Positions 1 to 64,000 of a stretch of 64,000 nt of DNA are shown here, piece by piece; the first letter of the stretch is position 1; the number at the start of each line of letters is the position of its first letter. The notes below the pieces were generated by a model. It worked only from the letters and a program-made list of their open reading frames with translations, was not told the origin of the DNA and ran no database searches. Origin of the DNA: Camelus dromedarius (lineage: Eukaryota); the NCBI RefSeq assembly GCF_036321535.1, contig NC_087436.1:17422001-17486000 (forward strand), in the 5' to 3' direction. Position numbers and translations under genes: made by a program.

Positions 1-219
1 CAATAAATGATAGCTCTGCAATGGATACAGGTTGAGATGAGGAAAAAGAATACTTGTTGCTATGGAGTTTCTATTTCTTTAACCTTCTCTCTTTCCTTTA
101 AGAGGGGAAAGGAAAACTAGACGACCATGGAGAGACAAAGTTCATTCTGAAGGACCACATATTTGGTGCAACCTTCCCATTTCTACACCAAAGGAGTTCT
201 TGATCCAGCTCATGGCTTG

Positions 220-380
220 GATTCATCCATCAATTTATATGTTAATTGTTCATTTATTTAGATATTTATCATATAATCTTTATAATATTATAATGTACCA
301 CACACATGCAGGGTTCACTCCAAGAGGTACAAAGATGACTGAAACCTGGACCTTACTCTCAAATGGCTTGAGTCTAGGAT
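220..380 (-). mobile_element. L2 LINE 3' end fragment
   Basis: Degenerate (attc)n-like tail followed by 'acaaagatgactgaaacctggaccttactctcaaatggcttgagtctag', typical of an antisense L2 3' end. Confidence 0.5.
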
Positions 381-549
381 GGAAAATAAAATGATCCTGC
401 AAAAAATTGCAACATAAATGTTATAAAGATATGTTCTCAGAGAAGGGGGCTAAGGAATCAGAAAAGGTTCAAAGGAAATAACAAAACAGCGTTTCCCCCT
501 CTACTTCATTTCCATCTGAATCTTCCCTCAAGGATACACTTTCAGTAGT

Positions 550-1275
550 CAGACAAGCTGTGGTTTTCAACCACCTCAGAAAGGGGGAGGTGATGGCCCT
601 GTCCATCCATAGGATATGTTCGTAAGAGAGATGTTGTCCCTCAAGGAGCGGCTGATTAACAGCAATTACCATGTGATGAAGTCCAACATTCTGGCAAGAA
701 AGGAAAACCAAAAGTATTCATCATGAAGTTATTAAGTTTTAGAAAAGGGAATTATGACAAAATAGGGACTTTTCTGGGGGGAAAAAATCCTGAAAGAAAT
801 AGTTTTGAAAGTAAATAACCATGAAGAAGCCTGGAGACAGTTTAAGAACAGCTTATTGGAAACTCAGGAAAAATGTTTGACTCAGTCCAAAACGAACAGG
901 CATTTGAAAATAAACACTAACTGTCTAAATGGCAAAGGGAAAAAGGCTGTTTTTAAAAAGGAGGCAGTGAGGGTAGGGAATCTTTTTAGGGAGGAAAAGA
1001 ATTTTTTCCAGGAAGAAGAGCGGGAATCTTATAAATGTGACAGGTCAAATTTAAACAAAATTCAACAGTTCAAAAGCTGCTTAATTACCAGGGCACCTTG
1101 CAAGGGAATCCAAAATCAAACACTAAAGTCTTTAAACAAAGAAAGGAAAGCAGGTAGAGTATTAACGGAACTGCTTGAGATTCAAGATAAGAAAATTGCA
1201 CTTGAGCACGCAAAGGCAAAAGCAAAAAAGGAAGAGGGGGATTATTTGTCACAGCATTTAATAAACAAAAGGTAA
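550..1275 (+). mobile_element. Ancient CR1/L3-clade LINE ORF2 fragment (end of endonuclease domain and linker)
   Basis: Successive frames give SNYHVMKSNI (661), LSFRKGNYDKI (~732) and EEAWRQFKNSLLETQEKCL...LNGKGKKAVFKKEA (ORF 805-1275). These follow the order of the CR1 ORF2 motifs SDH..I.F.I, NFRKGDY.KM and AW..FK.....Q.KCIP...WL...VK.A...KK. Confidence 0.75.
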
Positions 1276-1327
1276 TTTTGTATTTTATGGAGATCTCCCC
1301 CTGAAATTTTATTTTATATAGAGAATC

Positions 1328-3593
1328 TGGATCAGTTTTGCTGCCTAACAAACCATTCCAAAAGGTAGCCACTCCAAACAACAGTTCCTTAGGAGATGAT
1401 GATTCAATGGCTGGGCTCTCTGGGCTGGGATCCTTTGGGCTGTTCTTCAGGGGTCTCACTCAAATGGCTGCAGCAGCTGGTGGCTCCACTGAAGCTGGAT
1501 GTCAAGATGGGCCTCACTCGTCAGTCTGGCAATCCCGACTTCTTCTCCCTGGTTCTCCTCCATGTGGTCTCTCCAGCAGCTAGTGAAGGACTGTTGCATC
1601 CTAGTCTGAGGGTGACATGATTGAGCAGCTATTCACAGCAGATCATAATGGACAAGCCATTTACAAACCTGGGCTTCTGTCTTATTTCCTCAAGTCCCAT
1701 TGGCCTAAGCAAGTCACTTGGCCATGCCCAGATCAAAAGAGCAAGAATAAGACTCCACCTCTGGGGAAGAATGGCAAAGTCACAATACGAAGAGGTGTGT
1801 ACTTAAGGAAAGGAATCATTGTGGCCATCTCTGGAAACAATCCAACACAATGAGCTCTCTGGCTGCAAAATAAACCTTCCTCCCACATGCAAAATACATT
1901 CTCTCTCTTTGCCCAAAGTCATATCTTATTATGGCATCAGCCTTGAAGTATAGGATCTTCCTCTAAATCAGGTCCTGATGGAGATGAAGAGCTTCAGGTG
2001 CTGCTCCTTAGGTGTGGCTCCTCTTTATCCAAAGACTTATACACCAAAGTCACCCATCTACTTCACACTCACACACACAACATATAATAATGAGAGGGGA
2101 TAGGTAACAGCAATGGACAGTCCCACTCACAATGAGGACAGAATTACAGAGCAGTCACACTAGTTCAGAGCTGTTGTGAAGTCCTAACAAGCAAATATAA
2201 ACAAGGGCTCAACTCCTCAAGCAGGACATGGTCTTCAAGAACGGTCCCCAATTCCACTGTCCTGTGCTGCTGTTGGCTATTCCTTCTGGAAGACGGAGTC
2301 CCATCCATAAGAAGTTGGAGCCCAGAGACCTCCTTGGGTTCTGAACTATTTCTCTTCTTTGTAGCAAAATCTTGCAAGGCTTGAACCATTTTATGAGTTC
2401 CCCCCATGAACAGACTCAAGTCTATTCCATGCCCTAAATGCTACATCCACAGCTTCTCTGGAAACAGACATCTCTCTGGGCACAATGTCAGGCTGTCGTG
2501 GGGAAATACCCTTAAACTCCCTAAAAGCCCTCTGCACAGCTGAAAGATTCTATTAGCCACCACCTGAGATCTTCCAGAGGACTTTATAAAGGATCTGAGA
2601 GCTCTACCCTCGATTTACCCTTTACCAAATAAGTCATTTCTTATTTGAGAATAGTTGCTGTGCAGAAAGACTAGAGATGAAAAACATTTTTATCTTTCAC
2701 CCTCAACACCCCCAAATTTGGCTTCCCCGCACATCTCTAAATTCCGCTCGCCAAATCGATCTTTCTTTAGCTCATCTTTCTCTCACAGGATCATATCACG
2801 AGCAGCCAATGGACACTTTAACCACTGGCCAAAAAATCTTAGGCATATCTACAAGTGTCTTGGGTACATTTTTTTTTTATCCTGTGACAGTTCTGTCAAT
2901 TGTTTTGCAGCTAAAAAACATGGATCGCCTCTTTTTTAGCCGGCTATTGCTGTTTCCTCACCACTTTGCCAGCCTCTACTAACAGCTCATTTGCCTTTTT
3001 CTCAACTTTGCCCGCAGTTTCCTCACTGCTTTTTCAGTCTCCATTTGCTGTCTGACCCCAAAGCTGTTGCTACAGGTTTTGAGCTTAGTTATAGCAGTCA
3101 TCACTTCTAGTGCCAATTTCTATACCAGGTCAGTTTTACCACGTAGCAAACCACTCCCATAAGAAACTGGTGGAAATAAAACAAATGTTTATTTGCTAAC
3201 CATGATTCTGTGGGTTGACTGGGCAGTTCTGTTTGGGATTGGCTCCCTGGGGGCTGGAAAGTTTAGGATGGCTTCTCTTGGATGTCTGGGGCTGAGCTGC
3301 TCTGGGACAGCTGGTCCTCTCTCCACATTCTCTCTCATCCTCAAGGAGAAGAATCCAGTTCGTTCACATGGCAACAGCAAGCCACAATGTGCAAACATTT
3401 TTCAAGCCTCTATTTGCACAACTTTGCTAGTAGCCTATTGGCCCACGCAGGTCACATGCCAAGCCCATATTCGAGGATGGGGAGAAGTAAATTCCTTAAC
3501 TTAATGGGAGAAGCCGCCAAGCCACATTGCAAAGAGGTTTACTTATGAGAATGAGAAGAATAATTGTGCTTTCTTTGCAAACAATCTACTACA
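1328..3593 (-). mobile_element. MaLR element (MLT1H/MLT1G-like): LTR 1328-1849, internal 1850-3120, LTR 3121-3593
   Basis: Two related antisense MLT1 LTRs (both start cagtttt..aacaaacca/gcaaacca and end aaacaatc..aca) flank MaLR-internal sequence that ends 'ctagtgccaatttc'. Confidence 0.8.
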
Positions 3594-3920
3594 TAAGCTA
3601 ATAATCATAGTTCTCACATCAGAAAATGTGCACATATGTTCTAGACTGAGTGATAAATATGAAAGAGATAAGTCACAGGTCTTTAGAAAAACTTCAGGGA
3701 TAGAGTCAGTGACCATAATATATAACTTGGCAGAGATGGCCACAGGGCCTGAAGCTGGGTGCATAACCAATGATCACATCTCCGTTGCATGTGAACATCA
3801 CCAGAGAAAGTTTTGACAATGCAGAAGATGAGTATCATCTGATGGAATCATAAGCTGATAGAACCAAGCCCACACTAGGGGCGTGTAGGATCAATGGAAA
3901 GCAGTATTTTATATGCCCAC

Positions 3921-3983
3921 CCTGCAGAAACATTCTCTTAAATATATTCAACTGAATCAGACTGAAAGCAATATCAAGGGTAC
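3921..3983 (-). pseudogene. Candidate exon (63 nt, phase 1-1): GTLDIAFSLIQLNIFKRMFLQG
   Basis: Strong acceptor TCTTCTTTTCCTTCCAG|GT, open phase-1 frame, weak donor AGG|GTGGGC. Confidence 0.3.
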
Positions 3984-4172
3984 CTGGAAGGAAAAGAAGA
4001 CAATATTTCCCAAAATGACCACCTGAAACTTAAGAACTGAGAAGCAGGGGAAAAATAAGTTAACTAAAGGAACTCAAAGTCCTGTCTCCCCTGACATTCC
4101 CAACACACCTGAAGTACATCTGCAGAGTGTCACCACAGGAGTGTAATTTTAACCCCCATTTGGGATACATAC

Positions 4173-4337
4173 CTCCTTATTCTCCTCCAGTTATTTCCCA
4201 GAAGTTTCAGGAATTTGTTCACTGAATTATGGAGCTTCGCAGAGCACAAAGTCTGGAGTGATGATCCCAATTGCTACAAACCAGAAACGGCTCTGAGTGG
4301 GAGCCATAATAAACAAGGTAGAATGTCTAAAAACAAC
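4173..4337 (-). pseudogene. Candidate exon (165 nt) with stops in all frames
   Basis: Acceptor CCCTTCCTCCTGTAG|G and donor GAG|GTATGT are both strong. Length is a multiple of 3. Phase-0 end reads SEQIPETSGK*LEENKE. Confidence 0.45.
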
Positions 4338-5056
4338 CTACAGGAGGAAGGGCACCATTTGTAATCAATCTAAAAAAAATGCTATAAGAATACATACAGC
4401 TATTTCATTCTTTTATATCAGAGCTACTTGAGAAGACCAGAAAGAAATATATTAAAATAATAACACTAGTTATCTTTGTTGTTTGGTAACTCAATTTCTC
4501 TTTATTTTGTATGTTTTCTATTATAAAAATTTCTTTCTAAAATAAAAGCAGATTACATATCAGAAATGGTGATAACCAGAAAATATGATTCAATACTGCC
4601 ATAACTAATTTGCTTCAAACACTTGGTGACAAAAGCAGAATCTAAAACACACATACACGCATCATCCTGGAATTATCCTTTCTAAGGTTAAGACAAATGT
4701 CACTCCTCCGATTGGATAAATAAACAGTCTTTCACCTAGGAATTTGCCCTAGGAAACAAATTTTGTTTAGCACTTTTATAAACGATCAGAAATGTAGGGA
4801 GACATTTTTCAAGTGTGTAGATGGTTTGGAATGGTCTGTTCAATAGAAATAAAGTGATGAGAAGTATATACAGAATGATCACACAAGAATATGATGTAAG
4901 CAGACAAATGACCAGTGAGTTTTCGGGTAGGCAAAGTAAAGGAGAAGTCGAGGTGGCATTTACGGAGTTTATACGGTTGCTGCCATCGAAGGGATTACAA
5001 TCTAGATAAGGTAAGGAACAGGGCACTGACGGTCAGGGCGATGCATTTGGTCTTAC

Positions 5057-5134
5057 TATACAAAAACATTGACAGATTGGGCAAAGACATATTTATGGAA
5101 GACAGATATGAGTCTGAACTCATTTTAGCATTCT
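5057..5134 (-). pseudogene. Candidate exon (78 nt, phase 1-1): ENAKMSSDSYLSSINMSLPNLSMFLY
   Basis: Acceptor CCTTTCTAG|AG, donor ATA|GTAAGA, frame fully open (part of ORF 4995-5207). Confidence 0.35.
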
Positions 5135-5599
5135 CTAGAAAGGTTTTATTTTCTCTTTGAGCAATATCTTTCGATAAGCCCCAAATTAAATATCCTTTGT
5201 AACACACTTACTTACTATATTTTTTGTTTAACTCATGTTTTCCAAAAGGTAGGGGATGGGGTGGGGAACAAACAGACCAACACTCTATAACCCTTACTTA
5301 ATGGATCTATCATTACCCTCCTCTCCACAACTGTGTTAACATCTATTATAGCATGATGTAACTATTAGGCATTTAGACAATGAGGAGGCCATCTGGCAGA
5401 GTCTATATGAGAATGTCTATGTTGCCAAGCATATCAGGAACCATCTGAACTACACGTGTAAGAAAAAAAGGAGGAAGAAAATTATTCAATCACACAAACT
5501 ATTTCAAAATATAAAAGCCAATATCAAACAACATCTGAAAATACTTGCTCTTTCTACTGAAGTTTGATACTTCTCTAATCACGCTTTTTTTCCTGTTTT

Positions 5600-5700
5600 C
5601 TGTTTTATTCATTGTTATATCCCCAGCCTCTGAAAAATATAGATGGCATATATGTTAGCCACTTAATAAATGTTCACTAAATGAATTACAAATAAATGAA
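5600..5700 (+). mobile_element. L2 3' end
   Basis: 'tattcattgttatatccccagc...tggcatata...taataaatgttcactaaatgaat' matches the L2 terminus. Confidence 0.65.
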
Positions 5701-6124
5701 AACTATTTTTGTATATGAGAAACTTTCTGACTGAGAAGAGATAGCTCCCAGCACCCATGGTGCCAAATACTGGATTCTCTTAATAGGAACATCTTATCTT
5801 TGTCTTGGGGTCCATCCAAATTCTACCATTCTTCAAATTCATGCTGTGATCTGTATCTTTTCTTAAGATTTCCTGACCACTCCTGCCTTCACTGGTCTCT
5901 CAATTAGACTTTACTAGCCCATCATATAGCTTTGCTTAGTTCTTTCCCATTGTTTATTGTGGATACATGTTTTCTGAATGGACTAAAATCCTTTCAAGAC
6001 CTGCCTTCTCCCTAATTTACTAGTATTTGTATTAATAAGACATGGCCCCTGCCCTTGAGGGGCTTACAGTCCGGTAGGAAGTTCCATAAATAAATTAGTT
6101 CAAAAAGTCAATCATTACACATAC

Positions 6125-6597
6125 TATGGTAGACATTTGAGTTAGCCCTCCTAACCACAACCCCACCCTCATTCTATGGGAAGGGATTGAAAAGGTGATC
6201 CCTATGTTCCCCATATGTGCTTGAAGCTGTCTCTAAATCTGAACGAGGACTCACCAGATTCACTTGAATGATGGTTTAAAATGAACGTGATGTGACAGCC
6301 ATTTTCCTGCCTCTGTTGATACTATCAAGGCAAGATCATACAAACGTGTTTGTGGTGACTAGACTCCACACCCCAGAACCCAGTCATCAGCTTTATGGCC
6401 ATGGGAGAAAGTGTGGCAGCAGCACCATTTTCTGACCTCTAGGTAGCAGCTTTGGTGGCGTGACCTTCAAGTCAATAGTTCAGTAGTGGCTTTGTAACTT
6501 CTCTTCCACCTACCCTATGAGCATCCAATTACCTGATTTAAACACTGCTTGAAACCACTACTATTTTCTAATCTTGCACTGAACCCTGACTGATCCA
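6125..6597 (+). mobile_element. ERVL solo LTR (LTR41/LTR33-like)
   Basis: 3' terminus 'ctgcttgaaa...cttgcactgaaccctgactgatcca' is typical of the LTR41/33 group. Confidence 0.6.
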
Positions 6598-6769
6598 CAT
6601 GGTATGGTACAAATACAGAGAGAACCAAGTAGGGACACCAAAAAGAGAACAGGTGACTTTCCCAGAGGTACAGAGTAGTTAGAAAAGTATTAATGGAAAG
6701 ATAATTGTCCAACTGAGCCAGGAGGAAGCACTCAGTATAACCCTGAGAGCCCACTAGTAACTCACAGAG

Positions 6770-6950
6770 TTACAGAATGTTTATATCAAGAAACTTAGAG
6801 AAAATCCATTTCTGGTCCCTTTACTTTAAAATAAAGGGAAAAAGACTCTCAGAGAGGACAAGGGACTTTACCTGAAAAACAGAAGGTATGAGTCCAGTGA
6901 ACAGCTAAGCTGAGGGCAGAACCTTCCAATGTCCAATCCACTGATCATTC
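6770..6950 (-). mobile_element. MIR/MIR3 SINE
   Basis: Core-like 'agactctcagagaggacaagggactttacctga'. Confidence 0.5.
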
Positions 6951-7219
6951 AACTTGAATGATCCTATAATTTTTATTAAACAAAAATTACCCAGAAGTAC
7001 ATAGGTATTTTACCTCTTATTTAAAATAAGCAACACAATGTCAATACAATGTTACGGCCGAGTTTCTGTTTATCGTTTTTAAAGAATTAACACAAGAATT
7101 CAAAGTGAGCAGAAAACATTTTCAAATGTATATTGAAATGGGTAACCTCAAAAATAATAGATGAAAATCAAATTCTTCTAACCACTAAGTTAGTATACAC
7201 GTTTTTATTGCCTATTTTA

Positions 7220-7380
7220 TTATTATTATTTTTTAAATTTTGGGGGGGAGAGGTAATTAGGTTTGTTTGTTTGTTTGTTTGTTTGTTTAAATGGAGGTAC
7301 TGGAGATTGAACCCAGGACCTTATGCACGCCAAGTTAGTAGAGCGTGCACACTCTACCACTGAGTTATACCCTCCCCCCA
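7220..7380 (-). mobile_element. Camelid tRNA-derived SINE (Vic-1 type)
   Basis: 'ggggggagaggtaattaggttt(gttt)n aatggaggtactggagattgaacccaggacc...actctaccactgagttataccctcccc'. TSD ttgcctatttta (7208-7219) / ctgactatttta (7381-7392). Confidence 0.9.
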
Positions 7381-7412
7381 CTGACTATTTTAAATAAACA
7401 CCTACTGGTTAC

Positions 7413-8300
7413 CTTATTGGTCTCAGGAAATCTACTTCCCTCTCTGAACACACAGGACTGTCCTAGCATTGTCCCCAATCAGACAACACAAAGTTAATAA
7501 AGGCTTGCACATCTCTGCTGGTTCTATCAAGTTCCCTCAAAGATATTCACTTATGAATCAACCACACCTCTTTAGGAAAGCATATCACAGCTTCATGCTC
7601 TCCATGACACTTCTGAATCCATTTAATAGACAAACTTACTTGAAAATGTTCCTCCTTCAACTTTGAGTATGATATTTTAATGGTCTTCATTAGAATAGTC
7701 AACAGTCCCTTCCTTCGCAAACATTTAACTTACTGAAAAACACCGGGATCATACAATGGTGTGTCCTATTTCTGGAAGAAATGACAAAAAGTTTCTAGTT
7801 CTAAGACCCTGATTTCAAACAGTGTAATCACCTTCATTTTGCTGGGCTAAATAAGGCTTAATGCGATTGAATTTCTCTTACAAAGTCATCAAGTTAGTCA
7901 TAGGCAGGAATGGTGTCAGCCCTTGCTTTTCCTTGTCTTCCCAGTTTCAAACACAGAAGAATTCACTCCCCAGGTTCAGCCTCATCCAAATCCCAAGCCA
8001 TGCCTAACTAATGTTGACAGCAAATTGGGAGCTCTGTCCAGAATCCAAGAACCAGTTGCCTAACATAGACGCAAGTACCGGCAAATCCATAAACTTCAGA
8101 TTGTCATGATCATTAAACCCTTACAGCTGGGCTCATGCCCTTATTTGCATTCCATTCCTTCTGTGTGAAGCCTTGCCTGAGTACCTTCTTTGATTGAGGG
8201 ACACCAGTATATCACTTGTCATTTCAATGTCCCAGAGGGTACTGCCTGCCTCCTGGACCCTCAGTCCTGGTTGGGGTGTTGCTCCAATCAGAAGACACAT
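7413..8300 (-). pseudogene. Candidate large decayed exon (888 nt)
   Basis: Acceptor GTTCTAG|AT, donor AAG|GTAACC. Protein-like fragments in shifting frames: DVSSDWSNTPTR, VPQSKKVLRQGFTQKEW, *ISLRELDRTSRDVQAFINFVLSD. Confidence 0.4.
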
Positions 8301-8652
8301 CTAGAACTATGGATTGCTCTCAAGACTTAGAATGCAACAGGTATCTAGATAGCATTCTTGCAAAAGAGGATGACTTGCCTAAATGACTAAGATCTGAAAC
8401 ACAATATTAGAATTTTAATTTCTATTTATTTTTATTATGTTTATTTCTTAAAGTCATAATTTGGGTGTGTTGTATAATGTACCTATGTGCTAATAAAGTA
8501 GCTCATAGAATAATATAGTAAATAAAAACAGAAATTTGTTTTGGAAGTGCATGCTGAAAAAAATATGCATGATCAAGTAACTCTGGAGATCAACACTTTA
8601 AAAACATGTACAGCAGAGTCTCATCTACCTGAGGGGACTCCCTGGGATGTTT

Positions 8653-8771
8653 CTAGACTGTAAGCTCCACAAAGGTCTTGTTCATGTTTGTTTGTGGGCA
8701 GTATCCTCATCCCTAGATGAGGATGCCATAGAACAGGCTTTTAATAAATCTTTGTTGAATGAATGAATGAA
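8653..8771 (+). mobile_element. L2 3' end
   Basis: 'ctagactgtaagctcca...aataaatctttgttgaatgaatgaatgaa'. Confidence 0.8.
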
Positions 8772-8835
8772 TCATGGATCAATAAATGACTTGAAAATTG
8801 ACCCAAACCAAGAGCCACCACGTATCCACAGATAC

Positions 8836-9305
8836 TATGGCCAGTTGAAGAGCATCCCCCCAAATTCATGTCTACTTGGAAACTAGAATTTGGAAATAAA
8901 TAGAATTTTGAAACATTATTAGGAAATAGGTTCTTTGCAGACATACTTAAGAACTGAGATGAGATCATACTGGATTAAGGTGGGCCCTAAAATCCAATGA
9001 AAATGCCTTTATAAGAGGCAGAAAAGGACACACAGAGACAGAGAAAGGGGTCCTGTGAAGGAACAGGCGGTGATTGGTAGAGACAGATGGAGCCATGCAG
9101 CTCAGCTACAAGCCGGGGCACGCCTGGGACCACGAGACACTGGAATTACAGGGAAGGCCCTTTCTAGGGCCCTCAATGGGATCATGGCCCTGCTGGCACC
9201 TTGATTCTGGACTTTAAGCATCCAAATGTACGTGAGAGTACATTTCTGTGACTTTAACACCAAGTTTGTGGTGATTAATTATGACAGCAGTAAGAAACTG
9301 ATGCA
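8836..9305 (+). mobile_element. MaLR solo LTR (MLT1B/MLT1C-like)
   Basis: 'ccccccaaattcatgtc...ggaaataggttctttgcaga...gagatgagatcatactggattaaggtgggccctaaaatccaatga...ccctgctggcaccttgatt'. Confidence 0.85.
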
Positions 9306-9522
9306 AATATGATATTGTAGATGTCAGGCCTTTGCCCCAGCAAGTTTAGTCCTGTTAGACCCTACTCACACACCCTTCTCACTGATCTACTGTAATGAAT
9401 CCAACACACCCTCCAGTGGAAGCTACTCACGACATGCAAGGCAATGCTAGAATCTAGTTCCGCTGACTCTTAGTGTAGCATTCTGTCCACTACACCTTAC
9501 TATTTACAACCAGAGAACTCAC

Positions 9523-9595
9523 CTGTCAAGAAAAAGTTCTCAGAAAGGTCTAAGGTATGCGTTGTGGGTGAGTACCTAAGAATTTATGATGTAAC
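9523..9595 (-). pseudogene. Candidate exon (73 nt, phase 0-1): VTS*ILRYSPTTHTLDLSENFFLT
   Basis: Acceptor TTTCAG|GT, consensus donor CAG|GTGAGT, one in-frame TAA. Phases match both neighbouring candidate exons. Confidence 0.45.
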
Positions 9596-10158
9596 CTGAA
9601 ACTCTTTGCTCTTAAAATTGCTTATGAGGATAAGTTCCTTGACCTCTGATATATGCTGGTTCCAGCCAGTTAACAACTATCACGAGACACATTATAGTTT
9701 TATTTTGGTACTTGATCTTCTGGTCACGGCAAAAACAAGGAAATAAAAATTTGGGGTTTTTTTGTTTGTTTGTTTTAACTCACCTTTGTAATTGAATGAG
9801 CACTGATCATGTGTAAGTATTTATAGAAACAAAATTTACTTAAAATTTAAATCAATCAAGTTGCTTGGAATGCTCAAAAGGAGAATCCAATTTCATTCTA
9901 CTCATGTTTTTGATCAATCTCTCATCTCTTCAATGAGCCTCTGGAACATAACATAACAATTTATTTAAAACAATAGGTGGTCAGAATGTCTTTCATATAC
10001 TTTAAAGGGAACTTATATGAACATATCTATGATGGTGCTTGGCAGAGAAGAGGCACTCAGGAGGTGTTAGAGCTATCATTCTGGATTAAAAGGGAAAATA
10101 AGCATTCAGAACAGCCCCTTTGAATTTAATTGTTCATTTGCTTGTTGGTATTAGTTAC

Positions 10159-10349
10159 TATGGATGTGGTTGAAACTATCATATCTTCAGGTTCTTGAGC
10201 TTATTTATAATGGTCTTTAATTTTGAGTATCCAGAAAAAATGTTTTTGGTGACTTGGAAGTGTTGGGATTCTGTGGACAAGATAGGGTCACACCGGGTGT
10301 GATGGTCACAAAGAAAGGGGGTATCAAGCCAAGGCAAATGAACTCCCAC
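10159..10349 (-). pseudogene. Candidate exon (191 nt, phase 1-0): GGSSFALA*YPLSL*PSHPV*PYLVHRIPTLPSHQK...K*AQEPEDMIVSTTSI
   Basis: Acceptor GTGTTTTACAG|GT, donor ATA|GTAACT. Three TGA and one TAA, no frameshift required. Confidence 0.4.
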
Positions 10350-11939
10350 CTGTAAAACACACGGTTTTAAAAGCAAGGAAGCAAAAAGCAGGTGTCTTTC
10401 CAAGGGTAGTAGTTCTGAAAAGGAAGAAACAAGAAGAATAGAAGGATTGAGAAGCGAAATTCTGATGAAGATATTCACAAGTGATCAGAATTCAATGAGG
10501 CTGAGATCCACCAACCGGCACTGAGCCCCTTTTAGGAGCCAAACAGTGAGTGAAAATGAGTAAAATCAGAGCCTTGAGGCACCATCTAGCAAATTCTTAC
10601 AATCTCTTTGAGAAAGAAAAGAGGGAGGAATCTGAAGAATCTTTTGTGTCTATGCACGGTCAATTGATTGAACTCAGCTTTAAAAGGAAACCCCAGGGAG
10701 CAAGTCTTTGGTATATTCATAAGAGTGCATCGTACCCCGCCTGCACTTCTGAATATATGTAGAAAATGAGTATGTTTTTTGTGTATTTTACTTAACCTAT
10801 GAATTAGTAATGTGTGAACAAATTGGCTGTAAAACCAAAGATAAGTATCACACAGAGAGAGCCTAGAACAAAGGATATGGCAAAACAATGGCGTGAAGTC
10901 TCACATCCAGATGTGACTTTAAAACAAAACCAAAACAATTAAAGATCACAAGAAAAAGATTAGTAGTGTCTGCAGACAGGCAGAGGCCTTGGGGGTAGCT
11001 CCCATTTTTTCCAGAAGGTTCAGGGTAATGCAGGGAACCCTAAATGACAGCCAATCAGATGTGCTGACTTGGAGGCGGCCCAGGGGAAAGTCCATGGGGT
11101 CATGTTCTGGGAATTTGTTTTCAGTTTGACTTTTACATCAATTACTTCACTGACAATATGGAAAAAAAAATTTCTATGAAATGTAATGTTGTCAGAAAGA
11201 TGGGAGGAAGGAAGAGAGGATTCAAGCATCAACTAATGGAAACAAATTAAAAAATATACTGACTGACCAAGTCGGGGTGTATAAACTTACACGAAGGATG
11301 TAAAGGTTTATGTGAGGTTCAAAAAGTCAGTTACATTAGTACAGGGTGGTGATCCAGTTCCTAGAAATTTATGTTGCCATTTATTTTTTTACGTGATTCT
11401 CAACTTACATAATTCAGGCACACAGACACACGCACATGCTATCAACTGAGTTTACATTTTAAAAAAATACAGTGCCCAAATTCAATACTGTTTTATTTAA
11501 ACTGGTTCAGATTTTGTATGGTCTATTGTAGCTTATTCTGATTTCACCATGAAGGACCCTGAAGCAAAGAACTGGAAATGTTCACCCAGAGGAGAAATCA
11601 ATTTAGGGTATCAGTGGTGTCCTCAGACAGCTGAAGGAATAACATGGAGGAAGATTTGACCAATTGTGTTATAACAGAATGCAGAAGAAAGACAATGGGC
11701 AAATATATAGGACTCGCTTCTGTTGTAATAGAATGAATCCTATTCTGTCAACCGAGCTGTTTTGCAATGGTCAGCCTGCCTCAGGGCGTGAGCCCTGCAT
11801 CGCGGAAAGTAGTCTAGTAAACGCTGGTGACAACTGACAACAGAGGGGAGTGGATAAGATACTGTGTCCTTTTCTGCTCTAGGGTAAATAGTACAGATAA
11901 TAGAAAAACTGTAGAGATGAAAAGCAGTTATCCACATAC

Positions 11940-12070
11940 ACACCATCTCTGTAATGTCAGCTCTTTAAACCTCCATGAAAACTATTTTCGAACCTACTTC
12001 ACTGTTCTCTGGAAAATTAGGTTGAATAACCTGTGTAAGGCACCTGTCACATAGTGGATGCTAAATGAAT
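11940..12070 (+). mobile_element. MIR SINE 3' part
   Basis: 'aacctacttca...aaaattaggttgaataacctgtgtaaggcacctg..cacatagt'. Confidence 0.55.
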
Positions 12071-13329
12071 CTTGGAAAAATATATAATTCTTATGATAAT
12101 AATTATATTATTAGTTTCTGCAGGGTAAAACTGGCAAATTTCTTAAATATCTATCACTAGATAGAAGAAAAGAAAAACTGAGAAGTTAAGTCATGTCCCT
12201 GGTGCTTTCCTATTCTACCTCTGTAATGCAAGATTACAGGTCACCCTATGATTACCTTCTGACTGCTTAAACATGTGAACTTCCATCTGCAGAAAACATG
12301 TACTTGAATTAAAACATTCATACTTTACAGATGAGTCAGTTTGCTGGTAGAAAGAAAAAGCAAAACCAATAAATTAATTAAGATTCAAAAATCTAGTTTC
12401 AGACAAGTACTTTAAATCTACTGATGTTAAAAAAAATGCAATTTAGAGTGGGGATTCTTTTTTCTGGAAGTTTCTTTTTCCTTCAAATATTATCTGAAAA
12501 GGGGGTCCTTTCCAGAAAGAAAATTGTATCATTTAAAATATTCTTTAGAGGTTGACCTCTGAAAGGTGATGTTTGATCAATAACTTTGGAAATTGCTCTA
12601 CCTTTTAGCTTTCTCTTTATGAAAAATGGACAGTCTTTAGATAGTTTAGATTATAGATTAATTTTAAGAATTTTGTTGCAATGTCCTTTAAGTGTCAGTG
12701 AGTTAAGATTTGCAATTTAAAGTTTGTATCCTTAAATGCAAGAGAAATTGTGTTGGAACTTAGCCAATAAATCATAACTAAAATACTCATAATAAAAGCA
12801 TTTGTTCTAGAGAGAAACTCACTTAAATACAGTGCTGGGGAAAAAAAATAAAAGAAAAAAGATTGCTGTGAGGTAGACAGAGTGAGGAATATAGCTTTAC
12901 TTAGAGAACTTCACAAAACAGCCCAAAATTATGCACAAAAATTATTTTGAAGATGGTTCATATAAATTTTTTTTCCAATTTTGAAAGCAGATGAAAGACA
13001 TTTGCTATACTAAAAGCAATAACTTTCACCCAATCTGTGAACTCTGCCAATTCCAAGGATCTGGGTAAAACCAGTGTTCTGAGAACTGGTACCTGGACAA
13101 CAGGAGAAATGAAGCTTATGCAAATATATTAGAAAGTTGATCCAAACAATGATCACCAGAGACAGGCGAATAGAAAGAAAATACAGAGGGAAGGTACAGG
13201 CAGGAGGGGGGCATGGGGGGGAGGGGGGAAGAACAGTGACATTTGGTGATGAACCATATGTGCGTGGTTTGAAAGACATGACTGAATTGTTTTTGGTGCA
13301 GTATTATTCTGACATTTAGAATGAGGCAA

Positions 13330-13560
13330 TTTTCCATTTCCATTAATGTACTGCCAAATAGAAGGGGAACTGTCGCGAATTAAAGACTAAAGAAAGCTGT
13401 TCCTCAAAGTTGTATTAAATCATTGCGGATGAACTCATTAAGATCAAATTAATGAGGTAAATTGTACTAGGCTTAATTAGCAAGAAAACCCAAGGAAGAT
13501 TATACAACTTCACTAATTTTCAATGGCCCAACATTAAGCACCGCCGGCACGTGACGTGAA
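13330..13560. promoter_or_regulatory. Candidate enhancer / conserved non-coding element
   Basis: Apparently unique sequence dense in TAAT/ATTA homeodomain cores. Ends in a CpG cluster with overlapping E-box and CRE half-site (cacgtgacgtga, 13548-13559). Confidence 0.35.
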
Positions 13561-14399
13561 AGTCAGAGATCTTCCTTACTCTCTACAAACCTCTCCGGTA
13601 CCTCAGAAAGGACTCAGGATACCTTAGAGATGAGAACAAATTTGAAGTAGTATCTCAACAGACCTTATGACAACCAGAAGACGTTAGAGGAAATAGCCCC
13701 CCATACCCACCTATGCACCCCAATCTTCAAACAGAAAAACAAGCAAAACTTGACTCCTTTGTGCAAAATAAGATAAGAGGAAAAGACAGGTTGTCTGTGA
13801 TCCTGGCTATGCACTCAGCACCCCCTTTCTAATCTCAGCATACAGAAGATTATTACAACTATACAAATAAGTCTCCCTATTCTACTTGAAGTCTAGTAGA
13901 CATGCTATTTTTGCTTTGCTCAGATGAGGGTAGAAAATCCTCTCTGTGGTCTTCAGACCCCTCTAATGAATTTCATGTTTCTAACAGAGGACCTGAAAAA
14001 TTATCCTTAAGGTTCTCCTGATCTCAAGACTGCAGGATTCCCAGATCCTCCAAGGTGATCAGCTCCTATACAATCTGGTTACAGAGCAAGTTAGACTTGT
14101 CGTTTCTATATTATTATTAGCATTGAAGCTCTAGAAATTGTAGACAAGCTGGAAATAACAAACAAACAAAAAGGCAGCAGCACAACACATATCACAACTT
14201 GCCCCTAATCTGTGCAACGGCCACACCCTACATTTTATCTTAAGTCCATACTCTCCAACTCACCATTAAAGTTCTGGAAACTTTTTATATGATGATGCTC
14301 TGTCCTCTCATTACATGTTCATCACTGGTATTTTGATAAGTCTTCTTGCTGTCATGGAGAAATAGAGACCAGTCAGAGCTCCGTGATGGTCTGGATCTA

Positions 14400-14500
14400 A
14401 GCCCAAGATCATCTCTTTTTTCCTCCCTGTGGAATTCCCAGTGCCTAGCATGTTGCTTGGAACACAGGAGGCGCATAATAAGTGCTCTTTTTTTAAATGG
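14400..14500 (+). mobile_element. L2 3' end
   Basis: 'ttcccagtgcctagcatgttgcttggaacacaggaggcgcataataagtgct'. Confidence 0.6.
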
Positions 14501-16032
14501 AGGAGCTAATAACAACGTTGTGTATTTAAATTTCAGACTTATTCCTACATATCAAGAATCACTGGAAACTCCTAGAAATACTGGTTCTAATTTGAGAATA
14601 ACAAAGCCATGTCTTAGATGACAATTAATCTACTGACTTTTCTTTTTTCATAGTCATTAAGTAAAGCTTAGCTTTCTAAAAGTGCTTCTTTCAGAGTATG
14701 TTGCTGTATTTTTTTAAAAATTTCAATTAATTCATTTCATTTATAAAAACCCCTTTTAAAAGTATAATTTCAGTTGAGTTCATTTTAATTAATTTTGGAT
14801 GACTCATATTTACACAGCATTTTTAATCTCATGATCTCTATGTCCATTTAAACGTTATTTTTTTCTTACATAGGACAGGATGGAATTATTATTCCCATGT
14901 TATAGACACTTAAATGAACACTTATAAATACGTGGCCTTTAGTAAATCACTCAGTCATGGGAAATTTGAGACTCAGGATCAAATCCATTATTCTTCCAAG
15001 AAACCACAACATCTCCATTCTTTTGTTTCTTAAAAAATTATTTTTCTGTTGTAACTTAGTTTCCTTCATAAAGCATTAACTTCTGCTTACTAAACTCTAA
15101 GTGAAAATGTGTATATGACTTATTTCACCTACTTCCCTACAACTAATTTTCAAGGTCATTGGATATGGCCAGTTGCTGTCAAACCAGTGCTAAAATAAGT
15201 TCCGCTGGAATCAACAGGAACCCAAGACAGGAATCTGATGAAAAGTTTGAAGCCTGTACAGGGATGTAATATAAAAAATTGTAGCCCCTTTCGAACGATT
15301 AAAAGGACTACTGAATCCTGACAAAGTCATGCCACCTAGCCATTTCCATTTGAAAGACTGCAACATGGAAAATTATTTTGTATAGACATGCTACCCCAAC
15401 CTTGTTTATAAACATTAATTCAATATATCATAGTCAAAATGTATGAAGCCGACTTTGCTTGTTAATTCAGACAATTCCATTTGCTTTTGCAATGTTTGCT
15501 TTTTAATTTAGACAATTCCACTTACTTTTGCTGTGTTTCAGGGTTGCAGCTTACTGACCTCATAAGTATACCCACAAAAGAAGTGACCTTAGCAAAGGAG
15601 AAGGTTCTAGAGAAGAAACCTAAAAAATCTCTTTTGTTTTCTTTTGTTCGTTTGTTGTTATTTTTCAAACTATTTTTTTTTAACTGTTTGTCTTATGAAC
15701 CAAAAAATGTCTGCTGAAACAAAACCATTTAAATGGAAGAACCTAAGTCAACTTGTTTGAAAATATTCTGGTCTGAGGGGGCATTTTTCCAGCTTCATTC
15801 CTTGTCTGCACAAGGTCGGGCCTCCTATTGAATGTTCTTTCCTGAAATCAGGATGTTTCGTTTGTAATCTAAGTAAAGTCACAGAGGACCATAAATAGTT
15901 TCCTGACCTCAATGGGGCTGCGCTCCATGCTCTGTTAGCTGGCTAAGCAGAGCGTAGTGAAGGCCCATCTAACTCTGGACACAGACATTTCCAGTGGTTA
16001 CGGCCGGCAGTCACGCTTGCCAGGAGACTTAC

Positions 16033-16233
16033 CAAGATACCTCTTCTGTCCTCTGACTTTAGAAACAGCATCTTCATCAGCTGCAGTACTACTTAGAACC
16101 TTTTCTAATGACTCCTTTATGCTTTCCTCCCTGAGGTACACTGATAGTTTCTTTATCATAAGAACATTCACAATTTTAACAAAAATAAAGATACTAGATT
16201 TGATTATTTTTCTTTAAAAATACATTTTTGCTT
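16033..16233 (-). pseudogene. Candidate exon (201 nt, phase 1-1) ending EESIKESLEKVLSSTAADEDAVSKVRGQKRYL
   Basis: Acceptor TCTCATATTATTTAG|AA, strong donor TTG|GTAAGT, length a multiple of 3, one TAA in the phase-1 frame. Confidence 0.5.
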
Positions 16234-17549
16234 CTAAATAATATGAGATGGACAGCTTCATTTGCACACGATCATTTCTTTATTTGCCGTATGAAGGCAG
16301 AAAGACTGTCCCTCTAACTCTGGACTTGACTTCTCTGAATTTAAGAATTAAAAATTTTACTTTACTCTTCATGGTAGTTTAACAATGATACATTTCCTAA
16401 TGCAGTGTATTAGTAAAAATTATCCAAGGAGAAACTTATGTCAACTCAATTTGTCCCTGATCACTTTGGTCTCTCCTAAGCCCTTCAAGCCTATTGCCAA
16501 ACCTTACTTTCCAACATAATAATGTCCTACAGGTTTTTCTGCTTTGACATAATAAATCTTACCTTCTACTTTTTCAAAATATTCTTCAGTCTTCTCACTA
16601 GTTATTAGAATCCCCAGAGACCTTTTCTTCCTCTGTAGTTTTCTTTGGCAAGTCATAGCTCTGTCCATCATATCTGATTATCACATTTGATGGGATCTAA
16701 ATTTGAACTTCTTCACTGAAAAATAAATTTTCTCTAATTTCATGCTGGGGGAATTTTGTTTCATTTTCTGCATAAGTTACTATAAACCTAAGGTAACTTC
16801 AGTGCATGGATTCCCTTCTGGCACCTCTCCAAGTATAAACATTCCCACTGGGAGGCATTCCCTGGGATGTGACTGCACTGCATCTTGACACCTCACCACC
16901 TGAGACTGATGAATCTCTTTCCAGACATTTTATTTATGTCTCTTGATAACCACCACTAAATTCTTTTTTTTCAGCCTTGGCTTGTCTTCCATCATAAAGA
17001 CAACTCCACACCCAGTTCTCTAGCTGCAGCCTCTATGTCTTCTAATCAGTACATACTATCTCTGCTAAAATAAATCTTTCAGATTTAACGTTTAGTTCCT
17101 TCCCCAAATGCTTGCATTATTTTTCCCGAGTTTCCCCAATTGGCAAGACCAAGTGAGGTGTGGTTACTTCTCGCTTTGTATCTGCAACCCACTGTCATGT
17201 ACTATTTTCCCAAGTGCCATCCGTGCACTTGGGTGTTTCTGTGTCTGTCATATTTGCCCCGTTGCCATAGAGATATGAAAGTATCTTAAAGAAAGATAGG
17301 AAAACTGACCCCACTAGTTGTTTACTATTGCTAAGCATAGTGATAATCAACTACAGCATCTCCCCTCTCTCAGCCTCTGAAAGTCAGAGCTTTGTCCTTT
17401 AAATAACATTTTCATCGCATCTCTCATTTAGATCTCTTTAGATGAATAACACGTTCAATTAAGAACCCAAGCCAATTTCCTCAGCACACACTAATGACGG
17501 ACATGGGAAGCTCGCCATGCATCCAGAAGTTGTCTGAAAGGAAGGAGGG

Positions 17550-17970
17550 CAGAATGGTGAACTGTGGTTGTTGGGATCAGAGAAACTTGACTTTGAATCT
17601 CAGTTTTGTTACTTATTAACTACATGACATGGTACAAGTGACTTAGACTTTCTGAGTTTCAATTTCTCCATCTATAAAGTGAAGACAATGATAAAGGTAC
17701 CTTATTGACATTTACAACAACATGGAAAGTCTTGAGGGCATTATGCTAAGTGAAATAAGTCAGACAGAGAAAGACAAACACCGTTTGATCTCTCTTCTAA
17801 ATGGAATCTGAAAAAACAACAACAAAAACAAGCTCACAGATACAGAGAACAGATTGAGAAGAAAGTTTCAATAAATAAATAAATAAAGCTAGCTTGTATA
17901 CTGACATTTTGCAGATGAAGCATATTTAGCATAATATCTTCCATAAAATAAGTACCAACAAATACTATTT
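17550..17970 (+). mobile_element. MIR SINE interrupted by a short L1 (L1MA-like) 3' fragment at ~17706-17885
   Basis: MIR core 'tttgaatctcag...tgacatggtacaagtgacttagactttctgagtttcaatttctccatctataaagt'. L1 insert 'gagggcattatgctaagtgaaataagtcagacagagaaagacaaa' with (aaat)n tail. Confidence 0.8.
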
Positions 17971-18057
17971 ATTGATAAAATTTCACACACTACATTTGAC
18001 CATCTACTGTGGATCTAAAATCAGGTTATAATTTAGAGCAATATAAAATATTATGAC

Positions 18058-18586
18058 CAAGGATATTCTCAAAGGAATATTTTTAATATGTCTATGTGAA
18101 TAATCAGAATATCATGGAAAATTTCACAGTTGGAAGAGGTTCAGAGAAATTAATTTTTTAAGGTTGGAGGCTTCACAGTCGGTTTGTTGCAGCGTCTTGG
18201 ACGAGAACTCAAAGACTCCTGATTAAGTTCTCTTTTGTTATACAGAACTGGAGGTGATCACCTCTTCTCTGAAAATTATTAATAGTTTTCATTTCAGGAA
18301 AAAAGTTCCTTTTTTGGAAATAGAAGTCATTCCATATGCTTAACTTGGAAAGCCAACTGAGTTGCTTTAAGAAGAAAAAATGGTCAAGTTTTAAGGTAAA
18401 ATATCTATCAGCTTCCAAGGCAACTTCAAATGTCTGTGGTCTGGAAAAGGCTCTTCCTTCACTCAGCAACAGACCCCTGTCTCATAATAGAGTTGTTTCT
18501 TCTTACTGAACTTTTCCTTTGTTGTTATTACTGAGTATTGTAATTAAACATTCTTCCTGAGTCTGTTTGGCAGCTGCCACTGTGTT
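18058..18586 (-). pseudogene. Candidate decayed exon (~530 nt; 3' boundary uncertain)
   Basis: Acceptor GGTTCCTTAG|AA. Phase-1 frame reads KHSGSCQTDSGRMFNYNTQ**QQRKSSVRRNNSIMRQGSVAE*RKSLFQTTDI; a later segment reads SPPVLYNKRELNQESLSSRPRRCNKPTVKPPTLKN. Donor weak. Confidence 0.4.
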
Positions 18587-18922
18587 CTAAGGAACCATTC
18601 ATAGCCCTGTGTATTACTATCCTAATCCTCTATTACAAAGAAAACCACTTTATGCCAAAAATCAGATACAAATACTAAAAAGACTTTACATTTTGTTTTG
18701 TTAGAATGAGTATTAATTGACATATTGGGAGTGGGACTGGATCCAATTCTTTAAGACACTAGGACCTCTGTTAGGTTAAAATAAGTATGCAATTTTGAGT
18801 TCTCCTTGAGTTATATTCAGCATATGTGTTAACTTCAACATAGCTTAGGAAGCATTCACTGCACTGAATATTCATATGGTGTGCATGATACAGACACTGA
18901 ACCCAATTTAGTAAATGAATAC

Positions 18923-19173
18923 TTGTAATTTCACCAAATCCCCGCTGCGAGATTATTATGCAGATTTATGAAGGAATATCACTGAAGTGGTTCTTGGCTA
19001 TGTCTTCCGTCACCAAGGACTCAAAGTATGTAAACCTCAAAAAACTTCCAATGTATTTACTGCTACCGGTTTCATCTTCTGAACTTTTCTGACATTATCC
19101 CTCACTCTCTGTTTCATCTCTAATTTTCCCTTCGATACTCTTGCCCTTGAGCAAAGAGGCAGCATCATAACAC
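18923..19173 (-). pseudogene. Candidate decayed exon (251 nt)
   Basis: Acceptor GCTTGTAG|GT, weak donor CAA|GTATTC. One frame reads YDAASLLKGKSIEGKIRDETESEG*CQKSSEDETGSSKYIGSFLRFTYFESLVTEDIAKNHFSDIPS*ICIIISQRGFGEIT. Confidence 0.4.
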
Positions 19174-19974
19174 CTACAAGCACTGCCAAGTTCCTCCTGA
19201 CAATATCCTGGCTGCCATAATGCCAGCAATCTGTTCCAATCCTGTCACTGCAAAATCTCATTAAAAGCAAAAGGATGCCTGAGCACAAGCTATAGGTACA
19301 CAGTGAGAGCAGGCTCACATTTCCAGGAGTGGCTATGCCCTGTGCTGGGGCCTCCTGATGTCTTCCAAGAAGTCACATATTGGCTAAGAGTTGGGCTCAG
19401 AGAGCCAAAGTTGTACAAGATGCAGGGTAGAGACCTAACATACCCATTCCCTTGAGGCATGTTCAACAGGTTATGGAAACCAGGTTCTGAACCAGCACGT
19501 CTTCCCAAAGACACGTGATATGGGAGATATAATATAGGCTGGTTGAATAAAACCTGGAGCGCACACCAGGAGCCTTGGTTCTGATCAAGTTAACCTCCTG
19601 ATCACCCTGGAATAGTCACTTAAACTCTCTGTCCCTCACATTCCCAGGCCATTGGGATATCCAGGTCTTCAATTTTATGATGATTTTCTGTAATTTACAA
19701 GTGGGAAAAACCCCATAGTTTTATAAGTGACAAACCCTAACTCATACTACAAATTAGCAGGAGAACCAGAAGTGTGTGTCATCTCATGAAATGCCAAACA
19801 CTTAAGTGCATTCAATAGTTCAGTTCAGATCTAAAAAATCATCATGACATCTCAGTGAATATGTGTCCGAAGTTTATAGAAAACTCCAAATAATTGGGGG
19901 GGCAACTAGAATAATCTCTCTTTTTCTGGGATTAAAACCAAAAAGATATTTCTGTAGCAATATATACCATGACA

Positions 19975-20163
19975 AGGGTTATAGTTAACAGCTTGGGCTT
20001 TGCACTGAAGCTCGTTATAGTTCTAATCTCAGCTCTATGCTTTCTTAACTTCTTTGAGTCTAAATTATACTAGTACCTTCCTTTTTGGGTAGATGTGAAA
20101 ATTAACAAGATATTGCAGGTAGAGTCCTCTGCACTGGGTCTGGAATTTAGTGATGCTTAACCA
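19975..20163 (+). mobile_element. MIR SINE
   Basis: 'gttctaatctcagctct...gtaccttcc...tgtgaaaattaacaagatattgcaggtagagt'. Confidence 0.55.
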
Positions 20164-20164
20164 G

Positions 20165-20202
<38 letters not shown>

Positions 20203-20226
20203 ATTATTATTATTATTATTATTATT
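20164..20226. repeat. Compound microsatellite (GTT)13(ATT)8
   Basis: Read directly; sits at the MIR tail. Confidence 0.95.
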
Positions 20227-20689
20227 AACAAACTCCACAGTAGTTTTTGGGAAAATTGGACCAGGCTGTGAGACACTGTTGAACTAGCAATAACCCTTGG
20301 GGAAAAGGGTTGAGAGAAATTAGACAGAACTCTTTTTTTGTTGGGTTTTTTTTTTGTTTGTTTTTGATATATGTATATGTATATATATAGCTATGAGAGT
20401 TTGAATGAGTTATTCAACTTCTCAAAGCTTCAGTTTCTTCATTGGTAAAATAGAGATAATGACACTAATGTTTATGTGACGATGAAATAAAGTAATACAT
20501 GTGAAAGAAGATAATGAGGGAGATTTTTGGGTCAACTGAAGTCAACAACAGAGCCTTAGTCCAAGGATCAAGACTTAGAACCATATATTTGCAGGTGTGC
20601 AGTCAGCAATCAGGGCCACAAGGTCCTCCAGGGCCTTCCAAAAAGGAGCAAAAACAGCCTGGCCACAATCAACCATAAAAGCTAGACCT

Positions 20690-20858
20690 TTACTAATCAA
20701 CTCGCGATTCATGGATCAGTAGCATCAGTCTCACCTGGGAGCCTGCTAGAAATGCAGAATCTCAGGCCCCACCCCAGTACTATAGAATTATAATCTTCAT
20801 TTTAATAAGTGTCTGAGGTGACTGAGCTCATGGGAGTAATAAGGTTTGAGAAACATTT
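20690..20858. mobile_element. MER5A (hAT-Charlie MITE)
   Basis: 'cagtagcatcagtctcacctgggagcctgctagaaatgcagaatctcaggccccacccca...aggtttgagaaaca'. Confidence 0.85.
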
Positions 20859-21043
20859 ACCCAGACCATCTATATAAACTGTAGTCTATACAAGCAAAAG
20901 ACAGGTAAGGGAAAAGAGGAAAAGATCTTCAAAGTAATGTGCTGTCAACTCATTGGGGGTAAGAGTAGGGGCATGACTCTGGGGTTTTTTATTCCCCTAG
21001 GGGGCTTTAACTAAATTGGGGAGGGGTTAGGTGGGTGGGGCCC

Positions 21044-21401
21044 TGCTGCTAACTGAATGTTTGTGTTCCCCCAAAATTCATATGTTGAAACCCAATCCTC
21101 AATACAATGTTATTTGGAGTTAGAGCCCTTGAGAGGTGATAAGATCATGAGAGCAGAGCCCTCATGAGTGGAGTCAGTGTCCTTATAAAAGAAGACCCAG
21201 AAAGCTGCTTCTCCCCTTCCATCATGTGAGGACACAGTGAGATGACGCCATCTATAAACCAGGAAGTAAACCCTCACCAGACACCAAGTCCATCTTGATC
21301 TTGGTTTTCTCAGCTTCCAGAACTGTGAGAAATCAAACTCTATTGTTTATAAGCCACCAATATGTGGTACTTTGTTACAGCAGCCCAAGCAGACTAAAGC
21401 A
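21044..21401 (+). mobile_element. MaLR solo LTR (MLT1A-like)
   Basis: 'actgaatgtttgtgttcccccaaaattcatatgttgaaa...cagcttccagaactgtgagaaat...ttgttacagcagcccaagcagactaa'. Confidence 0.9.
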
Positions 21402-22102
21402 GTACCAAATGAATCACTTGAAAAGATTATGGATTTCTTCAAGTAGGGGAAGTTGTCATTTGGGTAGTTAACTGTTTGATCAATTTGTGACTACCTGACA
21501 CAAGAAAGAAGAAATTGGAGGGAGCAGAGTAGAAAGAGAGGCGGCAGGCAACAGGGCAACCTGCATACCCTAATTGTGGGGGGCCAATGCCTGAGTGTCT
21601 GTGTGCCAAGCAACAATGCTGGAGATAGTCAAGCTTGAGCCGCCATCTTGCCAGTGGCCCACACTCTGGAGCAAAGACTCTAGGACGTGGGGCTGAGGGG
21701 TTGGGGGCTGCTCATCCAGATTCAATCTCTCGCTTTTCCAGAGCAGGTACCTCCATCCTGGAGTGATCCCCACAAGGCCCTCAGAAGAATTCTCCTGGAC
21801 TCAAGTTTGAGTTTTGAACTGGGCAGTGGTTTAATAATTAAAAATCATGAGAAAGTTATGAAATTTTCTTTAGATGTCACCCATGAAACTGCTTTGCAGC
21901 AAAGAACAAAGATCTAAAATTGCAAGCCTGGTGGGGAGTGACTGCAGAAAAATAAATTTGTTCCAGGTCAAGACCCAACGAGCTGAGACTGCTCAATAAA
22001 CTTATTACTGAATAAGGTGCATGGGGGATACTGAACATCTAACACATTGTAGATATTATTATATCTATATAAAAAGAAATGTTTGAAAACTATAGAAATA
22101 TA

Positions 22103-22532
22103 CATGGATGGAACTAAAGATTATCATACTATGTGAAGTAAGTCAAACAGAGAAAGATAAATATCACATGATTACTTACATGTGAAATCTAAAAAAAAAA
22201 ATGTGACAAATGAACTTATTTATAAAACAGAAACAGACTCACAGACATAGAAAACAAACCTGTGGTTACCAAAGGGGAAAGGGGGGTGGATAAATTAGGA
22301 GTTCAGGATTTGTAGATACTAACTACTATATATAAAGTAGATAAACAACAAGGTTCTACAATGTAGCATAGTGAACTATATTCAATACCTTGTAATAACC
22401 TATAAAGAAAAAGAATACAAAATAAGAATATATATATATATATATATATATAAATATATAAAACTAATCACTATGCCATACACCAGAAAATAACACAATA
22501 TTGTAAATCAACTATACTTCAATCAAAAAAAC
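22103..22532 (+). mobile_element. 5'-truncated L1 (lineage-specific 3' UTR) with internal (TA)n
   Basis: L1 3' end 'ttgtaaatcaactatacttcaat' plus A tail. TSD aactatagaaatata (22088-22102) / aactacagaaatata (22533-22547). Confidence 0.9.
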
Positions 22533-22831
22533 AACTACAGAAATATAACTTTAAATAATAAAGTATTGGATAAATAAATTATAATATGTCAACATAGTAG
22601 TATAATACACCAATAAATATTATCATGAAGATAGAGATAACATAGGTAGAAGAACAGAAAAAGACAGACAGACTGATGTATTACATCGTTAAATAAATGC
22701 TCCAATATTTCTATTAATACTTCCATATGTCTACACGTATCTGGGAGGACAAACCACATGGTATAACAAACAGGTAATCAGAGTGTTGGACTTTGTAAAT
22801 GGTTTTTATATTGTAATTTTGTTATCCGTAC

Positions 22832-23388
22832 CTTGTTTAGACGCACAGCTGTTCATAATTTTGTCTGCATTTGCAAAGAGTTCCTGTGCTGCAGGAAGGC
22901 GCTGATAAGAAACAGTATGTAGGTCAGTGCAGGCATAGATGATGTCTTTACATCCTATTGTGTGAAAAATTTTCTGCTGATTTTGCCTTTTGTTCTAAAA
23001 TGCGTCCATTATGCAGGCAGGCCTATCATCATTGCTTCTCAGTATCTTTATATATAAAGATGTTTTATGTTTGTAAAACTTTATCTGATTTGCCTTAGAT
23101 TTCCTAGTTCTAGAAACACCAACCTTGGGTTTGACCCCCATTTCCTGTTTCATCAAAAATACCTCTTCATCCCTCTTCTCTTTGCAGACGGAAAGACAGG
23201 CTGTGTGCGACCTACACAGTCCTGTGAGTATAAAGAGTGTTTCAGGCAAAGTGGGCCTTGGAAGGAGTTGGGAGCATTTTCCACTGGGTTTGCCTTTGAA
23301 TGTGAGGAAGTTAAAATGACTTCCCCTAAGTTTTCTTACTTTGTTACATTTGCTTGTTTCCAGGATCTCTAGATCGCTAGCCCTCTAA
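22832..23388 (-). pseudogene. Candidate decayed exon (~555 nt, ends phase 1)
   Basis: Acceptor TGTCCTCTTTTAG (exon start 23388, alternative 23384), donor AAG|GTACGG. The frame from 23384 runs 184 codons to the donor with a single TAG (22997-22995). Confidence 0.45.
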
Positions 23389-24341
23389 CTAAAAGAGGAC
23401 ATGCTTAGAGCTGAGGCCATGTGTTGGTTCTCACTTTGTCCTCCACTACATGGAGCCCAGTATCTTAGGCATCCTAGAGGCTAAATGGGTGTGAATTGAA
23501 TCCTTAAGTATGTGAAAACATCAAAACTTTGAAAATTCATAAGACCCTGCACTAAAACAGATAAAGATCAGTCTAAACATATAGAGGGTCCAGAATAAAA
23601 GAGGAAAGCAGTTATTATAGAGTAAGGGTTCAAATAACATATTTATTCATGTAAAAAATGTTTTCAGGTTCCTCTTTTTATAACCATGATTTGGTTCTCT
23701 ATCCACGGCCTTTAGCGGTTGAACATTTCAACATCATTGAGTTAATGTTACTGCTCTCTGTCTTATGTGCAGGCAAATACATCTAGCATGAGGACCTGAG
23801 GAACATAAATTAAGGGAACTTGCCTTTTCACGGGGTCTCCATCACTTACTTTTTGTATATCCTTCCAAATCATAGACCCTAAATTTTGAATTACCAATAA
23901 AAAGGAAGGCATAAAACTTGGCTCGACAGCAATAGTTATAATAACCTTTAGATAACAGCCCTTTCATCAACCCATGTCATGTTGACCTCCCCTCTGATAC
24001 ATCATCTCCAGAAGCAAGGATGCAGGAGTATGGGCATGAATCCGAGACAACCCACAAAACTCACTCTGCATGACACCACTTGGAAGCATTTCCAAGTCTG
24101 TGGGGGCAGAGGAAATGCACACTTCATTTTTAGCTACTGCATTTTTCCTACAGTTCCTACCCGCTTCTTTCTACAGCAAACTGTACCTTCCACAGCCTGA
24201 CTTTCCTTTTGTCACTGTCTCTAATCAGCGTCCCATGATAACACAGGGAGAGCAGAATGGATGTATCTTCAGTCTGTTTTCTCCTGCCCTCCAGACGAGA
24301 GCGCCTCTTTCCTTTCTCCGGTAATTTCAGAATGTGCTTTT

Positions 24342-24552
24342 TTTATTATTATTATTATTGAGGTATAGTCTGTTTACAACGTTGTGTCAATTTCTGGTGT
24401 ACAGCACAATGCTTCAGTCATCCACGAATATACATATATTCGTTTTCATATTCTTTTTCACCATAAGCTACTACAGGATATTGAATATAGTTGCCTGTGC
24501 TGTACAGTAGAAACTTGTTTATTTTATGTATACCAGTCAGTATCTGCAAATC
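24342..24552 (-). mobile_element. Young 5'-truncated L1 3' end
   Basis: 'ttgaggtatagtctgtttacaacgttgtgtcaatttctggtgtacagc...'. Perfect 15-bp TSD tcagaatgtgctttt at 24327-24341 and 24553-24567. Confidence 0.92.
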
Positions 24553-25309
24553 TCAGAATGTGCTTTTGATAATTCCTCTCCCCACTCTGACGTTACTCTG
24601 CTGTGTGGGATGGGGTGTGTAGGATGGGTTGGTAGAGAGGAAGGGGACATGGAGAGCACCCAGGAAACTGCTGCCGAGCCCTCTCACAACCTTCAGCTCA
24701 GCGTTAAAAAGAAGCAGAAAGCGCTCCGCTTCCAAATGAGTGCAGCCTACTTGTTCCACACGGCCCCCTCCGTCCGGCCCTGCTAATGACTCTCAGACTT
24801 TCAGAGCTCGTTTCCAAGAGATCTTGTAATGCTTACACACTCCACTAAATACCACGTGGATTCATGCCCTTCAGGTCACTTCACTAAGCAAATGAGAAAC
24901 AATCACCCTAAACAGAAGAGTGTTTTCAACATGGCACAAAAGGGACTTAGAGAGCAGGTGCATAGGGAAAGGGAAAGTTTATACAGTTTATACATCTAGG
25001 GAAACCAGACACACAAAAACATTCTTGGAAATGTGCAAGAAACAAATGAGAAAGAAGACAAAGGGGCAAACACATTATGCTTCAAAAAGGAGAAAGTGGT
25101 GAGAAAATTTTAGGAGCAACAAAGCAGGATTTGTTAGTTAAAAAAAATGAGCACTTATGTATATAGTGTTTTTGGTCTAAAGAATATTGGTACTAAATGA
25201 TGGAAAACAGTAAAACAGGGAAAAATGGGAAAGAAACAAACAAGCTTTTCATCTAATCTAGGATGTTTATTTATTTATGCTTTTATTATTGACTTTCTTT
25301 TCAGTTCTA

Positions 25310-25860
25310 GAATTCAACCAGAATGAATCATCAGATGAGCCCAAAGTGAGAAGCAGTCTACAGAGTAACTGACTTGTAATCTTCAAAAGTGTCGAGGCCA
25401 TCAAAGTCAAAGAAGGACTGAGAAACGTCCAGATTGAAGAAAAGTAGACAGACACGGCTCTTGAATGCAAAGCATGATCTAGTCGCTTCTTTTGTTATAA
25501 ATAATATTGGGACAACTGGCAAAAATCTAATAAGGTCTATTGCTTAGGAAATATTATTGCATCAATGTTAAATTCCTGAGTTTGATATTTGCACTATGGT
25601 TATGTGCTGATTTTTAGGAAGTAGCACACAGTAGAATTTTAGAGGTCAAAGAGAACCGTATCAGCAACTTACTCTCATAAAGTTCAGAAAAAATATGCAT
25701 TGGTCTGGACAGATACAGATATATCTGTATCTGTACATGTATAGAAAAAAAGAGAGGAGAAGAAAATGTTAACAATTGGATGAAATATATGTTGGAATTC
25801 TGTATATTATTTGGGTAACTTTTCTGAATGTCTGAAATTATATAAAAAGTTGAAAGTAAA
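25310..25860 (+). mobile_element. Old L1 3' end (L1MC4/L1MC5-like)
   Basis: 'catcagatgagcccaaagtgag...tcttcaaaagtgtcgaggccatcaaagtcaaagaaggactgag...attgcatcaatgttaaattcctgagtttgat'. Confidence 0.75.
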
Positions 25861-26281
25861 CATAGAAGAGAATTGAACATCTTAACCCTCCATTTTCAGT
25901 TTTCTAGAAGCTTCAGGAAGGACAGAGAAACTCCAAGTTCCTGTCTTACCTCCTACCCAGGACCTAAACTGCACAACTGCAGCAAAAGATGGAAGTTGAC
26001 TGGCAACATGTACCGGAGACATGCAAAAATACCCTTTCCTCCAGTCGCCTCTCTGCTCCAGAAGGGGCAGGGGGCGGAGGTGGGAAGGGAGGGCCAGATA
26101 GGATGTCTCCTGTTCAGATCAGACTCATCCTGACTGCGCTACGGCTTTTCCCGATCTAATCTCTCCCAAAGAGGGAAAATTAGCCTCATTTGGTACGAGG
26201 CTAATTTCCATTTTAAACATTCCCCAGTTAAAAATCTACAGGTTTCACAGCAATGTACTCACTTAGCACTTTACAAAAGTG

Positions 26282-26515
26282 AGGCAGCTGTGGAAAAGGC
26301 AGAAGAAAGCCAGGCTTTGTTTCAGAAACCCTACGTTTGTGCCCGTTTCGTTCTCAACTCTCTGTTAATGAGCTGCCTTGCTCTGGGCACATCCTTTGAC
26401 CTTTTAAACTCAGTTTCCATACCTGGGACAGAGACACTTGCAAACTTGTTGCCAAGATAAACTCTAGGTGTGCACATGAAGCCATTTATAAACTGTAATA
26501 GGCAGTCTGTTATCA
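26282..26515 (+). mobile_element. MIR SINE
   Basis: 'aggcagctgtggaaaaggc...ctctgggcacatcctttgacctttt aaactcagtttcc'. Confidence 0.55.
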
Positions 26516-29472
26516 TTTTGTTATATGAGGAAACCAAGGAAAGAAAGCTCATCTTCTGAGTTGTTGTCTCTTCCTGTCCCTTCTTATGTAAAGGGAACGG
26601 CACTGCAAACTATTAACTCTGAATAATTACCTTGGGGCTTCAGTCGGTCTTTCCATGTCAAGAGCAAAAAAAAAAAAAAAAGCAAATCACAATGTACATG
26701 TAAGTTATAAGCAGCGTGTTCCTTGGGGACCAGCTGCTTCTCGCCTCTCCCCTCAAGAGCAGAGCAAGTCTTAGCAGCAACACAGCTACTGCTCAGAAGT
26801 GTCAGCCCCAGAGCTAACAGTGCCTTCGCTGGTCATCAGGGAGGCACTGCTGTGTAATGGCTCACCTGCCCGCCTTGTGAGGAACCTCAAGGTGGCCTCT
26901 GCCATCTGAGACAACTGAGGTTAGCCCAAGTTCAAGTCCACCAATAACTGAAGCTGCCTGGGAAAGATATCTTCAACCGGGAGGCCCAGCAGGCAATGGT
27001 GACCGCTTCTAACGACACTGATGTCATTCTCTGGTCTTCCCTCTGTCAACATCTGTACCATCGGGCCCTTGGGAAAAATGATTTTCCCCCAGATGACTTT
27101 CTTGCTTCTGCCTAAGAGTTTTCATACACAAAAAGCTGCAGTTTCCAGGCAAATAAATAAATAAAATCAAGACAGAAAACTGAGTGAGCTGGAGTTGGCA
27201 GAATCCTATGACCTGAGAGAGCTCCAGCTTGGCTTGGTAGCTGGTCCTGTCTCAGTCTTTTTCTAAGTGCATTTGCATGATCATAATGGTTGTTTAGTGA
27301 GGGTGAGGGTGGGGCCAAATCTTCCAAGCAGCTCAGTCTCTGGGCTCCTGCCAGCCAGCCGGTCAGCCAGCAGTACCCAGGTCTTAGGACAAGGAGCTGG
27401 GCTGGGGATTTCAGTCCTAGGCAAAGTCACCTAAGGTGAAGTCAGATGATTCAGCTCTTTTCTTGGCTGCATTTCTCGAAGCTTTTCCATAGACACATGC
27501 CTCTGACAATGTTCTTCCCACCCGGGGCTTCTGCAGGCATAACTGTAAGCCCGCCCCTTCACGCCCGATAGTATGGGAATACGCATTTTCCCATCCTGTT
27601 TACCGTCCCTGGCTTCTGGGTTTCCACCCTAGCAAATCCTCCCAGCAGACTGTTTAAATGAACTGTCATCCCCGTCACACTGCTCAGACAGGGAACCTCT
27701 ACCCGCTGGACTGGAGATGCATGGGTGTTCCAAGGTTTGGCACAAAACCTTGTAAAATGAGGCCAAGTTTGTATCTCTTTGACTTTATATATTCTATTTG
27801 GATATCGTCCTCTCTCCCCCACTGACCCCCCAAATGGGATACTGCTGAAGAGACCATCTGCCGCAAAGGCCCGTACCCAGTGATCAAAATATTCTCACTT
27901 CTTTCCCAGCTTGGTGTCAGCGATAAAATATGTGAGGCTTGCAAACTGGCCTTTCAGGATTTAAGCCTCTTTAAAAGCCAGGTGACATCGCCATCGTGTT
28001 TGGCTCTGCCAGCCATACTCAGAAAATGGTGAATTTTATGGTAAATTTCTCCTAGTTAAACAAAAACCAAGTCTAAACACGAAAGGATTTGAGAAGAGGC
28101 ACAGCTGTGGTCTTGTGTGTCACCATATTATCTCAGAAAGATGAAAACTGAACAAATGACAAACAATGGCCCTGGCAAACCCACAGAGCCTGGGAGGAAG
28201 GTGGATGTTGGTTGGGGAGAGACATCAGCTTTAGAAAGTCAACACCTGTCTCAGATGGCCAGCAAGTCACACATACCCACATAACGTCATGCTTAGAGAC
28301 CCAACAGCAAATAGGCTACTCTCATGCCTGACAAACCCAGATGCACATCGAAACTTTTCCACCCTTCTCAGTGGTCAGTCAGTGCCAAACTATGGCGTCA
28401 AGAACATCTCTAACTGGGCTCCTCTTTAATATTGCTCTCTTTTATTTTAAATATCTGGTTCCAGAACAAGAATTGTCATTATGAACTTTGACCCCAGGAA
28501 CTGGTCATGTAGGGTCATGAAACAGCTCTGACAGACCCTAATTACCATTCAATGCATTCCACTCTGTAACATTTGAGGTTTCTCCAGGACCTTCTCATTC
28601 AGTCATAGGACAGGGCATAGAGATGGGCTTCAAAGAGTGTAATTTTTGACAGGGAAAGAATCTACAGAGCAACAAGTCAAACTATATTTACTACTTAACA
28701 TCTGCACCAAACCTCAAGAGGTCGGATGTTCAGCATTCTCTGCCTGTTCTACAGAGAGTCTCCTGACGTGTAAACCATCCTTTATGCTGTCTCTGATTCT
28801 TTTCCAGTGACCTTTTTAGAGTAGTGACAATACAGCTCTCTCACCACAGAAATCTCCAACAGTATTTGAAGACAGGCCTTATAAAGTCAGCCTTTTACAT
28901 TAACTGATCACCTTATTATGAGAGTAAATCAAAGCAGTTAAGCCCAGGCTTCCTGAAAGTTGCAGGTCAGGTGTGGAAGGGAGGGTAACCTTATCCTAAC
29001 AGAAAGTTCTGTGAAAAAAATTCTTTCAGATCTTTTTCCTTATGTCCACTAGCTTTAATGATACATATGTATGTACTATAACTGTGTCTCTCAATTTCCT
29101 GGGTCACTTTTCTTCCCAGCATGGAAGAGATATTGGGGTGCCACACACGTCAGGCCATACATCCCGATGCTTAGACTACAAACTGTGATTATTAAATGGG
29201 TTGTTGTAAGTGTGTGCTATCTTACACTTTCCAGAAAAGTACATGCGGTAAGGAAGTAAACACAACAACCCCTTGGATTTCAGTTGCAACCATCAGTTCC
29301 TACATTTCCAGAACAATCTCCAAGGGTCCATGACATATAACAAATGATCACTTTGCTGAGGTTCAAATTTGAATCTTATGATGCAGAGAACTTGCTCGGG
29401 GACAAGTCACTCAGCTGATGTATGAACCTAGGGATTGTTCCACATCTCAGCTCTGAGAGGCTTCATATTGGA

Positions 29473-30280
29473 AGGCAGCTGAGAGCAATGGTTAAGAGCA
29501 TGGATACCGGATGCAGACTAGATTGAAATCCATTGCTGCCACAAAGTTACTTGGTGACCTTGAGCAAGTCATTTAAGCCCCTTAGTTTCATCATCTTTGA
29601 AACAGGGAAGAGTAGTATCTATCTAATAGAGTTCTTGTTCTTGTGAGGACTAAATTAGTTGTGTGTTAGATCTCAGCTGGGGGCCTCTGGAAAGATGCAG
29701 AGGCAAATGTTATGGTGAGGCTAGTTCTTGGAGGTGTTATAAGGCTAAGATGGCAACAGTGAGGGTAAAAGGAAAATAAAACAAGAGAAGCTACAATGTG
29801 ATTCAGCATGACTCCCGCCATACTGGCTCCTCCACAAACAGCCAGGAAGACACAGAATGTGGCTCAGCCAACATTCTTTCAACGAAGGGGACTGAAACTG
29901 GATTTCTGTGGAAGGGTTGCCAAAAGGAACTGTGCTGTGTGCAGTCCCCAAATAAGATAACGGAGGGGGATTTATCTTTTTGGTTCCTTTCAGCTACTTG
30001 AATTCCAACTGGTTCACTCTGTAGAGAGCCAACTCCCTTATTCTACCAAAAGCCTCATCTGATCCCTTGGCAGACACCTTGGAAGCCACACCCCATGCCT
30101 CCGCCAGATCTCAAAATGGAGAGGTGCCTGATGCGAGCTGCACGTTGAAAGAGAAAGACGTGGTTGAGGGATATGGGAAGGCATGTTAAGCTTTGTACCC
30201 CAAGAACAGTGTGCAAAGCACTTAGAACAGAGCCTGGCACATGGCAGCCACAGTGAAGTTCTTCCTACTCTTGTTCACTG
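29473..30280 (+). mobile_element. MIR split by an old ERVL-class LTR (~29665-30205)
   Basis: MIR 5' part 'ggttaagagcatgga...gtgaccttgagcaagtcatttaa' resumes at 'tgtgcaaagcacttagaacagagcctggcacat'. The insert starts 'tgttagatctcagctgggg'. Confidence 0.6.
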
Positions 30281-31009
30281 CTGCTTGTCCCTGAGAGTAA
30301 ATCGTATGAGATTAGAGCTGTGTTTAATGAAAAAACAAGTTCTAAATAGACAGTCAACCAATACAAGAAAATTGAAATTAAGATCTAGGAAAATGACTCA
30401 TTCTTGGTAAGTGGAAAAGAAATTCTTGGTAAGAGAACACAGAAATCAACAGCTGCCCAACACTCTGGTAGGAGCAAGTCCATCACATGCTTTATGTGGA
30501 AATAAAGAGAAGCTATCCATGAAATGCTGTGAGGATCTGTTCCTTCACACAGGGTTGTGCTGTGGTGGTATTCAGAGAAGTCTGCATCTGGGAGGAAGGT
30601 TAGGAGGAAGAAAAGTGGCAGGATGGCCAAAAGGAAGAAGGAAGCAGGCTGTAAATAAGGAAGAAACCCATATTCTTTCAACCCATCAATGAAAAAAGAT
30701 TTGAAGATTAAAAAATTGAAAGAAAAAACTCTCCTCAAATTTTACTTTTTATTGTATAATTACTGGGAAATATCTTGAGCTGAATGTGGAGAATTCTTGT
30801 CTGGGGGACTGAAGGAGGAGTGGATGAAATATCTACTCACTGATCAAAGTAAAGCCCTTAGAACAATGCCTGGAACATACTAATGTCAAGGAAATATTGG
30901 CTACTGGTATTACTCTTAGTTTATTCTACCTTTTCTTGATAAAAATTCTCTTCCTAAACCAAAAACACATGTACTTAGATTCACAGGACTGTAAGAAGAC
31001 AAGCAGGTT

Positions 31010-31680
31010 CTGTATGGTAATCAGTCAACTAACGTTCATATGAAGGGAATTTGGCAATACCTATCAAAATAAGTGCGCTTACTTGCAAAAAAAAAAAAAA
31101 ATCCCCTTTATACCATAACCTAGTGATTCTACTGCTAGGAATTTACCCAGTTGAAATACATTTTCACATACAAATAAAATAACCAATGTAGAGGGTTATT
31201 TCAACCTTTTGGTAATAACAACTGTTGAAAAGAACATCTAAGTTTTCACTAGTGGCAGACAGGTTAAACATACTATAATACAGCCAGACAATGGAATACT
31301 CTACAGCCATAATAAAAATAAGGAACTATTTTACATACTTCTAAGGAAAGAGTTCCAAGATAAAGTATAAAATGGAAAACTCAAGGTAACAAAATAGCAC
31401 GTATAGAATGCAATCATTTTTGCACAAAGGGTGAATAAACGTAAGTATACGTATATGTACACACACACATGCACTTGTGTATGTATAAAATAACTTTGGA
31501 AGAATGTATAAGAAACTTAATCTGCCTACAGGGAGAACTGGTTGACAAAGAGAAAAAGGTGGAGGGAAATTTTTCCCTATATTCTCTCTCATTTATTTTT
31601 GAATGTCTTTGAACCATGCAAATGTATTGCTTATTCAAATACAATACAATACAATACAGTATAATACAATAAAAAAGGAA
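31010..31680 (+). mobile_element. Old L1 3' region (L1ME-like)
   Basis: 'aatttggcaatacctatcaaaat...attctactgctaggaatttaccc...acaatggaatactctacagccat'. Confidence 0.75.
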
Positions 31681-33449
31681 GTGACTTAAATTATTTATTT
31701 TTAAAGAATTAAAATAGAATGTGCTTACAGCTGCCTCTCCTCACATAGGATTCTAAGTTTCTGGGGAGTTCTGAGTAGGGCCGTAGGGCACAGGAACCCC
31801 GTGACTGCTTTGCTCATGAAGATAGAATGGTAGATAAGGCATCCAAGACATGTCAGGAGTGGAACCAGCAAAGAGGGAACAATATATTTCATAAGATGGA
31901 TAAAAACTTAATTGGCCCAGAAATAGTTTCAGGCTAATGTTCAAGCTGGGTGGAGGTCACCACTGAGCCTCATACCTGGGAAGTCGTTTGGCCATGTTAT
32001 GCGAGGCGAACATTGTTGATAACCATGGTCATATCTATGACAGAGTCTAGGGAACTCAGAAAACATAATAATGATGAGTACACTGTAAAATAAGAATGTC
32101 AAAAGAGATGTCACAGTTTTCTTAGATAACATCTTTATTCTGAGGCTGTCTCTGAATCACAAGTGGACAGTCAAGTCCCAACTCAGCCCCTGAGTGACTG
32201 TGCCAGTCACTTGGCCACCCTCAGCCCAGCTTTCCTCTTCTGTTGAGTTGTGTTGCTGGGAACAAGTAAGGTCCTTGATTGTCAAAGAATCAATCACAGA
32301 AGCAGTGGTATGTTTTTCCCATTAAACACAGTGAAGCCAAGCTTCTCTCCACCATTTGCCCAATGCTTGGTCAGAGTCAAGTGGTGACATTCTATTAAGT
32401 CTTGAACGAACTAAGGGTCCTGGGCAGAGACTCCTAAAGCAAAGAGTCTCTCTCTCTCTCGAGTCTGCCCTAGACTCATGAGCTGACCCCAGCAAGTCAC
32501 CCACTCTCCTTGACCTCAAGTCTTTTGTTTTAAAAATGAGAGAATCAGACTGTGTAAAGTTTCCCCCCATTTCTAAAATTCTAAATTTTTTGAGGTACTT
32601 TGATTTATTCCTTCAACCAGTACTTATTGAGGGCCTATGTGCACAGCACTATTGCTTTATAAATCTCAACTCAAAGTGATTCAGAGTTCTAAAGACAATT
32701 CAACTAGCAGCCATCTTAAATGTCAATATTTGATGTTACCTTCTTTTCTAAGTTCTTTTGAGAACAGAACACCACATAAATGAGATTAAATTATCAGTGA
32801 AAAAATATCAACTATTCCATTATACAAAGAAATTACACTTATTTTAGGATGTATTTATTATTATTGTTGTTATGGTTATGTTCCTTAGCTACTCATTTTA
32901 AATATCCTAAAAGATGTGCTCTCCCCTCATTTTGACCAATAGTCAGTCTCACTCCTGTTTCCAATCTGTAGGTAGGGCTGAAACAGCTGCTCTGTTGCCT
33001 GTGCTTTGCTCTCTGATTTAGTTAAATAAGCCCCACAGGTGACATGAGAGGCCTTGCTCTAGAATCATCCATCTATCCTGGGGACACAGTACAAGACATG
33101 CTGTGAGTGAGAGGAGATGGGGCAGCAACATGGTTATTAGACATATCTAGAGTTATGGAGTGTTTTATGGCTTTTATCTGCTTTTTACTCATCCTCTACC
33201 AAGAGATCACTTGTGACCTTAAATTTATGGCATAAACAGTATCAAGAGACAAATAGGAAACTAAAAAAAAAAAAAAAAAAAAAAAAACACAGATAGTAGA
33301 AAAATGTGCAACACCACCAGTAGACAGAGTTCCTATAAATTGATAAAGAAAATTCTACCTTAGGGAGACGTTTTAATTATTCATTCAACCAGTATTTATT
33401 AAGACCCTAGGTACCCAGCTCTGTTGCTTTATGAAATGGATACGAACAA

Positions 33450-34020
33450 CTAGCAAGTAAGAGAGGTAAAGGGCCAATAAATGTGTGAAAAGATGCTCAA
33501 TCTCACTAAATTACAGAGAAATACAATCTAAAATAAAACAAGATGATATGTTTAATGTTACAGATTGATGAAATAATTAAAAGAGTGATTAAATTCAGTG
33601 CTGATGAAGGATGAGGGGGAAAAGTCACTCTCATTTTGGTGGGATTGTGAATTTCTATAAATCATTTTGGAAACTTTTCTGATAATATGTATTAAAAGCA
33701 AAAAAAACATGTAAAATATGTCAGAAGTAAAAATATAAATGACCTATGTCATTTTTTTCTAGTGCATATGTAAATATATACTATTGATATAAAATAAGTA
33801 TATATATAACACAGAAATAATAATACCCATTAAATAATACCTATCTAAATAATAAATATATGTGAACAAGTGTGTTAACCACAGCATAACTTTCTAGCAG
33901 TTATAAAACTATATATAGGCTGAAAGGACATAATAAGTTGAACAATTGTATATGATGGTAGGATGACATGGAACCACTAAAAGAATACATTATTGGCCTT
34001 GAAAACTGTCATAATGATTT
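33450..34020 (+). mobile_element. Old L1 (L1ME-like); continues at ~37803-38170
   Basis: 'tgtgaaaagatgctcaatctcactaa...agagaaatacaa' ORF2-end motif. The matching 3' UTR resumes after the nested block. Confidence 0.7.
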
Positions 34021-35149
34021 GTAAAGCTTTACTGATATACAACTGATATAGAATAACATATATATTTAAAGATTACAATTTGAAAAGTTTTGATACACAC
34101 ACACACACACAAATTGTGACTCCATCAATACAATCAAGATAACGAACGTATTTTTCCTAAGCCCCAAGTTTTCTCATGCCTCTTTGCAATCTCTCCCTGG
34201 GGAAAGTACCCACAATTTCCTCTCCACCTCCCTTCTCCCCATCTGCAGGCAACCACCATCTGCTTTCTGTCGCTATAAATTTGCTTACATTTTCTAGAGG
34301 GTTGCATAAATGGAAGAATTATGCACTCTTTTTAGTTTCTAATTTCTTTCACTAAGCATAATTGTTTTGAGATTCATCCGTGTTGTTTCATGTATCAATG
34401 GTTCATTCCCCTTTCAGTGATGCGTAGTATTCCACTGTATGGATACACCAACCTTGTTTATCTATTCACCCATTGGTGAACATCTGCATTGTTTCTAGTG
34501 TTTGGCTATTACAAATAAACATGAAAATGTGTGTACCAGTCTTCCTGGGGACACATGCTTTCTCTTGAATAAATCCTGGGGTGGAATGGCTGGATCATAT
34601 GTAAGTGTATGTTTAACTTGATAAGAAACTGCCAAACTGTATTCCAAAGTAGTTATAGCATTTTACATTCCCATCAGCAGTGTATGAGAGTTAGAGTTCT
34701 ACTAAGTCCTTCCCAACACTTCATATGATTTAAAGTTCTAGCCACACTAATAGCTATGTAGTGGTATCTAACTGATGTTTTATTTTCAATTTTATAATTG
34801 AAATTATAATTATGTTGAGCATCTTTCCATGTGTTTATCTGATACCTAAATATCTTCCTTGGTGAACTATATATTTAAGTCTTTTGCTCACTTTTTTTAA
34901 AAGTTGGGTTATTTGGTTTTTTTTTTTTTTTTTTTTGCTCTTTATTTTTTATAGATTTCAATTCAAGTCCTTTATCAGTTATATACTTTGCAAATATTTT
35001 TCCCAGTCTGTGGCTTGTCTTTTCACTCTCTTAGCAATGGCTTTTGAAGAGTAAAAAAATTTAATTTTAGTAAAGTCTAATTTATCAATTGTTTCTTGGA
35101 TCATGCTTTCAATAGCATGTCTATGACAACTTTGCCCAACTCAAGATCA
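34021..35149 (-). mobile_element. L1 3' end / ORF2 C-terminus (L1MB/L1MC-like)
   Basis: 'gttttgagattcatccgtgttgtt...tagtattccactgtatggata...aagaaactgccaaactgt...ttttacattcccatcagcagtgtatgagag'. Confidence 0.85.
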
Positions 35150-35326
35150 CAACCAACCATGGATCAAATTCAATGCATAGTTGGTTTAATCTGCAAATAT
35201 GGATCCCACAAATGTGATTGGCTCCCTGTACTGCAGCATTTTATATAAGGGATTTGTGTGTTGGTTGATTTTGGTATCCACGGAGGGTCCTGGAACAAAT
35301 TCTCTGCGGATACTGAGGGATGACTG
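35150..35326. mobile_element. MER2 (TcMar-Tigger) fragment
   Basis: 'caaccaaccatggatcaaa...cattttatataagggatttg...gattttggtatccacggagggtcctggaacaaat...ggatactgagggatgactg'. Confidence 0.85.
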
Positions 35327-35329
35327 CAT

Positions 35330-37800
35330 GAAATCTTCTTTGAATCTTTCTTAGAACTCACCAGTGAAACTCTCTGGTCCTAGGCTTTTGTCTTTTGGGA
35401 AGTTTTGTTGTTGTTGTTGTTGTTCATTTGTTTTTATCACTGATTTGATCTCTTTACTAGTACTTGGTCATTCAGATTTTCTATATCCACATAATTCAGT
35501 GTTGGAAGATTGCATGTTTCTAGGAATTTATCCATTTCTTCTAGGTTGCCCAGTTTGTTGATGTATTGTTCATAGCAATCTCTTTGATCTTTTACATTTA
35601 TATGGTACCAGTTGTAACTTCTCCTCTTTCAATTCTGATTTTATATATTTGGGCCTCTACCTTTTTTCTTGTGATGAGTCAAGCAAAGGTTTGTCAGTTT
35701 TGTTTACCTTTACTTTAACAAGCCTTTAATTTCATTGATCTTTTCTATTGTGTTTTTACTCTTTATTTCCTCTCTGACCTTTATTATTTCCTTCCTTCTA
35801 ACTTCGGGCTTTGTTCTAATTCCTTTAGGCATGAAGTTAGATTGCTTATCTGAGATTTCCCTATTTCTTAAGGTAGGCCTATATCACTATGAACTTCCCT
35901 CTTAGAACTACTTTTGTGGCATAGCATAGATTTGGGAATGCTGTAGTTCCATTTTCATTTGTCTCTAGGTATTTTTAAATTTCCCTGTGATTTCTTCCTT
36001 GACCCATTGGTTGTTCAGTAGCACGTTGTTTAATCCCCACATATTTGTCATTTTTATAGTTTTATTCTTGTAACTCATTTCCAGTTTCCTATTTTTGTGG
36101 TTAAAAAAGATGCTTGATAGGATTTAAATCTTTTTAAATTTATTGAGATCTGTTTGTGGACTAACGTGATCTATCCTAGAGAATGTTTCATGTGCACTTG
36201 AGAAGAATGTATATTATGCCACTTTTGGATGGAATGTTCAATATGTATTTGTTAAGTCTACCTGGTCTACTGTGTCATTTAAAGCCAATTTTTCTGTATT
36301 GACGTTCTTTCTGGGTGATCTATCCATTAACATAAATGGGATATTAAAGTCGCCTACTGTTTTTGTATTGCTGTCAATTTCTCCCTTTAAATTTGTTAAT
36401 ATTTCCTTTATATATTTAGGTACTCTATGTTGGGCATGTAAATGTTTACAAATGTTATATCCTCTTGTATTGATTCCTTTCTCACTATGTAATGTCCTTC
36501 TTTGTCTTTTATTACAATCTTTGCTTTAAAGTCTATTTTGCCTGATATAAGAATAGCTATATCAGCTTTTTTTGTTGTTTCTATTTGCATGGAATATCTT
36601 TGCCATCCCTTCACTTTCAGTCTGTGTGTGTGTCCTTACATGTGAAGTGGGTCTCCTGTAGGCAACGTATAAATGAGTCTTGTTTTTTTTTTTTTAACCA
36701 TCCAGCCACTCTATATCTTTTAATTGAATGTCTATTTCCTTCCCCAGTTAGGGAAGTTTTCAGCCATTATTTCTTCAGTTAAGTGTTCTGCCCATATCTA
36801 TCTCTTTCTTCTCCTTCTGGGACCCTTACAATGCAAAGATTATTCTGCTTGATGCTGTACCTTAAGTCCCTTAGGCCATCTCCATTTCTTTAATTTCTCT
36901 TTTCTGCTCTGTTTGGGTGATTTTCACTGCCCTGTCTCCAGGTTGCTGATTCAATTTTCTGTTTTATCTAATGTGCTGTTGAACCCCTCTAGTGTGTATT
37001 TTAGTTTGGTTACTGTATTCCTCAGCTCTGTGATTTCTGTTTGTTACTTTCTTATATTTTCTGTCTCTTTGTTGAAGTTCTCAATGTGTTCATACATTCT
37101 TCTCCTGAGTTCTACGATAATTTATATGACCATTACTTTGAACTCTTTATCAGGTAGATTACTTATCTCCATTCATTAAAATCTTTTTTTCTAAGGCTTT
37201 GTCTTGTTTTTGTTTGGAATATATTCTTCTGTTTTCTCATTTTGCTTGGCTTTCCATGTTTGTGTCTATGTACCATTAGGCAGAACAGCTTTAGTGAGGC
37301 TGCGAGAGCATGCTAAGGTTGGAGCAGGCTGTTGTTTTAGTGATGAAGGTGAAGAGCACTGAGGGCAGGGCAGGTGCATACCCATTGCATTGCAAGGCTG
37401 TGTTTGTATGTACCCCTTGGGGTCCCTGGACATTAGCCTTGTTGGTCTCGAAAGCCAGATATTTTGGAGATTATTTCTCCTGCACAGGTCCCAAAGATTA
37501 GGGTGCTCAATGTGGGGCACAAATCCCTCATTCCTCAGGGAGTAGCTCTATATGTGTGAGACCCTCCCCCCCACTGTAAGTCAATGTATTAGGGTTGGGG
37601 GTTTTGGCAAGATCACTTCTCTGTCTTTCCTACCTGTCTCGATGTGGCCCCTTTCTCACTTATTGTGGAGGGGCTGTTCAGCCAGTTACCAGTCCTTTCT
37701 GAATGGTAATTGTTCCATATGTAGCTGTAGATTTTGGTGCATTCATCAGAGGAGGTGAGTTCAGGAACCTTCTATGCCTCCATCCTGGCTGCTTACTGAA
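35330..37800 (-). mobile_element. L1 5' portion: ORF2 endonuclease region, partial ORF1 and 5' UTR (degraded)
   Basis: ORF 36408-36614(-) KGWQ...KKADIAILISGKIDFKAKIVIKDKEGHYIVRKESIQEDITFVNIY is L1 ORF2 endonuclease. ORF1-like and 5'UTR-like sequence follows to ~37800. Confidence 0.9.
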
Positions 37801-40092
37801 TCCATAGTGATTTTTCAGAGCAACAAAAGTAGATTGCAGCAATGATGTGTTTAGTATAATCCAAGTTTCATAAAAGTCAAGACAGCCAAAAATGTACATG
37901 TGCATAAACACTTTGCTATACATTTAGATGTGATGCAGCATGAAGAGAAGACAGCAAAGATGCACACAGGCTGTTAACATCACCACTTACTAGAAGCTGA
38001 TAGAATATAGCCATCAAGAACTGGGGTGCAGAGTGAGTGGGTAGGAGAAGATGCTTCATTATTTTTCTTCATGTATACTTACATTGTTTTATTCATTGCA
38101 GGGAACCTGGATGACTCTTATAATGTTCAAGGGAAATTTGATAAAATAAAAAATTTTTAAAGACCAAAAAAAAAAAAAATACACCGGACATCAGCAGAAG
38201 GGACAGCAAAATAGGAAAAAGCAAGAAGAAGGTGGGGTTAAAAGAGTCTAAGGCAGAAGGAAAGCAGAATGTCCCTCATGTGCATTGCCTTCATGCAAAA
38301 GATCAGCCAACACTCAGGTACTAACTTGAAGGAATAATGAGCAGAGAGCCTTGCCTTACCATATATGTATATATAGCTCTTGTGTAACCTGTCAAAAGGA
38401 CCTCTAGAGTGTCAGCATGTGATTTAATAAAAGCCAAGATTCCTCTCCTGCTGAAAGTTTCATGTAAATCCAGATCATTTAATTACCCCCATCATCATTC
38501 CCTGTTCCATCTACAAATATTTCCAACAGTATTATCTGTAAAGTTACAAACTGCTTTCATCACAGTCCTGTTTCTATAAGGTGTTAGACACTGTGCTTAC
38601 CATTTTATAAATAAAACTTAAGTTCTTTATTTTATGACCTATAAATAATAATTGAGTTACAATGAAAACATTGCCATTCTTTTCTCCTTTCTCCTTAAGG
38701 GCCAGGAAACACAGCTTTGCATTTCAAGCACCCAAGGATACTATGATTCTTACTACACAGGAAACATGATAGGATAAATTAAAGGATAAATATGGTGAAA
38801 TCCATCAGGAAAGTCTGCCAGTTAAGGATGTTCAGATTAAAATTAATCACAGATCCTTTACTAACAGGTAGCTATTATTTTTCCCCCAAATATTACCTAG
38901 ATGATTGCCTTAAATCTCTACTTCATTTTGTACATGCAGACATGGTCTCAAACACTCTGTAACAAAGATGGGAAGCAATCCTTCTCAAGTTAACATATTA
39001 TTTCTGTGCAATTTCCACCATGAACAGAGCATATTAATGTATTCATTCACCATCTGTGTCTGTTGGTACCATGGCCAGTTACCCCAGAGGACTAAGACAC
39101 CCTATTTTGTAATAGACATTTGGACAATCACAGGGACTCCCAAATGAACAATGTGAGGTCTCTATTATGTGCAGATGGAAGACAGATAAATAGGCAAACA
39201 CGGCAGGTTCAGCAGTTTGCTTGGAATTCTCAGTCCTGGAGGATTAAGTTAGGCACACAGAAATATGTCAAAGCCAGTCTCCATCCTTATAAAGCACTAA
39301 AAGTGAAGCTTAGAGGAGAATTTTTTGCTAGTTTTTCATTTGTATCAACAAAGAAAATTGTCAGTTCATTTAAGAAGCCCCCTTTCTTGGGAAAAGCCCC
39401 GTTAACCTGCCCATTCACAATGTCCTTCAAACATCCTATTTTGTTTTCTCTGTGGGCAGCTTCAGTTCAGGAAAAAACAAAAAAACAAAAAAACAGAAAA
39501 CAAAAGCCATAGGCTTGCGGCATGAATGAGAGATGGGGAAAGAAAATGGCTGACCAGCTCTTCTTTTCTGTCATTTGGGAAACACAAGAGTATCTACTTT
39601 AAAAACCAATTATATTTAAACTTAAATAAGTCACTTTGAGGCACACTCACCATTTTTTAAAAAATGAGGATAATCATAATATTTGTATTATTTCTTTTGT
39701 TTGTAAATGGTTAACTTTTCTGCTCTAGAAACCAAATGTGGTCCTACCTAGTCATTCATCATTCTCATGGGCTCCCTAGAGAATTATGTACCAATAATTG
39801 AGACCTGAGGAGCCCTAAACATTTTTCTTTTAATCAGTATATATGATTCACTGTTATATTACTTGGTCTATAGCTCTGAGATTTTTCTGTTATCTGGTTG
39901 CTATTTTAAGAATGTCACATAAGGTAAATTATTATTTTTAGCAAAACTGAAATACACCTTTCATATAAAAATGCTAAAGGAACTCCCTGAGATTTTTCAG
40001 GTATCTGGATAGAATGTTATAGAGTTCATCTGCTGAATCCTCAGTCCAGAGCAATGATCCCTTCTTCCCAAAACATATATCTACTCCAAGTA

Positions 40093-41200
40093 GCTTATTC
40101 ATTTATTCATTATTCATGTATTGAGTGCTTATTATGTGCCAGGCACTGTAAAATATACTGGGGACAAGTTGATAAATGACTCATTCCTTACTCTGGAGTA
40201 TCGCATAGTCCAGAGGAGGACAAGGGAAGCATACAAGACAAATTACAACTCAGCCTGATAGGAAGCAAAATAGAGTTATATATAAAGTCTTATGAAAGCA
40301 CTGAGAAAATGTGACCAACCCCCAGCCCTAACTCAGGGAGTCTAGGAAGACTTCATAGGAGTGACAAAATTTCACCTGAGTCTCCAAGAATGTATAGAGG
40401 TTGATCAGGTAAAGAATGGATAAATGGATGAAGTGTTTGACAGGATGCTGATAACTGAAGAGACAATTATCGGCATCTGCTGGGTTCTAGGCAGCCTTGA
40501 GAATGGTTCTCCTGATAAGAAGAACCACATTTGCAAATGCAGAGATGCATGAAAAAAACACAGCAAGCTTAAGGAATGACAAGATATTTAGGTTACCTGG
40601 ACAAAAGGTCTGTGCAGAGGAAGATGTAAGGAAATGAGGTCGAAATTCAGGTTGAGATCAGCAAGTAAATTCTCTTAAATCCAACGTCAAAGTGTTTGTA
40701 CTTCGTTCTGGAAGACACAGAAAGGCAAGGTAGATTTTTAAGCGGAGGATTTCAAACATTCAAATTTATTTACTGAGCACCTAGTATATGCCAGGCCTTT
40801 TCTAGACTCAGCATTTAACAGTCATGAAGAAACAGACAAGAACTCCTGAATTCATGGGGCTCATAGTCAAATGGGAAAAGGCAGACAATAAGCAAAGTAA
40901 GTAAGAAAGAAAGTAAATTCAGTAAATGTAAAATAAAGTAAATATAGTAAATTTAAAGGTGGTAAGTGCTAGGGAGAAAAATAAAAACAGGAAAGAGTGA
41001 AGTGAAGTAATTAGATTTGTGTTTTAGAACAACTCTCCTGGATTATTCAAAGAGATTAGAGATAGACTGCAGACAGATATACATGTTAAGATTTCATTAA
41101 AGCGTTCATGGCAGGTACGGTAATGCTAGGAACCACAATTACCCAATGGGAATGAAGAGAAAGAGACAGATTCAAAAGAATCAACAGGACTCTATTAGGG
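40093..41200 (-). mobile_element. L2 LINE with a second nested L2 fragment (~40755-41000)
   Basis: 'ttattcatttattcat...tattgagtgcttattatgtgccaggcactgt', a second 'tttactgagcacctagtatatgccaggc', and 'attagatttgtgttttaga'. Confidence 0.8.
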
Positions 41201-41659
41201 ATGTATTGTATATAAGATTGAAGAAGAAAACGACGGATAAGAATTATGCTGTTTTCTCATCAAAGTTTGAGTAATCATTAGAAAAGGAAGATCGAGAGTC
41301 ATGTTATTGTTGTATGATCTCATTAAGGTCATAAGTTGCTTAACCTCTCCTAGACCACTAGAAGATGTTACTCTCCTCATTCTTTGAAACAAGAAGCACT
41401 AAATACATTCAACTTCTTGAGATAGTTCAGTATAGCCAACAATACTTCAGCACCTGGGAAATGGTTTCTTGGTATCTGAATAGTCATCCAATGGGTCATC
41501 TTGAGAGAAAATATTTGGAAAAATTCCTGTACTTTTTTCTGATTATACCATGAACTCTAGAGGTAGAGACATTGGCCACCAGAAGACATCTTTCATCCTA
41601 TTTTAGCTCCACAAGTCAGAAGAAGCACTGAAGTCTAGTGGTGTACAGAGAAAACTTAC

Positions 41660-42114
41660 AGTGAATTTTTAGTGAATGGTAACTGATATTACATTTGTTA
41701 ACATCTCTGGATGTGATGGACACATTTTGGGAGTCAGTGTCCGTCACTTGGCTCAGACTTTTTTAGACCGATATCATGATGCCTCCGGATATATCCCACC
41801 CTGATAATGAATGTGCTGGTCTTCTCCGAGTCTCCTTGGTGACTCTCAATGCTCCCAACCACCTGTGTCGTCTGGCATCTGTGCCTGTTGCTGCAGTCCT
41901 GGCTGCCGCATCAACCACAACTCCATCCTTGTGTGGGCGAGCTGTGGAGACAGATGGTCCCTCGGTACAGGGTAGGGACTGTCAGTCATGGAGGAGAAAC
42001 ATGAGGCTGGAGCGTGGAGTGTAGATCAAGAGCACGCCTTGCATGGTTCCAATACCCGAAGTTAAAATGGAGCAGCTCCATATCTGTTCCCCCTCAGGGA
42101 GTTCCTGGACCCAT
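41660..42114 (-). pseudogene. Candidate first coding exon (455 nt) of the decayed gene
   Basis: Acceptor GTCTTTCAG|ATG with a CTAAT branch-like site ~30 nt upstream, donor ACT|GTAAGT, locally CpG-enriched. Frame MGPGTP*GGTDMELLHFNFGYWNHARRALDLHSTLQPHVSPP*LTVPTLYRGTICLHSSPTQGWSCG*CGSQDCSNRHRC...IGLK. Removing one A from the A6 run (41759-41764) opens the frame to the donor. Confidence 0.5.
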
Positions 42115-42842
42115 CTGAAAGACTGCAGATTTTTTTTTTTTAATTAGAGGAAAATGAATAACCAGAGAGGGACTACTCCATTCACTGTGCCTCTCTTTTA
42201 GCCATTATCTAGTTTGGACAGTCCATTGATTGAGCACTGAAGAAATGTTGTTTCTAATGTAAAAGGACATTCTGGATGGGCACCAAGGCTGGCTGCACTT
42301 CTTCTCAAGGAGAAGGGAACAGCCTCTCCCCTGAAGTGAGACCAGAGTCCAGGAAGGAGTCACTGATTCGCAGGAGAGAGAGTCTCCTTGAAGGTTAGTA
42401 CAACGGCTCTCAGAGAGAACTCTGGAAGCTACAGCTGACTCCAGCAGTAGTCATTGATTCTTGAAAGGCAAGGGCAGCTTGTGATGGGAGACATAGCAAC
42501 AACTCTGATTTCTTTTAGCTAGGAAGAGGGCTTTATCTGGACTTCCTTTTATTTTGACCATATGCTTTTTTACCGCCTTGATTTTCTGTATTAGTTTTGG
42601 GCATAAGGGAAAGAGAAGGATTGAGGGAAACCTAAGGACATCTCCTTCAGTGGGAGTTTAGAACTGCATCTGAGAAACTTCATTCTTGCTGCTGAGTCTT
42701 CTTGCAGCAAAATGAATAAATAAAACTCATCTCTGATCCATGCGAGATGAAATACCTTTTTGTTCAAGGAGGGTCTCTGTCACCTGCTGGCTGTCTAGCT
42801 GTTGGTCTAAAGAAAGGAGTGTCCAATGTAAGGTAGTTTTCC

Positions 42843-42869
42843 AGAGAGAGAGAGAGAGAGAGAGAGAGA
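42843..42869. repeat. (AG)n microsatellite
   Basis: Read directly. Confidence 0.9.
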
Positions 42870-45124
42870 CAAGGATCTTGGAGACAATCCAATCATCAAA
42901 GTATCACAGTGTTGTCCTGTGGCTGGATTTCTAGTTTATCCTCATCTGAGCTTTATCATCCCTATTTTGACCTTTTCAATAGATACTCTTCTCTCTCACA
43001 CAGACACCACCTACGGTGTGAGGATCTTTGCTTACAAAAGTGTGTGCAAACCCTCACTTGCACAACTCATGCAAACAGCATGGGGAAGACGAACCCAGAA
43101 AGAAATATACTGGGCGGGCACATAGCCACGTGGGCTCAGAGGTACTCGAGCTTCCACCAAGACCAGGAAAGCAATAGCCAACCTGCCAAACGACGCGCAA
43201 AGCCCTACACTTTGCACCGCATTGCAGGTAAAGGCAGACACAGGAAAGGTGAGCCTAGAGGTAATCACATGAGTCTGGGGACTTCCTTCAGCCACCTCGA
43301 AATGTATTGCTGGTAAAATCCTAAAATGTGAAATTAATTTCTTCCCTGAAAGGGATGAAGAGAGAGATCAGATGCACATGGCATGAATGGCCCAGAGCAG
43401 GGCAAGAAAAGGAAAAAGGCAAATTTGGGACAATAAAAATTGGCAAGGAAGAGGTGAAAGGGAAGAAGCCAGTACGTGACTGATCCTAGGACTCTCAGTA
43501 GCAGTCTCCAAATCAGTAAAACAAGCTGAGGCCTCCCTGGTTCCTCTTCTTGGGTTTATAAAGGTGCAGACCCCAGGGAACGACTGGCTGGGGGCGGGGG
43601 GAGGGCACGTATTATCAGTCTAGATGCAACAGAAAGGACAAAATAAAATACAACCCATTCAAATGCTAGCAAAAGGACCAACAAGAAGACTCCCTGAGAT
43701 CCGTGGAGAAATTCATCCAGGACCTCAGATCCTGGCTGCGCTGTCCCCGTCCCCTTCCACCCTGTAAATGACCAGATAGTCAAGAAATTCAAGGATCTGG
43801 GCAACTCCTAGGGACTCCTGCGTTCTAATCCCGGAAAATACTCAGACTTCCATTGCTTCAAGTTGACAGAAGACAGTACTGATGAGTGTTATTTGGTTTG
43901 GGCATCCCTTCTGAAGAATCAAGTCCACATTCTGTACCAATGAGATTAAAACAGTACATTCCTAATTTCTGAAAATCATAGCCAGAAGCCCCATTTTCTG
44001 TGCCTGGGTGACTCTCTGGGTTGCCAGCCTGTCAAAGCTTTTTAAAAGGCAGGGAGCTGTGTATCATTTGATCCTGAGGTAACCTTTACGAGTCAATCTC
44101 TCACACAAGCCTCTCCCTCCTCGGCAGACAGATGCATCATGGAGAATTTGGCAAGGTTCAATCGATAACTGAAGTGATACAAGTAATGACACCAGTGTGA
44201 ACACTGCTGGCTTAGATATTTCCTGTTTTTCAGAAGGAACAAGTACCCACTATTCCTGTCATTTTAAGGGAAAGAAACAAGGACCATTATTTCCTTGGCT
44301 TAATATTAAGTGGATGCCCACAGAATGTTGTCAATGAAAATCTGTGTCTAAGTGATAATATATTCTAGAATGCTTGGCCCACAGTTTTCTCAAGAAACAG
44401 CTCTTAAAATAACAAAGTTTATGACATTTCTGAATATCTTCGTGTTTTAGAATTCAGGGCGGTTGTTGCGGGGGTGGTTGCGGAGAAAGCCCCACAGGTT
44501 ACCCGATAGGCTTTTAGTGTGACTACTGACAACGTAACAAATCCATGAAGGCCCAGTTCACGTCCGCATCATTCTCACTGATAAAATAGGACTCACAGAT
44601 AGCTCACTGTTGAAAAGAAGTTGGGAAGGAAGAGTTCTTGTTATTATAAATGCTCAGCCTGTGGATGACTGGCCATAATCACATGCCAATGTTACTTTAA
44701 TAGTTTTCAGAGTCATAAGAATGGGTTTTTTTTTTCCATAAGGGCTTTTCACTTTCTTTGTAGTTAGGAAATCAACCTACAAGATGGCCAAAGGAAAAAA
44801 AAAAAAAGATTGAATTTGCAAAGAAGGCAGTCTCATAAAAGGAGGTCATCATTGAAAACTGACACAAAGTTGTGAGTTTGTTTCTGTTGGCTTTTTTTTT
44901 TTAGAAAATAATTTTTGGAGATAAACAGCTAAAAATTTCCAAATTGGCAATTGGGTTTTCTTGGATCTGTTTGTATTTCAAACATGGCCAGGAAATGGAA
45001 TACATACATAAACAAAACTAAACGAAAAACCAACTCTGCTTATTCTAATTGGATGGGCAGAAGAGATGGAGGAGGGGCAATAGTGGATGATTGACAAGGT
45101 GGCCTGGGATGTACCTGGACCTTT

Positions 45125-45280
45125 GCTACCTAAACTGAGGTTTGTGGATCAACAGTGTGAACACCATCAGGGTGCTTGTTAGAAACACCGAATCTCAGGC
45201 TCTACACCAGACCTACTAAATCAGACTCTGCACATTTAATAATGTCTTGTCTGCATGTTAAATTTGTAAGAGTTTAATTC
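45125..45280. mobile_element. MER5A/B MITE
   Basis: 'gcttgttagaaacaccgaatctcaggctctacaccagacctactaaatcagactctgca'. Confidence 0.75.
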
Positions 45281-45819
45281 TATAGTTAGTGCTGTCGACA
45301 CAGAAGAGGAAAAATTTTCATGAGGTATATAAATTGGAGTCATTACTACCTAAAAAATGTCTAATGAGGAAAGCTAAAGAAAGGGAGAGAGAGAGAGAGA
45401 GGTGGCACATACCTAAGTAAGCTTATGATAATAGCAGATAGTTTGCAGAGCACACTTTGAAAGAAAGCTGATTTCTTCTTGCTTTGACTGTGTGAATCTG
45501 TGCAATAGCATTAGAGGCTGAGAGGATGATAGGCTTGGAGTTAATGCAGACATTTACATCTTGGTGGTATGTAAACATTTAACCAACAAACAACAAAGAA
45601 CCAGAGAATCTTTGTAAATTAGCATAAAAATCCAAGTCAGCTCAAGATGCGATGATCAGTAACTGACACAGAGGTAGAAAGAGAAGAATCAAATAAGCTA
45701 GGGAGCCAAGCTGTCCTGGTGTCGCTCTTTGGCCATATTTGGTTCTCAAGTCTCACCAGTCTGGGGCTGAGGACGGACTGTCAGTCAACATCAGCACCAC
45801 ATCACCTCTTAAGCAAAAA

Positions 45820-46080
45820 TGAATTAATAGATGTTGGGCATCTACTGTGAGCTGAGTCCATTGTTGGGCTCCAGAATGGATTTTGTTTTTTTCTTTTAAG
45901 TCTCATAGCAACCTAAAAGAGGAATGAATTCTCATTTCCATTTCCACTAATAATGAGGAAATTGTGGTTTAGCAAGGATAAAATAATTGCTCAAGGTCAC
46001 AAAGCTAACAAATGAAAAGAGCTGGGATTTAAAATCAGTTTAGTCTGAGTCTGAAGGCTCTCCCAACCGACCTGCGCTGC
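45820..46080 (-). mobile_element. MIR SINE
   Basis: 'atgaggaaattgtggtttagc...ttgctcaaggtcacaaagctaac...agagctgggatttaaa'. Confidence 0.75.
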
Positions 46081-48569
46081 TAAGTATAGATGTCATAGAA
46101 GTAAGTTAAATATTTAGTAAAATATATACAGTTATTACGATGCTAGGATTTATGCTAAACCAAATGCTTCTTTTGTCTTTATATAGTCTTGAATTAAAAG
46201 AAACTTTTCGTGTATTGTTAAAAATAGATATCTGAACAGGGAGGGCCCCAAATGGTAATTTTAGTAAAAACTCCAGCACCCACAGTCAGTGGCACAGATA
46301 GATGACACCCATTATAGGATCCCGCCTGAATCAGGCTTGCCTGCAGTTGGCTGTGCCACTCTTTATTTGCAAGTGTGACTGCCAACACATTTTCAAAGGA
46401 TCATCATCATTCACTACATCAATACGAACCCTCTTTCATCATAAATTGTCAGGGGACTTACCTTGGGGAAATAGAAGGTGGAAAACTAGACCACTGACAT
46501 GCGTAACCCACAAGGAATATGTATTGGCCCAAGAAATAATTAATGATTTAAAGGTGCTGAAAAGCTTTGTGATTGCCTGTGCACGAGTGCATGGACGTGC
46601 ACACGTTCCCACACATGCAGTGAGTGAAAGCTTGAATGGACGTCAAACTCCTGGCATAATAAACACAAAGGACCAGTGAAGGTAGTTCTGGACTTTCACT
46701 CCAATCAGAACAGTTTAGCTTCATCTGTTTAATGTATTGGGATTCCATGTAAAATTTGTTGGTGGTATTCAAAAGCTTCTACTGCTTCAAAAAAAAAAAT
46801 ACTTGAAAATGATTGTGTTATAGATCAAATCCCTCACTTTGTGGGTGAGAAAGTGAGAAAGATTCAGAACCTATGACTACTTTGCGCGTGCCTGCTGGAT
46901 GCTAGGCGCTGCGCCAGAGATGTCAAGGATGTCTCCATTCCTCGTCTACATGCTGACCAAGAAAGTTACGCTGAAAGAGATGAGTTAGCTTGCCTAGGGC
47001 ACACAAATGCTCAAGACAGACTGAAGGCTAGAGTCCGGGACTATTAACTAGCAAGTTCTGTACTTTCCCCAGAATGCCTTATTGCTGGTGTGAAGACAAG
47101 ACACTTTGGTCTTTCCATCCTATTCCCAGGTTGGGTCATCGAACTCTGTTTTCATACTCTTCTCTGTCTACATGAAGAATACAATCTTAATCCATAGGAT
47201 CTGTGTACTAAGCGGTTTAGCAGATGATGCACAGATTCACACTAGTCTGTTTCTTCCCTTTCCGGCCAAGAACACCAACAAATGTTCAAGCTGCCATCTT
47301 GACTCTGGATTTTTTCTTTCACCCAAATATGTAAGTTTTACTATGGGGTAGAGACTTCTTACTGTTGCAGTAGACCCTCACTCACAATAAAATGGGCCAT
47401 AAAATGTATCTTATCACTTAGTTTTACACTTAAGGAGAAATAGTATTCTCCTCCATATGGTTAAAACATTAAATGCTCACAAAGCCACTTTGCTCATTCA
47501 CCTCACATATGGGAAATAAATCAATATATCATGTGAATGAACTTCAATATAGTCTTAAACTTGACCCATGTTTAAGTTTCACCCACTGAACTTGATGTTA
47601 CAATGGATTAAATTTATTATTTTTCCGTAATGTTATTCCCACTTAAATTGCAAGATAGGGCAAGATGTGGAAAAGAGAGAAAGTATCCTAGTTAACCACT
47701 ATTTAAGGTAAAAATCGATAAATTCTGAGATACAAGTTAATGAGGAAGGGTGGTCCACTCAATGTTATTGAGTGAATAATGACTGAATAATCCTAATTTA
47801 GTACATTCCTGGCACATTTTCCTTTGTTGCAGTGGTGCCTTGCAGTTTAAAGGGGTAGGATGTTGGGACAGAGAAATAGAAAGAGGAGCAATACAGAGTT
47901 GTGCAGCAGGTAAAATATGTACTTGACATTTCGGGTTCCTTTTCTTTCAGATTCAGAAGACTGAGCACTTTTGGCTCCCCAACAAATATCTGGGTGGTGG
48001 ACTAAAGTCTAACAGTTCAACCTATGTGATTTCACCAGGGTTAGAAGTGAATTTGTGAGCTAATAGTCCCCATGTTCAGGGGGAGAGAGTAAAACAGATA
48101 TGAAAGGAAGGATCATGACAATCAATCAGTGAGATTTGGGAAAGTAAGCAATGATGAGCACTCTCTCTTTCCTGAAAAATATCCCATGCTCAGCACCTAC
48201 AACTTGACCCTTTGTCTTTAATTTGACCCTTTGTCTGTGATGACAATGACAAAGCACGTTCCAGCTCGCAGAAGCTTCCTGTGGCAGCAGTAATTGCTGT
48301 TTCAAAGAAGAAAATAGTTATAAAGAGAATTTCTTTCCTTTATTTTTTTTTCTTATTCGTATTTTCAGCAGGAGGAAATCTACATGAAAAGACAGATGAT
48401 GTAGAAATATACGTTAACATAATAGATACCAAAACTGTCAATTCATTGGAATTCTATAAATTTGCCAACATTTGTCAGTGGGCTCCATTGCCCCAAGTGT
48501 CTGGTGTTTCCTGAATGAAAAATAGGTTCTTGAAGGACTGTCACTTATTCCTCAGCCACTTGGAAAATA

Positions 48570-48900
48570 GAGAATCACGGAATACTCCAGTAGGAAGGAA
48601 CCTTTGACATCACTGAATTCAATTTCCTTATTATCACAGTTAAAGTAACTGAAACCCAGAGAAGGTAAGTAACTTGCCTGAAGCCAAACAGTATCAGTCT
48701 TCAAACTTCTCTCCCTCTTCTTTTTCTATCTTTGTCCTATGTCTTAGCTGTTATCAGATGAGTAATTTATAAAAGGTTAGAGTTGGAAGAAATGTTAAAG
48801 ATGACCTGTGTTACCATTTTCTCCTTCCCAGTGTGTACCTACCCAGTATTTGCTTGAACACCTCCAGTGACAATAGATTCACTATAAAAAAAAAAAAATT
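48570..48900 (-). mobile_element. MIR3 and L3 3'-end fragments
   Basis: 'aactgaaacccagagaaggtaagtaacttgcctgaag' and 'agttggaagaaatgttaaagatgacc...tgcttgaacacctccagtgac'. Confidence 0.6.
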
Positions 48901-50865
48901 CTAGGGCAGTTTTTACTAACACATAAACAATTTCTAAGAGATTTCTAATTTTCTTTAAATGTAAAGGTATTAGAAAAAGTAATGAGTTGACCAACTGCCA
49001 AATTCCTTTTAACCCTTTGATTACAGAACAGAAGCTGTAAACATTATGATTAATGCTGTGATATTGGAGACTCCAGTGAAACAGATCAAGTTCAGTTTTG
49101 CATTAAAAGGACCCTTATCAACTTGAAAGAGTTCATTTTCTCTCCTAAAGAGTGACTTGAGCCCCAGGGAAAATAGGGCTGTGTTAATAGGATTATTTAA
49201 TTTCCCCAATTTTTCTTATTTCTATTTAATATTACCAGTTTCTGTTTCTCTCCTAATTGAACTATGGAAGGAACAACTGCCTTGGCAATAGATCAATATC
49301 TCATTTTTGGAAGTTAATTTTTTTAAAAGAAACTTGGGTTCTTTTAGGGGAAAAGGGCATGATGATACATAATGAAAAATACCATAACCATCCTGGCAAA
49401 TTTTCTATGTGAAATTTCAACAGAATCCATCAATTATAGTAAATGGCCAGTAAAAATGTTCAATCAAAAACTCATTTTAAGATACATTGTTAATGAACTG
49501 TATATAATGATGCTTAATCAAAACTCGACATGATCTCATGGGAGAAAAGTTCCACAGGACCTCAGGAGCACTACTGTTCTGAACAAAAGATAACAATAAA
49601 AGTGTATAATTAATAGCCTACGGTCATGTGGCACTCTCTGGGGAAACTCATTTTCATAACAAACTCTATTGTTTTTCAAAACACAGAAACTGTTCCATAA
49701 GAGCACTAATGCCACAAGCAAGAAATCACCATTTTTCAGGCTGTTTTTACTTGACATGCGACTTTTTATGGTTGTACCACACTAAAGCATATCTAAGATG
49801 CAAAATCAGTGAATGAAGCTGCTGACCACAAAGATGGAAAAAATTCACTTCTGCCTGTATTTTACATCTTCACAATCTAGAAATGACACACCATTAAGGA
49901 AATGATTCCAATAGGATATCTGTATCAGATTAGTCTATATGGAGCATTTATCTCTTCTTGGAGTGACAGTGTAATAGTGATGGATAACACAGGCTACCGT
50001 AAGATCCTGAGATACAAATGAAAACACTCATGGAAAAGTTTAGAGTAAGAAATACAGTAAATCATGAAAGCCACTTTATTAAACATTACCTGAGCTGCTG
50101 TTTTAAAGCTAGTATGTGAGTTTAGATCATTGTCAACCCTCCAACTTCAGTGTATCTATTATTAGTAATAATATTTTGCATCTAATATATATGCAGCCCA
50201 TATATAGACCCCCAAAATATAATTCTATGCCAATTTTATTGACAGGAAAATAAAATAATTAAGGTACACTTGCCAAGAACATATTGGAAGGCATGTGGTC
50301 CTTTTATGAAGGTTATCAATCAGAAACCAGTACTGCAATATTTTACTGTGATAAATTTGGGCTAAAGCCATTGGCTCAAATGCTGATATATAGTTTATTT
50401 TTCATAAATAGGCATATTAAGTATGAGACCTAGTTCTAACCGTGTAAACTAAAATATATTAATGTCCCCTATTTTAGCTGCATCCAAACTCAGAATTAAG
50501 GACATGGTAAAGCCGATGTATGTTTTCAAGCCCATCACTTTAGTTAGAGTCCTGTGATAGTTAATACTCAAAAACTCTGTAAATCAGATGGCCTCTTGAC
50601 CCAACCAGCAAGAAAATCATAGCTGAAGAATGGAAAAAATCTTCCGTTTTTCCATTAAGCCTCATAAGCAATATGAGAATGGTTAGTTAATCATTCTCAG
50701 AATGGTTACTCATGAAAACATTAATACTGGACACATGCAAGCACTTATTCAAAAAGACTCTACATTGAGAGCAGAAAACCATGGACAAACAATTCCAGTG
50801 ACTCTGTATTGTCAAAAACAAAATAAAATGGAACAAACTTAAAAAACAGAATCTGTGATTTCCTC

Positions 50866-51059
50866 CAGGGAAATCTTGATTATATATATGTATATAAATA
50901 TATATATATATTATTTATACATTTAAAATTATTTATACATTTTTATATATATATATATAGAAATTATTTATGCATTTAAATAATTTAGGCTTTCCCTGAG
51001 ATTATCTATAGACAGATAGGTATCTATTATCTACAGATAGTTAATCTCAGGGAAAGCCT
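50866..51059. repeat. AT-rich low-complexity tract plus perfect 18-bp inverted repeat (hairpin)
   Basis: aggctttccctgagatta (50987-51004) is the exact reverse complement of taatctcagggaaagcct (51042-51059). (TA)n and ttattta(t/c)acattt-type repeats lie upstream. Confidence 0.9.
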
Positions 51060-51378
51060 CAGGCTTAATCAAAGGTCTGCAGATAAGGTCCAAACAGATT
51101 GGCAGTAGTTATACTACAGTCAGAACCAGAGAAGGGGAGAGCATGTCTAGGCAAAGACCCAGAAAGACAAGCTGAAGTAACAAAGATTTACTGGTGAACA
51201 CCACCTTTTAATGAACTCCTCATTACTTCCTAGAGGTTCCATTCAGAGAAGGCCATTTCTAACCTAGCTACAAGAAAATGGGTGTGGATCCTTATAAGAG
51301 CCCTATCTCTCCTGTGGATGCCTTCTAAAAGCAGAGTAGGCTCAGGTTTTAGTATAACGTCTCTTCTGAACTGGAGGA

Positions 51379-52148
51379 TGAACCAGTCAGGGTCCAATTA
51401 GGAGACAGAAACTACAGCAGTAATTTAAACAGAAAAATGTAACATACAGAGTTATTAAATAGAGAAAAAGGATTAATACTAAGAGGAGTAAAGAGAATCC
51501 TAAAGATTACTGGAAGAGGAGATGATGGGAGTAGCTGCTACTTCTAAGAATGAGACAGAATATTCAAGAAAGAAACAAACTTGGAAGTCCCCATCCCTCT
51601 CCCCTCAAGGCTAAGAATGAGACCTTGTTGCAGACGGTGTGGCCGCGGCCCACCAGATGACACTGAAGCTCACTGAGGTACCACAGGCTGGGACTGGCAA
51701 GCAGGAAAGAGCCTGCTGGAGTGCCAGAGAAACCTGCTGGGTGGGGGGGCACTGCCGTGGGTGAACGCTAGTGGGTCTCCCTGACTGCACTGTCCAGGAA
51801 GCTGCCCACTGGAGTGCTGGTAATCCTCACCAAGAAGTCACTTGCTGGGGTGCCTGCAAGACTCTCTGAGAAGATGCTGGTCAAAGTGCCAGTAAAACTT
51901 GCTGGAGAATGTGCATCACTTGGTCTCTCACATGAAGGTATCTGCCAGCCACTGCCCTACAGAAGCAAGAAGAAAAGCAACAGAAACAGGAGTGCTTGGA
52001 AGTTCCTCCAGCATCTTCCACTGATAAAGCTTAACATGAAGCTAGGTGGTGAAAGAGAAATCTGTATAGGATCCAGATTCAGTATCAGAAATCAGAACAA
52101 AGGAGAGTGGGTTTGGACTGAGAAAGCAACATATTGATAACTGGCACG
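51379..52148 (-). mobile_element. ERVL solo LTR (LTR50/LTR41 group)
   Basis: Begins 'accagtcagggtccaattaggagacagaaac', ends 'gggtttggactgagaaagcaa...ataactggcac'. Confidence 0.65.
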
Positions 52149-53384
52149 TGAAGATAATGAATCTGGGCAAGAACATTCCAAATCTGTTCTTCTGAACCAT
52201 ATCTTTCCTAATCTTCAGGTTACTGGAGTTATCTTCACTGGAGACAGGACACCAGGACGGCCCACCTTCATGAAATCAAAAGACTAGGGATTGAAACTAG
52301 GAAGATAGTGTAGGGAACAAAAAACACAGCATAAATCTAGAAACAATAGGAAAATTCGTTGTTACCCATAACCTTGATGATACAGAAATGACTCTAAAAG
52401 AAGACATGCCACTCACAGAATGGAGATACTAGGTCTCAGGCGAGAACTAGAGTCAGCATTTGCAGGAAGCTGAGAGAGAGTGTTTGCGCCCTAGGTAAGT
52501 TTTCTTGCCTCACTCTAAACCCAGTTCTGTTAAGTCTATAATTACATGGCTCCCAGTTTGCACATTGTCTCCCAGCAACTGACGTGCGCACGTGTGTGCG
52601 TATTCTATTTGTTGCCTTAATTGCTAAATAACAATCTATGAACTGAGATGCAGAATATAAATATGTGAAAGTGACTAAAAGTTATGCCCCAGTTCTAAAT
52701 TTCAATAGTATTAAAATAGATGACCAAACAACAATTTAAAAAGGAAACTGGATATTAGGTATCAAAATAAGATAGGTAGATTAGCACTGCTGGTTCAGTA
52801 TTCAAGTGTGTAAATTAATTCATTGAGAAGGAGTGTTAACCAATGTTATTGTACTCTGAACACCTAAAGACTGCTGGAAATGAGGCGAGTCATTGGTAAA
52901 AGATTGATAGACTTTTAGTGTTTCCCAGTGCCAGTTCACAGATTCTGAATTTCATAGAGTACAAAGTGTAATGTCAATTGAAGAAGGATGATAGTTTTAA
53001 CTGAAGAATCAGCCTAGGCTTAATTTCAAATCCTACAAGCCAGGAAACATCAAAGTGGACAGACATTGAGTGGTCAATACCCATCTGAGCTATTTTTACA
53101 GGCTTGTTGACCCAAATTCCTCCTCCCCTCCCCAGCTCAGGCTCATTTTCTGGAATATTATTCTAGAGCGTCTTGAACACTGTTATAGCTTTAGTAACTC
53201 AGAACTGAGGGGACAGACGGCTGGAAAGAAGGGGGAAGGGCTCTTGAATCAACATAAATACCTGTGAGCAGCCTGAGGAATTTCCCAAAAGGTGGAAATT
53301 TATCCAGGAAAGGTTAGAAAGATATCTCAGTGAAAGATGGAGTTGATAACAGAGCAGAAAAAGTAGCAAGTGCGAGACATTTTC

Positions 53385-53545
53385 TAGGGCTGGGCTTCAA
53401 AACTTTAAGGCACACGTAAGGGGATCTTGTCAAAATGCAGATCCTGTTGAAGTACACGTGAGGCACAGCCAGAGTCTGCGTTTCTAACAAGGTCCCAGGT
53501 AATGATGATGCCACTTGCTTTGCTGACCATATTTTGAAGAGTATG
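53385..53545. mobile_element. MER5A MITE
   Basis: 'ggggatcttgtcaaaatgcagatcctg...tctgcgtttctaacaaggtcccaggtaatgatgatgc'. Confidence 0.8.
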
Positions 53546-53554
53546 TCTAAAGGG

Positions 53555-53747
53555 CAGTGGTTCTCTACCAGAGGATTCTGGGTAGAGTCTGGAGACATTT
53601 TTGGTCATCTTAACTGGGAAAGTGTTACTGGCATCCCCTGAATAGAAACAAGGATACTGCTAAACATCCTACCATGCACAGGACAGCCCCCACAACAAGG
53701 GATTATCTGGCCCAAAATATCAATGGTGTTGATTTTAAGAAGCCCTG
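53555..53747 (+). mobile_element. MER20 (hAT-Charlie)
   Basis: 'cagtggttctc...gtctggagacatttttggtcatc...tgctaaacatcctaccatgcacaggacagcccccacaacaagggattatctggcccaaaatatcaat'. Confidence 0.9.
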
Positions 53748-54271
53748 TTAGAGAGAACTTTCTCTGAAAGGTTTAACTTTTGAGTGCTTCTCCCTTAGAA
53801 AATGGACAGGGTTTTGGTAAATGTCACATTTAAAGGAGAACTGCACATACTCTTTCTAAGTCACTGCCATATTCTTTAATTTCTCCAAGCTCTTCAGTAA
53901 ACTTATATATTCCCCTGCAACTCTGTCTGGTGATCCACTAGAGGTTAGCAGAAAAAGGGACAATGAAGGAGGCAAGGGCATTCCATAGGTTAAAAAAAAA
54001 TTAGCTCAGAGAAACCAACAAAATAAAACTGCTGGCAGTAACAATGAACAGTGGAGAAAGAAGAGCTTTACAAAGCAGACAGGAGTCCATGAGTTCCAGC
54101 TGAGTGAGAGGTGGCCCCCAGCAGAAAGGAAAGAATTAAGGATGAGTAGGACAGTCCAGGAATTCTGGTCCCAAACTTTCCATTCTTACCAATAGGGAAT
54201 ACTAAGAAATACCTCCTTTTCCCCAGATATTTATGATTTGGAATGCTAAAACGAAATACTAATGAGCTAGG

Positions 54272-54757
54272 CTATTAGTCAGTCAATACTGTGTAGTTTG
54301 TTAATGTCAGTGACCATAATTCATGGTGTGCCAGGTTCAATAATTTTGAATAGGTACACACACATATGTGGGGATATTTGGTGGTTTGATAAGAACGGTG
54401 AGAGGCTGCCTGGAAGCAGCCTAGTGTAGGAGAGAATAACCTTTGTTTTGTTGGAGGTTTACAGGGACACCGTGACCTAGCCCACGGGGATGGCTGCAAG
54501 AACAAAGAATGCCTGCAGCAAGAGGATTACAACAATCAACCACACCCCCTCCCTTATTTTCCCTCCCCCTCCCTTATTTTTTGTATAAAAGGAGCCTGTA
54601 TTCTGACTAGAGCAGGACGGTTCTCCAAGACATTAGTCTGCTATCCTCCGGGTCTGCCGGCTTTCTGAATGAAGTCGCTATTCCTTGCCCCGACACCTCG
54701 TCTCCTGATTTATTGGCCTGTCATGTGGCGAGCAGAATGAGTTTGGACTCGGCAACA
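54272..54757 (+). mobile_element. ERV1 solo LTR, MER41-like
   Basis: TATA 'gtataaaa' and 3' end 'aagtcgctattccttgccccgacacctcgtctcctgatttattggcctgtcatgtggcgagcagaatgagtttggactcggcaaca'. 5' boundary approximate. Confidence 0.8.
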
Positions 54758-56004
54758 CTAGGAAATGGGGGGGGGGGGGTTGATAATAGCAGAGCTGTCC
54801 GGTGTATAGAAGGTATCAGATCCTGAAAGCTACTTATGTCAAAGAGCAGTTAATTTTAGGGTTTCAAGTAGGAAAGACATAATTTTAGATGGGTCAAGGA
54901 TGCATCAGGAAAAAAGTCCGCAGACTTTGCTGGAGAGCCAGAGTAGGGTGAAAAGCTTCTAACAAGAACATCCTTAGGAAGGAAATTCCATTCATGTTTC
55001 CACAAGAGAGGATTTCTCACTCTGCAAATGGTCCAGTTAATAAGTTAAGAACACCTCAACCATTTCCTTCAGAAACAGCCCATGTGACATTAAGTGCAAC
55101 TTCTTCTCCCGTGATACCACACTGGACGGTGACCAAGCAGACAGCCCTCAGTCTCCTCCAAGAGAACCAAGAGTGAATTGCTTTTTAAATCTCATCTGGT
55201 GAACCAGGCAGGAAGTGCAATAAATATGAAATATTTTCATATAACATGTGAAAATGTGCTTCACTCCACTGAGGATATAAATTGGAAAAGAAATTTTCAA
55301 TAAGAAGGTAAGATATAATTAATAAGGAGTGGAATTCTGCATGAAGAAAGAGCTACCAAATTCTGAACATGGTGTCTATAATGGCCACCCTTATCAAAGC
55401 TGGGTTTCAAAAATGAAGGTTTAGGCCAAAGATGGGGTAGCCCCAGCCCCTCACAAGTTCTAACTGGGCAGATAAAACCCACTCTGGGAAATCAGTCACT
55501 GCCTGTCCAGCCGCACTCCCTGACAACACCAGTTCCAGAACCGTAACCATTTAAATGTTCTTATTCACTTGGTACTCCATTGTCTCAGATTTCCCCGTTT
55601 GACCTAGGCTGTCTCTTGTTCCTGCTTTGCAGAGAACCTATCTCTTGACACATTTCCTTGACCTCCGTCAAATCTGGAGCAGTATTCCTTTCAGGATGAC
55701 TCTAATCTGCTCACCAAGCAGGATCACACCCACAGCACTGAGGAGAAGCAGCTTCTGAAAGAGAGTAGTTGTATGGGAGCTTGAAAAAAAGATAACCCAG
55801 ACTTCTCTTGTTTCTTTCTTATGTCACAAATGAAGTGTATCTTGCTACCTTCCTTACACTCATCCAATTCAAGTGTTCATGAAGATGAGAGGGGAAACAA
55901 CAAATACAAAATAAAGTATTAGGACCCCGTCCCTAAACTTCTTCAAGTGCAAATCTATCTGCCTGAAACACCCTCTACTCGACTTCACTTGCCTCCATTT
56001 GTCT

Positions 56005-56440
56005 CAGGCTTTTGAGTCATCTAGACCTGGTGCAACGGGCTAGCTATGTTAGGCAAGTAGCTCACCCTTCTAAGCCTCACCTATAAACTGAGACTAACAG
56101 TGCCTGCCTCATAGAATTATTGAGATGATAACAAGAGTAACTAATGCAAAATGCTTAGCATTGTTCAGGGAACTTAGAAGGCATTGTAGAAATGGATGAA
56201 TGAGAGAATAGCCAAGTAAATTGGCGAGAACTGACAGCATTTACCACCGCGTCTTTAATCTTAAGATTACCAACAAAAATGATGACAAACTACATGTCAA
56301 GCACTGTTCTAAATCCTTTCATCCTCACAACAATGCCAAGAGGTAAGTATTATTAGTATCTTTTAACAGATGAGAAAATAGAAGCACAGAACAGTTGATG
56401 ATTTGCCCAAGGTCAAGTAATTAGTAGATGGTGTTGATAA
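56005..56440. mobile_element. Two MIR SINEs in opposite orientation
   Basis: (+) 'taggcaagtagctcacccttctaagcctca...gtgcctgcctcatagaattattgag'; (-) 'atcctcacaacaatgccaagaggtaagtattatt...cagatgagaaaatagaagcacaga'. Confidence 0.75.
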
Positions 56441-57713
56441 GGAACATTTCTTTAGTATCTGCAGCACACTATACCCTGAGCTAGGTTTTGGGGATAATTC
56501 TTCCCTCCTAAGGCTTACAGTCAGCTTGTTGGATAGAACACAGATGCTCTGTTGTGTCTCTTCATGTCCCCTAGTGCAGAGCTGTTCAAACACTAAGCCA
56601 CAACCAATTTAATATACAGAAGGAAGAGAAAGAGAGGGAGGGAGGAAGGAAGGATGGAAGCAAGCAATGGAATAAATTGGAATGGCATGGGATGGGAAAA
56701 TTAAGATGTGCTGCACATAGTTAGAGTAATCATCGTTTCATGAAATCTTCCATGTGTGTGATGCATCTCCACGTAAAATGTGTTCAGTGTAGGTCAAAAA
56801 ATGTGAAAGTCTCTTCCTTAACTCATCGCACACTGTCTACATTATCCTCCCTGAGGTCCCTGTGGCAACACTCTTCACACAAATGGTGCTCCATGTATCC
56901 AACAAGTAGCCTTTTGTGCTTAAAACACACCTTTACTGGGGGAAAACTAACATCTTGCCACATTTTGCCTTAGTTCCAAAATCCAAAGAGTCATCTAAAG
57001 TTGGCATTGCTGACCAGATGAAAAAGATGCATTGCCACCCTCTAGAAGCCTACCCTCAAGAGCAGATATCCACACAGAATGGCTTGAATTTTGAGGAGGC
57101 TATCAGATTGCTGGAACAGAAAGCAGTGGGCACTCTTTACTGGCCTGCGTGTCATACCCAAGCCTGCTGGGCTGACTCTTGATTTATTCTGTGCATGAAC
57201 ATGGACATGTCTTCCATAGATTATTTGTTCCCTATCAAGAGATGCAGGGAGGAAAAAAAAAACCATATATTTTCAAGTGCTGTGGCTTTCACACGAGGCA
57301 CATTTGTCATAGACATAGGTTTCATCTATAACTCATTGTGAGACCAGAACATGTTTGTTGCAGCCACAGTTATATTCTCTAACAAATTCTCCCAAAGGGC
57401 CCCCCTTTTCTATTTTCTGGCATCAGTGTTCAGGGAGAGAGAGTGAAGTTGTCTCTCTTTTGTCCTAATTGTTTTTTGTAGCCCTATTTAGAGCCATGTC
57501 AGTGCTGCTACTTTCAGGCACTGCCTTTTTCCACACCACTCCCCACTCTCAAGGTGTTTATAGTATATTATTTACCCACAGTAACCAAGGGTGATGCTTA
57601 TTTTCAATTCCAGGACTCATCGCTCCTGCTTCTCCATTTCCAGCCATTACTTTTTTATTCTTTTTGTACCCTGCAGGATCTTATGAAATATAAAGTATAA
57701 TGAAACATTCAAA

Positions 57714-57945
57714 CCGTTGGCATTCCCCGTATGGGTTTTCAGAGAAGCAGCAGCATTCGCTCCCTGTAGCTCTCATTTCGTTAGTTACCTGGGCGCTCAG
57801 ATGACGCTGTCAGAACAGCAAAGCAGATCCACCTGAAACCTATTTTCATCCTTGTCGCCGTCAACGCCATCATCCTACTTCCACTTCCGGGACGGATTAT
57901 ACAAACGCCGGCCTAGCTGCACTAACAGCCCTTCATCCCGAAGCC
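57714..57945 (-). promoter_or_regulatory. CpG-retaining promoter-like element with candidate first exon (donor after 57789)
   Basis: About 14 CpG in ~230 bp in a CpG-poor window. ETS CCGGAAGT (57890-57883) with an adjacent GGAAGT, YY1-type ATGGCG (57870-57865), TGACG half-CRE, donor CAG|GTAACT. Confidence 0.55.
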
Positions 57946-59324
57946 TGCCTCCCTCACTCCTGGAAATGTCCTGGTTCCAGGTCAGCCTTAGAGGGCTGAT
58001 GGGGGTGGGGGAGACAGAGACAGGACGTAGAAAGCCGGGGGTGGGCAGTGGCACAAGGACGGGGACTTAGCTCCCAGGGGCATGTCCTGCATTTATGTTC
58101 TCTCTTTGAAATCCCTGCTGTGACTTGTAGAATTTGCCCCAAAATGAATAAGTTCATAGCAAAATGAGGGTGCATGAACGTGACACTCAAACAACTGGTA
58201 CAAAGATTAAAATGGAAAGTTCCTCCCGTGGGTGTCTTTGCAATGACCTCAAGAACTGGTGCTTGGGGACATTTGGCCTCTCTCTGAGAGCCAAGCCTGG
58301 GTCCTTCTCAAACCAAAAATGCCAGGAAGATAAGGTAGCGATAAGGTAATTTCTCAGAGGCAGGATGGTTTATAGAGTAGAAGAAATATCAGGGGCCAGG
58401 GGACTCCCATGTTCAAGACTTTTTCTACCACTGAATTGTTGTTGCACCTTGAGGACCTTCAGTTCTCCTGGGTGTAAAGGAAGCAGGGACTTTTTTTTAC
58501 TAAAACTCTTAAGATCTCAGCTCTGGTCCCACGGGTCCCAGGCCTCACGGGTCCCAGGCCTCACCCTTGGCTTTCAGTCACAACTCAAATGTCTGCACCC
58601 CTGCCCTGGCCTCACAGCTGCACCCTGCCCCCATCATTTCTCAGAAAAGAAAGCCTCACTTTATTTGCTGCATTCCTGGCCAGTCTGTGGGTAGCAGGGC
58701 TTTCCCGGCAGCCCCCAACTATGTTACAACATTTCATGTGGTGTGTCCGGGTGACCTTCCAGCATTTTCTCCTTCAGGGTGACTTGAGGTGGCCATGAAG
58801 GACTCTGCAGAGGACTATTTCCCTTCAGGACTGGCCCCTCACATCATTTCAGGCAGGACAGGGTCTCCATGCCCACCCCTGTCCTTCGCAGCATTTGAGC
58901 TGCCATCACAGGGTCCCTTGTTACCTGAGAGAGCTCACAACTGGACAGCTCCAGCCAATTTGTCCATCATCATTTTTCCCTGGCCGGAGATGACTGGTAA
59001 CACAGGGCCTGTCTCCAGGATCTTTCAACCAAGCATCTTAAGATTCAGAAATAGTCAGCAGCTGTTTTGTTTTTGTTTTTGTTTTTGTTTTTTTCTAACC
59101 AGGCTGCTGCCAAATCAATGAGAAAAATTGAGGCCAGAGGTGGGGTGGGCAGAGTGAGAAAGAGAACACATCAAGTTGGAGAGGGGGCAGGGGAGAGAGA
59201 GGGGAGCGAGCGTGTGTGCTCTGTCCTACTTGAGTTTCAGTGTTCAGTCCTGCCACTGGTCACATGCAACAGTTCAAGAGAAGGTAGTAGTCTGGGTTTA
59301 CTTCTTGCAACTCAAAGAATCCTA

Positions 59325-60810
59325 AACGAAACATTGTACAGAAGAGACCCTAAAGTCCTCTAGTCTAAAAAGCCACTCAGTGCTTAGAGTTCCTCTGCCA
59401 AGTGTTAGAGTGGATGCCGCTTGTGACAAGGAACTGGCTGCTTCCTAAGGCCACACTCTAATCAACTCCCGTCATTATGATTAAATTATTCGCCTAAACT
59501 GAAGCCTTCCCCACAGCACTTTCCTCTTATTAGCCCGAGAACTACCCCTTAGAAAAAACAAACATACCTTCCAAATGGGAGTTCTTTAAATATTCCAAGC
59601 AAGTTGAAATGACATCTCTTACTTAAGGTGTTAACAGTTTTTGTTTGTTTTTTTCCGCAAGCCTCAAATGTCCAATTTCTTCCTCTCTTCCTCAGAGACT
59701 GCCTGTTTTAAATCCTTTCATCTTCCTGACAAGAGTTTTCTGACTACCAAATGGTATGGAGCCCAGAACTGGACATGATGCTCCCAGGAGGGTCTGAGCA
59801 GGGCAGAAAACGGCAGACTTCAGTCTTCCCTGAGTCCAGGACTATGGCACTCACAAACTTATTGAACTTATTGTTGACTAAAATCCCCCAATTTTTTTTA
59901 TTCGTGTCACAGGTAAGTTGCTACCTCCTCAGCCATGTGCTTATGAAGTTGGCTTTTAGATCCATGTGTCAGATTATAGGCCCTGCCCCTACAAAGTTTC
60001 ATATCAAATTCAGTGGATCAAGAATTGAGAATGATGAAGAAAATGTTCTAGAGAAGGATGGTGGTGATGGTTGCATGACAATGTGAATGTACTTAATGCC
60101 ACCGAACTGTACACTTAAAATTAGCTAAAGGGTAATTAATAGTATTTGTATTATAAATATTTTACCACCATAAAAAATTAAAGAAATTTGAGTATGGACT
60201 GGATATCACAAACTTACGGAATTGCTATTAATTTTCTTAGATGTGATGGTTAGAATTTGAGTGACAGGAGACTATTTTTAGGAGATAAGGAAGTATTCAG
60301 CAGTCAAATTTTATGAAGTCTGCAGCTTGCTTTCAAATTGCTAAAAGAATAAATATTTAGAAAACCAGGTAAAGAAAACCGATAAAATACTAATGTTGTT
60401 CAACCTAAGTACTCCTTAGCTGAGCATTCATTACAGTATTCTTTCAACCTTTTTTAAAAGTGTATGGAATTTTTCTTATTAATAAGTTGGAGAAAACTCA
60501 GCCCAGTATTTTAGTGGGTGAAGATCACTTTAAATTATGAGTCTGTCATTTTTGCTATCCTTCTGGTGTTCACGTGACTACAGATTAAATACATAATACT
60601 GACACATCTTCATTCCTGTCATAAACAGAATTGCTGTGGAGGGCGTGATTGAGGACTTAACAGTGGGTTGGCCACGAAGCGTCTTACTCCAAGCCCACAT
60701 CAGCTCATCTGTCAGTGCCTTTATATATGGTCGTTCAACAAGTCAAGTATTCATTTAATTATCCTAGAACCGCATCGTATTTCTCCATCATTCCACAAGA
60801 ACGTGGAAAT
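59325..60810 (-). mobile_element. L3 (CR1) LINE interrupted by L1 3'-end fragments (~60030-60490, + strand)
   Basis: L3 motifs 'ggagcccagaactggacatgatgctcccaggagggtctgagcagggcaga'. L1MB-like 'aaaatgttctagagaaggatggtggtgatggttgcatgacaatgtgaatgtacttaatgccac'. Confidence 0.7.
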
Positions 60811-61464
60811 GACACACACTGCTAGTTTCTTTGTTGAAGTTCATGTAACTTATGTCTCTGCAAGTGGCCCAGCATCACAGAATGACAAGCCTGAGCTTTG
60901 GAGTCTGACCCCCTCCCTTTCAGTCCTCACTGGGCCACTCAGCAAGCAAGCACAGATAAGCTTAATGATCTGTCTGGACTTTCATTTCAATTGGAACAGG
61001 ATAGAATCGGTTGCAATGACTCATTAGATTTTTGTGCTGGTCTCATACTGCGTCCCAGGCAAGGCGCCACGTGCTAGACAAAGAGCAAAGACTGTGGCCC
61101 GGGGAAGGTGCAGAGTAAGTTGAAGCTCACCTCCCCAGGGCCCTGGTGAGAAGATGATCCTCAGAAGGAGTATATGCTTCACCAGCTCTTCTTTAGCAGA
61201 GAACAAGGTCTTGAGACTGACCAGGGATCTGTGATGAGGAAAAGAAGGATGGAACAGGAAGACCAGACTATGTTGTGTGATGCCCCAGCGACAGGAGAGC
61301 ACCCGAGTCCCAGGGCACAGCCTGCGAGTCTGGGAGTCTGCGATGGTCAGAAGTTACAACAGGAGGGCAGAGAGGTGGGAAGAGCTTTCAAAGAAGCCTG
61401 CACTCACTTCCTAACCAACTCTTAATCTGCCTGAAGCCATCCTTGCCTAAGCACAGCTTAAAAG

Positions 61465-61772
61465 ATGTTATCACTTCTATGTGGAATCTAAAAAGTACAA
61501 CAAATGAGTGAATATAACGGAGCAGAAACAGACTCACAAATAGAGAACGAACTTGTGGTTACCAGTGGGGAAAGGGAAGAAGGGGCAAGAGAGGGGTCGG
61601 GGTTAAGAGATACAAACATCAATGTATAAAATAAATAAGCAACAAGGATCTGTTGTACAGCACAGGGAATATAACTATTACTTTGTAATAATTTTAAAGG
61701 GTGTATAATCTATAAAAATACTGAATCACTATGTTGTACATCTGAAACTAATATAATATTATAAATTCGCTC
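61465..61772 (+). mobile_element. L1 3' UTR (L1MA9-like)
   Basis: 'tgtggaatctaaaaa...cagactcaca...tggttaccagtgggg...tgtacagcacagggaatata...tgtacatctgaaactaatataatatt'. Confidence 0.85.
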
Positions 61773-62239
61773 TAACCCTGTGCTCTGTTTCCTGTGCTGA
61801 GTCATGCTGGTTCTGCACCTTTTATAAAAGAATGTTGCCTAGAGCCTGAAATATACAGGAGAGCCCATTCTCTAGGCTCTGATCTTTAAGGTTATAATGC
61901 TTTTTTATCCACATATAGATAAAATGTTGCAGAGCAGAGAATAACATTTGTCTTGCTGGAGGTTTACAGGGACACCATGACCTGACCTACGGAGACAGCT
62001 GCAAGAACAAAGAATTCTGACACCAAGAAGTTTGCAACAACCAACCACCCTCCCACCCTTTCTGGTATAAAAGGAGCCTGAATTCTGACTTGGGTAAGAT
62101 GGTTCCCCAGGGCATTAGTCTGCCATCTTCTCGGTCTGCTGGCTTTCAGAATAAAGTCGTTATTCCTTGCCCCAATACCTCGTCTCCTGATTTATTGGGA
62201 TGTCATGCGGTGAGCAGAATGAGTTTGGACTCGGTAACA
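61773..62239 (+). mobile_element. ERV1 solo LTR, MER41-like (5' half differs from the 54.3-kb copy)
   Basis: TATA 'gtataaaa', AATAAA, ends 'gagcagaatgagtttggactcggtaaca'. Confidence 0.8.
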
Positions 62240-63339
62240 CTCAGTCCCTCTGGAGCATCACTTTTTCCTTTAATACCTAAATAAGACGGCTCAGGAGGAA
62301 AGTCCTCAGAAGTCTCCCCTATTTGCTTGCATTTCCGAGGGGCTTCTGTCCTTGCCATCACTCCCTCTGATTTCCCACTCCCTTTCCTGCTCCTGCCTCT
62401 GAGAGCTACTACCTCTATTCTTTCCAGCATTTCTTCCCCCAGAACAGACATTTCCCATGTGTTCCTTTAATTTACTAGGAATATAAGGCTATTGTATGTA
62501 ACAGATTTTTCAAAATAATGTCATAAATAATAAGGGATAATTATAGCCCAGGGCAGGAAATAACTTTATATCTCAGTTCCTCAAAACTGAACCCAGTGGC
62601 CTGCCTGCCGCCATATTGGATCCCTCTTCTTCCAAAATCCTTTCCCATCCTCCCCCTACTTTATTCCAAGTCCTGGGGACCAATATGAAAACCCCAAATT
62701 CCTGACATTTTATTATCCAGATCACTTTTGCTTTTCTGTCCAAATCTCTCCTATCTCACTACCCCTAAGAGACCTTATGTTTTACAATTAAAAACAGCCC
62801 ATTCTAGAGTTTTCCTAAACATGAATTTTTTCTCCCTCAAAAAAAACTCTACCTTCACCAGCACTAGTTAATTTGTCATCTCTACCATGAAATTAGAAGA
62901 TCTCTGAGGGCTGGAACTCTTGTCTGGATAACCAGCAGCCAGCACAGTGATGGATGGGTAATAGATTCTCAGTAAACCAAGGAAGGAAGCAAAGAAATAC
63001 ATCTCTAATGGTGGAATATCAAATTGCAGGCACTTTTCCTGCATTTCTGAAATTGTATAGTGTCACTTCCTAGTTAAAAATTCCTCCAGTGAACTCTTTG
63101 GAGTAGATAAGCTTCCAGCATGTTCTTTTTGCTTTCTTCCTCCCTGTCTTAGAGGAGAAGGTCCCCCACTTGTCCACAGATATAACCCACATTCTCCAAT
63201 ATTTGTTTTACTAATAATAAAGTAGATATTTTAGTCATATTCCAACAAATATCAACTTTATTAGTAGTAAAGTGATTTTTTGGTCACATTCTCTATTCCT
63301 TCTCACAGTAATACAGTAGATATTTTGGTCTTTATAAAA

Positions 63340-63905
63340 AAGTTGCTCTTCAGCAATGGTGTTCCACTACACTCAGAATAAAGTCCAAATTCTGTGCCAT
63401 GTTCTGATCAACGAGGTCTTTCTCTGCAACTGTAACTCCCTCCACTCTTCCCTCCTGTACCACACTGTAGCCCCTCTCACCCTCTTCCTATTTCAGAGCC
63501 CTCATCAAACTCATTTCTGCTTTAGGGCTTTGCCTTTGGTTCTCCATCAGCCACCCTCCACCCCCCACTGCCAGCTGGCCTCTTTCTTGTCTTTTGGGTC
63601 TCAGCTCAAATGTTACCACCCCAGAGGAGTCCTTTGTGGTCACTCAAATCTCACACCACCTTCTGACTTTTTAATTACATCATCTTTTAAAAATTTTCTG
63701 TGTCACACATATCATGACTTAACATCACCTTGTTGTATGTTCAATAATTTATTTCATCTTATTTTCTACTCCTTGTCCACCACCAGTGGAAATATCAACT
63801 CCAGTAGGGCAACACTTTATTTTTCTCTATATTCCCAACCCCTAGAATAGCATGTGGCACATAGCAGGCACTTCATAGAGATCTGTAAAATGGATTTAAG
63901 AATAA
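63340..63905 (+). mobile_element. L2a LINE 3' region
   Basis: 'ttccactacactcagaataaagtccaaat...ctttagggctttgc...tctcagctcaaatgttacc...cctagaatagcatgtggcacatagcaggcact'. Confidence 0.85.
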
Positions 63906-64000
63906 ATTTATTAACACCATAGAAATTTAAAAATCTTTCACTTAATTAAATTTTTAAATTTTTCATAAAAAAGAAATACAGAAATATACCACAACTTGAG

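Follow-up and report, generated by a model that had tools for sequence, protein, structure and literature searches.

Several minus-strand segments of the window (the whole 64-kb stretch of DNA that was analysed) resemble the worn exons of a long-dead gene. With most signals at chance level and no living counterpart identified, the idea is plausible but unproven, and the odds between an old dead gene and hand-picked non-coding DNA are about even. All the findings are compatible with a long-dead gene, which a few weak signals also favour. We give a probability of about 0.47 to the reading in which some of the segments, not all, are exon remnants of a single fast-evolving, multi-exon protein gene of the minus strand, anciently dead and drifting neutrally. 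The remnants would most likely be 23384-22832, 16233-16033, the start of 8300-7413 and the pair 4337/3983. Their reading frame would have been lost long ago, before or soon after the split from the organism of P0001 (the protein match described below); neutral drift would have followed, with no protein product today. No intact gene was recognised in the window from its ORF list.

An earlier note on this DNA had described eleven segments, judged repeat-free by eye, as a chain of broken exons, and its observation holds in part. At the coordinates that it gave, all 11 segments are preceded by AG and trailed by GT on the minus strand, and the three peptides that it quoted are present (18586 in frame 2, 19173 in frame 1 and 16233 in frame 2), whereas the consistent phase chain does not survive as an above-chance signal. 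That chain, from 16233 downward, is a consequence of the segment lengths alone and carries no weight as evidence for a gene, and stops are at background level in all frames. Read as proposed, the seven exons joined contain 34 stops in 552 codons (6.2%); the two other frames have 33 and 35, and the background is 5.6%. The implied frame is the best of three in 4 of the 7 exons and the worst in 3. The chain is disabled in every frame (33 to 35 stops), which is equally true of non-coding DNA. At the junction 22832 to 19173, the phase of the upstream donor and the best frame of the 19173 segment disagree by one, as the note itself had stated. According to approximate position-weight scores, the donor is in the top 5% of the GT sites of the strand for 7 of the 11 segments and the acceptor in the top 5% of its AG sites for 2. 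Two acceptors fit better than those first proposed, 23384 replacing 23388 and 10414 replacing 10349; the latter is stronger, is in phase with the 16033 donor and gives 77 open codons.

Table 1. Candidate exons of the minus strand, in the order of the proposed transcript.
Feature	Positions	Strand	Length (nt)	Properties
Extra candidate exon, absent from the earlier note	43058..43345	-	288	phase 1-1, 95 open codons
Candidate exon	41660..42114	-	455	GC 0.50, stops 6/2/7 by frame
Best candidate exon	22832..23384	-	553	184 codons with 1 stop, readable without a frameshift, donor top 1%
Candidate exon	18923..19173	-	251	weak splice sites
Candidate exon, heavily broken	18058..18586	-	529	weak donor, stops 8/10/15 (background level)
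Second-best candidate exon	16033..16233	-	201	phase 1-1, one stop, donor top 1.1%
Candidate exon	10159..10414	-	191 as first given (from 10349)	acceptor 10414 scores 9.7
Candidate exon	9523..9595	-	73	highest-scoring donor of the strand, poor acceptor, negative coding scores
Candidate exon	7413..8300	-	888	17 or more stops whatever the frame; homology with the DNA of P0001 over the first 460 nt
Candidate exon	5057..5134	-	78	very poor acceptor
Candidate exon	4173..4337	-	165	acceptor and donor both strong
Candidate exon	3921..3983	-	63	strongest acceptor of the strand, open in the frame of the earlier note

Two segments stand out individually, it being understood that all positive signals were chosen by eye or post hoc. 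The best-frame stop count is below that of random pieces of the same length in 2 of the 11 segments, 23388-22832 (p 0.009) and 42114-41660 (p 0.04), but the second value is not significant against shuffles (z -1.1) and no homolog of 42114-41660 was found in Pfam or PDB. Shifting the acceptor by 4 nt, from 23388 to 23384, shortens the segment from 557 to 553 nt, drops the first stop and gives phase 0. The stop test of 23384-22832 against shuffles reaches z -3.8 in sense, with -2.5 also in antisense, and a segment like this one arises in 5% (strict definition, post hoc) to 30% (looser definition) of locally shuffled strands. Amino-acid composition scores are at background for the segments except 23388-22832 (z 2.5). 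The other standout, 16233-16033, displays a codon periodicity of z 3.2 in sense versus 0.8 in antisense and a stop test of z -2.5. For 4173..4337, the frame chosen by the earlier note has the most stops (4 versus 1 and 2). The additional exon 43058..43345 (acceptor 10.8, donor 4.2), included in the ORF 43032-43367, matched no Pfam family and had a best PDB match of E 1.2; taken alone, it is at chance level.

The two standout segments, 23384-22832 and 16233-16033, and the weak excess of third-position differences in the frame predicted in advance (see below) argue against the explanation that there was no gene. Under it, the segments would be AG..GT pairs selected by eye among thousands in unremarkable single-copy non-coding DNA, whether intergenic, intronic or belonging to a long non-coding RNA. 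We nevertheless hold this explanation at somewhat short of an even chance. Comparable candidate exons number 2011 on the minus strand and 2274 on the plus strand of the window, and exons combining a strong acceptor with a strong donor number 14 (43058..43345 among them) and 13, respectively. Looser look-alikes of 23384-22832 are found four times on the plus strand and twice on the minus strand, and none of the segments tested matched a named protein. The background stop density of the chain in all frames agrees with this explanation, as does the sense strand, which is not better than the antisense. The segments joined carry 41 lesions versus 44.3 +- 4.5 in random pieces (p 0.24), and their antisense is more open, with 36. 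Combined codon periodicity is 2.05 in sense, 2.34 in antisense and 1.2 +- 1.4 in random pieces. The composition of the segments is exon-like (purine 0.53 vs 0.48, TpA 0.63 vs 0.79, A/T skew opposite to that of the flanks), each of these offsets being about 1.8 SD from random pieces. A codon-usage scan of the window followed GC only.

The stop test and Pfam were also applied to a control, decayed L1 coding DNA of the window. Its stop test gave z -1.4 and -1.8, and Pfam missed its endonuclease. As this decayed L1 scores no better than the segments, the coding tests are underpowered, and since known decayed coding DNA is equally weak, weak signals are what a real remnant would be expected to give. 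That negative tests also miss real decayed L1 argues against the no-gene explanation.

Protein searches gave the segments no name. No living protein colinear with at least two segments was found in Pfam, PDB and the large protein collections, the latter queried with 2 of the 11 segments in four single-frame queries, three of them limited to at most 2000 aa. In Pfam, none of 25 segment translations matched any family at E up to 1, nor did 12 translations of the intervening DNA or 9 further non-L1 translations; three open stretches gave two sub-cutoff families, both on a plus-strand ORF only. Eight PDB sequence searches gave no named match (best E 0.39); among the segments, 18923..19173 was without match and 16233-16033 had a best match of E 1. 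No named match came from three word-indexed searches for longer proteins, which included the search of 23384-22832 for a homolog of 325-2000 aa, or from the ESM Atlas with a 60-aa open stretch. Rfam over 4300-64000 returned only a tRNA-like SINE head. These homology blanks are weak, because Pfam missed the L1 endonuclease and the large collections covered 2 of the 11 segments. A resemblance by eye to ROCO / Roc GTPase or RGS-like genes was rejected: the Roc, COR, LRR and RGS domains were unmatched in Pfam by all 25 translations, and such proteins are absent from the PDB matches of three frames of 8300-7413. A GH18 chitinase-like gene was also rejected, 10159..10414 having only a chance-level PDB match (chitinase-3-like 1, E 1.7), the neighbouring segments nothing, and a Pfam family match being absent.

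The sole significant protein match was that of P0001 to the start of 8300-7413 (phmmer E 4.3e-18), aligned in two frames by tblastn. This segment thus has a homologous stretch of DNA elsewhere, and the distance between the two is neutral-like. From the DNA of P0001, back-inferred from the protein, it differs by about 7 indels and, at the determinable sites, by 16-19%. P0001, which would come from another mammal, looks like an off-frame ORF on this homologous DNA. It was rejected as a true protein because Trp makes up 8 of its 160 residues and because, among the 10 third positions that Trp or Met makes determinable, 6 have G in P0001 and A in the window; an off-frame ORF selected for its openness would be expected to look like this. 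In the ESM Atlas P0001 had no named match, and in metagenome contigs its DNA was confirmed in 0 of 284 candidates by peptide patterns and gave no match with a degenerate motif. In the frame predicted from the acceptor, the first 260 nt differ from P0001 at 15 of 65 third positions and 5 of 51 second positions (two-sided p 0.08). Pooling with a second block, chosen post hoc, gives 23/111 versus 13/109 (one-sided p 0.056). This frame has 0 forced stops in the possible DNA of P0001, and the other shifted frame has 1. Over the whole P0001 alignment, a codon-position bias is absent (17/106 vs 27/139, p 0.6). If there was no gene, the homology with the DNA of P0001 reflects the common ancestry of neutral sequence.

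The age of the lesions bears on a third explanation: either the gene was lost recently, within camelids or cetartiodactyls only, or the segments are an unprocessed duplicate whose parent gene is still alive in the same genome. This explanation is disfavoured, and we regard it as quite improbable. The single stops of 23384-22832 and 16233-16033 speak for it. Against the reading as one old dead gene, the 553-nt segment has decayed too little for the old death implied by the 888-nt segment, with 1 lesion against about 6 expected. Against a recent loss or a duplicate, a close ortholog or parent would be expected in the large-collection searches, within their size and frame limits, and none matched. 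Simulated decay of 5-10% produces 20-29 lesions against the 41 observed, if all segments are taken as exons, and decay of 20-30% produces 39-43. The 888-nt segment also differs from the DNA of P0001 by several frameshifting indels.

Of the words sampled from 3900-10400, 29% occur in RNA runs from reproductive samples, and runs sharing 0.05-0.39 of sampled words exist; as the reads are unmapped, we do not take this word sharing to indicate splicing or expression. It is unlikely, in our estimate, that the locus is what remains of a large vertebrate gene lost early in placentals and never catalogued as a pseudogene, its living form being unannotated or too diverged to be found and its 3' part still giving rise to a spliced non-coding RNA in reproductive tissue. 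Searches of the literature on camelid or placental gene loss brought up nothing that could be tied to the locus; without a gene name, a prior publication may well have gone unseen.

If the long-dead gene is real, the mammalian record gains one more undated, unnamed gene loss, the value of which hinges wholly on the role of the living ortholog, and the case would show that inspection of raw sequence can pick up gene fossils to which protein searches are blind. If it is not, the case shows how readily a phase-consistent exon chain is picked out of non-coding DNA. Either way, the mechanism is ordinary, neutral decay after loss.

Comparable cases include the pseudogenes of Mudge et al. 2019 (PMC6886504). 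Whole-genome PhyloCSF found 44 of 169 new human pseudogenes to be unitary, and unannotated ones still surface. Those calls rest on a multi-species codon signal, whereas here there is one partial, back-inferred homolog. According to Zhang et al. 2010 (PMC2864566), a pseudogene is called unitary when a functional ortholog aligns to it, the flanking genes are syntenic and the genome has no functional copy. In its proposed architecture, several exons broken by stops and frameshifts at an original locus, the segment chain is like such pseudogenes; by these requirements it is no more than a candidate. The vitellogenin remnants VIT1-3 of therian mammals, as Brawand et al. 2008 (PMC2267819) present them, could be demonstrated only once syntenic DNA was aligned to chicken and the chain tested against background. 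No vitellogenin resemblance was seen in the segments (Pfam, 25 translations). VIT1-3 serve as the model for ancient remnants of exons, and the parallel with the present segments is one of method and age, not of identity.

The earlier note had proposed eleven minus-strand segments (Table) as exons of a dead gene, probably a unitary pseudogene. As an observation this proposal is confirmed in part: AG and GT borders are present on the minus strand for all 11 segments, and the three peptides cited are all found. Our splice scores, which are approximate, place 7/11 donors and 2/11 acceptors in the top 5%. This outcome is expected of picking by eye, because the window holds many comparable candidates (2011 on the minus versus 2274 on the plus strand; 14 versus 13 candidates strong at both acceptor and donor). 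The chain of matching intron phases, claimed for seven exons from 16233 downward, fails as a signal. Since the lengths dictate the phases, every chain will come out consistent, and it is informative only where the implied frames are open; the implied frame is the best in four exons and the worst in three. The joined seven-exon chain contains 35, 33 and 34 stops per frame in 552-553 codons (background 5.6%). A stronger acceptor lies at 10414; it stays in phase with the 16033 donor and leads into 77 codons without a stop.

Table. Proposed exons, candidate exon and repeats in the window
Positions	Strand	Feature	Remarks
43345-43058	-	candidate exon	288 nt, stop-free, phase 1-1, both splice sites strong; precedes the first proposed exon
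42114-41660	-	proposed exon	
23388-22832	-	proposed exon	
19173-18923	-	proposed exon	
18586-~18058	-	proposed exon	
16233-16033	-	proposed exon	
10349-10159	-	proposed exon	
9595-9523	-	proposed exon	
8300-7413	-	proposed exon	
5134-5057	-	proposed exon	
4337-4173	-	proposed exon	
3983-3921	-	proposed exon	
7292-7374	-	SINE, presumably camelid type	tRNA-like head (Rfam RF00005, 34 bits), then GTTT/AAAC array
~34000-37800	-	decayed L1	ORF1 piece, endonuclease and 3' end (by eye); broken by another insertion near 35300
766-1275	+	ORF, 169 codons	within ~500-1275, which by eye resembles an ancient CR1/L3 LINE ORF2 piece; Pfam matches sub-cutoff only
54428-54759	+	element of ~310-330 nt, probably solo LTR	TATA-like and polyA-like words (by eye)
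61933-62241	+	second copy, probably solo LTR	82-86% alike; same words (by eye)

The window is AT-rich (GC 0.34-0.48) with mammalian repeats, and no recognisable gene was detected among its 32 ORFs of at least 100 aa. On the minus strand T exceeds A by 0.04-0.08 in 4/4 blocks outside the L1, within and beyond the proposed gene. This excess fits germline transcription on the minus strand or replication asymmetry, and has nothing specific to the proposed gene.

Two of the 11 segments are individually exceptional. With its acceptor shifted, 23384-22832 contains one stop in 184 codons (stop test against shuffles, z -3.8 sense and -2.5 antisense). When strands are shuffled locally, 5% contain a similar segment with a strong donor if the thresholds are tailored to 23384-22832, and 30% if they are looser, where the real plus strand contains four and the minus strand two. 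The codon periodicity of 16233-16033 is z 3.2 in sense versus 0.8 in antisense. For all 11 segments combined it is 2.05 in sense and 2.34 in antisense (random pieces 1.2 +- 1.4). Compared with their flanks, the segments are purine-richer and TpA-poorer with a reversed A/T skew, each property deviating from random pieces by about 1.8 SD; this composition is exon-like, yet selection by eye could produce the same.

When all segments were joined, with frameshifts permitted at cost 2, 41 lesions were needed, against 44.3 +- 4.5 for random real pieces (p 0.24), 48.4 +- 3.7 for shuffles (p 0.02) and only 36 for the antisense of the same segments. Simulated coding DNA decayed by 5, 10, 15, 20 and 30% needs 20, 29, 35, 39 and 43 lesions. 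Provided that all segments are exons, the gene is thus unlikely to have died in the most recent 10% of divergence. The same test scores old death and no gene alike. The segment 23384-22832 carries one lesion versus about six predicted by old death, and 8300-7413 is at background; under that reading, either the former owes its low count to chance or the segments share no common history.

In homology searches, none of 25 segment translations matched Pfam (E up to 1), PDB sequence searches of segment and candidate-exon translations gave a best E of 0.39, word-indexed searches of proteins up to 2000 aa gave no match and the Atlas no usable one. The candidate exon upstream of the first segment has neither a Pfam nor a PDB match. 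Likenesses to Roc GTPase, RGS-like, LRR and chitinase proteins, suggested by eye, were unsupported by the Pfam and PDB searches. Searches of the large protein collections covered 2/11 segments, as four single-frame queries. With phmmer, one frame of 8300-7413 recovered from 1.84 billion proteins a single match, P0001 (160 aa, E 4.3e-18), which belongs to no Pfam family. It aligns with two frames of the window, and its start is the counterpart of 8300, immediately upstream of which the window has an in-frame stop. We take P0001 for an ORF that is open by chance in homologous DNA, the latter probably from another mammal. Where P0001 fixes the base, 16-21% of sites differ from the window, and about 7 indels separate the two over 460 nt; such a distance is typical for neutral DNA between placental orders.

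Over the full P0001 alignment, position bias is absent at the two determinable positions (17/106 vs 27/139, p 0.6). After trimming of gap edges, the first block of the alignment, which is split at a 13-nt gap, has 15/65 third and 5/51 second positions changed in the frame predicted by the earlier note (two-sided p 0.08). The same window frame extended through the second block, a post hoc choice, gives 23/111 vs 13/109 (one-sided p 0.056). This third-position excess may be a hint of former coding. Between 8300-7841 and the DNA of P0001, G in P0001 is opposite A in the window 15 times and the reverse 4 times (C/T changes, 3 to 3); this asymmetry arises partly because P0001 had to be open.

The blank homology and coding tests carry little weight, since decayed controls also score low and few segments reached the large collections. 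The L1 control (~35300-37300), whose endonuclease is recognised by eye, matched no Pfam family and had a stop test z of -1.4; the CR1-like piece reached -1.8, and periodicity was about 2.2 for each. Within 3900-10400, where candidate exons occupy 1458 of 6501 bases, two reproductive-sample RNA runs from one study contain 0.29 of the sampled words, and several RNA or possible-RNA runs, reproductive-system samples included, 0.29-0.39; these shares do not indicate which part is transcribed.

An old dead gene and non-coding DNA are about equally probable. At a probability of roughly 0.47, the segments include genuine exon remnants of an old dead gene; such a gene would have lost its reading frame early, would yield no protein and would drift neutrally. 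Somewhat short of even odds, the segments could instead be non-coding DNA picked after the fact, as the lower antisense lesion count and the random pieces allow, and against which the two exceptional segments may be set. A recent loss or a duplicate appears improbable.

The definition of a unitary pseudogene calls for a functional ortholog that aligns to it, for synteny and for the lack of a living copy (PMC2864566); for the window segments, lesions alone are shown. For old remnants such as vitellogenins, the proof was a syntenic alignment to chicken tested against background (PMC2267819). Unlisted unitary pseudogenes are still being found by PhyloCSF, according to PMC6886504, and the supplements with published pseudogene lists may contain the human counterpart of this locus. 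If it is a dead gene, the locus would be, at best, one more case of an already known type.
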